Below are positions 1 to 55,202 of a DNA stretch of 55,202 bases, piece after piece. Under the pieces are notes generated by a model. That model searched no databases. It was given only the letters and a program-made list of their open reading frames with translations, and had not been told where the DNA came from. The DNA is from Candidatus Coprovivens sp. (GTDB lineage Bacteria; Bacillota_I; Bacilli_A; RF39; UBA660). Positions within the stretch are counted from its first letter, which is position 1; every line of letters starts with the position of its first letter. The translations under genes and the position numbers were made by a program. The DNA lies in the NCBI GenBank assembly GCA_051892935.1, contig JBJFGS010000014.1, positions 25,982 through 81,183 of the forward strand. The letters are read 5' to 3'.

Positions 1-745
1 CTGTAGTAGTTGTAATACTTCCACCATTTGAGTTAGCAGTTAACGTATATTCATTCGCATTACATACTGCATACAAAGTATCAACGATCTTATATACATA
101 AGATCCACTTGCATAAACAATACTTCCATTAGCACTAGTTGACCATCCACATGTATATCCAGTTTTTGTTATAGTAGGAAGAGTAGGAATAGTCCAACCA
201 GCTACTAATCCATAATAATCAACTCCGTAATAACTATAATAATAGTTAGAATTAAAAGAATCTGTAGGATTAGCAATTACTGAAAAAGTTGCAAACGCAC
301 TATACATACCATAATACCATCCACTAAATTTCCAAGAAAGAGATAAAGATTTAGTACCAGTAGTACCATTAATAGCAGCTCCAGTACCATTATCATTAAA
401 TGTAACCGTTTTATTAATAGATGTAACCGGAGAACCATTATAAGTAAAACTAGGTAATTCGCCAAGAGTACCAGATGTATCAGCACCAGCCTTTATAGCA
501 TAATTATAAGTCCACATTACCGATTTACTCCAACCAGTAGGTAATACAATTTCTACACCCTCTGGTACTCCACCATAATAAGCATAAATATCTACAGTTT
601 CAGGTAACTCAGCAGACTTAGAAATATTATTCACTTCATTAATAAAAAAATTCCTTTTTGAAATTATAAAAATAGTTAAAATAGTAACAAAAAATATTAA
701 AGCTAAAAAACATTTTTTAAAAATAGAATCTTTTACCCTACACAT
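1..745 (-). CDS. Secreted/surface protein with InlB-B/Flg_new-like repeats (runs off the window edge)
   Basis: Not in the ORF track. Manual translation from ATG 745 (RBS AGGAG) gives MCRVKDSIFKKCFLALIFFVTILTIF... with an N-terminal hydrophobic segment, then LPTITKTGYTCGWST...TLYAVC..NEYTLTANSNGG repeat motifs. Frame is open to position 1. Confidence 0.7.
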   Translation of the reverse strand, partial: MCRVKDSIFKKCFLALIFFVTILTIFIISKRNFFINEVNNISKSAELPETVDIYAYYGGVPEGVEIVLPTGWSKSVMWTYNYAIKAGADTSGTLGELPSFTYNGSPVTSINKTVTFNDNGTGAAINGTTGTKSLSLSWKFSGWYYGMYSAFATFSVIANPTDSFNSNYYYSYYGVDYYGLVAGWTIPTLPTITKTGYTCGWSTSANGSIVYASGSYVYKIVDTLYAVCNANEYTLTANSNGGSITTTT

Positions 746-801
746 AACTAACTAACTCCTATCATCGCTATTATTAAAATAATTATATCATATATATAAA
801 T

Positions 802-837
802 AAAAAAACAATTAAATAAAATCTATTTAATTGCTTT
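802..837 (-). terminator. Intrinsic terminator after rplT
   Basis: CAATTAAATA..TATTTAATTG hairpin followed by a T-run on the minus strand. Confidence 0.6.
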
Positions 838-857
838 ATTTAAATATACAACATTTA

Positions 858-1370
858 TTATTTAACTAATGCTTCTAATAATTCAGCTTTTTTCATAGAA
901 GTGTAATTTTCAATTCCTTGCTCTTTAGCAACTTCCTTTAATTCAGCAACTGTCATTTTAGAATAGTCTTTTGTTTCAGCCTTTACTTCTTTAGCAACAT
1001 TAGAAACATTTTTTCCTTCTAAAGCTACTTTAGAAATATCTACTAATTGAGTAAATGCTTTTGGATCATCAATAGCTATTGTAGATAACATTTTTCTATT
1101 AACTTCAACGCCAGCTTTAGTTAAACCATTTATAAATTTTGAATAACTAATTCCATTTTCTCTACAAGCAGCATTGATTCTTTGAATCCATAATTTTCTG
1201 AAATTTCTTTTATTTTGCTTTCTATCTCTAAATGCATAAACTCCACTATGGAAAGTTTGTTCTTGAGCAGTTTTAAATAATCTATGTTTAGAACCAAAAT
1301 ATCCTTTAGCAGCCTTTAAAACTTTTCTTCTTCTATTTTTAGCAACATTTCCGCCTTTAACTCTTGTCAT
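858..1370 (-). CDS. rplT: 50S ribosomal protein L20 with C-terminal Rho_N-like extension
   Basis: MTRVKGG...[14 protein letters not shown]20 signature; third gene of infC-rpmI-rplT; extra tail [34 protein letters not shown]. Confidence 0.97.
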
Positions 1371-1389
1371 CTCTTACTCCCCTTTCCTA

Positions 1390-1584
1390 TTAGATGAAGT
1401 CTTTTAGACGTCTAGCCATACCATCAGCTAATACGCCCTTTCTTCTTCTTTGTCTAACTGCTTTAGCAGTATCTTTACCAGTAATATGATTACCATTTGA
1501 TTTTTTATAAACTAATTGACCATTTTTCTTAGCTTTTAGAACTTTACTAGATGCTTTATGTGTTTTTTGTTTACATTTTCCCAT
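1390..1584 (-). CDS. rpmI: 50S ribosomal protein L35 (divergent)
   Basis: 64 aa basic protein with KQKTHKA..K and conserved H; lies between infC and rplT. Confidence 0.88.
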   Translation of the reverse strand: MGKCKQKTHKASSKVLKAKKNGQLVYKKSNGNHITGKDTAKAVRQRRRKGVLADGMARRLKDFI

Positions 1585-1607
1585 AATCTACTTCCTCTTT
1601 CTTAATA

Positions 1608-2132
1608 TTATTTTTTTGGTGCTAATAGCATTATCATAGTACGACCTTCTAATTTAGGCTGTGACTCGATAACAGATACATCGCTTAATTCATCAGCAAA
1701 ACGAAGCATAACTTCTTTTCCTAATTCAGGGCGATCTATTCTTCTACCTTTAAATCTAATAGAAACTTTAATCTTATGTCCCTTAACTAAATAATCAGAA
1801 GCATTTTTCTTACGAGTATTAAAATCATGAATATCAATATTTGGACTTAATTGATACTCTTTCATATCTTTATTACTCTCTCTTTGTTTCTTTTGTGATT
1901 CTTTAAGTTTTTTTTGCTTTTCATAACGGTATTTATTATAATCCATAATTTTTCCAACAGCTGGAACAGTATTCCCATTCATTAGAACCAAATCTAACCC
2001 AGCATAATTAGCAAGTGTCAAAGCATCTGCTATCTTCTTAACTCCCATTTGTTCTCCATTTGGACCAATAACCATTAATTCAGCCACTCTTATTTGCTCA
2101 TTGATTGGCATTTCGTTTTTATCCTTTGCTAT
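1608..2132 (-). CDS. infC: Translation initiation factor IF-3 (non-canonical ATA start)
   Basis: INEQIR..., KIMDYNKYRYE and KVSIRFKGR motifs; GGAGGT RBS 7 nt before an in-frame ATA at 2132. Confidence 0.96.
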   Translation of the reverse strand: MAKDKNEMPINEQIRVAELMVIGPNGEQMGVKKIADALTLANYAGLDLVLMNGNTVPAVGKIMDYNKYRYEKQKKLKESQKKQRESNKDMKEYQLSPNIDIHDFNTRKKNASDYLVKGHKIKVSIRFKGRRIDRPELGKEVMLRFADELSDVSVIESQPKLEGRTMIMLLAPKK

Positions 2133-2153
2133 AGTAAGCACCTCCACACAATT

Positions 2154-2280
2154 AAAAAGGGCGAACATCTAGTATCCACCCATAAAAAACTAATAAATAA
2201 TATATTATATTTTTATTTAGCCTTTAACCTACTGAAACTCACTTCAATCAGGTGGATGTGGATACATCGCTTTCTTTTCA
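2154..2280 (-). ncRNA. L20 leader (ribosomal protein autoregulatory RNA)
   Basis: 5' leader of infC containing CACCTGATTGA...TCAGTAGGTTAA, complementary GTATCCAC/GTGGATAC segments, and a hairpin plus T-run; matches the Firmicute L20 leader in position and style. Confidence 0.75.
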
Positions 2281-2292
2281 ATAACAAGATAG

Positions 2293-2321
2293 ATTATAAA
2301 CAACTTTTCCCTAATTGTCAA
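2293..2321 (-). promoter_or_regulatory. SigA promoter of the infC operon
   Basis: Perfect TTGACA-N17-TATAAT. Confidence 0.88.
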
Positions 2322-2359
2322 CTATTTTTTCTTTTTATATGCCGAATAAATACATTTTA

Positions 2360-4273
2360 TTACTTATTCAAAATCTTTTTATATACAATTTCATTATTGG
2401 CAATTAATTTATCAGTAAAAGATAATGGCATAAATAACATATATTTAATTTCTGTATTAGGTTCAAAATATACTCTCAAATGATAAGCTCCTTTTTTTCC
2501 TTGACCTTCAACAAGCGGTGGAACAAAACAATAAGAATCAACAAAACTAAAACGATTCTTATGAGTATGACCAAATACATCTATATAAGAATCATCTCTA
2601 CTTCTATTTATATGTCCATATATTTTATTTAAATATTCATTTAAACCATCTGTATCTATTCCATTATTCTTTACACTAATTGGAAAGAATGTTTGCGGAT
2701 GATGTAAATCAAATTGGCCAAGTATTCCACTAAAACCACTTAATGCAATTGTACTATGTGTAAAACCCAAATTGATAAAATCGTCTCTTTCTTGAGCCAA
2801 CATTTCAAGAGGATTAAATCCATATCTTAAAATATTTTTATCGTGATTTCCACCCAATACTGCATGATAAATACCATCAGCTTTTGGAATTAATGAAATT
2901 GCTTTTTCAGTTAGTTGATAATTCTGTTTAGCATCCTCATAATCAAATACCCTACTTCCACCAAATCCTTCAAAGAAATCACCTAAATTTAAAATTAACT
3001 TAATATTATTATTAATACAATAATTATTAATTGCATCCATATCACTTAAAACACTCTTATCAAGATTTGAAATATGAAAATCAGATACTAACAAAATATC
3101 ATAACATTCACAATCATAAGGAACCTCTATTGTAAAAGTATCATCAGTCACATATCTAGGAATTAATAAAGAATAAGAAGGTTCAGTAGCAAATGAATTA
3201 CTAGCTATATTAAACTTTCTTTTAAGTTGAACCATCAAAGATTTAATCTTTTCAGGTGAAACATTCATCCCTTTAGAATCTTTTAAATAACTTACCAATC
3301 CATTAATAGTTATTTTTCCCTCAATTAATTGACTATATATTAATTCCATTAAATGTTTATCTTTATTTTTATCAGAATTTTGCTGAGCTTTTTCTTTTCT
3401 TTGTTGTTCAAATTTGTCTGTTAACTGATTAAATTGTTCTAATAGATTTTCATAAAGTTCCCTGTAACCTTTACATTCCTCAAATTTTTCGTTAGAAATA
3501 CGTAATTGTTCTTTTATTTCTAAAAATTCTTTAACTAACGCTTCATACAATTCTTTATAAGGTCTTACATTAGTCAACTCAGTATCAGATAGTTCTAATT
3601 TAGCTTCTAATACTCTAACTTTTTGTTCTAACTCATTTATACTTTTATTTAAATTTCCAATTATTCTCTCATTATTAGAAATAGTATTAAGTAAATTAGA
3701 TACTTCTGATGACTTTTGATTATAAGTATTATTAATTTGTTCCATCTTTTTTTGTACTAAAGCATGAAGCTGAGCCAAATTATCGTATTCTCTTTTTAAA
3801 ATTTTAAGTTGTTCTTTTAAATCGGAAATTTCATTCAAATACTGAATAACAGATTCACTTTTCTCCTCTTTTGGATATAATTCATTAACGGTCTTTAATA
3901 GCGAAGCTAAATAGCCATCAGTAAATTCTAAATCAATATCATTATTAGTTCTATTTAAATACTCATCATAATATTCTTCAAAACTTCTTATTTTATCAAG
4001 TATCACTTCATCTACTTCAGAACCTGCTTCATGTACCCATTCTAAAAAAGATTCTACTGTAACGACTAACTTACTAACTTGTTTAATTGATATTTTTTCA
4101 TTTTTTTTAAACTCTTTAATTACTGCTTCAACAAAAAATTCTAAGAATTCTATATCTTTAATCTTTCCTCTTTTTCCTAAAGCATCACACAAATCTAAAT
4201 AGTATATTTCACCAATTGGATTTTCTCTTAAATATTTCATTATCTTAACTTTATCAACAGGCGTAATCGACAT
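2360..4273 (-). CDS. Coiled-coil protein with C-terminal calcineurin-like metallophosphoesterase domain
   Basis: Motifs SDFH, NLGD, GNHD, HH and GHTH; about 170 aa of heptad-rich region upstream. Confidence 0.8.
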   Translation of the reverse strand: MSITPVDKVKIMKYLRENPIGEIYYLDLCDALGKRGKIKDIEFLEFFVEAVIKEFKKNEKISIKQVSKLVVTVESFLEWVHEAGSEVDEVILDKIRSFEEYYDEYLNRTNNDIDLEFTDGYLASLLKTVNELYPKEEKSESVIQYLNEISDLKEQLKILKREYDNLAQLHALVQKKMEQINNTYNQKSSEVSNLLNTISNNERIIGNLNKSINELEQKVRVLEAKLELSDTELTNVRPYKELYEALVKEFLEIKEQLRISNEKFEECKGYRELYENLLEQFNQLTDKFEQQRKEKAQQNSDKNKDKHLMELIYSQLIEGKITINGLVSYLKDSKGMNVSPEKIKSLMVQLKRKFNIASNSFATEPSYSLLIPRYVTDDTFTIEVPYDCECYDILLVSDFHISNLDKSVLSDMDAINNYCINNNIKLILNLGDFFEGFGGSRVFDYEDAKQNYQLTEKAISLIPKADGIYHAVLGGNHDKNILRYGFNPLEMLAQERDDFINLGFTHSTIALSGFSGILGQFDLHHPQTFFPISVKNNGIDTDGLNEYLNKIYGHINRSRDDSYIDVFGHTHKNRFSFVDSYCFVPPLVEGQGKKGAYHLRVYFEPNTEIKYMLFMPLSFTDKLIANNEIVYKKILNK

Positions 4274-4334
4274 AATTCAAAATCCCCCTCAATAGCACAT
4301 ATAATATATCAATTATAATTAAAAATATCAAACA

Positions 4335-4362
4335 AAAAAAGATTATAAAACTATAATCTTTC
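4335..4362 (-). terminator. Intrinsic terminator
   Basis: AAAGATTATA..TATAATCTTT hairpin plus T-run. Confidence 0.6.
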
Positions 4363-4381
4363 TTTATATTATAATTTTTAA

Positions 4382-5797
4382 TCATAAACCTAATACTTCA
4401 ATATCACTATATTCATCTTTCTTTTTTCTTTTCTTATACCAATTGAATATTGATACAATTAATAATAGAACAACAATAGCAACTAAAATAATAATCACAA
4501 TATAATTACTAATTTTATTTTCTTTTACTATTTCCCATTTAGCATACAAAACAAGTTCTTGATTTTCTGAAAGAACATATCCTTTTTCTAAATCTTCTAA
4601 ATATTTTGCATTAACTTTTTTAGTATATTCTTTATCATAATACCATCCTACAAAATTAAATCCTTCTTTTGTAGGTACTTTTAACTCTGTTTTATTTCCA
4701 CAATTATAACATATGCCTTCATTTGATAGTTTTTCTCCACCATCTGTATCATAGATAATTGTAATTTTATTTTCATCATCTTTATCTGTTTTTTCATTTT
4801 CGGTATCAGGTTCAATATTTTTGTTCCACTTTGCATACAAGTTAACTTCTGTTAACAATAAGCAATTATTTTTATCATATTTTTGTGTAAATAATATTTC
4901 AGAAAAATCCGTACCAGAAACCTTTTTAGTTAATTCTGAATCATAATACCACCCATCAAAAGTATATCCTTCCCTATCGGCATTAGGAATTTTCATTGTT
5001 AATATATTACAATTAGAACAATACAAAACAGGTTCAATATTAGTACCACCATCAGTATTAAAAATAACTTTTAAATTATTAACCTCATTTGAACAAGTAT
5101 TATCTTCTTTTTTTATTTTAGTCCACTTAGCATATAAGTTAACAATAGCTTGTGTCTGACAACCATTAGCATCATATACCTTAGTATAAGTTACCTCTGT
5201 TGCATACTTAGTATTTACTTTACTTTTAAACTTTGAATCATAATACCATCCTACAAATTTATAACCTTCTCTTGTTGGTGTAGGTATAACAGGAGTTTCT
5301 GAATAATAACACCCTCCACAATGTGAAAATGAATCTATTTTATTACCACCATTAGTATTATAAATTATCTTATAAGGTGAAATTCCAACAGGACATATAG
5401 ATTCTTTATATTCAAAATTATTTTCCTCCCATTTTGCATAAAGAGTTGTCGTAACTAATTTTGTACATCCATTTTCATCATATTCTCGTGTAAATGGTAT
5501 ATCAAAATAACTATCTACATCTACTTTTTCAGTTAATTCTGAATCGTAATACCATCCTGCAAATAAATAACCATCTTTAGTTGGAATTGGTAAACTAGTA
5601 TCTGCCGGTTTCATAGAACTAACATAATCAGATTTTTCTTCGCTACCACCATTTGTATTATAAACAATCTCATGAGAAGCAACTCCCAACGGACACTGAA
5701 CATGTGAACCACTAACCTCATCAATTATATCTGTAGCATAACTAATCCCCAAACTAAGAAACAAAATTATTAATAAAATGACAAATACTTTTTTCAT
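4382..5797 (-). CDS. Membrane-anchored surface protein with four InlB-B/Flg_new (Listeria-Bacteroides) repeats
   Basis: Signal peptide; 4x (Y/F)(N/D)T(N/D)GG...PT(K/R)EGY.F.GWYYD...LYAKW; C-terminal TM followed by KKRKKK. Confidence 0.88.
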   Translation of the reverse strand: MKKVFVILLIILFLSLGISYATDIIDEVSGSHVQCPLGVASHEIVYNTNGGSEEKSDYVSSMKPADTSLPIPTKDGYLFAGWYYDSELTEKVDVDSYFDIPFTREYDENGCTKLVTTTLYAKWEENNFEYKESICPVGISPYKIIYNTNGGNKIDSFSHCGGCYYSETPVIPTPTREGYKFVGWYYDSKFKSKVNTKYATEVTYTKVYDANGCQTQAIVNLYAKWTKIKKEDNTCSNEVNNLKVIFNTDGGTNIEPVLYCSNCNILTMKIPNADREGYTFDGWYYDSELTKKVSGTDFSEILFTQKYDKNNCLLLTEVNLYAKWNKNIEPDTENEKTDKDDENKITIIYDTDGGEKLSNEGICYNCGNKTELKVPTKEGFNFVGWYYDKEYTKKVNAKYLEDLEKGYVLSENQELVLYAKWEIVKENKISNYIVIIILVAIVVLLLIVSIFNWYKKRKKKDEYSDIEVLGL

Positions 5798-5898
5798 AAA
5801 AATAAACTCCTACTCTTCTATCATGAAAATATCACTCTAATAGTAGAAAGTCAATCTAATAGAAAATCTATTTACAAAAAAAAGTAATATTTAACATA

Positions 5899-7926
5899 CT
5901 ACTTTCTTAAAACAGAATAAACTATTAATTCATGTTGTGCTCTAGTACAAGCAACATATAACAAATTCTTTTCATTTTTTAAATACTTACTATTTAAATC
6001 ACTATAAACTATAACACTATCAAATTCTAAACCTTTAGCCAAATAAGCAGGTAAAACAACTAATTCTTTATTAAATTCTTCACTTTGACCGTTTAATAGA
6101 GAAATAGGGAAAATATCTTTAATACTTTCATACAACCTTTGAGCTGTATTACTATCTCTAGTTATAACAGCAACTGACTTATATTTTTTCCTTAAATACT
6201 CGATATCATCAAGTAATTTATTACTATCAGTTCTATGTATTAATGGAACTTTATCCGTTTTTCTAATAGCACACACATGATTAAGACCTAATATTTTATT
6301 AGTAAACTCTATTATCTCAGGACTAGATCTATAAGTTTTAGTTAAACTTATACATTTACTTTGTTTAAAAATATCAGCAAGAACATCTAAGCTTTCATAT
6401 TTATAGTAAGGATTAATAGTTTGATTAACATCACCCAATATTGTAAAATTACTATTTCTAAATATTTTACTTATAATTAAGTATTGTAAATAATTATAAT
6501 CTTGAGCTTCATCTATTACAACCTGCCTAATATCTCTTTCATAAGGAAAACCCTCAAGCAATCCTTTTATATAAACAAACAATATAGCATCATCATATCC
6601 TATAATCTTACTTTTATTAAATTTTTTTATTTCATCATCATTAAATCTTATTTTACAATAAGGACTAGAAAAGAAACCTAAATAAATATCTTTATAATCT
6701 TTTTTAAAACTACTATTCTCCATAATAAGCTTTCTATATGTTGGCTTCTTTTTGGAACTTCCCTTATAATTTGCAGAGCTCAATTTTTCCGCAATAACAT
6801 CTACTCTTTCAAAAAAAGGCAGTGTATTATAACGATTATGCAACAAATCATTTAATTCATCTTTGTATATAGTATAAACTTTATTCTCAGTAAAATCATT
6901 TATTACTCTTGCTTTACGAATAAAATCTTCTATGTAAAGATTAATATCATTAATAATCTCATCACTCTGCTTATATTTAATTAACTCAGGATTAAAAACT
7001 TTTTCAGAATAAAATTTACCAATAAAATCCATAAATGGTTCAACTTCTTGAAATTCAGTTATACTAGTACTTAAATAATCATTAAAAGTAGTTTGTAAAG
7101 TATTATCTTCACCTAATTCAGGTAATACATTAGATATATACTCAGTAAATATTTGATTAGGTGAAAAAATAAGAACATCATTACTTGTCAAATTTTTTAT
7201 CTTATATAATAAAAAAGCAATTCTATGTAAAGCAACACTAGTTTTACCGCTACCAGCAATTCCAGATACAATCAAAGTTTTATCTCTAACATTACGTATT
7301 ACATTATTTTGTTCCTGTTGAATAGTATTAACAATATTCTTCATTTTATCATTACTATCAGTTGCTAAAACTTCTTGTAACAATTCATCATCAATATTCA
7401 TAGAATTATCAAAAGCACTAATTAACCTGCGATTAATTATCTTATACTGTCTTTTTCTAATAAGTTGACCTTTAACAGGTCCACCAGGAGCAGCATACGC
7501 ACAAGGACCTACCTCAAAATCATAGAATAAACTACATATAGGACTTCTCCAATCATATATAATATTACCATAATCATCATCTTTTAAATAAGTTAAACCT
7601 AAATAGACACTATATCTTTCTTTATTTTCATCTTCAAATATGACAGAAGCAAAATAAGGATTATCCTTAATTCTATAAAGTTTTTTAAAATAGTTTTGCT
7701 TCATAAATATTTTATTAGCTTCAAATTCACTTTCGACAGTAGCTTGATTTAACTCTTGAGCATCCATCGCTCTCATATTATCCCAAGTATACTTCCTAAA
7801 TTCTAAAAACTTATCTTCATTCTCAAAAATATCTTCCCCCATAGAAGCTAATTTATCATCAAGTAATTTAATTACTTCTTCAAGCCTTCTTTCTTCAAGT
7901 TCAAAATCTCTTCCAGTTATTGCCAT
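5899..7926 (-). CDS. helD: HelD-like UvrD-family helicase (RNA polymerase recycling factor)
   Basis: PYFA, IYDWRSP, IVNTIQQEQ, GIAGSGKTSVALHRIAFLLY, IDEAQD, KGLEFD and YVACTRA motifs; start moved to ATG 7926 after the RBS. Confidence 0.88.
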   Translation of the reverse strand: MAITGRDFELEERRLEEVIKLLDDKLASMGEDIFENEDKFLEFRKYTWDNMRAMDAQELNQATVESEFEANKIFMKQNYFKKLYRIKDNPYFASVIFEDENKERYSVYLGLTYLKDDDYGNIIYDWRSPICSLFYDFEVGPCAYAAPGGPVKGQLIRKRQYKIINRRLISAFDNSMNIDDELLQEVLATDSNDKMKNIVNTIQQEQNNVIRNVRDKTLIVSGIAGSGKTSVALHRIAFLLYKIKNLTSNDVLIFSPNQIFTEYISNVLPELGEDNTLQTTFNDYLSTSITEFQEVEPFMDFIGKFYSEKVFNPELIKYKQSDEIINDINLYIEDFIRKARVINDFTENKVYTIYKDELNDLLHNRYNTLPFFERVDVIAEKLSSANYKGSSKKKPTYRKLIMENSSFKKDYKDIYLGFFSSPYCKIRFNDDEIKKFNKSKIIGYDDAILFVYIKGLLEGFPYERDIRQVVIDEAQDYNYLQYLIISKIFRNSNFTILGDVNQTINPYYKYESLDVLADIFKQSKCISLTKTYRSSPEIIEFTNKILGLNHVCAIRKTDKVPLIHRTDSNKLLDDIEYLRKKYKSVAVITRDSNTAQRLYESIKDIFPISLLNGQSEEFNKELVVLPAYLAKGLEFDSVIVYSDLNSKYLKNEKNLLYVACTRAQHELIVYSVLRK

Positions 7927-8065
7927 AATTCCACCCTCACTTCCTAGCATAACAAAATTCCACTATAAAATTAAAATAATAGCGGCATTCTTCAAAAACT
8001 AATTGTCAAAGTAAAAAGTCTATTTAAGTATACAATTAATTATTAAGTATTTCAAGTAACAAAAT

Positions 8066-8095
8066 AAAAAAAGTGATTTACAAATCACTTTTTTA
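8066..8095 (-). terminator. Intrinsic terminator ending the T7SS substrate operon
   Basis: AAAAAAGTGATTT-AC-AAATCACTTTTTT palindrome. Confidence 0.75.
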
Positions 8096-8458
8096 TTAAT
8101 AATTACTTTGTTCAGCAAATGGAGTAAAAGGACTAGGATTAGTAGAAGCATTTTCTACATTAGCTCCAGCATTAGCGTTTTCTTCTTCAATAGAAGCAAC
8201 AATTTTATTAAGTTTATCTTTAAATGCTCTTTCTTCTTCATCTTCATAACCTAAGAAGAAAATCTTATCAATTTGATCATGATCGAATAAGCATACTTGA
8301 TTGGAACTTAAGTAACCTTCTGGATAAACACAACCACTATAGTCATAAATCTTTTCTTGATTTTCTTGAGCTACTGAACAAAAACCAGTAATCATAGCTC
8401 TTTTTCTTCCACCTTTTAATAATACAACAGTACCAATTGGTAAATATTTTTCTTTCAT
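8096..8458 (-). CDS. DUF4176 family T7SS-associated protein
   Basis: LPIGTVVLLKGG...MITG...YDYSGCVYPEG...FDHDQIDKIFFLGYED signature. Confidence 0.9.
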   Translation of the reverse strand: MKEKYLPIGTVVLLKGGRKRAMITGFCSVAQENQEKIYDYSGCVYPEGYLSSNQVCLFDHDQIDKIFFLGYEDEEERAFKDKLNKIVASIEEENANAGANVENASTNPSPFTPFAEQSNY

Positions 8459-8479
8459 TTTAATCCTCCTATTATTCTA

Positions 8480-10708
8480 TTACATATTTACAAATAATTG
8501 ATTTATTAATGACTGATCAGAAGCTTCATTATTTTGTGGATCACTAACTCCATTCATGTTACCTAAATTATCTGGAGATGTTTGAGCAGTGCTTCCATTA
8601 TTTGGAGTAAATCCAGTTTGAGATTGAGCCATTTTTCTAATTTCATCATAATATTCATCTTCAACTTTTTGTAAATTAACCTTAGCTTCAGAATAAGCAA
8701 CCTTAGCTTTTTCAGCAGCTTCAACTTCTTCATTTGCTTTAGTAACAGCTGTGTTATAAGACTCAACAGCTTCATTATATTTTTTAATTTGATCTTCTGT
8801 CCATTTAGATGTATCGGTTCCAGATACACTTTCAATAGATGATTTCAATGTATCTAAATCACTCTTAGCTTTAGTAGCATCCTCTATATATTTATTGGCA
8901 TTTTCAACAGCAGTTGAATAAGCAGTTCTAGTACTTTGAACTTCTGCTTTAGCAGCAGTTACAGCCTCACTAGTATATGGTGAAGTCAATTCAATTTGAG
9001 CATCACCATCAAATAAGTCTGTGTAATCAGGAGCATCATCATAAGAAGTATCAAACGTATCTGAAATACCATATTCCTTAGCAAAATCTTGAGCAATTTG
9101 CGTAAGTTCTTGATTTTGAGATCCTAACATAAACGCTGCAAGTCCAACATCTTTATTAGTAGCAGCAGCAAGAGCTTCCTCTGGACTATATCCCATTTCA
9201 ACAAATTTGTTAACTAAGTCATCTTTATTTTCTTGATTAAATAATCTTTCAAACTCTTCCATATCAGCACGCCTACGTTCTGCTAAATCCTCAGGAAGAG
9301 AATATTTATCATAGAATTCATCTCTAGCAAGAGCATCAATATCTTCATCAGTAAACTCTAATTCAACTTTTTGTTCAGGTAATTTTTCTTCAACTATATC
9401 AACAATTTCTGGAGTTGATGGACTAGGTGAACTACCTGGATCACTTGGTGAACCACCAGGAGAACCACTAGGAGAACCGCTAGGAGTACCACTAGGAGAA
9501 CCACCAGGAGTAGTTGGTGTACTAGGCCAATCAGGTTTTTCTTCTGTAGGAGTAGTTTCTCCTTCTGGCGCAGTATCCTCTTCTGGAGTTGTTTCTTCCT
9601 CAGGAGTAGTTTCCTTTTCATTTTCGTGTTCTTCAGCAATTTCTTTAGCTTTTTCCTCAGCTTTCTCTTGTCTAGTATTCATATCTTCGGTATTTTTATC
9701 AGCATGAAGAGCCTCGGTTCCTCCCTCTTTATACATACCAAATCCAATACCTGCAGCAGTAGCAACACCACCAGCAATTATAGAATTAACGCCAAGAGTA
9801 TCAAAAATATCTTCATTAAAGCCATGATTTTTCATGAAATCATCTAATTCATCTTTATACTTTGAAACAATTTCATCAGCCGACAAAGTAATACCTGCTT
9901 CTTTAAGCAATCTATCAATATTACCATCAGAAGCAACAGAATAAAAACCTTTACCAAGTAATTGATAAACACCATTACCAAGACCAGCAATATAATTACT
10001 TTTTAATTTAGCTCTTTCATCTGGATCAGTAATCCCCATTTGATCAAGCATATATTCATCTGCAATAGTACCAGCTAAAGCAGTACCAGTATAAGAGAAG
10101 AATGCATTAACCATTTCAGCAATAGTAAACTTATTACCATCACCATCAATATAATAAACAACATCAATAGAAGTTCCATCTTCCAAAGTAATAGCTTGAA
10201 CATCAATATTAGCACCAAGCTCACCAGATATAGCTTCAATTACAGCTTGAAGAGATATTTCAGCAGCAGATCCTTCAAAAGTATTAACAGCATTCTCTAA
10301 AGCAGTCAATAAAGTTTGAACAGAATTTAGTCTAGTATTTGCTTCACCAGTTACTTTATTGCAATCACTAACAGCAGAATCAGCATACCCTCTATATGCA
10401 GCTCTATCAGCGGTAATTGCAATCTCATTAGCTGTAACAGCTTCAGAATGTGAACTATAAGTACCACTAGCCCATTTAGCTGTAGAATAATCATAAACAT
10501 ATGAAACAGTTCCATCACTATTATCTACTCTTTTATCGTGATCCGTAACATCATTTTTGTAAGTTTCTACCCAGTTTTCAGATATACTATAAGCAGAATT
10601 TTTAAAATTAGTAACACAATTATCAGAGCTAGTAACCATAGGAAGTGCAGAAGATATTTTTCCTAAACAAACACCTTTTTTACCAATATTATATTTAACA
10701 AATCCCAT
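8480..10708 (-). CDS. Large putative T7SS substrate, cassette 1 (helical N-terminus, Gly/Ala hydrophobic segment, P/S/G/E linker, coiled-coil C-terminus)
   Basis: 742 aa, no signal peptide; N-terminus VKYN parallels VKFD/LKFD of the 803 and 706 aa proteins; same cassette position. Confidence 0.6.
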   Translation of the reverse strand: MGFVKYNIGKKGVCLGKISSALPMVTSSDNCVTNFKNSAYSISENWVETYKNDVTDHDKRVDNSDGTVSYVYDYSTAKWASGTYSSHSEAVTANEIAITADRAAYRGYADSAVSDCNKVTGEANTRLNSVQTLLTALENAVNTFEGSAAEISLQAVIEAISGELGANIDVQAITLEDGTSIDVVYYIDGDGNKFTIAEMVNAFFSYTGTALAGTIADEYMLDQMGITDPDERAKLKSNYIAGLGNGVYQLLGKGFYSVASDGNIDRLLKEAGITLSADEIVSKYKDELDDFMKNHGFNEDIFDTLGVNSIIAGGVATAAGIGFGMYKEGGTEALHADKNTEDMNTRQEKAEEKAKEIAEEHENEKETTPEEETTPEEDTAPEGETTPTEEKPDWPSTPTTPGGSPSGTPSGSPSGSPGGSPSDPGSSPSPSTPEIVDIVEEKLPEQKVELEFTDEDIDALARDEFYDKYSLPEDLAERRRADMEEFERLFNQENKDDLVNKFVEMGYSPEEALAAATNKDVGLAAFMLGSQNQELTQIAQDFAKEYGISDTFDTSYDDAPDYTDLFDGDAQIELTSPYTSEAVTAAKAEVQSTRTAYSTAVENANKYIEDATKAKSDLDTLKSSIESVSGTDTSKWTEDQIKKYNEAVESYNTAVTKANEEVEAAEKAKVAYSEAKVNLQKVEDEYYDEIRKMAQSQTGFTPNNGSTAQTSPDNLGNMNGVSDPQNNEASDQSLINQLFVNM

Positions 10709-10720
10709 TAATCACACCTC

Positions 10721-10954
10721 CTATCCACCATATTTCGAAGCAATAGCTTCCATCGGAGCACCATACTTACTAGGAAGGGTAGTTTTTGCTCCCTCTATTT
10801 CATCAATTACTGTTTGCAAATATTCTTGAACTTTTGACCACTGATCATTGGTTTGAGCTAAAACTTCATTATTACAACTACTTTTAACTGTTTCAATAGC
10901 CTCAGATAATCTTCTTAAATTTTCAGTTGTATCATTAAGTGTACCATAATCCAT
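10721..10954 (-). CDS. Small helical-hairpin protein (putative T7SS partner), cassette 1
   Basis: 77 aa with GGAG RBS; two amphipathic helices; directly precedes the large substrate. Confidence 0.6.
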   Translation of the reverse strand: MDYGTLNDTTENLRRLSEAIETVKSSCNNEVLAQTNDQWSKVQEYLQTVIDEIEGAKTTLPSKYGAPMEAIASKYGG

Positions 10955-10968
10955 TTATATCATCACTC

Positions 10969-13353
10969 CTAATCTTTCCATTCTGTACGTTGATCAAGTA
11001 ACTGATCATATGATATAAATCCACCAAAATAGGTATCAGAAGTATCATAAGAACCATTACTATTTACAACATAATATCCATTTGCATCAGAATCATAAAC
11101 CAAATATTTTCCACTATCTCCACCAGAAATAGTATTATCATAAGTATCCCAAGGTTTATCATAAGTAATTTCTTGACCAGGAGCTAAATATATAACATCA
11201 GGTTTTTCAGCAGTTCCTGAATACAATGCACCTCTATCTATTGAATCTAGTGTCGCTCTATTACTATTTAAATAGTTCGTATCATAAGTAACATACGAGG
11301 TGCCAACATTATTTTTATTTACATTATCAGTAAAAGAAGTATTTATTTCTGTTCCCACAGAAGTATAAGGAGATGTACCATTATTAAAAGTTTCATTCCA
11401 TTGAACATCCAAATTTTGTCTATAACTATTAACGAAATCAGTTCTAGAAACAATATCACCATTAGAGTAATTAGTATATGGAACCAAATTACCATTTTCA
11501 TCTAAAACATGAACTTGAGCATTTGGGTCAGTGGATAAAGTATAATATCTTTTTCCATCATGTCCCATCAAGAAATAGGCATTTTTTCCATTGATATTAA
11601 CTGCTTGTCCTGAAGAAACTGTAACTCTTTCAGCAGTTGTTTCTGCAGTTGGAGCACTAGTTGGAGCCTCAGTTGGAGCTTCAGTTGGAGCCTCAGTTGG
11701 AGCTTCAGTTGGAGCTTCAGTTGGAGCTTCAGTTGGAGCTTCGGTTGGAGCTTCGGTTGGAGCTTCGGTTGGAGCTTCGGTTGGAGCTTCAGTAGGAGTT
11801 TCACCAGTAGTTCCACCATCTTGAGTACCTTCATCTTTCAACGAACCATCATCGTTAAATGTTCCAGGATTATCAATTGGCTTACCATCTTTGTCTTCAT
11901 ATTTTACATTGCCATCAGGTGTAACAGTAGCTTTATTACCATTTTTATCAGTACTTACAACTTCTGTCACAGCACCATTTGCATTACGTTTTGTTTCAAC
12001 AGAAGTAGTATTTCCCTCAGCATCCTCAGTAGTAACTTTATGAGTAGAGCCACTAGAATTAACCGTTGTTTCAGTAGTAGTTGAACCTGTTTTAGTACCA
12101 CTTTCATCGTAAGTAGAAGTAGTTGAAGTAGTTTTATCTCCGTTAACCTCAGTTACAGTTTCTTGACTACCAGTTACATTACCATCATTGTCAGTAGTAG
12201 TTACAGTAACCGTTGTTGTAGAACCAACAACATTTCCCTCAGCATCTGTAATATCCTCAACTTGACGAGTAGTAACTTCTGTTGCAGTAGTAACATTTCC
12301 AGCACCATCATCAGTAGTAATAGTTTTAACAATAGAATTATAACCAGTAACATTACCAGCTGCATCCACAACAGGTACACTATATTCATAAGATTCAGTA
12401 GTAGTTACACCATTTTCAACTGTAGTAACACTTTCAACCAATCCATTATCATTATACTTAGTTTCTTGAGAATAAGTAACAACGCCATTTTCTTTAGTTT
12501 CAACTTTAACAAGATTTCCATTGCTATCATAAGTATTTTCCGTTGAAGATTTAACATTACCAGCTGCATCTTTAACTACAGTAGAAACAAGTCTTCCATT
12601 TTCATCATAAGTATTATTAGTAATAGTAGTAACTCCACCTACAACAGATGTAATAGCAACAATACGTCCAAAATCATCAAACTCAGTAGTAGTTTTTTCA
12701 AGAACATTTTTACCCTCAGCATCATATTTTTCAACAACTAACTGACCATCATCAGTATAATATGATTTTTCAATACCAATTACATTGCCATTAGCATCCA
12801 ATGTTTTAACTATATAATTACCATCTACATCGAAATAAGAAATGGTCTTATTGCCCTTACCATCATCTCCTACAATAGCATTGTCATCATTAAGGTCCTC
12901 ACGTAGAGCATAACCTGTCGCATAATTAACACCATTAGCAGTAGCAGAAATAGTTAGTGCATTATCACTAATCTTTCTATTATTATAAATATCGCTAGCT
13001 ACATTGGTAAAATCAGAATTCTTGGCAGTTATTACTGCTATAGCAGCAGACCACTTTTCAAAATTAGCATTAAATTCATGAAAAGTAGATGCATTTTCTT
13101 TCCATAGGTTTATCAATAAATTACCATGTTCACCGAAAACACAATGTTCACAGCTAACATTAACATCAGAAATAACTCGATCATTTGCTTGTTTTAAAAT
13201 ATCGGCAAAATCATCAAAACTACCCTGTAATGTAGTTATATTAGCTTTAAGTCCCTCTAAATTAAAAACTCTCTCTTCATTAGCAGAATCGAATTCTCTC
13301 TTTTCATATTTTATATCACTATCACCAGTAGGTGTATCAGCAACGCTTGCCAT
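10969..13353 (-). CDS. WXG100-like 'B' domain fused to YD/RHS-like repeats, a (TEAP)n stalk and a C-terminal domain
   Basis: N-terminal FGEHGNLLINLW matches IGGKVGNLLFKEW of the 140 aa protein; YDENGRL, YDSNGNL and YNDNGL repeats; TEAP x11. Confidence 0.7.
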   Translation of the reverse strand: MASVADTPTGDSDIKYEKREFDSANEERVFNLEGLKANITTLQGSFDDFADILKQANDRVISDVNVSCEHCVFGEHGNLLINLWKENASTFHEFNANFEKWSAAIAVITAKNSDFTNVASDIYNNRKISDNALTISATANGVNYATGYALREDLNDDNAIVGDDGKGNKTISYFDVDGNYIVKTLDANGNVIGIEKSYYTDDGQLVVEKYDAEGKNVLEKTTTEFDDFGRIVAITSVVGGVTTITNNTYDENGRLVSTVVKDAAGNVKSSTENTYDSNGNLVKVETKENGVVTYSQETKYNDNGLVESVTTVENGVTTTESYEYSVPVVDAAGNVTGYNSIVKTITTDDGAGNVTTATEVTTRQVEDITDAEGNVVGSTTTVTVTTTDNDGNVTGSQETVTEVNGDKTTSTTSTYDESGTKTGSTTTETTVNSSGSTHKVTTEDAEGNTTSVETKRNANGAVTEVVSTDKNGNKATVTPDGNVKYEDKDGKPIDNPGTFNDDGSLKDEGTQDGGTTGETPTEAPTEAPTEAPTEAPTEAPTEAPTEAPTEAPTEAPTEAPTEAPTSAPTAETTAERVTVSSGQAVNINGKNAYFLMGHDGKRYYTLSTDPNAQVHVLDENGNLVPYTNYSNGDIVSRTDFVNSYRQNLDVQWNETFNNGTSPYTSVGTEINTSFTDNVNKNNVGTSYVTYDTNYLNSNRATLDSIDRGALYSGTAEKPDVIYLAPGQEITYDKPWDTYDNTISGGDSGKYLVYDSDANGYYVVNSNGSYDTSDTYFGGFISYDQLLDQRTEWKD
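11651..11794. repeat. 12-bp coding tandem repeat encoding (TEAP)11 plus TSAP
   Basis: GGAGC(T/C)TC(A/G)GTT x11 plus one degenerate copy. Confidence 0.95.
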
Positions 13354-13365
13354 AAAAATACCTCC

Positions 13366-13674
13366 TTATCCTATTGCAGCGAAAGCAGCATTAACTTCAC
13401 TTTCAAGTGTTGAATAATAACTTCCGCCAGTTTGCCCTTCTAGAATTTCTGCATAAGCTTTTAATATTAAAACCAAAGTATCCAAAGAAGATTTAAATCC
13501 TAAACATTCATTCCAAAAAGTTGTATAACTTTCATCATACCAATTTTCCTTAATACCATTTATATTGCTGTATATTTCAGCAATTTTAGCTTCAACTTTA
13601 CTAGCATAACCTTTTAAATCCCCGGCTAAAGCCACTAGTTTTTCACTATCAGCAGCAAAATCATACATATTCAT
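13366..13674 (-). CDS. WXG100 family protein ('A' type, WxD variant)
   Basis: About 100 aa helix-turn-helix with NWYDESY at the WXG position; shares YDF..D..KL and LKAY with 22699-23004; true start may be ATG 13668. Confidence 0.8.
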   Translation of the reverse strand: MNMYDFAADSEKLVALAGDLKGYASKVEAKIAEIYSNINGIKENWYDESYTTFWNECLGFKSSLDTLVLILKAYAEILEGQTGGSYYSTLESEVNAAFAAIG

Positions 13675-13766
13675 CCCTCCTGTACTTCAAGTACATTATA
13701 AATAAAAGATTTCCATCTTTTACTTATAATATACTGCGTGTTAACGCAGTACATAAATTTAAGAAA

Positions 13767-14078
13767 TTAACCTCTTTGAGAGTAAATTCCTTGAGTAGTT
13801 GACTCAGCAGCTGTACTTCTTTTAGCGATAGTTTCAGCTCTGTTCATAAATGAATTAACATTTGTTTTTAAATTTTGATATGCTGTTTCATTTTCTGCTT
13901 CGAATGTTTGTAAAGCAAGTGCACCAAGTGAACCAGCCATTGCAGATCCAGCTCCACTTAATTGACCTGTTACTCTTTCACGTTCAGAATTAAATGCAGA
14001 ACATGATTCTTCGATTGATTGAGCAGCTTTTTTTAAAGCAGCAGTAGCAGCTTCGGCGTTAAAGTTTTCTGTTGCCAT
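13767..14078 (-). CDS. WXG100-like protein ('B' type)
   Basis: 103 aa helical hairpin with central AMAGSLG; FN start motif shared with other B proteins. Confidence 0.7.
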   Translation of the reverse strand: MATENFNAEAATAALKKAAQSIEESCSAFNSERERVTGQLSGAGSAMAGSLGALALQTFEAENETAYQNLKTNVNSFMNRAETIAKRSTAAESTTQGIYSQRG

Positions 14079-14125
14079 ATAATCAGTCCTTTCTGTATTG
14101 TATTTTTATTAATTAATATCATTAA

Positions 14126-14434
14126 TTACATTGTTGCTGTTTTAACGTTATCAGCACTATTTGAAGCCATTTCATCTTCTACCATTTGATTTTGGTTAAT
14201 AAAATGGTCAGCAGTAGCTAGATATTCTTCAGCAGGTTTAACAACTTCATTTTCGAATGTTACAAGTAATGCTTCAGCAGTAGTACCACTCATACCTGTA
14301 GCCAACAATTCATCTCTTAATGTTGCTTTAGTATTTTCAAAAGATTCAGATTGTTTATTTCTTGAAGTTTGTAAATCACTAATAGCTGTTTGGAATTCAC
14401 TTTGTTTATATCTAAAGTTGTCCATATTTGACAT
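14126..14434 (-). CDS. WXG100-like protein (MSG at the WXG position)
   Basis: 102 aa helical hairpin with central GMSGTTAEA; immediately downstream of esaB. Confidence 0.7.
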   Translation of the reverse strand: MSNMDNFRYKQSEFQTAISDLQTSRNKQSESFENTKATLRDELLATGMSGTTAEALLVTFENEVVKPAEEYLATADHFINQNQMVEDEMASNSADNVKTATM

Positions 14435-14445
14435 AAATTCACCTC

Positions 14446-14703
14446 CTATAATAGTATTAGTTTTGTACCATTTAAAATGTTGTTTTCCAAAAATGTATTA
14501 TCAACATTATAAACAGTACCATCTTCAGCATTTATTAATGATAAATGTTCACTCATGGCGTACGCACCATCTGTCATATCATTAATAGCTTTATTTAATA
14601 AGAATATAATTTCAATAGTCTTCTTATTAACAGGAATAAAAACATTGTATCTTTCTTCAATGCCAGGTACAATCAAATCTACACAGACTTTATTATGATT
14701 CAT
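14446..14703 (-). CDS. esaB: EsaB/YukD-like ubiquitin-fold T7SS protein
   Basis: 85 aa; YNVFIP...I..LL...TFLENNILNGTKLILL pattern; adjacent to essC. Confidence 0.75.
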   Translation of the reverse strand: MNHNKVCVDLIVPGIEERYNVFIPVNKKTIEIIFLLNKAINDMTDGAYAMSEHLSLINAEDGTVYNVDNTFLENNILNGTKLILL

Positions 14704-14804
14704 AATAAAACCTCCTATTAAATATCGTAGATTTAAGAATATATGATAGCCTTACCATTTCCGAACCAATTCCCCATTACTATTCACTACACTCTTATAT
14801 AACC

Positions 14805-14833
14805 ATAATACTCTAATTCAAAATCAAAGTCAA
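14805..14833 (-). promoter_or_regulatory. SigA-like promoter of the esaB-WXG100 operon
   Basis: TTGACT-N17-TATTAT just downstream of the essC terminator. Confidence 0.65.
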
Positions 14834-14842
14834 CGAAAGTTA

Positions 14843-14875
14843 AATAAAAAAGACAATAAAATCGTCTTTTTTATT
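14843..14875 (-). terminator. Intrinsic terminator after essC
   Basis: AAAAAAGAC..GTCTTTTTT hairpin. Confidence 0.7.
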
Positions 14876-17800
14876 AAAGCGTTTCATACACTTCCTCTTC
14901 ACCCAATTCAGAAATATATTTAACAAGAACTGTCGTATTTCCATCCACATAATATCCAAAATTCTTATCAAGTTTAGCACCTAATATTCTAGAAGATAAT
15001 GTAGATTTTAAGGTGTATTGAGTACTTATTCCGTTACCAATCCAAATACCTTTGGTACCAGAAATAGTATCTTTATACCAGCTATCAAATTCACGTTTCT
15101 TAAAGTTATCGCAAGTATCAATTAGTACAAAATGCATCTTAGGCATAGATTTAACCATTGAAACAAGCCCACTGTAAGCTCCATCAAATTCACTACCTAA
15201 AACATTTTTAAACTTTTCAAGTCCAACTATAAAACATACATACTCGCCTTGTTCTTTTAAAACTCCAGCATCAAAACCGGCATCTTTATACTTATTAAAT
15301 GAATCAAAAACAAACTTACCAAAAGATTTAAAAGATTCCAAAATATTAGTATCATGATAAGTAACATAAGATTCATAATCTTTATATATTTTCTCTAAAT
15401 CAAATACATAACAATTCTTTCCTATAATGTTTGAAACTTCTTTAATGAATAATCCACCAAATGTTTTTATGTCATTAAGTTCCATACCAGTAATAATATG
15501 TACAAGGTTCTTAGTAAAATCAAGAGTTCTTACTCTTAGAGATTCTTTTTCAATTCCAACAGGAACAGCTTCTAAACCTTTTATATTATCAGCTAAATCA
15601 GCAACAGTAACAACTTCTGGTAATACAGGAACTTTTGGAGCACTATTTGGAAACTTAGTAGTCAACTCTTTTATTTTTTCCATAACAACAGTATTTAAAG
15701 TTTCTTTTTCAGCTGGTACAGCTGCTTGGAATTCATAAACAGCATCAAGTTTTACCAAACCTCTACCACTTATATCAGCAGGCTCAAGTTTAGTTCTAGC
15801 AAGTAATGAACTATAATCATACTTATCATTCATTTGGAATACTAAATGATTAGGTAAATATTGAGCTAATCTAGATCTGATACCATTTGATGTAGTAGAA
15901 GTCATTACAAAGTAAACACCATATTTTTGACAATCACGTGTAATTGTCGCTAGTAAATCAAATGTAGCATCTCCATAGTTTTCATTATACAATTCAAAAC
16001 CATTTATAATTACTAATATATTTGGTAAAACCTTACCAGTAGCTTTTGAATAAGATATATAATCTCCACCATAGTCAGCAAACATTTTCTTTCTACCTGC
16101 AATCTTTTCAGATAACATTCTCCATAAATTAGTTACTTTATCAGAATCATTTTGTAAAATAACATCTCCAACTTGAGGAGCTTTTCTATATATTTTTAAT
16201 GTTTCTGCACCAAAATCCAATAGATACATATTTAACTCCATAGGAGTATATGTAGTAATACAAGAATATACTAATGAATTAATCATTTCTTCTTTACCAC
16301 TATCTGCCATACCATAAATAATCCAGTTACCACCTTGGGTAATAGGCAATGTAAGCAATCCTTGTTTTTGCAAGTTTGGTGCATCATATTCACCAATAAC
16401 AGGATTAATATCACAATCAATTTTTCTAAAACTATATTTTTCTTTCAAACCATCAATAAAAATAATTGGTGCCAAAGAATTAAGCCATAATTGTTTAATA
16501 GTAATACTTTCTTTTTTAGCTATTTCAACTAAATATTTCATTATATTAGGTAATTCTTCACCTTTTAAAACACCAGTAAAGTTTTGTTTTCCATCATCAA
16601 CTATCTTAAAAGGCATTCCTAAATTATCAACAAAGGTTATTGTATTATCAACTTTTTTCTTTCTAACATCCGATTCATAATATGGCGCACCTGTCCAAGC
16701 AGATTGACCTAATGCAAAGTATTCATCATAACCAACTTGTAAATAGAATCTACCTGTTTCTTTAATAGAAGCAGCATCTGGTCTTTTAATCATTTCTTGA
16801 CTATCCGAACGATCTTGTACCTTTAAACAAACTTTAAACTTAGAGTTTGCCCAAATTTGATCATTAACTACACCACTAGGCTTTTGTGTTGCTAAAATCA
16901 AGTGAACTCCTAAAGAACGACCAATACGTGAAGCAGAAATAAGCTCGTTCATAAAATCAGGTTGTTGTGCTTTTAATTCAGCAAACTCATCTGAAATAAT
17001 AAACAAATGAGCAACTGGTTTATCAACCTGACCACTTCTATATAGTCGTTGATATTTATATATATCAATAGTAGATTCACCAACTTTATCTCTAGCTTTA
17101 TTAAATACAGCTTGTCTTCTTTTTAACTCAGATTGCAAAGAAGCTAATGAACGATTAATTTCTGAAACATCTAAGTTCGTAATTGTACCTGCCAAATGAG
17201 GTAATTTTAAACCAGTTTCTCTGTTTTCAAAAGCACCAGCTAGCCCTCCACCTTTATAGTCAATTAAAACAAATTGAACTTCATAAGGATGATAATTTAA
17301 AGCTAAGCTTAAAATGAAAGTAATAATAAATTCTGATTTACCTGAACCAGTCATACCAGCAACTAAACCATGAGGTCCATGAGCCTTTTCATGTAAATCT
17401 AATTTAAACAAATCACCATACTCATTAATACCAATAGGTGCCGCAAGAGTATTAATTGGATCACTTTCTTTCCAACGTGCTAATGCATTTAATTGGTTAA
17501 CATTTGAAACATTATACATTTCCAAAAAAGAATATGTAGAAGGTAATTGAAACTTACCACCATTTAAAGCAATAGGAATATTAGATACAACATAAGCATA
17601 TTTTTCTAATGAACCATACATAAAATCAGGAACGAAATTAATTCTCTTACTATCAGTAAGCACTCTTTCAAATACTCCACCAGTTCTTTCATCAACACTA
17701 ATAAAATGTTCTACTTCATTTGGTAAAGAGTTTAATTTTTCAGTAAATATTAATAAACTAATACCAACATATTCTTCTGACTCAATCAATGAACGAATTA

Positions 17801-19541
17801 AACTAACATTTCTTACTAAGTCAATATCATCAGTAATAACCAAATATCTAGTAGGTAATTTAGCACTCTCTTTATTACTAGAAGCACCTCTTTCTTGATT
17901 AGCTTCCCTTATTGCACTTAACATTTCTTCAAAATAAGAACTAATTTGATTGATTTCATCACTATTAGTACCAAAAAATCTTAAAGTTCTTTCATCATTC
18001 CAAAAATATGGACAATCTTTTATATCTTCCCAAAACTTTTCTTGTTCCCTATTAGTAAAAACACATACCTTTAATGAGTCATATCCATGATAAGCAAAAA
18101 TTTGTAATAACAAACCTCTTAAAAACGGATTAGTAACATTTTTATTACCTATGACAGCAGTAATATACTTATTAACAAAAGAATAAGTAACAGGAACGTT
18201 TTCAAGCATACTAGTTTCTTTTTCAAGTTCTCTTAAATATCCCATCAAATTATCTTCATCATCCATTGAAAAGTGTTCATCCGGATAATTAATTGTAAAA
18301 AATGGTGGTATCGCACCAATACCTAATCTTAAAGATAAAAAATCATAATCACTAATATTCTTTTCCCATAAATTACGTTTTTTATAAAGAATAATATCAC
18401 CAACATCTTTTAACGGAATATACTTATCAATTAAAATTTGTTGTTCCTTTTTCATTTCTGTTAAAAACTCTTCACGTTTTTTATTAACATACATACTATA
18501 AGTGGCTTGTCTTTTTCTTTCATAAATTCTTTTTTTATGTTTAGTATACATCTTACTTAAAGTAGGTAATACTAACATACATGTCAACATTGCCCCGGCA
18601 GTAAGTAAAGAAGGCCATGCATCAGATAATTTTTGATTACCATTTAATACATTTGTCAATGTTATGACTCCTGTCATAACAGAACTCATACCCATCATCA
18701 TCATAGAACCCATTGTAAAAATTGCTGGCATTTCATCTTGATTTTGAGCAGATGGTGGTGGATCTATAACCAATACTTTTTCCTCTATTTTTTCATCAAA
18801 ACGTGGTGGCTTCAAAAAATAGTCTTCTTTTTTATACATTTCAATAACAGCATCAGGTTCATTTGATATTTTAGAATAATCTAAAGTAGGAATTTGCCTT
18901 AATGAAAACACTTGAGAATCAAATTTAACTAATTTATTAGGATTATTAACATAAAAAATATCATTAATAATAGTTAACTTAAATCCAAGCATAAAAATAT
19001 TATCACCATTTTTTAAATCAGCACTATCACAAGGAATTCCATTAATATACATCGGTAAAGCTGTATTTAAATTATATACAGAATATCTTCCTGAATTATA
19101 AGCAATTTTTAATTGATTTCTTGCAATACCAGGCTGTTCATATGAAATAATATTTGGATAATTAGACGCATTATCTTGTGAACCATTGTTACCAATATAC
19201 CATGCCGAAGAATTCTCCATATTATTAAAATTCATTCTAAGTTGTAAAGAGTTTTCATCATATACCGGACAGGTATAAATCACATAACTTTGACCCAATA
19301 AAATATTCTTTAAAGTATAAAATTTTTCATTTTCAATCAAGGCTTCATCTACTGCAGTACCATTTCTAAAAACCTTAACCTCACTATTACTTTTCAATAC
19401 CCAATTATTATCTATAGCTTGAACACCAACTAAATTTTCTTTATCAGCATTAACAATCCAATAATTACCAAATATTTCATTAGGAAGTATCAAATTAACA
19501 AGTTTAGTAGCATCCATTAACATAATTTTCATACCGGCCAC
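14874..19541 (-). CDS. essC: Type VII secretion ATPase EssC (FHA-like N-terminus, 2 TM, FtsK/SpoIIIE domains)
   Basis: [59 protein letters not shown] and YLLDFG motifs; second and third ATPase domains degenerate. Confidence 0.96.
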   Translation of the reverse strand: [1555 protein letters not shown]

Positions 19542-19594
19542 ACTCCCATATTCTATATAAAATTATATCTTAAATATTATTTAATTACAATACA

Positions 19595-19626
19595 AAAGGA
19601 TTCTATTTTTATAATAAGAATCCTTT
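19595..19626 (-). terminator. Intrinsic terminator after cassette 2
   Basis: AAAGGATTCT..AGAATCCTTT hairpin. Confidence 0.6.
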
Positions 19627-19634
19627 ATACTACA

Positions 19635-22046
19635 CTATTTCTCAGAAGTACTATTATATTGCTCACCATATATTATTTCTTCCGCAGATTGAAACTCCTT
19701 TGGCTCAGAAACTTTTTCTTGTTCATCTTTTACATCTTCAACAATTATTTCTTCACTTATTATTGTAGCATCATCAGGAGGAGTTATTTCATTACCATTT
19801 TCATCAACATATACTATTTCTTCTTGATATATAACATTTTCTTCTGAATCAGTTGGAGAAGTAGTTTCTTCCAACTTTTCTTTTTTATCTTCTTTATTAA
19901 TTTTTTCTATTATAATTAATGATTCTAATTTTCTTCGTTCTTTTCCTTTTTTTATTCTAAACGTTGTATAAAATAGAATAATCGCCAAAACTAATAGAAC
20001 AAAAATAAGAATACTAATAACATCGAATAATTTCAAGGCCAAAGTAAAAGCAAATACACTGACTGAAACACCAGTAGCTACTTTAACTTCTTTCTCATTT
20101 TTAGCGATTAATTCAGCGTATGAAGAATCACCTAATATTCCACCAGGAGCATCTACTCCTAATTGTTTATCCATATCTTCTACTCTTAATTGTTCTTGTT
20201 TTTCTACATCGATATCTGTTCCTCTAGATTTAGCATTAGCAGGAGCACCATTATTAGAACTTCCTTTTCCTAAAGTATCAGATTTCATAGTTGAAGACTC
20301 TGTTGAATGTGTAGAAGTAGCAACATTAGAATTACTTGCAGAAGCACTATTAGTACTATTACCTGAACTTGAAATAAAGCCAGAATTTGTTGCAGAAGAA
20401 GAATAACCACCAGAAGAACCTCCACTTTGCGAAATAGTAGACATCGAACTTCCATAATCAACCGCTGGAGCTGAAGAGCCCAAATTAGGAACAGAAGCAC
20501 TAGATATTGGAACATCAGGCGTAGAAATACTACCATTGTTACCACCAAGAATAACAGAAGCACCCAAGCCCGCAGCACCTACAATAGCACTACTACTCTT
20601 CAATTCGTCACTATCTAACTTAGGAAGTTCAATTTTACTATCTCCACTACTTTCAGATTTTAAAGTAGGATTATTCTTCTTGATTATAGGAACATCTGGC
20701 AACTTAGAAGGCTTATCATCAACACTAACTACTGAATCATTATTCTCTTCACTTATTTCAACCTTTTCATTAGGTTCATCATTTATTTCTTTATTAACAT
20801 CTTGACTAGGTGAATCTTGTTGCGGCTGATTAGCAGAAGATGTTTGATTATTTTGTTGTGTCTGTTTAGAAGAAGATGTCTGATTATTTTGTTGCGTTTG
20901 ATTATTTTGTTGTGGTTTTTCTTGTTTTCCCGAAGGAGGATTCGATTTTTCATTCTGCGAATCGTTTGGAACACTAGGCTTAGCTTTATTATTTACAGCC
21001 ACATCAGCAACATCATTAGCACCATTTTTAGCACTATCAGCTATAGAAGATCCAATATCAAATTTTCCTTTTTCATCATCATGTCCAGATTCATCATCTT
21101 TTTTATCAGCATTTTTATCTAAAACAAGCTTAGTAACACCTGCAACAGCACTACTAAATGATAAAATAGAATCTTCTAATTTACCCAAAGAAGCATCAAC
21201 CCAGCTTCCATCATCTTCTTTATTTCCCAAAATATCTCTGTACTTAGATTCTCCCTGAAATGGTAATATACCATCCTCCCAAATTTTACCTGAAGAAGAA
21301 AAAATATCATCTTTAAATTTTTCTTCACATTCTTCTTTCAAAATTTGTCCAAAAGGAGTACTAAACAATGAAGACAATTGTACCGATAATAAATCGCCAA
21401 CTTTTATTCCATCAACAATAATATCTCCATTATCATCTATTCGATCAGACAATCTATCAAAGAAATAAGTCATAAAGTCAGACACAGTCACATTTTCTCT
21501 TTCGCTATCACGATTAGATAAATTAGCAAGACTCGTCCAAACTTTTAAACTATTATAAGAATCATCTCTATATAAAGAACTAGAATCATCCAATAAAGAA
21601 TCACCAAATAATCCATCACCCTTTAATGAAGACAAAGTACTAGCTGAACCATATTTATCCAAAAAAGAAAAAACACCATTAGAAACTCCAGCTTCACTTT
21701 CAATAGATACATCATTTTGATTTTCAAATTGTTCAATCAATTTAGTAATACTTTTTAATGCCGATATTACCTTAGATATACTATTTGAAACACTAGAACT
21801 AATATCATTAACCTTTTTATAAGCGCTATCTGCTTCACTATTATATATTCTAGCCTTAGAAGTAAAATCAGCTATAAGTTCATTTTCTTCGTCAAAAACC
21901 TTTAGGAAACTACTATTAAGATTCACTTTATTATTAGCAAAATATGTAGCCATACCACTTAATGTAGAATCGATATCTTTTCTAATATTAGTTAAATTAT
22001 CTACTGCGCTTTGAGCTAATTCCTTATCAAATTTTACATATGCCAT
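19635..22046 (-). CDS. Large putative T7SS substrate, cassette 2 (helical N-terminus, S/Q/N-rich spacer, C-terminal TM hairpin, acidic tail)
   Basis: 803 aa, no signal peptide; MAYVKFD...ATYF N-terminus; two TM helices near the C-terminus. Confidence 0.65.
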   Translation of the reverse strand: MAYVKFDKELAQSAVDNLTNIRKDIDSTLSGMATYFANNKVNLNSSFLKVFDEENELIADFTSKARIYNSEADSAYKKVNDISSSVSNSISKVISALKSITKLIEQFENQNDVSIESEAGVSNGVFSFLDKYGSASTLSSLKGDGLFGDSLLDDSSSLYRDDSYNSLKVWTSLANLSNRDSERENVTVSDFMTYFFDRLSDRIDDNGDIIVDGIKVGDLLSVQLSSLFSTPFGQILKEECEEKFKDDIFSSSGKIWEDGILPFQGESKYRDILGNKEDDGSWVDASLGKLEDSILSFSSAVAGVTKLVLDKNADKKDDESGHDDEKGKFDIGSSIADSAKNGANDVADVAVNNKAKPSVPNDSQNEKSNPPSGKQEKPQQNNQTQQNNQTSSSKQTQQNNQTSSANQPQQDSPSQDVNKEINDEPNEKVEISEENNDSVVSVDDKPSKLPDVPIIKKNNPTLKSESSGDSKIELPKLDSDELKSSSAIVGAAGLGASVILGGNNGSISTPDVPISSASVPNLGSSAPAVDYGSSMSTISQSGGSSGGYSSSATNSGFISSSGNSTNSASASNSNVATSTHSTESSTMKSDTLGKGSSNNGAPANAKSRGTDIDVEKQEQLRVEDMDKQLGVDAPGGILGDSSYAELIAKNEKEVKVATGVSVSVFAFTLALKLFDVISILIFVLLVLAIILFYTTFRIKKGKERRKLESLIIIEKINKEDKKEKLEETTSPTDSEENVIYQEEIVYVDENGNEITPPDDATIISEEIIVEDVKDEQEKVSEPKEFQSAEEIIYGEQYNSTSEK

Positions 22047-22052
22047 AATTCA

Positions 22053-22271
22053 TCAACTCCAAAACTTTTTTTGTGCATTCATATTTGAAACATTTTTTTC
22101 TAAATCTGCTATTCCATTATTCAATTCGTTCACAGCTTTATTAATTTCTCTTTTTAAATTATCAATAGAATTATTATCATCATCTAATAATGCTGAAGTT
22201 AAATAATTAGTTTGAGAAGATAATTCAGAACTCAAATCTTTTAAATTTTCTATTTTTTTACTTAAATTCAT
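22053..22271 (-). CDS. Small helical-hairpin protein, cassette 2
   Basis: 72 aa, overlaps the upstream stop by 4 nt; amphipathic helices. Confidence 0.6.
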   Translation of the reverse strand: MNLSKKIENLKDLSSELSSQTNYLTSALLDDDNNSIDNLKREINKAVNELNNGIADLEKNVSNMNAQKKFWS

Positions 22272-22690
22272 AATAACTCAGCTCCCCTATGATCATTTTC
22301 GCTATTTTTACCCTTTAAACTATCATTTAAAGGAACAGCATTATCAAAAGTTGGTGATTTATAAACTCTTTCTATTGTTTCAGCAGTTTCAGAAGAACGA
22401 TTATAAATACTTCTCATCGTTTCACTTGTATCGCTAAAAAACCTTGAATAATTCAATAGAGGAACACAATTGTCCATCCACTCTTTAAAAAGAAGATTAC
22501 CCACTTTTCCTCCGATTGCTCCAGATGATGTTTGTATATTTTCAGCAACTAAAGAATCCATAGATGAAATAGATTCAAAAACTTCTTTGCCTAATAAATC
22601 AAACTCATCTATCATTTTCATAACTTCAGTTGCATTAAAAGTTTCTATAACTTCAATAGTACGAGGACTATTTTCATTACCAATTGCCAT
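22268..22690 (-). CDS. WXG100-like protein ('B' type)
   Basis: FNATEV...GAIGGKVGNLLFKEW; paralogous to the other B proteins. Confidence 0.7.
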   Translation of the reverse strand: MAIGNENSPRTIEVIETFNATEVMKMIDEFDLLGKEVFESISSMDSLVAENIQTSSGAIGGKVGNLLFKEWMDNCVPLLNYSRFFSDTSETMRSIYNRSSETAETIERVYKSPTFDNAVPLNDSLKGKNSENDHRGAELL

Positions 22691-22698
22691 ATTATCAC

Positions 22699-23004
22699 CT
22701 ACCCTAGATCACATACACTTACAATATCAGAACACAAAGTCGATGCTGAATCTTCAATCTTTGAAAGTATATCCTTATATGCTTTAAGATATGCTAAAGC
22801 AACATCATAAGACTTAGCACTAGTATCATACTTACTTTTTAAGCTATTATATGCTTCACCAGACCATTTAGCATCAACATCACCTTCGCCAAAAAAAGAT
22901 TTCAATTCACTAACATCTTCTTCTAAAGTTTGATAATAACTATCTAATCCTGTAATCAAATCTTCCAATTTACCAGTATCTACAATAAAATCATATCCTG
23001 ACAT
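22699..23004 (-). CDS. WXG100 family protein ('A' type)
   Basis: KWSGEAY canonical WxG, about 100 aa; ATG 23004 follows a GAGGT RBS. Confidence 0.87.
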   Translation of the reverse strand: MSGYDFIVDTGKLEDLITGLDSYYQTLEEDVSELKSFFGEGDVDAKWSGEAYNSLKSKYDTSAKSYDVALAYLKAYKDILSKIEDSASTLCSDIVSVCDLG

Positions 23005-23065
23005 ACTACACACCTCGACTATACTATATACATAATATCATCATTTTCTTATTTGTTCAACAAAC

Positions 23066-23099
23066 AATAAAAGAGAAATTGTTAAAATTTCTCTTTTAT
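23066..23099 (-). terminator. Intrinsic terminator after thrS
   Basis: AAAAGAGAAATT..AATTTCTCTTTT hairpin. Confidence 0.7.
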
Positions 23100-23125
23100 A
23101 TCACATAACGAATATGAATTCCAAA

Positions 23126-24892
23126 TTACTTATCATATCTTACTTTATTAAGTATATCATTATTTAAAAGTTCAATAAATTCATCTAAAGATACCGTAGT
23201 TGTTTCTTCACTACCAGCTCTTCTATAAGAAACTAATTTATCATCAACTTCTCTTTGTCCTATAATCAACATATAAGGTATCTTCTTAATAACAGATTCA
23301 CGTAACTTATAACCAAGTTTTTCATTTCTATCATCAAGAGCCACTCTAAATCCAGCAGCTTTTAATTTTTCATATATTTCCCTAGAATATTCTTCATGAT
23401 ATTGAATATTTACAGGAACAACTTCAACTTGTTTAGGTGCTAACCATACAGGTAAATAACCTTTTGTTTCTTCTAAATAATAAGCCATAAATCTATCTAT
23501 ACTACCAAATATAGCTCTATGCAATACTACTGGAGTTTGTTTATTACCTTCCTTATTAATATAGCCTAAATCAAAACGCATAGGTAAACAGAAATCTAAT
23601 TGACAAGTAGATAATGTATATTCAGGCCCAACAGCTGGTTTAACTTGAACATCAAGTTTAGGTCCATAAAAAGCTGCTTCACCAATCTTTTCAACATAAT
23701 CTATATTAAGATTATCCAACACTTTTCTCAAAGTATTTTCAGCATTATTCCACATATCATCATCAGGATAATATTTAACCTTATCCTCAGGATCTCTTAA
23801 AGATAACTCAAATCTATAATCCTTAATACCCAATTCTTTGTATACTTCTAATATTAAATTAACAACCTCTGAAAACTCAGCTTGAATTTGTTCAGGAGTT
23901 ACAAATAAATGAGCATCATTTTGACAGAAAGTTCTAACTCTTTCAATTCCTTTTAAAGAACCACTAGATTCAAAACGACAATCTCTTGCAATCTCTCCTA
24001 TTTTAATTGGCAAATCCCTATATGAATGTACATTATTACTATAAACAACCATATGATGAGGACAATTCATTGGACGAAGAACAAACTCTTCATCTTCCAC
24101 TTTCATCATCGGAAACATATTTTCTTTATAATGATCCCAATGTCCAGAAGTTTTATATAACTCAACATTTCCAAGTGGTGGAGTTAATACATGTAAATAG
24201 CCTAATTTTCTTTCTTTACCTTTAATATATTGCTCTAATAAATCCCAAATTAAATAACCATTAGGTAAATACATTGGTAAACCTTTACCTACTAAATCAC
24301 TTATCATAAATATTTCTAAATCTTTACCTATTTTTCTATGATCACGAAGTTTCATCTCTTCTAACTCTTTTAAATGAGCATCAAGTTCTTCTTGAGTTGG
24401 AAAACACACACCATATACTCTTTGAAGCATTTTCTTAGAAGAGTCTCCCTTCCAATAAGCTCCACTAAATTTTATTAATTTAAAATACTTAATCTCTTTC
24501 GTATTATCCATATGAGGACCTCTACAAAGATCAGTAAAATCTCCTTGAACATAACAAGAAATTGGTCCTTCTTCCTCATCCATTCTTTCAATTAAATCAA
24601 CTTTATATTCATCATCTTTAAACATTTCTAAAGCTTCATTTTTAGATATTTCTTTTCTTATAATATTTTTAGCTGATTTAGAACATTTTTTCATTTCTTT
24701 TTCAATACGTTCTAAATCTTCCTCTACTAAAACATCATCCCCTAAATCAATATCATAATAGAATCCTTCTTCAACTACAGGTCCTACCCAAAATTTAGCT
24801 TGAGGATATAAATGTTTTACTGCTTGTGCAAGTAAATGTGCACAACTATGATTTAACTTATTTAATTTTTCATCTTCTTTAAAATTTATCAT
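23126..24892 (-). CDS. thrS: Threonyl-tRNA synthetase (short form, no TGS domain)
   Basis: HSCAHLLAQA, DLCRGPH, RDHRKIG, LRPMNCPHH, AAFYGPKLD and HRAIFGS motifs. Confidence 0.98.
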   Translation of the reverse strand: MINFKEDEKLNKLNHSCAHLLAQAVKHLYPQAKFWVGPVVEEGFYYDIDLGDDVLVEEDLERIEKEMKKCSKSAKNIIRKEISKNEALEMFKDDEYKVDLIERMDEEEGPISCYVQGDFTDLCRGPHMDNTKEIKYFKLIKFSGAYWKGDSSKKMLQRVYGVCFPTQEELDAHLKELEEMKLRDHRKIGKDLEIFMISDLVGKGLPMYLPNGYLIWDLLEQYIKGKERKLGYLHVLTPPLGNVELYKTSGHWDHYKENMFPMMKVEDEEFVLRPMNCPHHMVVYSNNVHSYRDLPIKIGEIARDCRFESSGSLKGIERVRTFCQNDAHLFVTPEQIQAEFSEVVNLILEVYKELGIKDYRFELSLRDPEDKVKYYPDDDMWNNAENTLRKVLDNLNIDYVEKIGEAAFYGPKLDVQVKPAVGPEYTLSTCQLDFCLPMRFDLGYINKEGNKQTPVVLHRAIFGSIDRFMAYYLEETKGYLPVWLAPKQVEVVPVNIQYHEEYSREIYEKLKAAGFRVALDDRNEKLGYKLRESVIKKIPYMLIIGQREVDDKLVSYRRAGSEETTTVSLDEFIELLNNDILNKVRYDK

Positions 24893-24895
24893 TTT

Positions 24896-25126
24896 TTATC
24901 TTCCTTTCTTAACTTTTGTTACATCTATCAAATCCGAAAATCCGAATCCAACTTGACCATTAGATTCCTCTATTTCCTTTAACAATGCATCTATTTTTTT
25001 TTGAACTATCTGAGCTTCTTCAGAAATTTCTAATAATTCATCTTTATTATTTTTCTTTAAAGCCATTTTAAACTGTAAATTAAACACAACCTTTTTCAAG
25101 GTCTCAACTTCCTCGGTTCGATCCAT
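24896..25126 (-). CDS. Small hypothetical coiled-coil protein between the T-box and thrS
   Basis: GGGGAG RBS then ATG 25126 (MDRTEEVETLKK..., 76 aa); stops 3 nt before the thrS start. Confidence 0.6.
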   Translation of the reverse strand: MDRTEEVETLKKVVFNLQFKMALKKNNKDELLEISEEAQIVQKKIDALLKEIEESNGQVGFGFSDLIDVTKVKKGR

Positions 25127-25147
25127 TACATCAACTCCCCTAATAAA

Positions 25148-25345
25148 TAAAAAAACCACACAACTTGCAAGGAGCAAAGTTATGCGGTACCATCCTTTAT
25201 TTAACTTAATTAAGATAACGGCATATAAACCGGGTTTTATTAAACCTCTCAGAAGATAGTAATTATTAAGGCTTCTATTCGTTTCCACCAACCACGAACT
25301 CTCTATTAGCAAGCATTTTAATAATCTTGTTCTTCCTCATCGAAT
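25148..25345 (-). ncRNA. T-box riboswitch (Thr)
   Basis: AGAGAG and GGTGGAA stem I motifs; GAAGA/TCTTC and ATTATTAA/TTAATAAT stems flank an ACT (Thr) specifier; T-box AAGGATGGTACCGC; terminator hairpin plus T7. Confidence 0.9.
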
Positions 25346-25352
25346 TAACTAA

Positions 25353-25381
25353 ATATTACTCCACTTTTATTGATTTGTCAA
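25353..25381 (-). promoter_or_regulatory. SigA promoter of the thrS leader
   Basis: TTGACA-N17-TAATAT. Confidence 0.7.
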
Positions 25382-25396
25382 ATAATTCAAATTTTA

Positions 25397-26485
25397 TTAA
25401 CGCCTTTTCTTAAGAACCGAAACATCATTGTTAAATTCTCTTTTAGCTTTTTCAACATCAATCTTATCTTCCAAATTTAAATGTTTAATAGCGTTTTCAA
25501 AATCTTTAGCTAAAGATTCCCCTTCAATTCCCATTGCTCTAGGTTGATCAAAGAATATATCATTATCCCCTAATTTCAATGCCTTTCTTACAAAAGTCTC
25601 ACTACAAGTACTACCATAACCATGATACCAGTCTTCAGTAACATCTAAAGTTTCTAAAACACGAAACAATATTCTTCTTAAAAATTCCACATGACATAAA
25701 GACTTATATAAGGTAGACATATTCATTTTTTCTCCATGTCTTTTAATTTGTACAACTATATAAACAAGTTCATTTTCTTCTTCTGATAATTCAAATGCAT
25801 TTAAATCAACACTATAACCAGCATTTTCTAATGCCTTTAAAATATTAGTTATAATAATTGCTCTATGAAGAACCTGTTTCTTTGTAGTTCCCCAATAATA
25901 TGATAACGTAATATGTATTCTTACGAATTTTGGCTTAACAACTCTTTCTTCTGTTTCGTAACATAAAGGATTACCAGCTGAATAAGCTGGAACATTTAAA
26001 TGTCCACCAGCAACAGTTCTAACAGTTTGATATTTATGTATAACGCCCTTTCTTGCATTATTTAAATCTCTCTGTAAACTTAGAAATTCTTCATAACCAG
26101 GATCTACTTCATTAATTAAATCTTCTACGGCTTCATCATATGATTTACCAGCAAAATCACTATCATCCTTAACACTAGCTAAACTTCTAAAAACAACTCT
26201 ATTAATTCCAGGATTATCTTTTAAATAATCATATAATTCATATAAATTATTAAATCTAGCATTATACATAACATAATTATATTTACCAATTTTTCTTTTT
26301 TCTGGTTCAAATATATTATTAGAAAATCTTAAATAATTATGAGGATATTCTTTTTTTTGAGGAATAATACCTTCAAGTAACTCATCTTTTTTTTCTTCCA
26401 TTTCATCTATACTAACTGGTAAATTAAGGAAAAACAATTTTCTAAGTTTTTCTCTTATTTTTTCTATAAACTCTCTAATATTCAT
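25397..26485 (-). CDS. CobT/vWA-like partner of the AAA ATPase (degenerate MIDAS)
   Basis: VAGGHLNVPAYSAGNP, then a beta-alpha pattern RIHITLSY...ILKALENAGYSVDL...VQIK...FLRR; stop/start overlap with the AAA gene. Confidence 0.6.
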   Translation of the reverse strand: MNIREFIEKIREKLRKLFFLNLPVSIDEMEEKKDELLEGIIPQKKEYPHNYLRFSNNIFEPEKRKIGKYNYVMYNARFNNLYELYDYLKDNPGINRVVFRSLASVKDDSDFAGKSYDEAVEDLINEVDPGYEEFLSLQRDLNNARKGVIHKYQTVRTVAGGHLNVPAYSAGNPLCYETEERVVKPKFVRIHITLSYYWGTTKKQVLHRAIIITNILKALENAGYSVDLNAFELSEEENELVYIVVQIKRHGEKMNMSTLYKSLCHVEFLRRILFRVLETLDVTEDWYHGYGSTCSETFVRKALKLGDNDIFFDQPRAMGIEGESLAKDFENAIKHLNLEDKIDVEKAKREFNNDVSVLKKRR

Positions 26486-28776
26486 TATCTTCTACCATTC
26501 TTAATAGCGTCTTCACATGATAAGATTAATCTCATACCTAATTCATCACCAGAAATCTCACTAAGCTGTGAATAGCTTCCTACTTCATTGTACACTTCGC
26601 CAAAACCATACATTTTTTTAGCTTGCTTAATAATATAATTCAAATAACTATCACTCTTAGTTTGTACAAACTTTTCTCTCATTATCTGATCAACACTCTT
26701 ACTATTATGTCTAATATACTTAGTAATTGCTGAAGCATCTCTCGTTGTAACTATTCCTGGAGGAACATCAAGACCTTCTGCTTTAGCATAACCATCACAT
26801 ATTTTCCTGAAATTTACAAATAACTCATACCAAGATTCATATTCACCAAATATTCTTTGTTCAACTCTATTATCATAATTTATTTTTTTAGGAGTCATTC
26901 TTTCTTGAACAGATTCATCCATTTTACCACGTGATGAAAAGATAGCATTTTCTCCTTCACCAGAAGTATTACCAGCACTTATCATTCTAAAATTAGGATG
27001 AATTGGTACTGTCATATCTTCCGCAAATGTAACAAATCTTTGTCTATCTGGCTTTTCTAATACATCAAGTAAACCTGAATATAACTCATTTAATACTACT
27101 TGAGTATCAGGATTACCATTATCAAATTCATCTAATAATAGCATTTTCCCATAAGTTAGAGCAACAAAAGCCTGTGTAGCTCTAAAATTACCATGTGGAT
27201 CATTATATGCCATAATACTATACTTATCAGTAATCTTTCCATTATCTATTAATTCTATTCCTAATAAAGAAGCAACCTGTTTAACCAAATATGACTTACC
27301 ACATCCAGAAGGTCCCCACAAATAAGGCCAATCTCCTTCCATAAGACAAATAATTATCTCTTCAGTCATCTCATGGAATATTTCACCATTTTCTTCTCTT
27401 CTTCTTTTTTCTAATAATACTTTTTCAAGCCTAACATCAAATGGAATAGATTCATCAAAAGCAGGTAATATTACAATATTTTCAACTTTCTCTGGTACAA
27501 CAACATTAGGATTAGCTGGAATAACCAATCTATCATGTCCAGGTATTAAGATTCCTGTTTGAGCATTTCCTACTACAGCTCCACTCATTGCTCCTGCATT
27601 TAAAGAACTAAATTGCAATAAAGCTTCTCTAATAGAACTATCATTACTAGCTTTTTGTAATAATTCTTGTAATTTAGGTTCATTTTCAACATAATTTTTA
27701 AGTCTATCAACACTATCTGCTGAAGCTTGTTGAATTCTAATTAATTCAGAAGTAGTTGCATTAGTTAGCCCCTCAGCAGCTACCCTAATCTGTCTAATTT
27801 TTTCTTGGGCATCTAGAAGAATTTGATTAAATACTTTATCACTGCTTTGTTTTAAAGTAAGTTCTAAAGAAATTAAATATTCATCCAATTGTTTAAGTAA
27901 TTCTGTCTTAGCTTCATTAACAGATTCCTGCATTTTATTAATCGATTCTAATGAATAATCACCAATCTCTTTTTTACTAGATACAACTAAATCTCTAATA
28001 TCTTTTCTTCCACTATTAACTAATGAATCAATTGTATCTTTAAATTTATCAATCTTTTTTTGCATTACTTCTAATTTAACAATCAAAGACTGAGCTTTTT
28101 CTGCTTCTGCTGAAATAAGAGCCAAAGTTTTCTCATCAACTGGGAAAATACCTACACGCTTCCTTGCATCGCTTATTCTTTGTTTAAAATAATCATCAGC
28201 TGAACCAACAACACCTTTTAATCCATTAATACAAGAAACGACTTCACATCTTAACATAGTTTGATTAGGTATATAAGGAGCTACTTCTATAACAAAATTA
28301 AATATATCTCTATATGAACAAGGTAAATTATCATAAGAAGAAATTAAATCTATAATAAACAAATAATCATATCTTGAACTAAAAACAGAATACAAATTTT
28401 TATCAAACAAACCTTTTTTTATCAAACTATTATTACCAATTAATTTATTAATAACCATATTTTTAATATTCTGATAATCTTCTGTTTCCATTCCCTCTGG
28501 TAATAAAAATTTAACTATTTCTCCTAGTTCATCAAAAATTGATTTAAATTCTACATAATCTTCAAAATGTGTATCCAATAATTCCAATAATACTTTTTCT
28601 AAAAAATCATATTCATAAAAATCATTATTTATTTCTTTATCTCTAATTTTTTCTACATAATCAACTAGATATTGTATTGTTTCCAAATCAATTTTTTGGG
28701 CTGATTTAATAACTCTTATTAAATTTCTATATTTTTTTTCTTCTTCAGTTTCATTAAAAAATCCCATTTTACTCAC
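26485..28776 (-). CDS. MoxR/CobS-like AAA+ ATPase with long N-terminal helical/coiled-coil region
   Basis: Walker A GPSGCGKS, Walker B LLLDEFD, sensor IHPNFRMISAGNT, MDESVQER. Confidence 0.85.
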   Translation of the reverse strand: MSKMGFFNETEEEKKYRNLIRVIKSAQKIDLETIQYLVDYVEKIRDKEINNDFYEYDFLEKVLLELLDTHFEDYVEFKSIFDELGEIVKFLLPEGMETEDYQNIKNMVINKLIGNNSLIKKGLFDKNLYSVFSSRYDYLFIIDLISSYDNLPCSYRDIFNFVIEVAPYIPNQTMLRCEVVSCINGLKGVVGSADDYFKQRISDARKRVGIFPVDEKTLALISAEAEKAQSLIVKLEVMQKKIDKFKDTIDSLVNSGRKDIRDLVVSSKKEIGDYSLESINKMQESVNEAKTELLKQLDEYLISLELTLKQSSDKVFNQILLDAQEKIRQIRVAAEGLTNATTSELIRIQQASADSVDRLKNYVENEPKLQELLQKASNDSSIREALLQFSSLNAGAMSGAVVGNAQTGILIPGHDRLVIPANPNVVVPEKVENIVILPAFDESIPFDVRLEKVLLEKRRREENGEIFHEMTEEIIICLMEGDWPYLWGPSGCGKSYLVKQVASLLGIELIDNGKITDKYSIMAYNDPHGNFRATQAFVALTYGKMLLLDEFDNGNPDTQVVLNELYSGLLDVLEKPDRQRFVTFAEDMTVPIHPNFRMISAGNTSGEGENAIFSSRGKMDESVQERMTPKKINYDNRVEQRIFGEYESWYELFVNFRKICDGYAKAEGLDVPPGIVTTRDASAITKYIRHNSKSVDQIMREKFVQTKSDSYLNYIIKQAKKMYGFGEVYNEVGSYSQLSEISGDELGMRLILSCEDAIKNGRR

Positions 28777-30088
28777 CCTTAACCAATCTATATACTTTTG
28801 CTTTATTAAATAAATCTACACCACACAATATATTTTTTTCCTTACTTACTGGAATTAATCCATCTCTTGAAATACCATTAATCCCATCACTACTTTCTAC
28901 TAAATGATAATAATAATTACCAGCTAGTTGAGAAACATAATAGCCATTTTTTTGACCAACATCCAAAAAAGTACTTTCCATTGCATATATCCCTTTAACA
29001 GAATCAATACATATACATGATATATTCTTTTTTACTTCATCAAGCGTAACATCAATTGCATCTACGCTAACAGTTCTATTCCTACAATAACTCTTTGAAA
29101 AATACTCTCTTATAAAAAATGAATCATCTGAAGGCAGTACAAACATATTATGTCTATCAATCACTTTTTCTGTATCACTAACTTCATTAATTGTATTATT
29201 AATACCATAAATACCACCAAAAGGTAATTTAAACCATTTAAAACAAGTATCACTATCTATATCAGTTATATTACTAATATCATTATCAACTTCTTTTAAA
29301 TCTCTATTTTCATAACCAATAGGAACACCATCTTTTTTTATAGTATGTATCTCCTTAACTACATCAGAACTAACTAAATATAAAGAAGAACAACTAATCA
29401 TATTATCTCCCATACCTAAGCTAACACAAATACTATCTTTCAAAAAATCAATATCTATATTAACAGGAATTCCTTTATCTACTAGTCCCTGAATAGATAC
29501 CTCATATCTATTATCACTAACTTTATTAAAGCTTAATATAAAATATTTATCTATTCCATTTACTTTTCCAGCTAAAGAATAGAAATTTCTATATCCATTT
29601 ATTTCTTCATCAAAAGAAACAACAATATCTGACATATTAAACACTTTCTTTATATGAAACTTTATAATTGGCAATATTAATTTTAATTCATCTATTTCAA
29701 ACAAAAGACTATTAGAATAACTATCTTTTCCATCATAAAAACTATATATATCATTAATTTTTTCAAGTACACCACTATCAAGTATTCTCTTAGTTCTATC
29801 ATCTATCCTTATTCTTTGTCTTAATCTAAACGGATCAGTCAAACTATCTTCTAAAATATTATTTTTTTCATCATTATATACTTCAACTACTTTTTTTACA
29901 TAAATATCAAAATATTTATCTCTTGCACATAAATTTAAAGTTTTTCCTCCATCATAAGTAATCATTATTGCAGGAATTACTAATATTTTAGAGTTTTCTG
30001 TTCCATGTAAATCCCAAAAATTAACAAATTCTAAATTACGTATATTATATATATTTATAAGTTGCTCATCCATAGATTCAAATTTCAT
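28769..30088 (-). CDS. Hypothetical protein (beta-rich)
   Basis: Long ORF overlapping the AAA start by 8 nt; ATG 30088 follows an AGGGGG RBS. Confidence 0.7.
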   Translation of the reverse strand: MKFESMDEQLINIYNIRNLEFVNFWDLHGTENSKILVIPAIMITYDGGKTLNLCARDKYFDIYVKKVVEVYNDEKNNILEDSLTDPFRLRQRIRIDDRTKRILDSGVLEKINDIYSFYDGKDSYSNSLLFEIDELKLILPIIKFHIKKVFNMSDIVVSFDEEINGYRNFYSLAGKVNGIDKYFILSFNKVSDNRYEVSIQGLVDKGIPVNIDIDFLKDSICVSLGMGDNMISCSSLYLVSSDVVKEIHTIKKDGVPIGYENRDLKEVDNDISNITDIDSDTCFKWFKLPFGGIYGINNTINEVSDTEKVIDRHNMFVLPSDDSFFIREYFSKSYCRNRTVSVDAIDVTLDEVKKNISCICIDSVKGIYAMESTFLDVGQKNGYYVSQLAGNYYYHLVESSDGINGISRDGLIPVSKEKNILCGVDLFNKAKVYRLVKGE

Positions 30089-30157
30089 AAAATTCCCCCT
30101 AATAATCTGTTTTATGATAAACTTAACATCACTTTTTGTCAAATAAAAAGCACTATA

Positions 30158-32011
30158 TTAGTGCTTTAAATCAGGTTGACCATCAATATCAAACTTATTA
30201 CTAACATTTAAAATAACTAAACTATTATTCTCTTTATCTACCTTATATCTCATAGGAAAACATTTAAAATGCCTTTTCTTATTATACTCCATAATTTCAT
30301 TTACCTGATTTTCTAATTCCTCTCCAGAAAAACCATACGCATCTCTATACAAAGCAGTTATACCTGCTTTAAACATATTACCATCTATAACATGATTATT
30401 TTTTTGAACAATTCTTTCTCCTATATCAAGCAATATTTCTTGAATTTCTTCTTTCGTAAATTTTTTATTATTTTTTGAAATATCAGGATACTTATTACAC
30501 ATAAAAATATAGAAATCAGAATCTATTTTTTTAAAACAAAATAACAAACTACTAATTACATTAGATTCATCTTTTTTTCTATTTTTATCCAAATATATAT
30601 TTATCTTAGTATAAAAATCTTCCAAACTATGTGTAAAAAATAATTCACTAACCCCATATATATTATAATAATTATATCTATCTAAACCAATATACTCTTC
30701 TTCAGTCATTAAAGCATAATTATAAGTATCATGTTCCATTTCATTATCCCATGTAGGATCAGCATAGTAATAACCATCTATATCATATTTAGAATCAACT
30801 AAGTGAACTCTCCTTCTAGAATGACCTACTGATTCAGTTTCAAAAGATTTTAACTCACCTGTTTTTTCATCATAAATAAAATCAGGCAATGGTTTATCTT
30901 CATTAGGAATAGTATCAAAACCAATATCAACACTTACAGAATCTTCACAATTTTCTATTCCTAACTTATCTAATAAATCACCTAATAATTTAGAATAAGC
31001 AACGCAAACCATAAATTCATTATCAAATATTTGATACAAATCTCTCGCACTTGTTCTATCATTTTCATTTTCTTTATACTTTTTAAAATTCTTTACTACA
31101 TTATATGCAAATAAATATTTTTCAAAGGGACTAAGATTAATAGCTGGCATAATAAGATCTAATAATTTTTTTTCATACTTCATATAAGTAGTCAAACTAT
31201 GAACACTTCCGCTCAAAGAGATAAAAATATCTTCTGAATGACTTATATCATCAAGATTGTAAAAAATATAATTATTTAAAAGATTCTTATCATCAATACA
31301 AATAGTTATTTTACCAGTATGACCTACTTCTCTTAAAGTATTAATACATCTAAAAACATTTTTATAATCATCAAAAGAAAATCTAATATTGGCATTTTTT
31401 TTAACATATTTTAAATTACTTATTTCTTCCTCATTTAAAGAATTATTTAAAAACACATTATCCGAATTTTGCAAACTATCATAAGTATCAAAACCTATTA
31501 AAGTTCTACGTAAATTATAACCGATTAAAGGATTAAAATTATCTTTCAGTTCAGGAGAAACATCATAAGTTATTATAGAAGTAATATGTGTTCCTTCAAA
31601 TCTTTTATAAATATCTTCAGTAAGAACAAACTTATCTTCTCTAGATCCCAATGTAATTTCTTGTAAATTAGGATTATCTAAAATTGCATCTAATACTCTT
31701 TCTGTTATCAATACAGAATCATCTATCTTTATACTTTTTTCTTTTGTATTTTTACAAATTCTAACAACCAATTCATCAATTTCTTCATTATGTAATTTAT
31801 AATAAGTTTGATCAACACAAAAAGCATTTTGATAAAAAAAATTATCAACATACATAATTGGATTATCATAATCACACATTAATATTTTCTTATCAGGAAA
31901 CAACAAACTTCCATCAATAGTAATCTTTTCTATTTTTAAATCATCTATTTCAGATAGAGATACTTTTTTGCAATTAAACTTAGGTAAAGAATATCCTTTT
32001 ATCTCTTCCAT
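30158..32011 (-). CDS. Transglutaminase-like (Cys-His-Asp) domain protein
   Basis: LSPFEKYLFAYNVVK, MVCVAYSKLL..LL..LGI, GHSRR and YYADPTWD motifs. Confidence 0.8.
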   Translation of the reverse strand: MEEIKGYSLPKFNCKKVSLSEIDDLKIEKITIDGSLLFPDKKILMCDYDNPIMYVDNFFYQNAFCVDQTYYKLHNEEIDELVVRICKNTKEKSIKIDDSVLITERVLDAILDNPNLQEITLGSREDKFVLTEDIYKRFEGTHITSIITYDVSPELKDNFNPLIGYNLRRTLIGFDTYDSLQNSDNVFLNNSLNEEEISNLKYVKKNANIRFSFDDYKNVFRCINTLREVGHTGKITICIDDKNLLNNYIFYNLDDISHSEDIFISLSGSVHSLTTYMKYEKKLLDLIMPAINLSPFEKYLFAYNVVKNFKKYKENENDRTSARDLYQIFDNEFMVCVAYSKLLGDLLDKLGIENCEDSVSVDIGFDTIPNEDKPLPDFIYDEKTGELKSFETESVGHSRRRVHLVDSKYDIDGYYYADPTWDNEMEHDTYNYALMTEEEYIGLDRYNYYNIYGVSELFFTHSLEDFYTKINIYLDKNRKKDESNVISSLLFCFKKIDSDFYIFMCNKYPDISKNNKKFTKEEIQEILLDIGERIVQKNNHVIDGNMFKAGITALYRDAYGFSGEELENQVNEIMEYNKKRHFKCFPMRYKVDKENNSLVILNVSNKFDIDGQPDLKH

Positions 32012-32056
32012 ATCATCACCTACTATACTAAATTAATTATAACAAAAAAAAGATGA

Positions 32057-33382
32057 TTATTCATCATCTTCATCTTTACTTCCTCTATTTTTAAACTGTA
32101 ATATGATTGGTGTACCAGTAAAATCGAAATTATTTCTAATCGTATTTTCTAAATATCTCTCATAACTAAAATGTACCAATCCCTTATTATTACATCTAAA
32201 AGTAAACTTAGGTGGACACATACCTGTTTGACTACTAAAATATATTTTTAATTTTTTACCTTTATAACCAGGAGCTTCATGTAATTTACAGGCATCTGTA
32301 ATAACATTATTTAAAATAGATGTTTTGACTTCTCTTCTATTATTTTCATAAGCACTTATAATCTCTGGCATTAAAGTATGTAGTCTTTTTTTAGTTAATG
32401 CTGATAAGAAGACTACTTTAGCCCATGTCATAAATTGAAAATCGACTTTCAATAGTTCTTTCCATTCTTTTATAGCTTTATCTTTATCTTCAATAACATC
32501 CCATTTATTAACAACTAATACTAATCCTTTTCCAGCTTCAATAGCATAACTAGCTATATGTTTATCATGTTCTATAATGCCAGTAGAAGCATCTATTACA
32601 AGAACGCACACATCAGATCTATCAATAGCTTTTAAACTTCTAAGTAAACTATATTTTTCAATATTTTCATATATTCTACCTTTTTTTCTCATCCCAGCCG
32701 TATCAATAACAGTATATTCTTCACCATTATATTTAAACTTTGTATCCAAAGAATCCCTAGTAGTACCAGCAACATTAGATACAATTGATCTTTCTTCACC
32801 TAAAATAGCATTAACTAAACTACTTTTTCCAACATTAGGTCTTCCTATTACACAAAATTTTAATGTATTATCAACAATTTCTTCATTATTATTAAAATCT
32901 TTTGTAACTTCATCTAATAAATCATCAAAACCTAAATTATGTGAAGCAGATACAGGTATTACATATTCGAATCCTAATTCATAATAATAATATATTCTTT
33001 CTTGCTGCATTTCTATATTATCAAGTTTATTTAAAGTAACAATGACTTTTTTATTAGTTTTCATTAACATATCACGAATATATAAATCATTACTTGTTAA
33101 ATCTTCACGTCCATCTACAACAAATACTATTACATCCGATTCTTCTACAGCAATTTCAGCTTGAGCTTTAATATCCTTATTAAAATCTCCTACACCTAAA
33201 TCAATACCACCAGTATCAATAAGTAAAAAAGTTTTTTCATTATATGTAACATCACCATATATTCTATCTCTTGTTACACCAGGATCATCTAATATTATAG
33301 ATTTATTCTCTTTAATTAATCTATTAAATATCGTACTCTTACCAACATTAGGTCTTCCAATTAAACAAACTGTTTTTTTCAT
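32057..33382 (-). CDS. der: Ribosome biogenesis GTPase Der (EngA)
   Basis: Two GRPNVGKS G-domains, DTGG/DTAG, and a KH-like C-terminus with YLENTIR. Confidence 0.98.
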   Translation of the reverse strand: MKKTVCLIGRPNVGKSTIFNRLIKENKSIILDDPGVTRDRIYGDVTYNEKTFLLIDTGGIDLGVGDFNKDIKAQAEIAVEESDVIVFVVDGREDLTSNDLYIRDMLMKTNKKVIVTLNKLDNIEMQQERIYYYYELGFEYVIPVSASHNLGFDDLLDEVTKDFNNNEEIVDNTLKFCVIGRPNVGKSSLVNAILGEERSIVSNVAGTTRDSLDTKFKYNGEEYTVIDTAGMRKKGRIYENIEKYSLLRSLKAIDRSDVCVLVIDASTGIIEHDKHIASYAIEAGKGLVLVVNKWDVIEDKDKAIKEWKELLKVDFQFMTWAKVVFLSALTKKRLHTLMPEIISAYENNRREVKTSILNNVITDACKLHEAPGYKGKKLKIYFSSQTGMCPPKFTFRCNNKGLVHFSYERYLENTIRNNFDFTGTPIILQFKNRGSKDEDDE

Positions 33383-33496
33383 TACTATCCCCTCCACTTC
33401 ACATGTATTTTAACATATTATTGGCGTTTTTTAAATCACATTAAGGATTATAAAGTAAATAAATAAAAAAAGCAAATATAACAATTAAAAAAGGTA

Positions 33497-34087
33497 CTAT
33501 TTAGTACCTAAAGATTCTTTAATTATATTATAGATATCTTCTTTACCTTTTTTAGTAACAGAAGAAAAAATAACTATATTATCATTTCCTTTCAAAGGAA
33601 ATGATTCTTGTAAATACTTATCACTCTTAGCTTTTTCTTTCTGTGTCATCTTATCGCTTTTCGTAGCAACTATCGTTACATCAAGATTATAATATTTCAT
33701 AAAATTATACATTAATTCATCATCTTCAGTTGGTTTATGTCTATAATCAACTAATAAAAAAACCCTCTTTAATATTTTTCTATTTTTTAAATACTCTTCA
33801 ATCATTAATCCAAACTTATGTTGTGTATCTTTATTAACAGATGCATAACCATATCCTGGAACATCAACCAAATAAAATTTATCATTAACTAAATAAAAAT
33901 TCAAAGTTTGTGTTTTACCAGGTGTTGCACTAGTTCTTGCGAAATTCTTTCTATTAACTAAAGTATTAATAAAAGAACTCTTACCAACATTACTTCTACC
34001 TACTAATAAAAACTCTGGATTATTATCATCCGGATATTGACTTGTTCTAACAGCCATTGATTTTAACTCTACCGATTCAATTTTCAT
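33497..34087 (-). CDS. engB: GTP-binding protein EngB/YsxC
   Basis: GRSNVGKSSFIN, PGKTQTLNFY, DVPGYGYA and TKSDK motifs. Confidence 0.97.
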   Translation of the reverse strand: MKIESVELKSMAVRTSQYPDDNNPEFLLVGRSNVGKSSFINTLVNRKNFARTSATPGKTQTLNFYLVNDKFYLVDVPGYGYASVNKDTQHKFGLMIEEYLKNRKILKRVFLLVDYRHKPTEDDELMYNFMKYYNLDVTIVATKSDKMTQKEKAKSDKYLQESFPLKGNDNIVIFSSVTKKGKEDIYNIIKESLGTK

Positions 34088-34228
34088 GAATATCACCTAC
34101 GTGCCATAATTATATAAAAAATAAGTACCAAAAGTCAAATTGCATCTTTTAAATAGTCAAAAAACAACTTATATTTGCTCTTTTTAAAAAAATAATTATA
34201 ATAGTATTCACTTAAAGGGGAAATATAT

Positions 34229-35314
34229 ATGTCTGAACAAAAACTAACCAAAGAACAAGAACAAAGACTTAAAGAAGATATAATAGCTACACAAGAATTA
34301 ATGCTTCGTAATAATGGGCAATATGGTATTATTGAACAATTAAAAGGATCATCACCATTTACAAAAAATACTCACTATGAAAGTCTTTATGCCTTTGCAA
34401 CAGAAGATATGTCTTCATACTTCAAAGAATTCAAAGTAACAAATTCATTTCTAACCATTGGAGCCAGCGGTGATCAAGTAATAAACGCAATTAATAGTGG
34501 AGCTAAAATAATAGATGTCTACGATTCTAATAGATTATGCCGTCATGCTATGCATCTCAAAATTGCAGCTATAAAAGCACTAACATATGAAGAATTTATT
34601 GATTTTTATAATACTTTCACACCATTTTTATTCATAAAAATAGCAGATTCCCTACCATACGAAGAATTAATGTATTGGGGTACACTATATAGTATGTATG
34701 GACCAAATAATATAAAAGGTGGCGACTACTTAAATAGTCTTCTATTCACATACAAAAGATTAGATCAAAATCTTATAAAAAGTATTAATCCATATCTTGA
34801 TCCAACAAATTACAAAAAATTAAAATCAATAATTAATAATGTAAGTATTAACTATATAGATAGTGATTTATATGGTTTACCAAGTCATATTGAAGGAAAA
34901 ACATACGATGTAATAAACCTTTCTAATATCTATGAATATCTAAATTATAGTAATGACACGAGATTTAAACACGCTCGTAATTTTAAGACTTTTGTTATGG
35001 AACAATTATTTCCACATCTAAACCCAAACGGAACAATATTAGTTTCATATTTATATGCATGGTCAAAAAAAGCCTATGAAGATTTTAAAAAAATGTATAA
35101 AAAAACCAATGGTAAAGTAGTATCAACAGGAGCACTAAATTTCGAAGATTACTTTAAATACTATTTACCAGGACTTACAACACAAAATCTATCATATCAT
35201 TATTTATTAGAAGCATTTAAAGACACTTGCATAGAAAAAATACCTACATCACATGTCCAGTTTGGTCAAAGTACAGATATGTCTCATGATATGGCAATAA
35301 TTTTAAGAAAATAA
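34229..35314 (+). CDS. DUF3419/BtaA-like SAM-dependent transferase
   Basis: YAFATED, LTIGASGDQVINA, VYDSN..LKIAAI and YDVINLSNIYEY Rossmann/SAM motifs. Confidence 0.7.
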   Translation: MSEQKLTKEQEQRLKEDIIATQELMLRNNGQYGIIEQLKGSSPFTKNTHYESLYAFATEDMSSYFKEFKVTNSFLTIGASGDQVINAINSGAKIIDVYDSNRLCRHAMHLKIAAIKALTYEEFIDFYNTFTPFLFIKIADSLPYEELMYWGTLYSMYGPNNIKGGDYLNSLLFTYKRLDQNLIKSINPYLDPTNYKKLKSIINNVSINYIDSDLYGLPSHIEGKTYDVINLSNIYEYLNYSNDTRFKHARNFKTFVMEQLFPHLNPNGTILVSYLYAWSKKAYEDFKKMYKKTNGKVVSTGALNFEDYFKYYLPGLTTQNLSYHYLLEAFKDTCIEKIPTSHVQFGQSTDMSHDMAIILRK

Positions 35315-35347
35315 AAAACTCATTTCTGTAATAAGAAATGAGTTTTT
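35315..35347. terminator. Bidirectional terminator between convergent genes
   Basis: AAAAACTCATTTCT-GTAATA-AGAAATGAGTTTTT. Confidence 0.8.
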
Positions 35348-35355
35348 CATATCAA

Positions 35356-37476
35356 TTAATTAAAGAACTTTTTATCATTATTATCTTTAGTTAATTTAGA
35401 ATCATCACTATAACCATTTTTTATTTGGTCAATTATTTTTTTCTTAACATCTTCTTCATTATTAACTATAGGTTTAGAATTAAATTTTAAATTGCAATAA
35501 TCATATATATTCAAACCTTTTTTACGTTCTTGCTCATTTTGTTCTTCTAATTTAGCAATACCAAAATAATTATAAGCAAAATATCCAGCTATTATCAAAA
35601 CAACAAGTATTAAATTAAGAATCCAATGTGTAATATCAAAAACACTTAACAATCCTACAAAACCAATTGCAACTATTCCAACAACAGCTGGAACATAATC
35701 AAACATTGGCAATATTCTTTCAAACAACTTAGTAAAGTAATAATATAAGAACACAACTACTAAAACGGCAAACGCAATTACATAAGACAAAGTAGGAGCC
35801 ACATCTAAACAAGTTAATAAATATATTAAGAATTGATTAACTAATAAAGCACATACTGTATAGAACTTACCAAGTTTTACTCCCATAGTAGTAATAACAG
35901 CTGTTATAGCAATTGATAAACCAATTAATACAATAGTTACATTAGTAGTAATATTTAATATTGAAGCTATTGAATTAGCAATTATTAAAATAGTTAATAA
36001 AACCATTGAAATAATAGTACCAATCCTTCTCTTTTTATATTGCTCAGGAGTTAAAGAAGAATCATCATCATATTCATAATCATATACTCTTACTCCATCA
36101 TTTATTTCATCCTTAGTGCGTTTCATAGTTGCAGCAGCATTTGCTGCAGCAGCACCAACAGCAGCCATTCCTCCAATTGCCAAACTAGCTGATGAAACAT
36201 TTTTATCTAAATCTAAATCTAAAGAATCAACAGCATTTTCTTTATCAGGACCATCCAACATTCCAAGGAATGCATCTTCAGCCATCTTAAATTTTTGTGA
36301 ATTAATAGCATCAGCAAATGTACCATCTAAGAATGGATAAATAACATTTCCATTTTCATCGTAATACATAATATTACCATCTTCATCAACCATCATTTTA
36401 CCCTTTTTCAACAATTCATTTATGAAATCGATATCAGAACTATTAGTACCATATTCGTAACCAGGAATAACATTTTTATCTGGTTTTCCATCGCCATCAG
36501 TATCAACATTAATATCTGGAATACCATCTCCATTTAAATCAATATTAATATCAGCATATCCATTTCCATCAGAATCAATATTTAAATCTGGTTTTCCATC
36601 GCCATTTGTATCTATATTAATATCAGGAATACCATCTCCATTTGTATCCACATTTAAATCTGGTTTTCCATCGCCATTTGTATCTATATTAACATCTGGA
36701 ATACCATCTCCATTTGTATCAATATTTAAATCTGGTTTTCCATCGCCATTTGTGTCTATATTAACATCTGGAATCAAATCGCCATTTGTGTCAATATTTA
36801 AATCTGGTTTTCCATCGCCATCAGTATCTATATTAACATCAGGAATTTTATCGCCATTTGTATCAATATTTAAATCAGCTACGCCATCACCATCAGTATC
36901 AACATCAACTTTTGGAGATTCAGTTGGAGTTGTATCACTAGTATCATCACCAGTACCATCGCCATCTCTAACAGTTGGATCTTCAACATCAATTCCAGAA
37001 CCATCTCCAATTCCCAAACCACTACCAACTCCAGCTAAATCAACAGGGACTTCTGGAGGAACATCCAATCCTCCAACAATAGCATCATAATCTGGAGGAG
37101 CTGATGGTAAAGATTCATAATTTAAAACTGCAGCTTCAATATTTTTAACTTTCGTATCAACAGATGTTACATTAGAATTAATAACCTCCGATGCAGCACG
37201 CATTCTTTGAAGATTAGTTCTAGCATTAATTAAACTGTTACCATAATTATTCATATAATAACTATAATTTTCGTTTGTTAAAGATTCTATTTCGTTTCCA
37301 TAATCATCAGTCTCTATAGACATTTTTCTTACTTTAGCTTGTACTTCTTCCGCAGTAGGCAAATTCCTATAATAAGTAGCTAAAGAAGATGTAGCAGAAG
37401 ATATCTTTGTTTCAGCTGTTTCTAATTTTGATATAATATCACTACAAACAGAACCATCAAATTTCAATTTAGACAT
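35356..37476 (-). CDS. Large putative T7SS substrate, cassette 3 (helical N-terminus, 12 Ca-binding-like repeats, 6 TM C-terminus)
   Basis: 706 aa, no signal peptide; MSKLKFD...ATYY N-terminus; DTNGDGKPDLNI repeats; six hydrophobic helices. Confidence 0.7.
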   Translation of the reverse strand: MSKLKFDGSVCSDIISKLETAETKISSATSSLATYYRNLPTAEEVQAKVRKMSIETDDYGNEIESLTNENYSYYMNNYGNSLINARTNLQRMRAASEVINSNVTSVDTKVKNIEAAVLNYESLPSAPPDYDAIVGGLDVPPEVPVDLAGVGSGLGIGDGSGIDVEDPTVRDGDGTGDDTSDTTPTESPKVDVDTDGDGVADLNIDTNGDKIPDVNIDTDGDGKPDLNIDTNGDLIPDVNIDTNGDGKPDLNIDTNGDGIPDVNIDTNGDGKPDLNVDTNGDGIPDINIDTNGDGKPDLNIDSDGNGYADINIDLNGDGIPDINVDTDGDGKPDKNVIPGYEYGTNSSDIDFINELLKKGKMMVDEDGNIMYYDENGNVIYPFLDGTFADAINSQKFKMAEDAFLGMLDGPDKENAVDSLDLDLDKNVSSASLAIGGMAAVGAAAANAAATMKRTKDEINDGVRVYDYEYDDDSSLTPEQYKKRRIGTIISMVLLTILIIANSIASILNITTNVTIVLIGLSIAITAVITTMGVKLGKFYTVCALLVNQFLIYLLTCLDVAPTLSYVIAFAVLVVVFLYYYFTKLFERILPMFDYVPAVVGIVAIGFVGLLSVFDITHWILNLILVVLIIAGYFAYNYFGIAKLEEQNEQERKKGLNIYDYCNLKFNSKPIVNNEEDVKKKIIDQIKNGYSDDSKLTKDNNDKKFFN
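36469..36900. repeat. 36-bp coding repeat x12 (Dx(D/N)GDG Ca-binding-like)
   Basis: 12 units of D(T/S/L)(N/D)G(D/N)x(K/I)PD(L/V/I)N(I/V); alternating KPDL and IPDV give a 72-bp superperiod. Confidence 0.92.
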
Positions 37477-37486
37477 AATATACCTC

Positions 37487-37726
37487 CTACAAATTTAAAA
37501 CAGCACGTTTAGCTTCTGCAACATCATGATTAGTAACAACATCTGTTCTTATTTTTTCCAATTCTGAAACCCTTTTTTTTAAAAATTCAATCATTGATTC
37601 AGTAGATGACTCATTATCATCTAATACAGCCAAGTCAGGCAACAAATCATTTATAACAGAGTTTAAACAAGTTATTGCTTCATCAATATCTTGAACAACA
37701 CTCGATATAGAATCCATGCTTATCAC
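37487..37726 (-). CDS. Small helical-hairpin protein, cassette 3
   Basis: 76-79 aa (ATG 37717 likely); precedes the large substrate. Confidence 0.6.
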   Translation of the reverse strand: MISMDSISSVVQDIDEAITCLNSVINDLLPDLAVLDDNESSTESMIEFLKKRVSELEKIRTDVVTNHDVAEAKRAVLNL

Positions 37727-37831
37727 TCCAATCAGTTTCCTATCATTATATATTTTATTTTACTATATAATTAAAATAAAATAAAGATAAATAATAAAAA
37801 AGCCAATATTAAAATATTGGCAAAACAAAAT

Positions 37832-38179
37832 TTATTTAATTACTTCTTCTACTTCATCACTTATTTTATCAATCAGTGCCGTTACTCCACTTTCAAAATC
37901 AGAAGTAGTTTTTGTAACATTTAAAACATTGGCATAATAATTATCAAATTTTTTCTTAAAATTTTCAAAAGTTAAAGCTGCACTATTCCATTTAGATAAA
38001 AAGTCGCTTCCTAATTTCGAAGATAACGCCGAATCATCACCAGCATTAAAACTTCCTTCAATTATCTTATCTAAACTATCAACCAAACTATAATAAGAAG
38101 AAAAAACACCATTTAATTCCTCCATAGTTGATTTAACTGTCTCATAAGATAAATATTCACTTGTTGAACTATTACTCAT
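37832..38179 (-). CDS. WXG100-like protein ('B' type)
   Basis: SALSSKLGSDFLSKW..AALTFENFKKKF, similar to the N-terminus of the 794 aa protein. Confidence 0.7.
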   Translation of the reverse strand: MSNSSTSEYLSYETVKSTMEELNGVFSSYYSLVDSLDKIIEGSFNAGDDSALSSKLGSDFLSKWNSAALTFENFKKKFDNYYANVLNVTKTTSDFESGVTALIDKISDEVEEVIK

Positions 38180-38189
38180 AAACTACCTC

Positions 38190-39425
38190 CTATTGTTTAG
38201 CTTCCACCGATTCTGATGCACTCGTTACAGCATCAACACTTTCAGTATTATATCCTTGTTTTAAATATTGAGAATACGTCATAAACTTTGTTTCTCCATC
38301 AGCAGTAGTTATTTTAACCGAATCAAAGCCATTATCATTTTTTACAACTCCACCATAATCACTATAAGCTTGATTCTGTGAAAAAGTAGAAGTTGAACCA
38401 AAAATGTTATTATTAATTTGTTGTCCTTCTGAAACAAATTCACTACTATTAAAAGCAACAACTCCAGGTGCTATAACTTCAGTACCACCTTGTGAATTTT
38501 CTGCAATATTATAAGCCGCTTCCATTGCTGTTTTAGAAACATTGGTACCATTAAGAAACAAATCATAACGATGATCTGTATCAGAGACAGTTCCAACTAA
38601 AGAAGAACTATCTGTAACAACAGAAACTGGTGTCAAATTTGATATTGCTGCAACAACACTTCTTAAACCATCTGTAGCTTCTTCAAGACTATCACCATAT
38701 CCAAACCAACCATCAGAAGCTTCATGTATTTTACCATCTCCACCATTTCCAGTTATTAAATCTATAATATCAAGACTAGATTCAGCTGTTAAACCATCAA
38801 CAGTATTATAAGCTTCCATATATTCTCCCAAATAACCATTAAGATCTTCAATTTTTTTATTAGCTTGATTAATCAAAGCATCATATACAGCTGGATCCAT
38901 CTTACTACGATTCGCTTCTAATGCTGCAAGTGCATCTTTCTCATTTCGAATTTCACTATTTATAAGTTCAATATCGTAATATAAATTATCACGAACTTCA
39001 ATAGCTTGCTTATAAGCATCTTTAGGAGTTTTAACATTAGAAATATCAGGAGTATAAGACAAATTACTTCCATAATAATCTCCAATATCCTCTGCTTTAT
39101 AAACACTATCACCAAGAGTTATTAAAGCACTACAATCAAGATTTGCTGCCACATCAGCAACCAATCCATTTCCTTGTTCTTCTAACTCACTTACAGTATT
39201 TGAGTACTGAGAAAATAAATCTACCAATTCCTCTAATGCCGGTTTAAAATTAGTAGCATCATTAACAAAGGCATCGTATGAAGGACCTTTCCAAGAACTA
39301 CCAAGACTAGCCACTTTTTCATATATTGTAGTATTATAACCTTCTAAAGTCGTTGATGCTGTTGATAATTTTTTCTTAATATCCTCTAATTTAGCAGAAT
39401 CCAATATAAAAAAGCCATTACTCAC
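38190..39425 (-). CDS. WXG100 'A' domain fused to a ~310-aa extension
   Basis: SSWKGPSYDAF, nearly identical to SSWSGPSYDAF of 40028-40354. Confidence 0.8.
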   Translation of the reverse strand: MSNGFFILDSAKLEDIKKKLSTASTTLEGYNTTIYEKVASLGSSWKGPSYDAFVNDATNFKPALEELVDLFSQYSNTVSELEEQGNGLVADVAANLDCSALITLGDSVYKAEDIGDYYGSNLSYTPDISNVKTPKDAYKQAIEVRDNLYYDIELINSEIRNEKDALAALEANRSKMDPAVYDALINQANKKIEDLNGYLGEYMEAYNTVDGLTAESSLDIIDLITGNGGDGKIHEASDGWFGYGDSLEEATDGLRSVVAAISNLTPVSVVTDSSSLVGTVSDTDHRYDLFLNGTNVSKTAMEAAYNIAENSQGGTEVIAPGVVAFNSSEFVSEGQQINNNIFGSTSTFSQNQAYSDYGGVVKNDNGFDSVKITTADGETKFMTYSQYLKQGYNTESVDAVTSASESVEAKQ

Positions 39426-39499
39426 AAAAAATCATCTCCTATTTTATAAAAAAACTTAATAAGTAAAAAAACTAATAAGTATTCTATTTATCTACAATA

Positions 39500-39528
39500 A
39501 TCATAAAAAAAAAAGCCCTCAAAGTCAA
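39500..39528 (-). promoter_or_regulatory. SigA-like promoter with poly(T) spacer
   Basis: TTGACT-N17-TATGAT; a T10 run ends at the first base of the -10 box. Confidence 0.65.
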
Positions 39529-39548
39529 TATAATAGATAATATTTAAT

Positions 39549-39580
39549 AAAAAAATACATCTATTAGATGTATTATTTTT
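39549..39580 (-). terminator. Intrinsic terminator
   Basis: AATACATCTA-T-TAGATGTATT hairpin plus T-run. Confidence 0.6.
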
Positions 39581-40016
39581 CAGAATAATAAACTGATGTT
39601 GAAGGACCTACAGGAGAATTATCTGGAGTTCCTACATCTTCTTCCATACCCAATTGAGCAAATAATTCTTGAACCTTATCTTCAAAAGCTTCATTTGTTT
39701 TTGTTGCCAACTGAACATTGTCTAATGTTTGAGTTATATACTTTGAGAAATTAGCAAATCTAGTAGTTAATGCATTCCATCTTGTATTAACATAATTTGA
39801 TGCTCCACCTCTCATAGCAGCACCATTAGTTCCAAAATTAGTATTAACTAACTCTGTTCCAGACTCTAAAGTTTTTAAAGCATTTGTTGTATCAGTTCCA
39901 ATTTTTGTACGACTTGCAGAAACTGCAGCAAAATCCATTCTTTCTTGAGAAGAACTTCCACCTTCTCCAGTTGCTGCTATTTCAAACATTGGATAATTTT
40001 TATATTTATTCATCAT
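39573..40016 (-). CDS. WXG100-like protein ('B' type)
   Basis: GAAMRGGASNYVNTRW..F.NF central motif. Confidence 0.7.
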   Translation of the reverse strand: MMNKYKNYPMFEIAATGEGGSSSQERMDFAAVSASRTKIGTDTTNALKTLESGTELVNTNFGTNGAAMRGGASNYVNTRWNALTTRFANFSKYITQTLDNVQLATKTNEAFEDKVQELFAQLGMEEDVGTPDNSPVGPSTSVYYSEK

Positions 40017-40027
40017 TTTTTAACCTC

Positions 40028-40354
40028 CTAATTTTCAAAATAACCTGCATTAGTAGCAGAAGTGCTTTGAGCTTCACCTGCTAATTCTTGTAATTTAGTA
40101 ACCCAATTTGAAATATTAGTAATCAATGGATCAATTGATTGTTTCTTATAATTTTCGCAATTTGTTTTAAATGCATCATAAGATGGTCCAGACCAACTAC
40201 TATTTAAAGCTGTTACATCTCCATATAAAGTTTCAACATCTGCTTTAAAAGTTTCAAGTATAGTTGATAAATCTTCTGCAGCAGTACTTATTTTAGACCA
40301 ATCATAGAATACTTCTCCATTTGCTGCTCCAGCATTTCCAGACATATTTGCCAT
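40028..40354 (-). CDS. WXG100 family protein ('A' type)
   Basis: SWSGPSY canonical WxG; ATG 40354 follows GGAGGTG; 108 aa. Confidence 0.87.
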   Translation of the reverse strand: MANMSGNAGAANGEVFYDWSKISTAAEDLSTILETFKADVETLYGDVTALNSSWSGPSYDAFKTNCENYKKQSIDPLITNISNWVTKLQELAGEAQSTSATNAGYFEN

Positions 40355-40441
40355 TCTATTCACCTCCATAAATTTAATAAAAGAAATAACTCGTTCATAA
40401 TTCAATTATTTGACCTCTACGTTATATCCTTATCTAACAAA

Positions 40442-40470
40442 ATCATAAAATAAAATTATTATAAAGTCAA
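40442..40470 (-). promoter_or_regulatory. SigA-like promoter of the WXG100 pair
   Basis: TTGACT-N17-TATGAT. Confidence 0.65.
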
Positions 40471-40496
40471 TAAAATACAAAAAGTTGACATTATTT

Positions 40497-42281
40497 TTAT
40501 TCCACAGTAACACTTTTTGCTAAATTTCGAGGCTTATCTATATCACAACCTTTTAATTTAGCGACATAATAAGAAAGCAATTGACACTTTACTATTACAA
40601 GTAATGGACTAACTAGTTCATGTACTTTAGGAATAAGAACTACATTACTATAAAGATCTTTATCAATTTCTCCATCATTAGTAATGATGATACTTAAAGC
40701 TCCTCTAGCACAAACTTCTTTTATATTACTTATAGTCTTAAACTTAACATCATCATCAGTAATTATACTTATTACTGGCGTATTCTTTTCTATTAAACTA
40801 ATAGTTCCATGTTTTAATTCCCCAGCTGCATACGCCTCACTATGAATATAGCTAATTTCTTTTAACTTTAAAGAAGCCTCCATACTTAAGGAATAATCAA
40901 CTTTTCTTCCTAAAAAGAATATATCTTTCTTTTTATAAATCTTCTTAGCTATTTTTTCTATTTCTTTCGTATTTTTTAATACATCATTAATTAATACATC
41001 AATATCATTAAAAATATTAAGAATATCTTCTTTTAATACTTTTCTTTTTATTCCCAAATATGTTGCAATTAAAGACAACATTATTAACTGACAGCTATAA
41101 GCTTTAGTAGTTGCAACAGCAATTTCAGGACCAGCCTTAATATATAAAACTTTATCAGATTCTCTAGCTATTGAAGAGCCTACAACATTAACAATTGATA
41201 AAGTATCAATTCCATTTTGCTTAGCTTTTCTTAAAACAGCCAAAGTATCAGCAGTTTCCCCACTTTGACTAATCAATATGATAAGATGTTTTTTACTATA
41301 TACATAATCACTATATCTATATTCAGATGCAATTTCAACATTAACTGGGATATTTGCATATTTAGTAATTAAACTCTTTCCTACTAATCCAACATGATAT
41401 GCACTACCACAACCAACTATATCTATAGCATCATATTTTTCCAAACCATTCATTTTTTCATTTAAATTATTAATATTAGATATATAATCTTTAATAGTTT
41501 CTTTTAAAACATAAGGTTGTTCAAATATCTCTTTTAACATAAAGTGATCATAACCATTCTTCATTGCTGATTCTTTACTAGCTTCAAATGTTAATATATT
41601 TCTACAAACAATATCACCATTCTCATTATAAATAACAACATCATCTTTATCTAAAACAGCATATTCATCATTATATAAAAGATAATACATATTAGTATAT
41701 TCTAATATAGCAGGAACATCACTAGCTATAAAATTACCATCTTGTGATATTCCAATTATAAGTGGACTATCTTTTCTAATAGCATAAATCTTCTCTTCGT
41801 TATCAACTAAAATACCCAAAGCATAACTACCTATTAACTTACTTTTCAATTCTTTGAGAACTTCCAAAATATTATTCTTTTCTCTATATAGTTTATCAAT
41901 ATAAGCCGCAACTACCTCGCTATCTGTTTCACTTAAATAATTGTATTCTCCTACTTCTTTCTTTAAATCATTATAATTTTCAACGATCCCATTATGTACT
42001 AACGTAATATGTCCAACTTGATGAGGATGACTATTTTCATCACTTGGCTTACCATGAGTAGCCCATCTAGTATGTCCAATACCAACATGACTATTAATTG
42101 TTACATTTATTTCTTGCTTTAAATTATCTATTCTACCTTCTTCTTTAATTATTTCTATTTTAGAATCAGCTATATATGCAATACCTGCACTATCATACCC
42201 TCTATATTCTAGTGATTCCAAACCATTAATTATTTTAGGAATACATTTATCTTTTCCAACATATCCCACAATTCCACACAT
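40497..42281 (-). CDS. glmS: Glutamine-fructose-6-phosphate aminotransferase
   Basis: MCGIVG, LEYRGYDSAG, GHTRWATHG, SQSGETADT and PRNLAKSVTVE motifs. Confidence 0.99.
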   Translation of the reverse strand: MCGIVGYVGKDKCIPKIINGLESLEYRGYDSAGIAYIADSKIEIIKEEGRIDNLKQEINVTINSHVGIGHTRWATHGKPSDENSHPHQVGHITLVHNGIVENYNDLKKEVGEYNYLSETDSEVVAAYIDKLYREKNNILEVLKELKSKLIGSYALGILVDNEEKIYAIRKDSPLIIGISQDGNFIASDVPAILEYTNMYYLLYNDEYAVLDKDDVVIYNENGDIVCRNILTFEASKESAMKNGYDHFMLKEIFEQPYVLKETIKDYISNINNLNEKMNGLEKYDAIDIVGCGSAYHVGLVGKSLITKYANIPVNVEIASEYRYSDYVYSKKHLIILISQSGETADTLAVLRKAKQNGIDTLSIVNVVGSSIARESDKVLYIKAGPEIAVATTKAYSCQLIMLSLIATYLGIKRKVLKEDILNIFNDIDVLINDVLKNTKEIEKIAKKIYKKKDIFFLGRKVDYSLSMEASLKLKEISYIHSEAYAAGELKHGTISLIEKNTPVISIITDDDVKFKTISNIKEVCARGALSIIITNDGEIDKDLYSNVVLIPKVHELVSPLLVIVKCQLLSYYVAKLKGCDIDKPRNLAKSVTVE

Positions 42282-42307
42282 ATAAAAACCTCCATACAAA
42301 AAAATAT

Positions 42308-42440
42308 GGAAGATTATCATTTGTTATAATATTGATTTTATTTTTTGGATAATCTTAACGCTCCCACTATCACGTAGTAGCACCCGCCGAATCTTTCGAA
42401 AACTACTAACCTCGTCATCCCACAGGACCTGGCGCTATCC
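42308..42440 (-). ncRNA. glmS ribozyme (GlcN6P-activated)
   Basis: AGCGCCAG...GACGAGG...TCGAA..ATTCGGCGGGTG core in the glmS 5' UTR; AAGATTATC/GATAATCTT downstream stem. Confidence 0.92.
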
Positions 42441-42528
42441 ATATGCACAAAACTCCTTCTAGCATTAGGATTTAATTAATTATATGCAAAGCCAATCATT
42501 TTTGTCAAAATAAAAAAGTAAATCAATG

Positions 42529-43050
42529 TCAATTTACTTTTTCTCTACCATATAATTCTAAACTATTTAACATAGTATCAACACTATCTAATACTATATC
42601 ATAATACTCACTATCTGCTTGATAAAAAACAATTACAAGCAAAGTATTCTCTTTATAAATATTAACTAATACTTGCTCATTATCTTTCTCGTATAAGTAA
42701 GAATAAGATTCATACTTATCACTAGGATTATCAACAACATTTATCAAATTATACTCTCTATTTTGTTCTTCAACAGAATATATAACATCATTAATAATAT
42801 CACTCAGTTTTATATTAATAAAATTTTTTTCAAGTAACTTAACTTGAATATTAAGAATACTATCAGAGGCTTTATGTTTTAAAATCAACTTATCTTTATT
42901 ATCAATCACTTTCCAAGTTGTATCATATTGTATTTTAAAATATTCATTATCATAATCACGTAAATATATTTGTAATGAAAAAGCCACTCCAATAGTAGTA
43001 AGAACACTGATAATTATTAAAAATACTATAATGCTTTTATTCTTTTTCAT
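42529..43050 (-). CDS. Membrane-anchored PsbP/DcrB-like protein
   Basis: N-terminal TM, YFKIQYDTTWKV, C-terminal ..VDTMLNSLEL pattern. Confidence 0.55.
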   Translation of the reverse strand: MKKNKSIIVFLIIISVLTTIGVAFSLQIYLRDYDNEYFKIQYDTTWKVIDNKDKLILKHKASDSILNIQVKLLEKNFINIKLSDIINDVIYSVEEQNREYNLINVVDNPSDKYESYSYLYEKDNEQVLVNIYKENTLLVIVFYQADSEYYDIVLDSVDTMLNSLELYGREKVN

Positions 43051-43051
43051 A

Positions 43052-44647
43052 CTAAATCTCCATAATAAGAATAATTAAATAATTTAAATTATCTTTAATA
43101 ATTATCTTATAATCTTTATTAGAGTATATCAATTTATTAGTATCCTTATAAATAAGAGTATAACCTTCACTAACTAACTCATCAGTAAAAGATGAAACTA
43201 AATACAAAGAATCTATCATGTTACCAACATTATTCTTATATCTTAAACTCAATATATCATCAACATAACTTGCTTTAACTAAGTCTAATTTAATATTTTT
43301 TTCTAAATTACCAATTTTCTTATATTTATTCCAAGTTTTACTATCTACATTGTTAATAACTTTTTCTTCATAAATATTTAAATAATACTTTTGTTTAAAA
43401 GTATCTAACAAAGTATATTTTATATTAGCATAGGCACTATTAACTAAAATATCTTGTAATTCTATTAAATAATCCGTACTATTTGCATAAGACAATTCAG
43501 AATATAATTGATCAGCAACATTAAATCCTATTACTTCACCACTTACATTAAATAATGCACTTCCAACATCACTTTCACTTAATGCAAATACATTTTCAAT
43601 TCTTCCATTACCATTAGAAAGATTACTGCCATAATTAATACTAAAATTATTATTACTCTTACTATTAATAGTAAATACTTTATCTCCAGATTTAATACTA
43701 TCCGATTTACCTAAAACAACTTTTTTTCCTACTTCTTCAGATATTTTTAATACTACAACATCATAGTCACTTTGAGCCGAGACAATTCCCAATACTTCAT
43801 AAACATTACCATATACATCATTTACATATATATAATTACTATTAGTTAAAAATTGTAAAAACAAAGACCAAGTAGTTACAATAACTCCCTCTCTTATAAA
43901 AAATCCACTACCATAAGTATTACTACCTGATTCATTCATACCTGTTATCTGAACAACCGAATTTTTATTATTTTCATATAAACTAGTTAGCAAATTTTCA
44001 TCAACACTTACATCTGTAGAAGACATTGTCATTTTATTATAAGAATCTCCTATAAATCCCCCATTCTCCTCTTTTTCAATCAAATTATTAAAATAACTAT
44101 CTAAATCATTACTTATTGTTATCCAAGGATAAAATAATTTAAAACTAATTTCATCATTACTTTTTAACCAATATGTAACGACAATATCTTGTTTCTTAGA
44201 ATCTACCAAAGCATCTTTTAAATAAATAAAAACCATTCTTTCATCTTCATTAAAAATAGAAATTTTTATATCATCTATATACTCAACTTCAATTTTTTTA
44301 TTATCTATTTCTTCAAGATAATATTCGATAAATAATGTTCCATTTAAAGTATCAAATCCACTAGTGGTACTCATATGCATTTTATCAACCAATTGTTGTT
44401 TCTTAACAGACAAAGAATTATCTGAAAAAGAAATTTTAAGTAAATCTTTAGCATAATCAGAAATCTCTTCATCATATATTATCTTATTACTAAATTGATC
44501 TGTTTCTATTTTATAAGTTTTATCCAAATTACTTATAATACTATCACTTTTTCCTCTAATATTAACTTTATCCATATCTATAGAAAAAGCATTAACAGTA
44601 TTAATAAGAATAAACATCAAAACAATTGTATATATTACTTTTTTCAT
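43052..44647 (-). CDS. Secreted protein with trypsin-like domain lacking catalytic His/Ser
   Basis: Signal peptide; SVVQI, GSGFFI..GVIVTTWS, DVVVLKI and ESDVGSALFNVSGEVIG motifs. Confidence 0.75.
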   Translation of the reverse strand: MKKVIYTIVLMFILINTVNAFSIDMDKVNIRGKSDSIISNLDKTYKIETDQFSNKIIYDEEISDYAKDLLKISFSDNSLSVKKQQLVDKMHMSTTSGFDTLNGTLFIEYYLEEIDNKKIEVEYIDDIKISIFNEDERMVFIYLKDALVDSKKQDIVVTYWLKSNDEISFKLFYPWITISNDLDSYFNNLIEKEENGGFIGDSYNKMTMSSTDVSVDENLLTSLYENNKNSVVQITGMNESGSNTYGSGFFIREGVIVTTWSLFLQFLTNSNYIYVNDVYGNVYEVLGIVSAQSDYDVVVLKISEEVGKKVVLGKSDSIKSGDKVFTINSKSNNNFSINYGSNLSNGNGRIENVFALSESDVGSALFNVSGEVIGFNVADQLYSELSYANSTDYLIELQDILVNSAYANIKYTLLDTFKQKYYLNIYEEKVINNVDSKTWNKYKKIGNLEKNIKLDLVKASYVDDILSLRYKNNVGNMIDSLYLVSSFTDELVSEGYTLIYKDTNKLIYSNKDYKIIIKDNLNYLIILIMEI

Positions 44648-44658
44648 ATAATACCTCC

Positions 44659-46578
44659 TTATAATTTACTTCTTAATACTTTAACTATAGATAAACTTGC
44701 TAATTTGGCATTACTACCATTTAAATAAAAATCATGAAATGCCTCAGCAATAGTCTCATCATATATATATGCTCCAGAAACATCTTTCGCAATAGCATAT
44801 TGTGATATACTAGCTCTAAATTCATAAAAAGATTCAGTACTCCCCGTTTCAATAACATAATTATCGAATGCTTCTTCAAGTAGCTTTCTACTAAAGCTAC
44901 CAGCATTAAAATCATCATATACATCATATAGTAACGATGATTCATTTGCTCTAACATAATTAAGTTGATCTGTTTCATAATAATTCAACAACGCAACATA
45001 TGAAAGATAATGACCAAATTCATGAGCAACAGTACTGCTTCTTGTAGCATTAGGTGGAAAATAACCGCTCTTTGAGCCATAACTAACCGAATTCTTTATT
45101 TTTGAACTATTTAAAAAATATTTAGCATTTAAGATAATTTGCGTTTTTGTAGCAACTGGATAACCAGAGGTAGAATTACTTGTTGAAAATGTAAAGATAG
45201 GCATAAAAGCTGCAATAAAAGTATTGTTATCACCAACATTTGCCAAAGTTAAATTAGTAAGATAATTTCTCGCACTTGGAAACTCATTATAAATATACTT
45301 AACAACATTAGCCAACTCTAATGCAAAATCTTCATCCATCTCACATAAATTAACAGCTGTAATCCCATATTTTTTTATAATACTATCTTCAATCTCTTTT
45401 ATATTATTAGGGCAATTATTCTTTTGTTTCATACTATCAGTACTTATTAAATTATAAACATCTTGTTCTGTTCTAATGGTAAACTGTGATAAATATTGAT
45501 TATCATAAACAATTGATGTATATCCCTCGCTTGTAGAACCACCAGATTGACCTGATTTAGAAACACCTTTATATTCCTCAAATCCATTACTACTTTCAGT
45601 ATTTTCAACATAATTATTTCCTTGCTTAAAATAAAATGAGCTATTAGTATTATTAACTAATAATATAATAGCAATAATCCATAAAGCAAGTACAACTGCA
45701 TAAGACAAGAAATTACTTTCTTTCTTAAAATTACGTTTACCATTTTTAGAATCAATATTTATAGTATTAAAACTTGATTTATTAGAATTATCATCATAAT
45801 TAAAAAACTTTGATGATTGTGATTTACTTCCAGCTATATTAACTATATTATTAGTTGGTTTTTGTGATAACTTAGCACCACTATTTTCATTAACACCAAA
45901 ATCAGGTTTTTTTAATAATGCCCATCCAATTTTAGAAGAAAAATTAACTTTATTAGAAGGTACTACTTTACCAGACATATCTTTTTCATTGAAACTTTTT
46001 ACATCTTTTAAACTATCTCTAATAAGTTGCTCTTCTAATCTTTCTTTAGCTTCTTTATAATCTATATAATTATTATAATTTTTTCTATCTATAGTTTTAA
46101 CTTTTTTTGAAACACTAGTAGGAGATTTTTTTTCTAGTTTAATAAAAGTACCATTTCCTTTACTAACAACACCACCTACTAATGAAGAATTATCCTCAGT
46201 TAAATATTTATTCTTACTTCCTTTAGTTGTCTTACGATATTTGACATTTTCTTTTTTCTTACCTATTTTTGTAATACTACCATTATTTTTAGTGACAATT
46301 CCACCTACTAATGAAGTACTATCTTCCGTTATATACTTATTTTTACTACCTTTAGTGGTATTACGATACTTAGTACTTTCCTTTCTTTTACTAATTTTCG
46401 TAATTGTACCTTTACTTTTAGTAACTTCACTACCAACTAATTCTGCACCACTATTTTTTATATATTTATTACTAGCTCCCTTATTACTAGAACCAATCTT
46501 AGTTAATAGCTTATTACCGCAATGAGGGCAGACAGAACTATTATCAGAAACTATTATATTACATCGATTACATTTCAT
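44659..46578 (-). CDS. Zn-ribbon / Lys-rich repeats / TM / HExxH metallopeptidase-like protein
   Basis: CxxC..CPHCG, 43-aa repeats, one TM, HEFGH and SQYA..ETIAEAF. Confidence 0.75.
   Translation of the reverse strand: MKCNRCNIIVSDNSSVCPHCGNKLLTKIGSSNKGASNKYIKNSGAELVGSEVTKSKGTITKISKRKESTKYRNTTKGSKNKYITEDSTSLVGGIVTKNNGSITKIGKKKENVKYRKTTKGSKNKYLTEDNSSLVGGVVSKGNGTFIKLEKKSPTSVSKKVKTIDRKNYNNYIDYKEAKERLEEQLIRDSLKDVKSFNEKDMSGKVVPSNKVNFSSKIGWALLKKPDFGVNENSGAKLSQKPTNNIVNIAGSKSQSSKFFNYDDNSNKSSFNTINIDSKNGKRNFKKESNFLSYAVVLALWIIAIILLVNNTNSSFYFKQGNNYVENTESSNGFEEYKGVSKSGQSGGSTSEGYTSIVYDNQYLSQFTIRTEQDVYNLISTDSMKQKNNCPNNIKEIEDSIIKKYGITAVNLCEMDEDFALELANVVKYIYNEFPSARNYLTNLTLANVGDNNTFIAAFMPIFTFSTSNSTSGYPVATKTQIILNAKYFLNSSKIKNSVSYGSKSGYFPPNATRSSTVAHEFGHYLSYVALLNYYETDQLNYVRANESSLLYDVYDDFNAGSFSRKLLEEAFDNYVIETGSTESFYEFRASISQYAIAKDVSGAYIYDETIAEAFHDFYLNGSNAKLASLSIVKVLRSKL
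46130..46475. repeat. Three degenerate 43-aa (129-bp) basic repeats
   Basis: NKY..E....LVG..V(T/S)K..G(T/S)..KI.K.K repeated three times (third partial); boundaries approximate. Confidence 0.75.
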
Positions 46579-46655
46579 ATCCACACCTCCACTATCATAT
46601 ATAATTATATCATAAATTTTAAAAATTTTACTTGTTTATTAAAAAAAGAAGAAGA

Positions 46656-48917
46656 TTACTCTTCTCCCCTACTTTGACCATCTTTTCCAAGTAAAACTTC
46701 ACGTGGTTTACTTCCATTTTGTGGTCCAATAATTCCACGTTCTTCTAATAAATCGATTATTCTTGCTGCTCTATTATAACCTAATCTAAATCTTCTTTGT
46801 ATTAAAGAAGCGCTAATCTTTCCAGTTTCAATCGCAAATTCATATATTTCATTATATAACGGGTCATCAAAAGATTCCTTATCCCCACTAACAGGATTAT
46901 GTTCTTCTTCTATTGCCTTATTAAGTGAATCATCATACTGTACCATTTGTTGACCACAAACATAATCTATAACTCTTTGAATTTCTTCATCAGTAATAAA
47001 ACATCCTTGAATACGTTTTGGATTATTTTCCCCCATTGGCAAATAAAGCATATCACCTTTTCCAAGTAATTTTTCAGCTCCCCCCATATCCAAAATTGTT
47101 CTAGAATCGATTTGTGATGCAACTGCAAAAGAAATACGAGATGGAATATTAGCTTTAACAACTCCAGTAATAACATCTGTACTAGGTCTTTGTGTAGCTA
47201 CAATTAAATGGATACCAGCAGCACGTGCCATTTGTGTAATTCTCATAATTGAGTCTTCAACTTCTTTAGATGCGACCAACATCAAATCAGCAAGCTCATC
47301 AATAATAACTACTAAATAATACATTTTTTCTTGATTAAATGATGGATCTTTTTCCTTTTGTTTATCAATCCACTCATTATACGAACCGATATTTTTAACT
47401 CCAGTATCACTAAAAGTTTCATACCTATCTTCCATCATCGCAACTACTCTTTGCAATGCTGTATTTGCTTTTTTAGGATCAGTAACTACCGGCCATAATA
47501 AATGTGGAACACCATTATAATTTGAAAGCTCAACCTTTTTAGGATCAACTAAAACTAACTTAACTTCATCAGGTCTATATCTCATTAACATAGTAGCAAT
47601 AAAGCTATTAATACATACGGATTTACCTGAACCAGTAGAACCAGCAACCAATAAATGTGGCATCTTAGCTATATCTGCTGTTTGAACTCTACCCATTAAG
47701 TCTTTTCCTAAAGAAACCAAAATTTTAGATTTTTCAGCCTCTTTAGGAATATTTCCTAAAACTTCTCTAATTTTAACTGCTGTAACTCCTGGATTTGGAA
47801 TCTCAATACCAACAGTACTCTTTCCTGGAATAGGAGCTTCTATACGAACATCTTTAGCTGCCAGCGCTAAAGCAATCTCTTTATTAATACTAAGTATTCT
47901 ACTAACTTTCGTACCACTAGGTATAGCAACCTCATATTGCGTAACAGCAGGTCCAACATGTATTTCAACAACTGTACCTCTGATTTGAAAATCATTTAAA
48001 ACTCTCTCCAAAATAATTTTATTACTCTTTGTAAAATCATTATTAACTTTTGAAGCTCTAGGTACTTCATCTAATAAATTAATACTAGGTAATGTATAAA
48101 TCCCTCTTTTAGAAGCATATGAAACGGAAGCTTGTACCTCCTCAGCCAAATTATCCATCTGAATAGTAGTCGATAATTGTACCGGAGATAGCTCCTTTTT
48201 AGGAATATCTTGATTTATAGAATTATCTTTAGGTAAATCAGCAACAGATACTATAGCACCTTTTTCATCACCATAATCTTCGTCATCCTCTTGTTCTTCT
48301 CTTCTCAATCTAGCTTCTTCACGTTTTTCATCGATTGATGACTTAATCCTCATAAATTGTTCACCTAAATCAATATCAAACAACATAACTATAGCCAAAA
48401 TTAGTAAAGCAATCAAAACAATTATTGTACCAGTACTTCCAAATAAACTTGCAAAACACCAAGAAAAACCAGCTCCAATAATTCCCCCACCAACATTAAT
48501 GCTCTTTTGACCACTAGTTAATATGCCAGCTCCTTCTTTAATAGTTGAAATTCTACTTTGATAATTAGCTAAAGTCGAATCAATAATATCAACAGTTTTA
48601 TAATTTTGAATAAAACCAAAATGAGCAGATACCAAAGCTACTATTATTAATATATATAAGCCAAGCAACTTAGAATTAAAAAAGTTTGGCAGTTTTCTTT
48701 TCACAATCATAAAAGATCCCATAAAAAATAATAACAATAAAATACTCCACCAAAATTCACCAACTAAAAACATTGCAAACTTTTTTAATATAATTCCAAC
48801 TGGACCAAAACCAAAACCTAATATTCCAATTACTATAAGTAAAATACCAATCAACTCAGCACTATATGTAAATTCTTTTTTCTCTTGTTTTTTAGATGTC
48901 TTTTTCTTTTTCGCCAT
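46656..48917 (-). CDS. ftsK: DNA translocase FtsK/SpoIIIE
   Basis: N-terminal TM domain, PHLLVAGSTGSGKS, IIDELADLM, gamma domain GYNRAARIIDLLE. Confidence 0.97.
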   Translation of the reverse strand: MAKKKKTSKKQEKKEFTYSAELIGILLIVIGILGFGFGPVGIILKKFAMFLVGEFWWSILLLLFFMGSFMIVKRKLPNFFNSKLLGLYILIIVALVSAHFGFIQNYKTVDIIDSTLANYQSRISTIKEGAGILTSGQKSINVGGGIIGAGFSWCFASLFGSTGTIIVLIALLILAIVMLFDIDLGEQFMRIKSSIDEKREEARLRREEQEDDEDYGDEKGAIVSVADLPKDNSINQDIPKKELSPVQLSTTIQMDNLAEEVQASVSYASKRGIYTLPSINLLDEVPRASKVNNDFTKSNKIILERVLNDFQIRGTVVEIHVGPAVTQYEVAIPSGTKVSRILSINKEIALALAAKDVRIEAPIPGKSTVGIEIPNPGVTAVKIREVLGNIPKEAEKSKILVSLGKDLMGRVQTADIAKMPHLLVAGSTGSGKSVCINSFIATMLMRYRPDEVKLVLVDPKKVELSNYNGVPHLLWPVVTDPKKANTALQRVVAMMEDRYETFSDTGVKNIGSYNEWIDKQKEKDPSFNQEKMYYLVVIIDELADLMLVASKEVEDSIMRITQMARAAGIHLIVATQRPSTDVITGVVKANIPSRISFAVASQIDSRTILDMGGAEKLLGKGDMLYLPMGENNPKRIQGCFITDEEIQRVIDYVCGQQMVQYDDSLNKAIEEEHNPVSGDKESFDDPLYNEIYEFAIETGKISASLIQRRFRLGYNRAARIIDLLEERGIIGPQNGSKPREVLLGKDGQSRGEE

Positions 48918-49090
48918 ACTATCTCACCATACTAATTATAACAGAAGTATCTATATAAAATCAAAAAGAAAAAGAGGTCTTTCCTCTAATTTAACAGAAA
49001 ATAAAATTACAAAGTATAATACTTATCAAAATGTATACAATAATAATTGTAAAACTATTATAAATGTATTTACTCTTTTTCTTAAAAAAA

Positions 49091-49180
49091 CTAGATATAA
49101 GCCCCTACTATAATAATTAATAGTATAAATAGAACTAAGATGATAGCAGGACCTAAAGCATTATGTCCACAATTATTCAT
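49091..49180 (-). CDS. YjcZ/SscA-family tiny membrane protein (29 aa)
   Basis: Below the ORF-track cutoff. AAGGAGG RBS, then MNNCGHNALGPAIILVLFILLIIIVGAYI*; LVLFILLIIIVG is the family hallmark. Confidence 0.8.
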   Translation of the reverse strand: MNNCGHNALGPAIILVLFILLIIIVGAYI

Positions 49181-49304
49181 AAATCATCCTCCTTTACTTG
49201 TCTTTTCACTATTATTCTATGGTTAGATTGGCTTTTATGTGAATGTTAATCTTGTTTTTTATAAACTACGTTGTTATAATTATAAGTATGTTAAGGAGGA
49301 AAAC

Positions 49305-50333
49305 ATGAAAAAGAAAATAATTGTGCTAGCCCTTATCGTAACATTATTATCAGGGTGTGGAAGTAAAATACCAACATTATCTAATGGTGACGAAGCGGTC
49401 GTAACACTAAAAGACGGTTCAATGATTAGTGCAAATGAACTTTATGAAGCAATAAAAGATGATTATGCACTAGATACAATGATTACTTTGGTTGATAAAA
49501 AAATATTAGAAGACAAGTACAAAGACAAAGTTGAAGAAGCTAATGAATATGCAGATTCAAATATTAGTCAATTAGAAGCTTATTATGGTGATTCTCTACT
49601 AGATGCAATAAAACAAAATACAAGTTATACTAGTATTGAAGGATATAGAAATTCAATTTATATAAGCTACCTACAAAATTTAGCAATTGAAGATTATTGC
49701 AAAGATCAAATAAAAGAAAAAGACATTAAAAAATATTATGAAGATGAAGTAGTCGGTGATATCAAAATTAGTCACATTTTAATTACACCAGAAGTAACAG
49801 AAGATATGACTGATGATGAAAAAGCACAAGCTGAAACTGAAGCTAAAGACAAAGTTGAAGCAATTATCAGTGAATTAAAGAAAACTGATAAAAAAGAAAT
49901 AGCAGAAAAATTTGCTGAATTAGCTGCTGAAAAATCTATGGATGAAACTACTAAAGAAAATGGTGGTTCTCTTGGATTCATCAATAAAGATACTTTAAGT
50001 TCTGATTATGATGAATTAGTAGATGCAGCTTATAAATTAAAAGATGGCGCATATAGTACTAAAGTTATTACAACTGAACTTGGATATCATGTAATATATA
50101 GAGTTGAGACAAAAGAAAAGGCTGCTTTAGAAGATGTAAAAGATGATATAATAACAAAACTAGCAGCTGAATATCTAGAAAACAATTCAATCGCTGCTAT
50201 CAGAGGATTACAAGCTGTTAGAGATGAATACGATTTTGAAATAGTTGATAGTGAATTAAAAACTCAATATGCAGAATACATCCAAAGTGCATTAAATTAT
50301 TATCAAGAAAAAGATAATCAAAGTACAAATTAA
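49305..50333 (+). CDS. prsA: Foldase lipoprotein PrsA (parvulin PPIase)
   Basis: Lipobox LLSGC, SHILI, FAELAAEKSMD..NGGSLG and GYHVI; AGGAGG RBS before ATG 49305. Confidence 0.92.
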   Translation: MKKKIIVLALIVTLLSGCGSKIPTLSNGDEAVVTLKDGSMISANELYEAIKDDYALDTMITLVDKKILEDKYKDKVEEANEYADSNISQLEAYYGDSLLDAIKQNTSYTSIEGYRNSIYISYLQNLAIEDYCKDQIKEKDIKKYYEDEVVGDIKISHILITPEVTEDMTDDEKAQAETEAKDKVEAIISELKKTDKKEIAEKFAELAAEKSMDETTKENGGSLGFINKDTLSSDYDELVDAAYKLKDGAYSTKVITTELGYHVIYRVETKEKAALEDVKDDIITKLAAEYLENNSIAAIRGLQAVRDEYDFEIVDSELKTQYAEYIQSALNYYQEKDNQSTN

Positions 50334-50344
50334 TTAATTGAACT

Positions 50345-50378
50345 AAAAAAGAACTTCATTAACTATAAGTTCTTTTTA
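50345..50378. terminator. Bidirectional terminator between prsA and recX
   Basis: AAAAAAGAACTT..AAGTTCTTTTT. Confidence 0.6.
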
Positions 50379-51136
50379 TTTTGTACAAAATCATCTATAT
50401 CAGAAGTATTAAATCCTTTTTGAATTAATTTAACCTTAATTTGATAATACAAAACACTACCATCATACTTCTTCGATAATTTATTAAATAACTTATTATA
50501 TTCTTTTCCTAATAAATCACTATTATCCTTAAATTCAGTATTATGAATAACTTCTTCAACCATCCACTTATAAAAGCCAAGATTACATAAATCATAAGAT
50601 ATTTTTTCTTTTAGTTTATTATTTCCTAAATTTCTATTAGCTTTAATTTTTCTTACAACTAATTTATTAATTTTTTCAAACCAAACATCATCTGATACTT
50701 CTTCAATATATGGTACGATTTCTTCTTCAGTATATCCTAAATTAACTAAATCTTTTTTTATTCTATTTGGTCCCACTAAATTCATATGAATTTGATCTGA
50801 AATAAAACTTTTTAAATATAATTCTCTATTTAAATAACCATTTTTTTTAAGTTTATCTATCGTATCCAAAATTATACTTTTATCATAGTCTTTCTCTAAA
50901 TATTTAAATATTTCTTTTTCTGTACGTAACTTTCTTGTAATGTACTTTAAACTTTTATAATAAGCTTCTAATTTATCATTATATGAAGTAATCTCTTTAA
51001 ATAATTTATCATCTATTTCTTTCAGTCTTAATAACTCGTATTTAACAATCACATCATCATACAATTTAATATCTAAATCATCTATTTTAACAATATATCT
51101 ATTATCTTTTAATTTAGTATATTTCTCTATTTTCAC
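50363..51136 (-). CDS. recX: Regulatory protein RecX
   Basis: RTEKEIFKYL, LKKNGYLN, GPNRIKKDL and LIQKGF three-helix repeats; GTG 51136 follows AGGTGA. Confidence 0.85.
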   Translation of the reverse strand: MKIEKYTKLKDNRYIVKIDDLDIKLYDDVIVKYELLRLKEIDDKLFKEITSYNDKLEAYYKSLKYITRKLRTEKEIFKYLEKDYDKSIILDTIDKLKKNGYLNRELYLKSFISDQIHMNLVGPNRIKKDLVNLGYTEEEIVPYIEEVSDDVWFEKINKLVVRKIKANRNLGNNKLKEKISYDLCNLGFYKWMVEEVIHNTEFKDNSDLLGKEYNKLFNKLSKKYDGSVLYYQIKVKLIQKGFNTSDIDDFVQNKKNL

Positions 51137-51229
51137 TCTATCACCTTGTTTTTTATTATAACAAAGACTATCACCCCCAATCAAGAACATTTGTTCTTGA
51201 TTGACAAAAAAAGTGAACTTAGTTCACTT

Positions 51230-52216
51230 TTATTCAACATCATTTATCTCTATTTTATATTTACGACAAACTTCTTCTAAAGCATCAAGCAATTGTGGAA
51301 TATCCTCCTTATTACGAGTTCTTACGCCAGAAGCAAATTTATGTCCACCACCACCATACAATGCAGCAGTATCATTAATAACAGGACCCTTACTTCTAAT
51401 ATTAACTTTATAAACTTCATTCTTTTCATCATAAGTAACAAAAGTCCATACATAAACATCTTTAATATTACTGAAATCATTTATCATATTAGATGGCGTA
51501 GAAGGATCTACCCCATATTTTTTTAATATATCAGGAGTTATATTTATATAAGCAAATCCATTATCACTAACATTTAAATTTTCAGATAAATATCCATGAA
51601 ACTTAATCTCTTGTATTGGCCTTTCATATAAATAAGAATACAAGTTAGTAAAATCTATTTGGCTCTTTTCAATTAATCTAGAAACCAGATTAAATGTTTT
51701 TGCTGTCGTATAGCTAATCAAAAATCTATCACTATCAGATACTACACCTAAATATAAATTCTCTGCGATTTTTCTATCAAATTTCATTCCTGTTTCTAGT
51801 AATAACTCTATTATCATTTGACAAGTACTAGAAGACGTCTCATCAACCCAATCACATTCACCAAAAACTTCATCTGTTGGATGATGATCAATTTTAAATA
51901 TTTCTTTAAATGCCGATTTATCAACACCATCTATTCTGGAAATATTAGGTACATCAAGTGCTATTAACAAAGCATCATCTGTAAAATTAGTTTCATCTAT
52001 TCTATCAAGAGCACCATAGTACTTAAACTTTGAAACACTTGTCCCAACAGCATAAACTTGCTTTTTAGGAAATGTTAATTTAATAGCATCTCGTAAAGAA
52101 ATTTGACTTGCAACAGCATCAGGATCGGGGCTGATATGACGTGCAATCACAATTATATCGTATTGTTTTATTTTTTTTAATATTCTCTTCAATTCTAGTT
52201 TTAACATAGCCCTCAT
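51230..52216 (-). CDS. nrnA: DHH/DHHA1 phosphoesterase (NrnA-like)
   Basis: HISPDPDA, IDHHP, SDSDRF and GGGGHKFASG motifs. Confidence 0.9.
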   Translation of the reverse strand: MRAMLKLELKRILKKIKQYDIIVIARHISPDPDAVASQISLRDAIKLTFPKKQVYAVGTSVSKFKYYGALDRIDETNFTDDALLIALDVPNISRIDGVDKSAFKEIFKIDHHPTDEVFGECDWVDETSSSTCQMIIELLLETGMKFDRKIAENLYLGVVSDSDRFLISYTTAKTFNLVSRLIEKSQIDFTNLYSYLYERPIQEIKFHGYLSENLNVSDNGFAYINITPDILKKYGVDPSTPSNMINDFSNIKDVYVWTFVTYDEKNEVYKVNIRSKGPVINDTAALYGGGGHKFASGVRTRNKEDIPQLLDALEEVCRKYKIEINDVE

Positions 52217-52235
52217 CCCTTTATCTCCTTAAATA

Positions 52236-53429
52236 TTATTTCACCAATTCGTAAGTATCTTTAATAATCATTAACTCTTCATTAGTTGGAACAACCCAAA
52301 CATCAACAGTTGAATCAGAAGAACTTATAATACCTTCATTTTGTTCTTTATAAGAAGCAATACAACCATTAGCATCAACATCTACTTTTATACCCAAAGG
52401 AGCTAATTTGCTTAATATATCAGCTCTTGCTTCTATACCATTTTCACCAACTCCAGCAGTAAATACTATAGCATCTACTTTTCCTTCAAGTTCAATATAA
52501 TATTCAGCTATATATTTAGCTATTCTATTATTATACATAGTAAGTGCTAATATAGCATTTTCATTTCCTTCTGCAGCGGCATTTTCAACATCTCTACTAT
52601 CAGAATATCCAGCTACTCCAAGCAATCCACTTCTCTTATTTAAATCATTAGTTATTTCTGCTACAGTTCTACCTGTTTCACTACATACATATTCAATAAT
52701 AGAAGGATCAATAGAACCACTACGAGTTCCCATCATTAATCCATCAAGTGGAGTAAGACCCATTGTAGTATCATAACATTTACCATCTTTAACTGCACTA
52801 ATAGAAGCACCACTACCAACATGGCAAATAATCAAATTAACTTCTTCTTTACCTAATTTTTCTTTCATTTTAGTAGTTATGTATTTATGACTAGTTCCAT
52901 GAAATCCATATTTTCTTACACCATACTCAGTATACCATTCCATTGGAACTGGATATAAATAATTCTCTTTTGGCATTGTTTGATGAAATGCAGTATCATA
53001 AACAGCAACCATTGGTACATCTGGTAATGCCTTCTTCATAGCTTCAATTCCAGCTAGATTACCAGGATGATGTAAAGGTCCTAATTTAGTTAAATCCTTA
53101 ATACTTTGAATAACTTCATCAGTAATTATAACTGAATCAGAATATTTTTCTCCTCCATGTAAGACACGATGTCCTACACCTTTAATTTCATCTAAACTTT
53201 CTACAGCTTTGTGAGTTAATAGTTCATCAATTAAAACTTGAACAGCTTCAGTATGATTCTTTAAATACTTAGCTCCTTTAATCTTTTCACCATTAATTTT
53301 TGTAGTCCAAAAACTATCTTCTAATCCTATTTTTTCAATATAACCACTGATAATTACTTTTTCCTCTGGCATTTCAAATAATTGAAACTTCAATGAAGAA
53401 CTACCAGCATTTACACATAATAATTTCAT
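52236..53429 (-). CDS. ackA: Acetate kinase
   Basis: NAGSSSLKFQL, GHRVLHGG, DTAFHQT, YGFHGTSH, FTAGVGEN and PTNEE motifs. Confidence 0.98.
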   Translation of the reverse strand: MKLLCVNAGSSSLKFQLFEMPEEKVIISGYIEKIGLEDSFWTTKINGEKIKGAKYLKNHTEAVQVLIDELLTHKAVESLDEIKGVGHRVLHGGEKYSDSVIITDEVIQSIKDLTKLGPLHHPGNLAGIEAMKKALPDVPMVAVYDTAFHQTMPKENYLYPVPMEWYTEYGVRKYGFHGTSHKYITTKMKEKLGKEEVNLIICHVGSGASISAVKDGKCYDTTMGLTPLDGLMMGTRSGSIDPSIIEYVCSETGRTVAEITNDLNKRSGLLGVAGYSDSRDVENAAAEGNENAILALTMYNNRIAKYIAEYYIELEGKVDAIVFTAGVGENGIEARADILSKLAPLGIKVDVDANGCIASYKEQNEGIISSSDSTVDVWVVPTNEELMIIKDTYELVK

Positions 53430-53502
53430 TTATTTCACCTCTAGTGCTATTATACAAAAAAAAAGATAGAATATCTATCTTTTTTTGCCTTATTTCCCGA
53501 CT

Positions 53503-53682
53503 TTATCGACAATCACTATTCTTATGGCGCTTTATTTGTAAATCAAAATCAACCACCTGATTTTTACTAGAATCCATATTAAAACCAAATTCATTTAAAT
53601 ACTCATATCTTTTTTTATTTAATGGATTCTTATTTCCAATTTCTCCAGTTTTATAAAAATAATCACAACTACGTCTACGCAT
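53503..53682 (-). CDS. Small hypothetical protein (59 aa)
   Basis: AGGTGA RBS before ATG 53682 (MRRRSCDYFYK...); followed by a terminator at 53456-53486. Confidence 0.45.
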   Translation of the reverse strand: MRRRSCDYFYKTGEIGNKNPLNKKRYEYLNEFGFNMDSSKNQVVDFDLQIKRHKNSDCR

Positions 53683-53737
53683 ATTATCACCTATTACTAT
53701 TATGCGTATATAAATCATTTTTATACTAAAAAAGAAT

Positions 53738-54931
53738 TTAAAGCAAATCTTCAAATTCTTTTTTATCCGGAGTAGCACTAATTCTTATTACTTCATGATT
53801 TTTAATAGCATCATATATCATTTGTTCAAAATCAATATTCTTTTCATATTCTCTTGCATTTTCGAAAGTAGGATTTATAACAGGATGCTCAGGAACAAAT
53901 ATTGTACAACAATCTTCAAAAGGCAATATACTTGTATTATAAGTATCTATTTTTTTAGCTATATCGATAATTTCTAGTTTATCAAAACAAGCAACAGGTC
54001 TAATAACAGGTATTCTAACTACTTCATTAATGACATTCATACTCGTTAACGTCTGACTAGCAACTTGACCAATACTTTCTCCATTTACTATTATCTTACA
54101 ATTATTCATCCTTGCAATTCGCTCAGCAATTCTATACATCATTCTTCTCATTATAGTAATTAAATACTCATGAGGACAATTTTGATATATAGCTGTTTGT
54201 ATATCAGTAAATTTAATAACATGTAACTTAACATCATTATTATAAATAGCTAATTTTCTTGCTAATTCTATAACTTTATTTTTAGCTTCAATACTTGTAT
54301 GTGGAGGACTTTCATAATAAATACATTCAAGTTTTACTCCTCTTTTAATAGCCATATATCCAGCAACAGGCGAATCAATTCCCCCAGATAACATAAGTAA
54401 TCCTTTACCAGCTACTCCTACTGGATATCCACCTATTCCTTTTTCACTATTAAAATACACATAAACAGCATCTATTCTAATTTCTACATTAACCATTAAA
54501 TCCGGATTATGAACATCAACTTTTTTATTATCTAAATTCTTTAAAATAACGCCACCCATTTTACGACTAAAATCCATACTATCAATAGGAAATTTCTTAT
54601 CACTTCTTTTAGTAACTACTTTAAAAGTATTAAAGTCATAATCTCTTATTAATTCGAGAATACTATCTCCTATCTCATCAGGATTTCTCGTATCCAATCT
54701 ATAAGCGATATTATATTCATGTATTCCAAAAACATTTTTCAGTTTATTAGAAACACACTCAAAATTATCTTCATTAAATGTTATAAACATTCTACCTTTA
54801 TCAAACTTAATATCAACATTCATTCCAACTAATGCTTTTTCAACATTAACTTTTAATTGTTTTAAAAATAAATTAATATTAGCTTTTTTTGTTGATAATT
54901 CTCCGTATTTAACCATTATTAATTTTTCCAT
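53738..54931 (-). CDS. thiI: tRNA 4-thiouridine synthase ThiI
   Basis: KYGEL..K, THUMP domain, LSGGIDSPVA, GESIGQVASQT and EDCCTIF motifs. Confidence 0.97.
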   Translation of the reverse strand: MEKLIMVKYGELSTKKANINLFLKQLKVNVEKALVGMNVDIKFDKGRMFITFNEDNFECVSNKLKNVFGIHEYNIAYRLDTRNPDEIGDSILELIRDYDFNTFKVVTKRSDKKFPIDSMDFSRKMGGVILKNLDNKKVDVHNPDLMVNVEIRIDAVYVYFNSEKGIGGYPVGVAGKGLLMLSGGIDSPVAGYMAIKRGVKLECIYYESPPHTSIEAKNKVIELARKLAIYNNDVKLHVIKFTDIQTAIYQNCPHEYLITIMRRMMYRIAERIARMNNCKIIVNGESIGQVASQTLTSMNVINEVVRIPVIRPVACFDKLEIIDIAKKIDTYNTSILPFEDCCTIFVPEHPVINPTFENAREYEKNIDFEQMIYDAIKNHEVIRISATPDKKEFEDLL

Positions 54932-55025
54932 ATTATCACCACAAATTCACATAAAAGTATACCATAATTAATAAAAAAAACAATAAAGAGTTAACAATAA
55001 AAAAACTTACAAAGTAAGTTTTTTA

Positions 55026-55202
55026 CAGAGTGTAGACAAACCCCTAGATTTTTCTAGAGGTTTTCTTATGAATAAATTTTTTTGTTTAAGTTTATGATAT
55101 TTTTTAATATTTTTGTGAAATTATATAGAATTGATGATAATCTAAGTGGTTTCTTTCCTACATTATCATTTTTAATTGCTATATTTTTCATATTTTGGGC
55201 AG
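55026..55202 (-). mobile_element. Probable right end of an IS1182-like insertion sequence (transposase 3' end, stop at 55066)
   Basis: Partial frame AQNMKNIA...KIYS* resembles IS1182 transposase C-termini (AxQNxKKxA). It ends in GTTTGTCTACACTCTG, resembling the family's terminal repeat as I recall it, and abuts a terminator-like palindrome. Confidence 0.55.

Follow-up and report, generated by a model that had tools for sequence, protein, structure and literature searches.

In the genome of an uncultured gut bacterium, Candidatus Coprovivens sp., a gene for the type VII secretion (T7SS) ATPase EssC lies between cassettes of small and large proteins. This raises the question of what kind of secretion system the locus encodes and what it would export. 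The original prediction was a reduced or divergent T7SS subtype with its own substrate grammar and cargo resembling surface structures rather than toxins. The window, i.e., the whole stretch of 55,202 nucleotides analyzed here, reaches a contig end of the source genome (92.2% complete, 53 contigs), which, like the sampled family genomes, is metagenome-derived. The genes of the locus are real, and all of them were called on the minus strand of the window. They comprise essC and the predicted EsaB-like and DUF4176 genes, three A-B-S-L cassettes, the third of which (35356-39425) lies 12.3 kb off as had been noted, an additional A/B-like pair beyond it (39573-40405), and two more genes of about 100 aa between EsaB and A2 (14126-14434 and 13767-14078) that had been overlooked:

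8096..8458, minus strand: DUF4176 protein, 120 aa (PF13780, 98.4 bits), candidate chaperone for L2
8480..10708, minus strand: L2, 742 aa; N-terminal motif, conserved globular stretch, glycine-zipper hydrophobic segment, acidic/PT-rich linker, conserved C-terminal domain
10721..10954, minus strand: S2, 77 aa; open reading frame, no family assigned
10969..13353, minus strand: B2, 794 aa; B-like N-terminus, YD/RHS repeats, PT linker, C-terminal domain of about 200 aa
13366..13674, minus strand: A2, WXG100-like, 102 aa (PF06013, 22.4 bits, below the 27.3 cut-off)
13767..14078, minus strand: X103, 103 aa; open reading frame, second of a pair with X102
14126..14434, minus strand: X102, 102 aa; open reading frame at the position of the relatives' conserved WXG-like pair
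14446..14703, minus strand: EsaB/YukD-like ubiquitin-fold protein, 85 aa (family HMM, beta-grasp model)
14874..19541, minus strand: EssC; tandem FHA-like domains (residues ~1-215), two hydrophobic segments (~275-330), FtsK/SpoIIIE ATPase domains
19635..22046, minus strand: L1, 803 aa; N-terminal helical hairpin and domain of about 150 aa, S/N/Q-rich linker, hydrophobic anchor (656-694, from a hydrophobicity scan), acidic tail with conserved motif
22053..22271, minus strand: S1, 72 aa, modelled alongside the L1 hairpin
22268..22690, minus strand: B1, partner protein, 140 aa; open reading frame matching the B2 N-terminus (E 0.019)
22699..23013, minus strand: A1, WXG100-like, 104 aa from a GTG start (the original prediction ended at the ATG at 23004)
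35356..37476, minus strand: L3, 706 aa; N-terminal motif, calcium-binding-type D-x-D-G-D-G repeats, glycine zipper, six C-terminal membrane segments
37487..37726, minus strand: S3, 79 aa; open reading frame, no family assigned
37832..38179, minus strand: B3, partner protein, 115 aa, matching Y147 (E 2.7e-4) and B2 (E 0.001)
38190..39425, minus strand: A3, 411 aa; WXG100 N-terminus (PF06013, 35.9 bits, above cut-off) and extension of about 310 aa
39573..40016, minus strand: Y147, extra B-like protein, 147 aa, matching B3
40028..40405, minus strand: Y125, extra WXG100-like protein, 125 aa (TIGR03930, 26.5 bits; PF06013, 24.7 bits)

The genes, cassettes and absences first reported thus stand, but the repetition of one gene order on both sides of essC holds only in part. 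The A proteins are mutually homologous (blastp E 1e-5 to 7e-10; hhalign probability 86-97, with A1 at 97 against the A-family profile), and Y125 matches A3 (blastp E 7e-10). The B proteins appear weakly homologous across cassettes, the N-terminus of B2 matching B3 and B1 in blastp. The S and L proteins appear to share an architecture without demonstrable homology: no significant mutual similarity was found among S1-S3 (blastp, profile comparisons including hhalign), nor among L1-L3 (blastp, hhalign) apart from a seven-residue N-terminal motif, M-x-x-[VLI]-[KR]-[FY]-[DN], which exactly three of the 907 genome ORFs of at least 250 aa carry, namely L1, L2 and L3. The downstream B, taken for a small partner, is a 794-aa fusion of a B-like N-terminus with YD/RHS and PT repeats (RHS_repeat 27.4 bits, PT 32 bits). 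Relatives encode several counterparts, i.e., a syntenic 514-aa gene matching B2 (E 0.002) in the same-genus genome G144, a syntenic 146-aa counterpart of Y147 in locus L050, and a 79-aa and a 105-aa gene at the place of S3 in L050 and L086. S1 has weak phmmer matches (E 0.003 and 0.015) to same-position genes in L023 and L026, and the gene at the S position in L026 has a YwqH-like hit of 28.8 bits (E 1.6e-6), short of the 33.7 cut-off; S2 gave only coiled-coil noise in Pfam.

The original suggestion that the four cassette proteins form a helical bundle is supported by a fold model of L1-S1-A1-B1, which scored 0.81 as compared to 0.07 for the best of three controls, with runs sharing at least 84% of their contacts and a partner pLDDT of at least 82. 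The model was run without alignments, and the mark that it passed, which 51 of 78 solved complexes but also two of 108 mismatched pairs attained, is calibrated on pairs and not on four chains. Modelled contacts with L1 involve residues 1-71 of S1, 6-17 and 71-103 of A1, and 61-75 of B1. We infer that the bundle is the unit of export; that the model passed may be owed to its resemblance to LXG-Lap complexes already solved. Because the bundle resembles these complexes, the proposed substrate grammar is not unique to the locus but close to known T7SSb pre-secretion complexes of LXG, Lap and DUF4176 proteins.

In agreement with the prediction that the large proteins are not known LXG toxins, L1-L3 gave no match to the LXG model PF04740, and L2 belongs to no Pfam family. 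Both ends are conserved in the 11 long homologues of the L1 family, ten of which place a membrane segment 80-190 aa before the C-terminus. The L3 family retains the membrane block in all 14 homologues (six segments in 12) and the N-terminal motif in 11, and the L3 repeats recur in proteins named adhesins by their sources. Within the L1 family and within the L3 family, the C-terminal module does not change, and a juxtamembrane stretch of positive charge is retained. The L2 alignment comprises three metagenome homologues (55-59% identical) and a 721-aa gene of G144. All six DUF4176 genes, in five loci, stand next to an ORF of 700 aa or more, and DUF4176 (Ltc) proteins are chaperones of LXG substrates (PMC12478183). 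Judged by sequence features, L1-L3 look like membrane-anchored surface proteins. The preference for surface over toxin cargo fits these three, but some of the cargo of this organism and its relatives resembles toxins, as B2 carries YD/RHS repeats and the relatives' large essC neighbors have endolysin-like or transglutaminase C-termini.

It is unlikely, yet deserving of serious weighing, that L1-L3 are toxins like TspA and TelE, damaging the membranes of other bacteria or of the host. Exported together with their helpers, they would drive their C-terminal hydrophobic parts into the membrane of a target cell, with immunity encoded elsewhere or otherwise provided. Among T7SSb toxins, C-termini that are hydrophobic or contain a glycine zipper are reported for TelE (PMC10434224), TspA (PMC7456083) and LXG-T2 (PMC12955049), and such C-termini in the membrane-active LXG toxins TspA and TelE speak against reading those of L1-L3 as surface anchors. 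Glycine-zipper stretches in L2 and L3, the DUF4176 gene directly after L2, the endolysin-like or transglutaminase ends in relatives and the variation of cassettes among strains and genera, like that of toxin loci, point the same way. However, none of L1, L2 and L3 has a candidate immunity gene behind it or otherwise next to it, whereas TspA and TelE have neighboring dedicated membrane immunity proteins. The constant C-terminal module and positive juxtamembrane stretch of the L1 and L3 families are the layout of resident membrane proteins and not of swapped toxin heads, the L3 repeats are of surface-adhesin type, and delivering its six membrane segments into another cell would be hard. L1-L3 share with TspA and TelE an N-terminal helical targeting region and a hydrophobic or glycine-zipper C-terminal part, but L1 and L3 look stably anchored and have long stalks.

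As to the machine, the loci of 20 relatives have only EssC and EsaB in common, plus a WXG-like pair of about 95 aa in eight of them; the remaining neighbors are housekeeping genes, and no other non-housekeeping gene recurred in these neighborhoods. The 85-aa EsaB-like protein has no Pfam match by itself. Its family HMM matches 18 of the 20 loci and also L047, YukD is matched weakly by seven of 19 family members, and the fold modelled from the family alignment is a ubiquitin-like beta-grasp (pLDDT 95.4), with structural matches among ubiquitin-like domains, that of EccD included (TMq 0.76-0.78). The conserved pair shows clear likeness to A (A2 against member f3, hhalign probability 93) and weak likeness to B (B3 against f2, 33). 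At the corresponding position here, X102 matches none of the Pfam families (E <= 0.01) and is unrelated to the f3/f2/f5 profiles (hhalign), and X103 reaches a probability of at most 3.5 to these profiles and has no family match.

Profile searches found no EssA, EssB or EsaA in the window, as originally observed, and the genome and family agree. The organism's own genome had no YukC/EssB (PF10140, TIGR03926) or EsaA (TIGR03929) at E <= 1, and its best EssA score was only 15.8 bits. In the family sample of 151 genomes, 62 of which encode EssC, none scored over cut-off for YukC, hence none of the 62, or for the EsaA N-terminus; EssA marginally exceeded its cut-off in two (24.2 and 25.5 bits, both within ORFs of 550-592 aa), and no over-cut-off score for any of the three partners was convincing. 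As a positive control, the same tool applied to a class sample of 300 genomes found YukC over cut-off in all 14 genomes outside the family with full-length EssC, and an ORF of YukC size (233-402 aa) lies directly upstream of EssC in all 14 loci fetched from 13 of these genomes.

These absences rest on HMMs, which a strongly diverged or essC-distant partner would escape. That canonical partners or stand-ins were missed, being diverged, distant from essC or unassembled, is nevertheless quite improbable. The 92% completeness, 53 contigs and contig end would allow for it, as would the retained FHA domains of EssC, which bind EssB in T7SSb, and sub-threshold EsaA N-terminus matches (47-71 bits) in ten family genomes. 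Incompleteness, however, cannot strip a gene from 62 genomes, and the same tool that found YukC in none of these found it in 14 of 14 outside. The EsaA-like ORFs occur in four EssC-positive and six EssC-negative genomes and never close to essC, lying in the former on another contig or 37 kb away, and only EsaB and the WXG-like pair recur in the 20 neighborhoods.

EssC itself matches TIGR03928 with 966.5 bits (cut-off 778.4; residues 241-1541). Among solved structures it is closest to YukB (9qks, residues 313-975), and the model of its N-terminus (pLDDT 87.6) has EssC FHA structures as top Foldseek matches (5fwh, 9qks_H, 1wv3). All 23 EssCs of the family type group in a single clade (SH-aLRT 100, stem of 1.11 changes per column), which in a tree with FtsK outgroup falls among YukC-linked T7SSb EssCs, although this rooting inside T7SSb is unsure because the outgroup branch is very long (5.8). 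We therefore reject a separate deep EssC lineage in favor of a reduced T7SSb derivative, in keeping with the reduced system of the original prediction. The FHA domains contact YukC in B. subtilis (PMC11217815, PMC12637312), and by analogy their retention suggests that some partner is still bound.

The cassettes, by sequence comparison, are accessory and fast-evolving. In G144, whose EssC is 70% identical, thrS abuts essC without an upstream cassette, and the L2 counterpart is only about 30% identical. A conspecific contig (run X2) retains the order EssC-L1-S1-B1-A1-thrS, with a divergence of 2.9% in EssC and of 7-13% in the N-terminal half of L1 and in A1-S1; such RNA-library contigs are short and may be DNA carry-over. 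It is very improbable that the L proteins are lineage-specific membrane parts replacing EssB/EsaA, with a cytoplasmic N-terminal hairpin docking WXG-like proteins at EssC: membrane proteins are encoded directly beside essC, the fold model places A1 and S1 on the L1 hairpin, and the L3 layout, a large exposed region with a C-terminal multi-span block, presumably recalls EsaA, but the L1 N-domain was found in none of 150 other genera, the upstream cassette is missing from G144, many relatives have EssC and EsaB without an L-like neighbor, L2 diverges far more than EssC, and calcium-binding repeats and S/T/P-rich linkers suit an exported region.

Among known systems, T7SSb (S. aureus Ess, B. subtilis Yuk) shares the T7SSb equivalog EssC match, tandem FHA domains, a separate ubiquitin-fold EsaB/YukD, WXG100-like small proteins and DUF4176. 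It differs in its EssB/YukC, EsaA/YueB and EssA/YueC, found neither in this genome nor convincingly in the 151 of the family, and in a single EsxA instead of unlike WXG-like pairs. EsaD with EsxB/C/D is a comparable toxin-partner set. The core unit of B. subtilis is described as YukB, YukC and YukD (PMC12637312). LXG-Lap systems are alike in small helical genes directly upstream of a large substrate, predicted here to bundle with its N-terminal helical domain, and LXG-Lap-Ltc systems in a DUF4176 gene adjoining a substrate with disordered middle (PMC12478183); the seven-protein TelE assembly reported in a preprint is a precedent for multi-partner complexes (bioRxiv 10.64898/2026.03.12.711312). 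In contrast to LXG systems, L1-L3 lack PF04740, a recognizable toxin domain and an adjacent immunity gene and end in membrane segments, two partners bear long extensions of their own, and DUF4176 follows the substrate gene instead of lying between lap and toxin genes. The RefSeq-based survey of Garrett, Higginson and Palmer 2024 (PMC11217815) describes T7SSc-j of Bacillota with an EssC-type ATPase, a WXG100 protein, usually a ubiquitin-like TsxB and Lap-like partners by substrates, T7SSg (A1, A2, B, C, L) being comparably sparse. Of the extra components described there, neither TsxD kinase, TsxF PPM phosphatase and TsxJ FHA nor TsxG EspG-like, TscE vWA, TsxI Ig-like, TsgL DUF5050 and TsfV AAA+ proteins are encoded beside essC, whether in the window, in the second locus or in the 20 relatives, and the T7SSc, g and h ATPases lack the FHA domains that EssC has here. 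We read the system as fitting none of T7SSa-j, a distinction drawn by parts and not by TsxC reference sequences.

Of the original interpretation, the absences, the non-LXG cargo, the bundle and the surface features have held up, but the unique grammar, the surface reading of all the cargo and the S/L repeats have not. The reports consulted give no tested precedent for T7SS export of a protein ending in one to six membrane segments. We propose that the locus is probably a lineage-specific, reduced T7SSb derivative with accessory cassettes that encode membrane-anchored L proteins for export. EssC and EsaB would be the only conserved machine parts, EssB/YukC, EsaA/YueB and EssA/YueC having presumably gone family-wide, and the cassettes would be substrate modules (A, B, S, L) rather than machine parts. 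The N-terminal hairpin of L would form an elongated cytoplasmic bundle with S, A and B, to be recognized and exported by EssC as in LXG-Lap complexes, and DUF4176 would keep hold of the central part of L2, disordered or hydrophobic, until it is exported. Two of the cassettes might have a partner that itself carries cargo, through the YD repeats of B2 and the 310-aa extension of A3. Most tentatively, L1-L3 may stay anchored by their C-terminal hydrophobic segments once their N-terminal parts are exported, and may expose their N-terminal domains, together with the stalk-like linkers, at the cell surface instead of acting as soluble toxins.

The type VII secretion (T7SS) genes of this Candidatus Coprovivens genome (1.81 Mb, 53 contigs, 92.2% complete; hereafter G000) combine EssC and EsaB with cassettes that encode a WXG100-like protein (A), a partner (B), a short protein (S) and a large protein (L). 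The observation behind the original prediction was largely right, and its reading of a reduced secretion machine holds throughout the GTDB family UBA660. All relevant T7SS and cassette genes of the window (G000:C14:25982-81183; G+C ~28%) lie on the minus strand.

Features of the locus, in order of transcription, with cassette 3 last

23126-24892, minus strand: thrS, first in transcription order, ahead of A1
Minus strand: cassette 1, in the order A1 (104 aa), B1 (140 aa), S1 (72 aa), L1 (803 aa)
Minus strand, after L1: the machine genes EssC (1555 aa) and EsaB-like (85 aa)
Minus strand, between the EsaB-like gene and A2: X102 and X103, two proteins of ~100 aa
Minus strand: cassette 2, in the order A2 (102 aa), B2 (794 aa), S2 (77 aa), L2 (742 aa)
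Minus strand, directly after L2: DUF4176 protein (120 aa)
Minus strand, after the DUF4176 gene: UvrD-type helicase, two more genes, infC-rpmI-rplT
35356-40405, minus strand, 3' of glmS: cassette 3 set, an A/B-like pair (125 and 147 aa; Y125 and Y147), A3 (411 aa), B3 (115 aa), S3 (79 aa), L3 (706 aa)

The T7SS island interrupts the usual neighbourhood of thrS and infC-rpmI-rplT; the insertion between these genes (1608-24892) also includes the helicase and the two further genes, and essC likewise comes after thrS in G144, a genome of the same genus. Counts of promoter-like sites (115 versus 95 ± 11 in shuffles) and of terminator-like sites (5 versus 3.8 ± 2.0) gave no guidance on operon limits. 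In an RNA library (run X17), contigs of 230-364 nt match B2, A2, EsaB/EssC, EssC and L1 as well as the stretch upstream of A1, which hints, if weakly, that the locus is transcribed; read joints, all of which had short sides (20-38 letters), were left out of evidence. On one side of the UvrD-type helicase (5899-7950) is the T7SS island, on the other a surface protein with Listeria-Bacteroides repeats (4382-5797). The helicase has GajB-like matches of up to 63.7 bits (PADLOC) and is a lone gene, with no GajA-like neighbour in the five minus-strand genes scanned downstream (858-5797). Ribosomal protein L20 (858-1370) carries a C-terminal Rho_N/SAP-like extension at residues 137-170 (PF07498, 42.9 bits).

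EssC, EsaB and DUF4176, as named in the original prediction, were all borne out. EssC scores 966.5 bits against TIGR03928 (cut-off 778.4), and its best solved relative is YukB of Bacillus subtilis, aligned over residues 313-975. The first 250 residues had zero matches by sequence; folded with 22 relatives (AF2, pLDDT 87.6), the N-terminus forms two beta-sandwiches whose top Foldseek matches are the EssC FHA domains 5fwh, 9qks_H and 1wv3. EssC is an FtsK-SpoIIIE ATPase with N-terminal tandem FHA domains, as in T7SSb. The 85-aa protein had no match in a Pfam scan, only 7 of 19 family members match YukD, weakly, by sequence, and its profile found nothing below E 0.3 among sequences of solved structures. 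When the family alignment is folded, the model (pLDDT 95.4) is a beta-grasp that matches ubiquitin-like domains, including EccD of ESX systems, and by this predicted fold we assign the protein to EsaB/YukD. The WXG100 family (PF06013, cut-off 27.3 bits) is represented above the cut-off by A3 (35.9 bits) and by one member of a gene pair on contig C24 (33.1 bits), and below it by A2 (22.4 bits) and Y125 (24.7 bits). The T7SSb (Ess/Yuk) components EssC/YukB, EsaB/YukD and WXG100 (EsxA) are all present. In-frame stops were flagged in the EssC matches of six relatives; at the two loci inspected (G021 and G113) the EssC ORFs are full length, so that the flagged stop lies outside the gene. Elsewhere in G000 (C24:131181-151180), rpsF-ssb-rpsR is directly followed by another essC, whose 1532-aa product is 35% identical, and another esaB; beyond these come two genes for proteins whose N-termini are WXG-like (299 and 266 aa), four small genes and one encoding 2397 aa. 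The genes following this EsaB gave zero Pfam families, and no recognisable EssB, EsaA or EssA partner was found at the second locus.

T7SSb also has the membrane partners EssB/YukC, EsaA/YueB and EssA/YueC, and in these our system differs from it. In G000, YukC (PF10140), EssB (TIGR03926) and the EsaA N-terminus (TIGR03929, the model used in all EsaA profile searches) gave no match at E <= 1, and the best EssA match reached 15.8 bits against a cut-off of 24.1. Among 151 family genomes (one per genus, 0.6-1.8 Mb), 62 encode EssC and none has YukC or an EsaA N-terminus over the cut-off. Ten sub-threshold EsaA matches, in ORFs of 593-719 aa, occur in four EssC-positive and six EssC-negative genomes, none of them adjoining essC; EssA exceeded its cut-off in two genomes, marginally (24.2 and 25.5 bits) and both times within 550-592-aa ORFs. 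As a positive control, YukC was over the cut-off in all 14 genomes outside the family with full-length EssC (class-level sample of 300 genomes), and 14 loci from 13 of these have a 233-402-aa ORF directly upstream of EssC. The lack of canonical partners, first noticed in the window, thus extends to the genome and to the sampled genomes of the family. A wall-less host as the cause of EsaA loss was rejected because G000, like its relatives, encodes MurA, MurD, a PBP5-type carboxypeptidase and SpoIIR.

In 20 loci from relatives (~20 kb each), EssC and EsaB were the only genes that recurred by blastp; an EsaB HMM found the latter in 18 of the 20, and a ~95-aa WXG-like pair (f3/f2) adjoins in eight. 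Housekeeping functions account for the other neighbours (ribosomal proteins, tRNA synthetases, MurA, MurD, IF2, SpoIIR, PBP5-type carboxypeptidase). The best match to f3/f2 in G000 lies at C24:43397-44030 (E 1e-22 and 5e-21), one member being over the WXG100 cut-off. G385, a genome of another family, has a family-type EssC without YukC in the order EssC-EsaB-f3-f2 (L047; G385:C10:23000-42999), which points either to transfer of the module from one family to another or to an origin that predates the family. In one relative, two DUF285/BspA-type leucine-rich-repeat proteins (644 and 1319 aa; L021, G113:C9, 1253-6959) adjoin EssC; as surface proteins they belong to another type than the L proteins.

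An EssC tree was built from 39 rows: 23 family-type EssCs, 14 YukC-linked EssCs, one more EssC and the FtsK of G000 as outgroup. The family-type EssCs form one clade (SH-aLRT 100; stem 1.11 changes per column) that, with this outgroup, branches among the YukC-linked EssCs with support 93. We read the partner loss as secondary, within T7SSb, and the lineage as neither old nor separate, with an unsure root because the FtsK branch is very long. The proposed reduced or divergent subtype is sustained family-wide as regards the machine; its EssC, under this rooting, branches among those of YukC-linked T7SSb.

The subtypes T7SSc-T7SSj, in the portions of PMC11217815 used here, have specific parts beside the ATPase, and none of these was found beside essC by Pfam (kinase, PPM phosphatase, FHA protein (FHA/DUF6382), EspG-like, vWA, Ig-like TsxI, DUF5050, AAA+ TsfV). 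The scan covered the window genes and the 13 genes of the second locus; at the 20 relatives' loci, 171 same-strand genes lie within five genes of essC, 94 of them encode at least 130 aa, and 91 of these were included. Since only EssC and EsaB, with the WXG-like pair, recur and the subtype parts were not seen, the system fits none of T7SSa-j by parts as those are described in these portions. An EssB-less T7SSb derivative was not found described in the literature searched, which lay outside most subscription journals. An AAA protein at 26485-28776 was considered as a TsfV-like part and dropped, because the block to which it belongs (25397-32011, between der and thrS: DUF7192, a 763-aa AAA ATPase, unknowns of 457 and 617 aa) is missing at this position in G144. 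The block gave zero PADLOC matches and may be a mobile or defence island.

The cassettes had been described as repeats of one gene order, and this is upheld for some of their proteins. The A proteins are homologous (blastp E 1e-5 to 7e-10; hhalign probability 86-97 to the A profile and f3) and the B proteins weakly so (blastp E 2.7e-4 to 0.02; faintly to f2, hhalign probability at most 33), whereas neither S1-S3 nor L1-L3 have significant similarity among themselves. The L2 family profile matches neither L1 nor L3 (probability < 1), and X102/X103, S1-S3 and the L N-termini show no relation to WXG-like profiles. The downstream B is no small partner protein: B2 is a 794-aa fusion of a B-like N-terminus, YD/RHS and PT repeats and a C-terminal domain without known family. 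With one RHS_repeat match (27.4 bits) and a YD-like stretch of only ~300 residues, it is short for the full YD-repeat shell that surrounds the C-terminal toxin of Rhs proteins. L1, L2 and L3 are united by layout and by an N-terminal motif, M-x-x-[VLI]-[KR]-[FY]-[DN], which occurs in exactly three of the 907 G000 ORFs of at least 250 aa, namely these three, and is kept in L homologues elsewhere.

The cassettes are accessory. In G144, whose EssC is 70% identical, thrS abuts essC and cassette 1 is therefore absent; the L1 N-domain was found in none of 150 further genera of the family. G144 is syntenic on the downstream side, where it has an A carrying an extension, a B-like protein of 514 aa, a gene of 141 aa, an L2 homologue of 721 aa (~30% identical) and DUF4176. 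Two other genomes keep cassette 3 whole and 3' of glmS: L050, whose L3 is 70% identical, and L086. These were the informative loci of an L3-alignment search in which 78 of the 80 kept loci were calcium-binding-repeat matches in unrelated proteins. A metagenome contig from run X2 spans EssC-L1-S1-B1-A1-thrS and diverges by 2.9% in EssC and the L1 C-half, 13% in the L1 N-half and 7.3% from the L1 N-terminus to A1. More WXG-like islands, including gene pairs and a run of four such genes, lie on C36 (38644-39280, 90201-91770, 111680-112978), C27 (47190-48477) and C39 (25361-26399), and a second DUF4176 on C10 (22364-22684). These scattered genes suggest that, for its small size (1.8 Mb), the genome encodes many T7SS substrates.

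Folding A1, B1, S1 and L1 residues 1-125 together gave a score of 0.81, against 0.07 for the best of three controls, in a four-chain job that departs from the calibration (a mark that 51 of 78 solved complexes attained, as did 2 of 108 mismatched pairs). Contact agreement between runs is at least 84%, and partner pLDDT is at least 82. In the model, S1 is in contact with the L1 hairpin from end to end, A1 through residues 6-17 and 71-103, and B1 through residues 61-75. LXG-Lap protein complexes of this kind have already been solved, so the score shows likeness, not proof. The originally proposed four-protein helical bundle is thus supported as a model: S1, A1 and B1 are predicted to bind the L1 N-terminal region as small helical partners, much as partners bind the N-terminal domain of LXG toxins. 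A relative's gene at the S position matches the YwqH-like family (28.8 bits, E 1.6e-6, below the 33.7 cut-off), and for L1 residues 1-330 the best Protein Atlas values were 0.82-0.89, below the 0.9 level and thus leads only, including LXG, WXG100 and T7SS_signal clusters. Instead of a substrate grammar of its own, the system shows a modified form of a process already known from T7SSb, in which partners assist the export of large substrates. The DUF4176 gene (PF13780, 98.4 bits, 120 aa) is a further link to known T7SS cargo; in six of six cases in these loci, DUF4176 stands next to an ORF of 700 aa or more. According to the passages of PMC12478183 consulted, DUF4176 (Ltc) proteins are chaperones for the disordered middle domain of LXG toxins and have a small form of 70-130 aa. 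The small form among T7SS genes is found here too, L2 has a low-complexity middle, and by analogy with those passages the protein would be a candidate L2 chaperone.

L1, L2 and L3 are, as far as sequence comparison tells, three unrelated families, each conserved end to end. The L1 family (15 matches at E <= 0.001 among 1.84 billion representatives, and no Pfam match) is conserved over the N-terminal ~270 aa and variable in its middle, which is of low complexity; 10 of the 11 long members have a membrane segment that lies 80-190 aa before the C-terminus, and eight of the 11 share a conserved acidic tail motif. L2 has three close homologues; besides a glycine zipper it contains a PT-rich linker and, at the C-terminus, a conserved domain. 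L3 has a C-terminal membrane block in 14 of 14 homologues, with six segments in 12, and its D-x-D-G-D-G repeats recur in proteins that the sources name as adhesins.

LXG toxins, in contrast, have the LXG domain (PF04740), a variable C-terminal toxin domain and an adjacent immunity gene. None of L1-L3 matched PF04740 at E <= 0.01, nor did their first 200 residues at E <= 1, and the best LXG match in all of G000 (16.8 bits, below the cut-off) is on a small WXG-like protein. Pfam found no toxin families in L1-L3, their C-terminal modules are conserved within each family, and no candidate immunity gene follows any of them, the sole small gene in such a position being DUF4176. Hydrophobic T7SS toxins do exist. 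The conserved ends, membrane segments, adhesin-type repeats (L3) and lack of a candidate immunity gene would suit surface proteins that are exported and anchor themselves, more than toxins of a swappable kind. The suggested surface or adhesion cargo would thus apply to the L proteins, but part of the cargo is probably enzymatic, given B2, A3 and the endolysin-like and transglutaminase ends of large neighbours in relatives.

It is intriguing to propose, as a possible but rather doubtful model, that this family of small-genome gut Bacilli has a T7SS with EssC and EsaB as its only dedicated machine parts, which places on the surface, independently of Sec, the N-terminal ectodomains of signal-peptide-less, C-terminally anchored proteins of the L1, L2 and L3 families, each with its own WXG-like helper trio. 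In structural work on T7SSb, the channel is taken to be built from units of EssB/YukC, EssC and EsaB/YukD. A lineage with EssC, including its FHA domains, and EsaB, and without EssB, EsaA and EssA, would show which parts transport truly needs, and raises the question of what the EssC FHA domains bind in place of EssB. With it, a subtype that is common among uncultured gut Bacilli joins the T7SSa-j catalogue, which was drawn from RefSeq according to the portions of PMC11217815 used here. Should the L proteins indeed be exported yet remain anchored, the display of membrane-anchored surface proteins would join toxin release among the roles of type VII secretion.

What the first reader, a model, noticed from the sequence alone, without database searches (positions are those of the whole stretch)
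10969..40354. Five tandem WXG100 'A'/'B' pairs define a distinct partner family lacking the WxG motif
Seen: every A gene (WSG, WKG, WSG, WYD or MSG centre) is immediately followed by a B gene. B proteins share (F/L/M)(N/S/D) near the start and a central small-hydrophobic-x-(G/S)-x-x-(G/S)-x6-(W/F): VFGEHGNLLINLW, IGGKVGNLLFKEW, LSSKLGSDFLSKW, MRGGASNYVNTRW and MAGSLGALALQTF. Known: obligate tandem heterodimers (EsxA/EsxB) typify actinobacterial T7SSa, whereas Firmicute EsxA/YukE is a homodimer. Inference: heterodimer-based export in a Firmicute, with a possibly unnamed B family.
Basis: partly seen in the sequence, partly recalled or inferred. Interest (0 to 1): 0.75.

Follow-up and report, generated by a model that had tools for sequence, protein, structure and literature searches.

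The report
Paired-hairpin type VII export in RF39
An uncultured gut bacterium appears to export proteins using repeated two-gene units, each a classic small carrier plus an unnamed partner family that often carries variable enzymes, a variation on a known secretion route rather than a wholly new one.

Summary
The five A-B pairs are real. B is a genuine family with no Pfam or NCBIfam model: 360 clusters at 50% identity. It is a ~105-aa WXG100-fold hairpin whose WxG has degenerated to [ILVM]xG in register, and it keeps an export-arm-like C-terminus. 96 of the top 150 members exceed 200 aa, carrying variable tails, some of them wall hydrolases. In 10 related loci (uncultured Bacilli; Ca. Coprovivens, RF39), 24 of 28 B genes follow an A directly. 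A and B distances correlate (r 0.80), one cargo domain occurs on either partner, and an A5:B5 model scores 0.78 against 0.00 for controls. A4 (MSG) is not a WxG protein. Heterodimers in Bacillota are not unprecedented: T7SSe and T7SSg encode pairs, EsxB-EsxD pair in S. aureus, and Laps lack WxG. Verdict: a new variant of a known kind, probably an undescribed RF39 T7SS subtype. Binding and secretion are not shown.

The parts
40028..40354 (-). A1, WXG100 protein (WSG); lead pair of cluster 1
   Evidence: PF06013 E 2.8e-5, below cut-off; RBS and start
39573..40016 (-). B1, B-family hairpin (MRG turn), 147 aa
   Evidence: leave-one-out 32.4 bits; B profile
38190..39425 (-). A2, WXG100 domain (WKG) with ~300 aa cargo
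   Evidence: PF06013 35.9 bits, above cut-off; cargo homologous to C-termini of five B-domain proteins, E 2.5e-10 to 2e-7
37832..38179 (-). B2, B-family hairpin (LSS turn), 115 aa
   Evidence: AlphaFold2 hairpin H12-44/H55-114, pLDDT 82; 39.5 bits
37487..37726 (-). C, 79-aa helical protein
   Evidence: positional family in 15 cassettes; hhalign to A profile 76%
35356..37476 (-). D, 706 aa: N-terminal helical region, 12-aa Asp/Gly repeats, C-terminal membrane segments
22699..23004 (-). A3, WXG100-like (WSG)
   Evidence: PF06013 E 0.056; A profile
22268..22690 (-). B3, B-family hairpin (IGG turn), 140 aa
   Evidence: 25.1 bits leave-one-out
22053..22271 (-). C, 72-aa helical protein
   Evidence: TIGR03930 E 0.017
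19635..22046 (-). D, 803 aa, low-complexity middle, two C-terminal membrane segments
14874..19541 (-). EssC-type T7SS ATPase, 1555 aa
   Evidence: TIGR03928 966.5 bits, cut-off 778.4; best PDB match YukB E 2.4e-126; weak FHA match E 0.017
14446..14703 (-). EsaB/YukD-like small protein (inferred from size, position and weak ubiquitin-like hits)
   Evidence: 65-87% identical in 9 loci; only sub-threshold hits; no PDB hit
14126..14434 (-). A4, W-less divergent A-side hairpin (MSG); lead pair of main cassette
   Evidence: ambiguous profile scores; A side of tree
13767..14078 (-). B4, B-family hairpin (MAG turn), 103 aa
   Evidence: 33.9 bits
13662..13762 (-). Conserved double-hairpin non-coding element between lead pair and second pair
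   Evidence: folding z -6.8; 97.3% cells paired, 16 of 25 pairs with compensatory change; no Rfam match here
13366..13668 (-). A5, WXG100-like (WYD)
   Evidence: PF06013 E 1.5e-4; chain 1 of complex model
10969..13353 (-). B5, 794 aa: B domain (VFG turn), RHS/YD-like repeats, PT repeats, shared C-terminal domain
10721..10954 (-). C, 77-aa helical protein
8480..10708 (-). D, 742 aa: long hairpin with beta insertion, conserved middle domain, Gly-rich hydrophobic helix
   Evidence: AlphaFold2 H8-43/E54-77/H87-146, mean pLDDT 67
8096..8458 (-). small DUF4176 protein
   Evidence: PF13780 E 2.4e-28

Best explanation
This is the substrate repertoire of a type VII secretion system of RF39 Bacilli, built on two-subunit export handles. 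A (a WXG100 protein) and B (a divergent WXG100 paralogue) fold as hairpins and pack head-to-tail into a four-helix bundle. A supplies the WxG turn; B supplies the C-terminal acidic arm beside it, forming the bipartite signal read by EssC (inferred from EsxA/CFP-10/Lap work). Cargo can be fused to either subunit, mostly to the B C-terminus, and is polymorphic; the recognisable cargoes are mainly wall hydrolases and esterases, so interbacterial antagonism or wall remodelling is the likely use (inferred). The cargo-free lead pair after esaB probably plays the EsxA housekeeping role, and the hairpin after it probably keeps its mRNA higher than that of the downstream substrates (inferred). C and D are further helical partners or substrates, either a degenerate third pair or completing an EsxB/C/D-EsaD-like rod. 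Shown: gene layout, family, fold model, linkage, cargo sharing, RNA covariation. Modelled: A:B binding. Inferred: secretion, signal split, stoichiometry, function.
For: Adjacency: 24 of 28 B genes in 10 loci directly follow an A, and 26 of 26 A genes have a B within two genes (includes 3 A and 2 B labels set by position). A-to-B gaps median 18 nt (n 29) versus B-to-A 98.5 nt (n 14), p 1.5e-6. A and B separate on a 54-row tree (97/97), and distances of 27 pairs correlate, Mantel r 0.80, within-locus shuffle maximum 0.71. Complex A5:B5(18-130): ipSAE 0.78, best of 3 controls 0.00; mark reached by 116 of 157 solved and 2 of 215 mismatched pairs; runs share at least 69% of contacts; partner pLDDT at least 65; A residue 42 by the W turn touches B 34-35. 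B fold: hairpin; 8 of the top 10 Foldseek rows are WXG100 proteins. D/E at +44 from the turn in 44% of 197 B rows versus 2 of 27 A rows; EsxA spacing is W43 to D87 (PMC13355648). A2 cargo is found on B proteins. Cargo Pfam hits. esxA precedent for a spacer terminator and about 100-fold higher mRNA (PMC4285178).
Against: The complex pass may come from likeness to solved WXG100 dimers; no non-cognate A/B or B:B control was run. Foldseek E-values are not significant (best 0.15), and VIA-align Z 8-9 is tied with unrelated hairpins. Only 2 of the window's 5 B proteins have D/E at +44. 2 of 28 B genes have no A nearby, and 2 are separated from A by a 116-121 aa gene. Loci were selected with a B query, and close relatives inflate the correlation, which shows co-duplication rather than binding. 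Most of the 96 long proteins have no Pfam hit at all, and no immunity gene was identified.
Confidence: 0.68

Rival explanations
1. A, B and C are Lap-type targeting factors for D, a divergent LXG-like effector, as EsxB/EsxC/EsxD are for EsaD. The A:B dimer is only a sub-part of a four-chain rod, and the system is an ordinary T7SSb whose other core genes lie elsewhere.
For: A-B-C-D occurs 3 times in the window and in 9 loci. D has a ~146-aa helical hairpin, a Gly-rich hydrophobic helix and a DUF4176 neighbour. EssC passes the T7SSb model. EsxB-EsxD heterodimer within the EsaD rod (PMC10653861).
Against: Lead A-B pairs have no C or D of their own and are cut off by a hairpin. B itself bears large polymorphic cargo, unlike described Laps. 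D has no LXG hit. This reading is compatible with the best explanation for the second pair.
Confidence: 0.22
2. B is a short LXG/PPE-like trafficking domain of polymorphic toxins, and A is its PE/Lap-like chaperone; there is no EsxA/EsxB-equivalent housekeeping heterodimer.
For: The [ILVM]xG turn resembles LxG; 96 of 150 top hits are longer than 200 aa; 110 C-termini fall into 47 groups.
Against: 54 of 150 are short; the lead pairs are cargo-free; cargo also sits on A at either end. The B domain is ~105 aa against ~190 aa for LXG (PMC11217815). This is largely a different label for the same dimer.
Confidence: 0.07
3. A and B are tandem-duplicated paralogues that each homodimerise; adjacency only reflects duplication history.
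For: A and B are homologous (hhalign 41%, E 3e-4). Firmicute EsxA proteins homodimerise (PMC13355648). Two B genes stand without an A.
Against: Fixed A-then-B order with short gaps, complementary motifs, correlated divergence, and a heterodimer model.
Confidence: 0.03

Closest known systems
EsxA/EsxB (ESAT-6/CFP-10) heterodimers of T7SSa
   Same: Bicistronic tandem hairpin genes, repeated pairs, WxG on one subunit and an acidic arm on the other (PMC3935865, PMC13355648)
   Different: B has no W (0 of 168) and NxxxD/E rather than YxxxD/E (76 vs 15 of 154); large cargo on either subunit; EssC is T7SSb-type; no Ecc/MycP genes seen in the window
S. aureus EsxB/EsxC/EsxD with EsaD
   Same: One WXG protein plus two WXG-less helical proteins ahead of a large protein; EsxB-EsxD antiparallel dimer (PMC10653861)
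   Different: Partners here often carry cargo; no EsaE-like or immunity gene recognised; D has no LXG hit; free lead pairs exist
Lap1-4 (DUF3130/TIGR04197, DUF3958, DUF5344, DUF5082)
   Same: WxG-less ~100-aa hairpins with an export arm; LapA3's NKxxDD arm resembles B's NxxxE (PMC10801868); DUF4176 neighbour
   Different: No HMM match seen; DxxTxxxGN absent; FxxxD 3 of 154; B partners a WXG100 protein rather than an LXG domain
T7SSe and T7SSg of Bacillota (PMC11217815)
   Same: Non-identical EsxA pair, ubiquitin-like TsxB and TsxC ATPase without EssA/EssB/EsaA in the cluster
   Different: No kinase, phosphatase, FHA, Ig-repeat, DUF5050 or Tad genes found beside essC; ATPase passes the EssC (T7SSb) model; several pairs instead of one
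esxA-esaA intergenic terminator of S. aureus (PMC4285178)
   Same: An 80-100 nt structured spacer after the housekeeping WXG100 gene(s)
   Different: Here a double hairpin with a ~20-bp AU-rich stem, between two substrate pairs; sequence similarity not tested

Membership tests
WXG100 (PF06013/TIGR03930), tested on B | ~100-aa helix-turn-helix fold | tested here: met
   model; WXG100 chains top the Foldseek list with TM 0.66-0.69 by query, E not significant
WXG100, tested on B | WxG at the turn | tested here: not met
   0 of 168 domains; [ILVMA]x[GS] sits in the same register
WXG100, tested on B | score above family cut-off | tested here: not met
   0 of 5 window B; 2 of 70 at best E 0.058; 0 of 96 at E 0.001
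WXG100, tested on B | C-terminal HxxxD/ExxhxxxH arm | tested here: inconclusive
   D/E at +44 in 44%, Y/I/F at +51 in 72%, but N replaces the first hydrophobic residue
WXG100, tested on A | WxG and family score | tested here: met
   W 88%, G 88% of 27; A2 above cut-off, A1/A5 below, A3 weak, A4 none
Lap1 / DUF3130 / TIGR04197 | DxxTxxxGN turn and FxxxD arm | tested here: not met
   0 of 168 and 3 of 154; motifs from PMC9600955 section 9
Lap1-4 (DUF3130, DUF3958, DUF5344, DUF5082) | match to family HMM | tested here: not met
   none for the 5 window B or 96 long B; none in 2 or more of 70 or 55 members; these two calls showed only 25 of 96 and 25 of 46 families, so a weak single-member hit is not excluded
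Lap2 (LapD2 structure) | closest fold | tested here: inconclusive
   7uh4 Z 7.8, rmsd 6.4, 99 aligned, among generic hairpins
Lap1-4 | binds the LXG domain of a neighbouring toxin | not tested
LXG domain (PF04740) | LxG turn within a ~190-aa helical domain | tested here: not met
   hydrophobic-x-G present, but the domain is ~105 aa; LXG hit in 2 of 70, best E 0.0079
T7SSb | EssC ATPase with N-terminal FHA region | tested here: met
   TIGR03928 above cut-off; FHA only weak
T7SSb | EsaB/YukD | tested here: inconclusive
   conserved 85-aa gene, only weak ubiquitin-like hits
T7SSb | essA, essB, esaA in the cluster | tested here: not met
   no candidate between thrS and DUF4176 in the window or 9 loci; not every locus ORF was Pfam-scanned
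T7SSb | essA, essB, esaA anywhere in the genome | not testable with these tools
   only 55 kb and 10-kb flanks were available
T7SSb | single homodimeric EsxA at the locus | tested here: not met
   no solo A among 26 in loci and 5 in the window
T7SSe / T7SSg | subtype-specific kinase, phosphatase, FHA, Ig or DUF5050 genes; ATPase clade | tested here: inconclusive
   none seen beside essC; ATPase tree not built; the paper's supplement was unreadable
T7SS substrate | EssC-dependent secretion | not testable with these tools
   needs experiment

The most novel reading that the evidence does not exclude
RF39 bacteria run an undescribed, stripped-down T7SS subtype: EssC plus an EsaB-like protein only, with no EssA/EssB/EsaA and no homodimeric EsxA. 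Every substrate is a WXG100/B heterodimer (or its C/D derivative) that accepts polymorphic cargo on either subunit and at either end, membrane-anchored D proteins may stand in for the missing envelope components, and a conserved hairpin RNA sets the ratio of housekeeping pair to cargo pairs.
Probability: 0.35. Interest if true: 0.78.

Novelty: new variant of a known kind. Interest (0 to 1): 0.6.

Why it matters
It adds an unnamed trafficking-domain family (at least 360 clusters) that standard WXG100, LXG and Lap models miss, so a polymorphic effector repertoire in a common uncultured gut lineage is currently invisible to annotation. It offers a natural test of the bipartite T7SS signal, with the WxG half on one subunit and the acidic arm on the other, and of whether a minimal EssC-EsaB machine can work. 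It also places T7SSa-like paired substrates on a T7SSb-like ATPase. The advance is in diversity and architecture; the underlying mechanism is already known.

Tried and rejected
Chance motif: rejected by leave-one-out and shuffles. B as Lap1/DUF3130: rejected on motifs and HMMs. PDB sequence searches with B profiles gave nothing significant (ESAT-6 E 0.34; none relevant). ESM Atlas for B2: unnamed Bacillota clusters at 0.94 and 0.91, plus one at 0.91 with WXG100 on 23% of members, a lead only. Atlas for D 1-340: best 0.78, uninformative. Fold searches with the D model returned only generic hairpins, so D's LXG kinship is unresolved; hhalign of D's N-terminus to B was 3% and to A 69%, so my idea that D is B-like was not supported by profile. 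No B match in plasmids. Word-based homologue searches were insensitive (22, 3 and 2 hits). Promoter/terminator scan was uninformative and did not call the hairpin a terminator. Rfam: only a T-box and a spurious isrG over the PT repeat. The hairpin model found no copy beyond its 12 training spacers in 228 kb, apart from their reverse strands and one E 0.31 hit. Literature: searches showed no paper in the listed results describing a T7SS in RF39; one search found two papers holding both terms, seen as listings only. Names and taxonomic range of the 360 clusters, and viral and metagenome contig collections, stayed unchecked.
Full report
OBSERVATION. The five B domains are only 11-20% identical to the first, yet a profile from any four finds the fifth at 25-40 bits, against at most 10 bits for 500 shuffles and 9.4 for other window ORFs. 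The A side is less clean. A2 passes the WXG100 cut-off, A1 and A5 are below it, A3 is weak and A4 has no hit. A4 has no tryptophan, matches the B-type motif and is ambiguous between profiles, but it and two orthologues fall on the A side of the tree.

CONTEXT. In transcription order the window holds A1-B1-A2-B2-C-D (40354-35356) and, after thrS (label recalled), A3-B3-C-D-essC-esaB-like-A4-B4-A5-B5-C-D-DUF4176 (23004-8096). EssC passes TIGR03928 and is closest to B. subtilis YukB in the PDB. One genome scan with a 24-sequence B subclade alignment gave 10 loci, all uncultured Bacilli or Tenericutes, two named Ca. Coprovivens, a genus assigned to order RF39 (PMC8035907, passage). The window's ThrS is 92% identical to one of them. 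Nine of the 10 loci show essC, the 85-aa gene, one or two A-B pairs, C and D; seven extend far enough to show DUF4176. No essA, essB or esaA candidate lies in these clusters; the rest of the genomes could not be seen.

THE B FAMILY. A five-sequence profile finds 360 clusters at 50% identity (E up to 0.001) among 1.84 billion; of the best 150, 96 are longer than 200 aa. The consensus is E-x-F-[ND] near the start, S-A-[ILVM]-x-G(91%)-x-x-G(86%), W(92%), then N-N-x-x-F-E. AlphaFold2 gives a helical hairpin, pLDDT 82; 8 of the top 10 Foldseek rows are WXG100 proteins but none is significant, and the wide search ties them with unrelated hairpins. Profile alignment puts B's hydrophobic-x-G on A's WxG (41%, E 3e-4). 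So B is a WXG100-superfamily paralogue with a degenerate turn. It is not a member of WXG100, LXG or Lap1-4 by HMM or motif (limits given in the membership table). Of the 96 long proteins, recognisable cargoes are glucosaminidase (4), M23 peptidase (1), C39 peptidase (1), NlpC/P60 (1, E 5e-5), phosphodiester glycosidase (2), S9 esterase (2) and RHS repeats (2); most have no hit, and none has a membrane segment by a hydropathy scan. 110 C-termini fall into 47 groups.

EVIDENCE FOR PAIRING. In the 10 loci 24 of 28 B genes directly follow an A, 2 are one gene away and 2 have none; all 26 A genes have a B within two genes. Three A and two B labels over window and loci were set by position, two C genes were removed from the A label, and the loci were chosen by a B query. 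A-to-B gaps are short (median 18 nt, n 29) and B-to-A gaps long (98.5 nt, n 14). A and B form two sides of a tree (97/97), and distances for 27 pairs correlate at r 0.80, above all 5000 free and within-locus shuffles; kin inflate this, and it shows joint duplication, not contact. An acidic residue 44 positions after the turn, the EsxA spacing (PMC13355648, abstract and section 6), is present in 44% of 197 partly redundant B rows and 2 of 27 A rows, but only 2 of the window's 5 B proteins. A2's cargo is homologous to tails of five B proteins, and three locus A proteins carry the WXG domain at the C-terminus. The A5:B5 model scores 0.78 with best control 0.00; that mark was reached by 116 of 157 solved and 2 of 215 mismatched pairs; runs share at least 69% of contacts, partner pLDDT at least 65; A's turn lies against B's N-terminal helix start, as in head-to-tail dimers. 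WXG100 dimers are solved, so the pass may reflect likeness, and specificity was not tested.

The recurring unit is A-B-A-B-C-D. C (70-90 aa) and the N-terminus of D resemble the A profile (76% and 69%); D models as a long hairpin with a beta insertion, with no informative fold match. The D of the main cassette has a conserved middle domain and often a Gly-rich hydrophobic helix; the window's other two D proteins end in membrane segments. In 12 of 14 B-to-A junctions the spacer is a double hairpin: folding z -5.9 to -8.5 in 8 of 8 tested, against 0.1 and -2.0 for two other spacers; 97.3% of cells paired and 16 of 25 pairs with compensatory changes, 0 of 500 shuffles as high (structure drawn from the window row, sequences related); no Rfam family. 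The window's B1-A2 junction and one 14-nt junction lack it.

MECHANISM. Most likely (0.68) A:B heterodimers are the export handle, with WxG from A and the acidic arm from B, carrying cargo on either chain through EssC. The cargo-free lead pair is the likely EsxA equivalent, over-expressed through the hairpin as esxA is in S. aureus (PMC4285178, passages). The main rival (0.22) is that A, B and C are Laps of D, as EsxB/C/D are of EsaD; this may also hold for the second pair alone. Secretion, stoichiometry and antibacterial function are inferred. RF39 is predicted to have a thin wall (PMC10868615, passages), so hydrolase cargo could act on rivals or on the cell's own wall; no immunity gene was identified.

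COMPARISON AND NOVELTY. Papers seen: PMC11217815 main text parts 1-5 of 7, supplement unreadable, so its accession lists might include relatives; PMC9600955 passages and section 9; PMC10653861, PMC10801868, PMC3935865, PMC10765036, PMC13492133, PMC11322744 passages; PMC12478183 part 1 of 9. These show EsxA pairs in T7SSe and T7SSg, an EsxB-EsxD dimer and WxG-less Laps in Bacillota, so heterodimeric export in a Firmicute is not new in kind. Searches listed no description of an RF39 T7SS or of this family; the library lacks most subscription papers. New here are the B family, repeated cargo-bearing pairs on a T7SSb-type ATPase without the usual neighbours, and the spacer RNA. The taxonomic range of the 360 clusters stayed unchecked.

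VERDICT. Observation confirmed, interpretation partly supported, new variant of a known kind, interest 0.6.

Noticed in passing
window 13662-13762 (-) and 11 spacers in L001, L003-L010: Conserved double-hairpin element with compensatory changes between lead and second pair; a repeated short motif allows alternative pairings next to the ribosome-binding site; no Rfam match.
   Followed up: partly
L008 9033-9995; L010 9326-9961; L010 14751-15845: A proteins with the WXG100 domain at the C-terminus (reverse arrangement, as in TslA-type substrates).
   Followed up: partly
L007 18681-19031; L009 17223-17588: Related-looking 116-121 aa genes inserted between a long A and its B, no Pfam hit; possible immunity genes.
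   Followed up: no
slot after the esaB-like gene in window and L001-L010: The lead pair is exchangeable: at least four divergent types fill the slot, several with W-less A; the type found there in L008 and L010 is the window's A1-B1.
   Followed up: partly
L002 5631-6827; L001 10001-11983: B genes without an A; the first carries a phosphodiester-glycosidase-type tail and lies away from essC.
   Followed up: partly
window 36397-36972 and 11598-11825: 36-bp repeats (Asp/Gly-rich, possibly calcium-binding) in D of cluster 1, and 12-bp PT repeats in B5.
   Followed up: no
window 25397-28776 (-): AAA ATPase (763 aa) followed by a DUF7192 gene, between the two clusters; a similar pair precedes thrS in L005.
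   Followed up: no
window 25167-25349 (-): T-box leader (75 bits, below gathering score) upstream of thrS; the 138-aa ORF 24896-25312 overlaps it, and a ~78-aa version is conserved in the loci.
   Followed up: no
window 2360-4273 (-): 637-aa coiled-coil protein with a C-terminal metallophosphoesterase-like domain, unannotated.
   Followed up: no
L003 2369-3559; L006 2203-3744: Thioester-domain surface proteins inserted between thrS and essC, the same site where the window has A3-B3-C-D.
   Followed up: no
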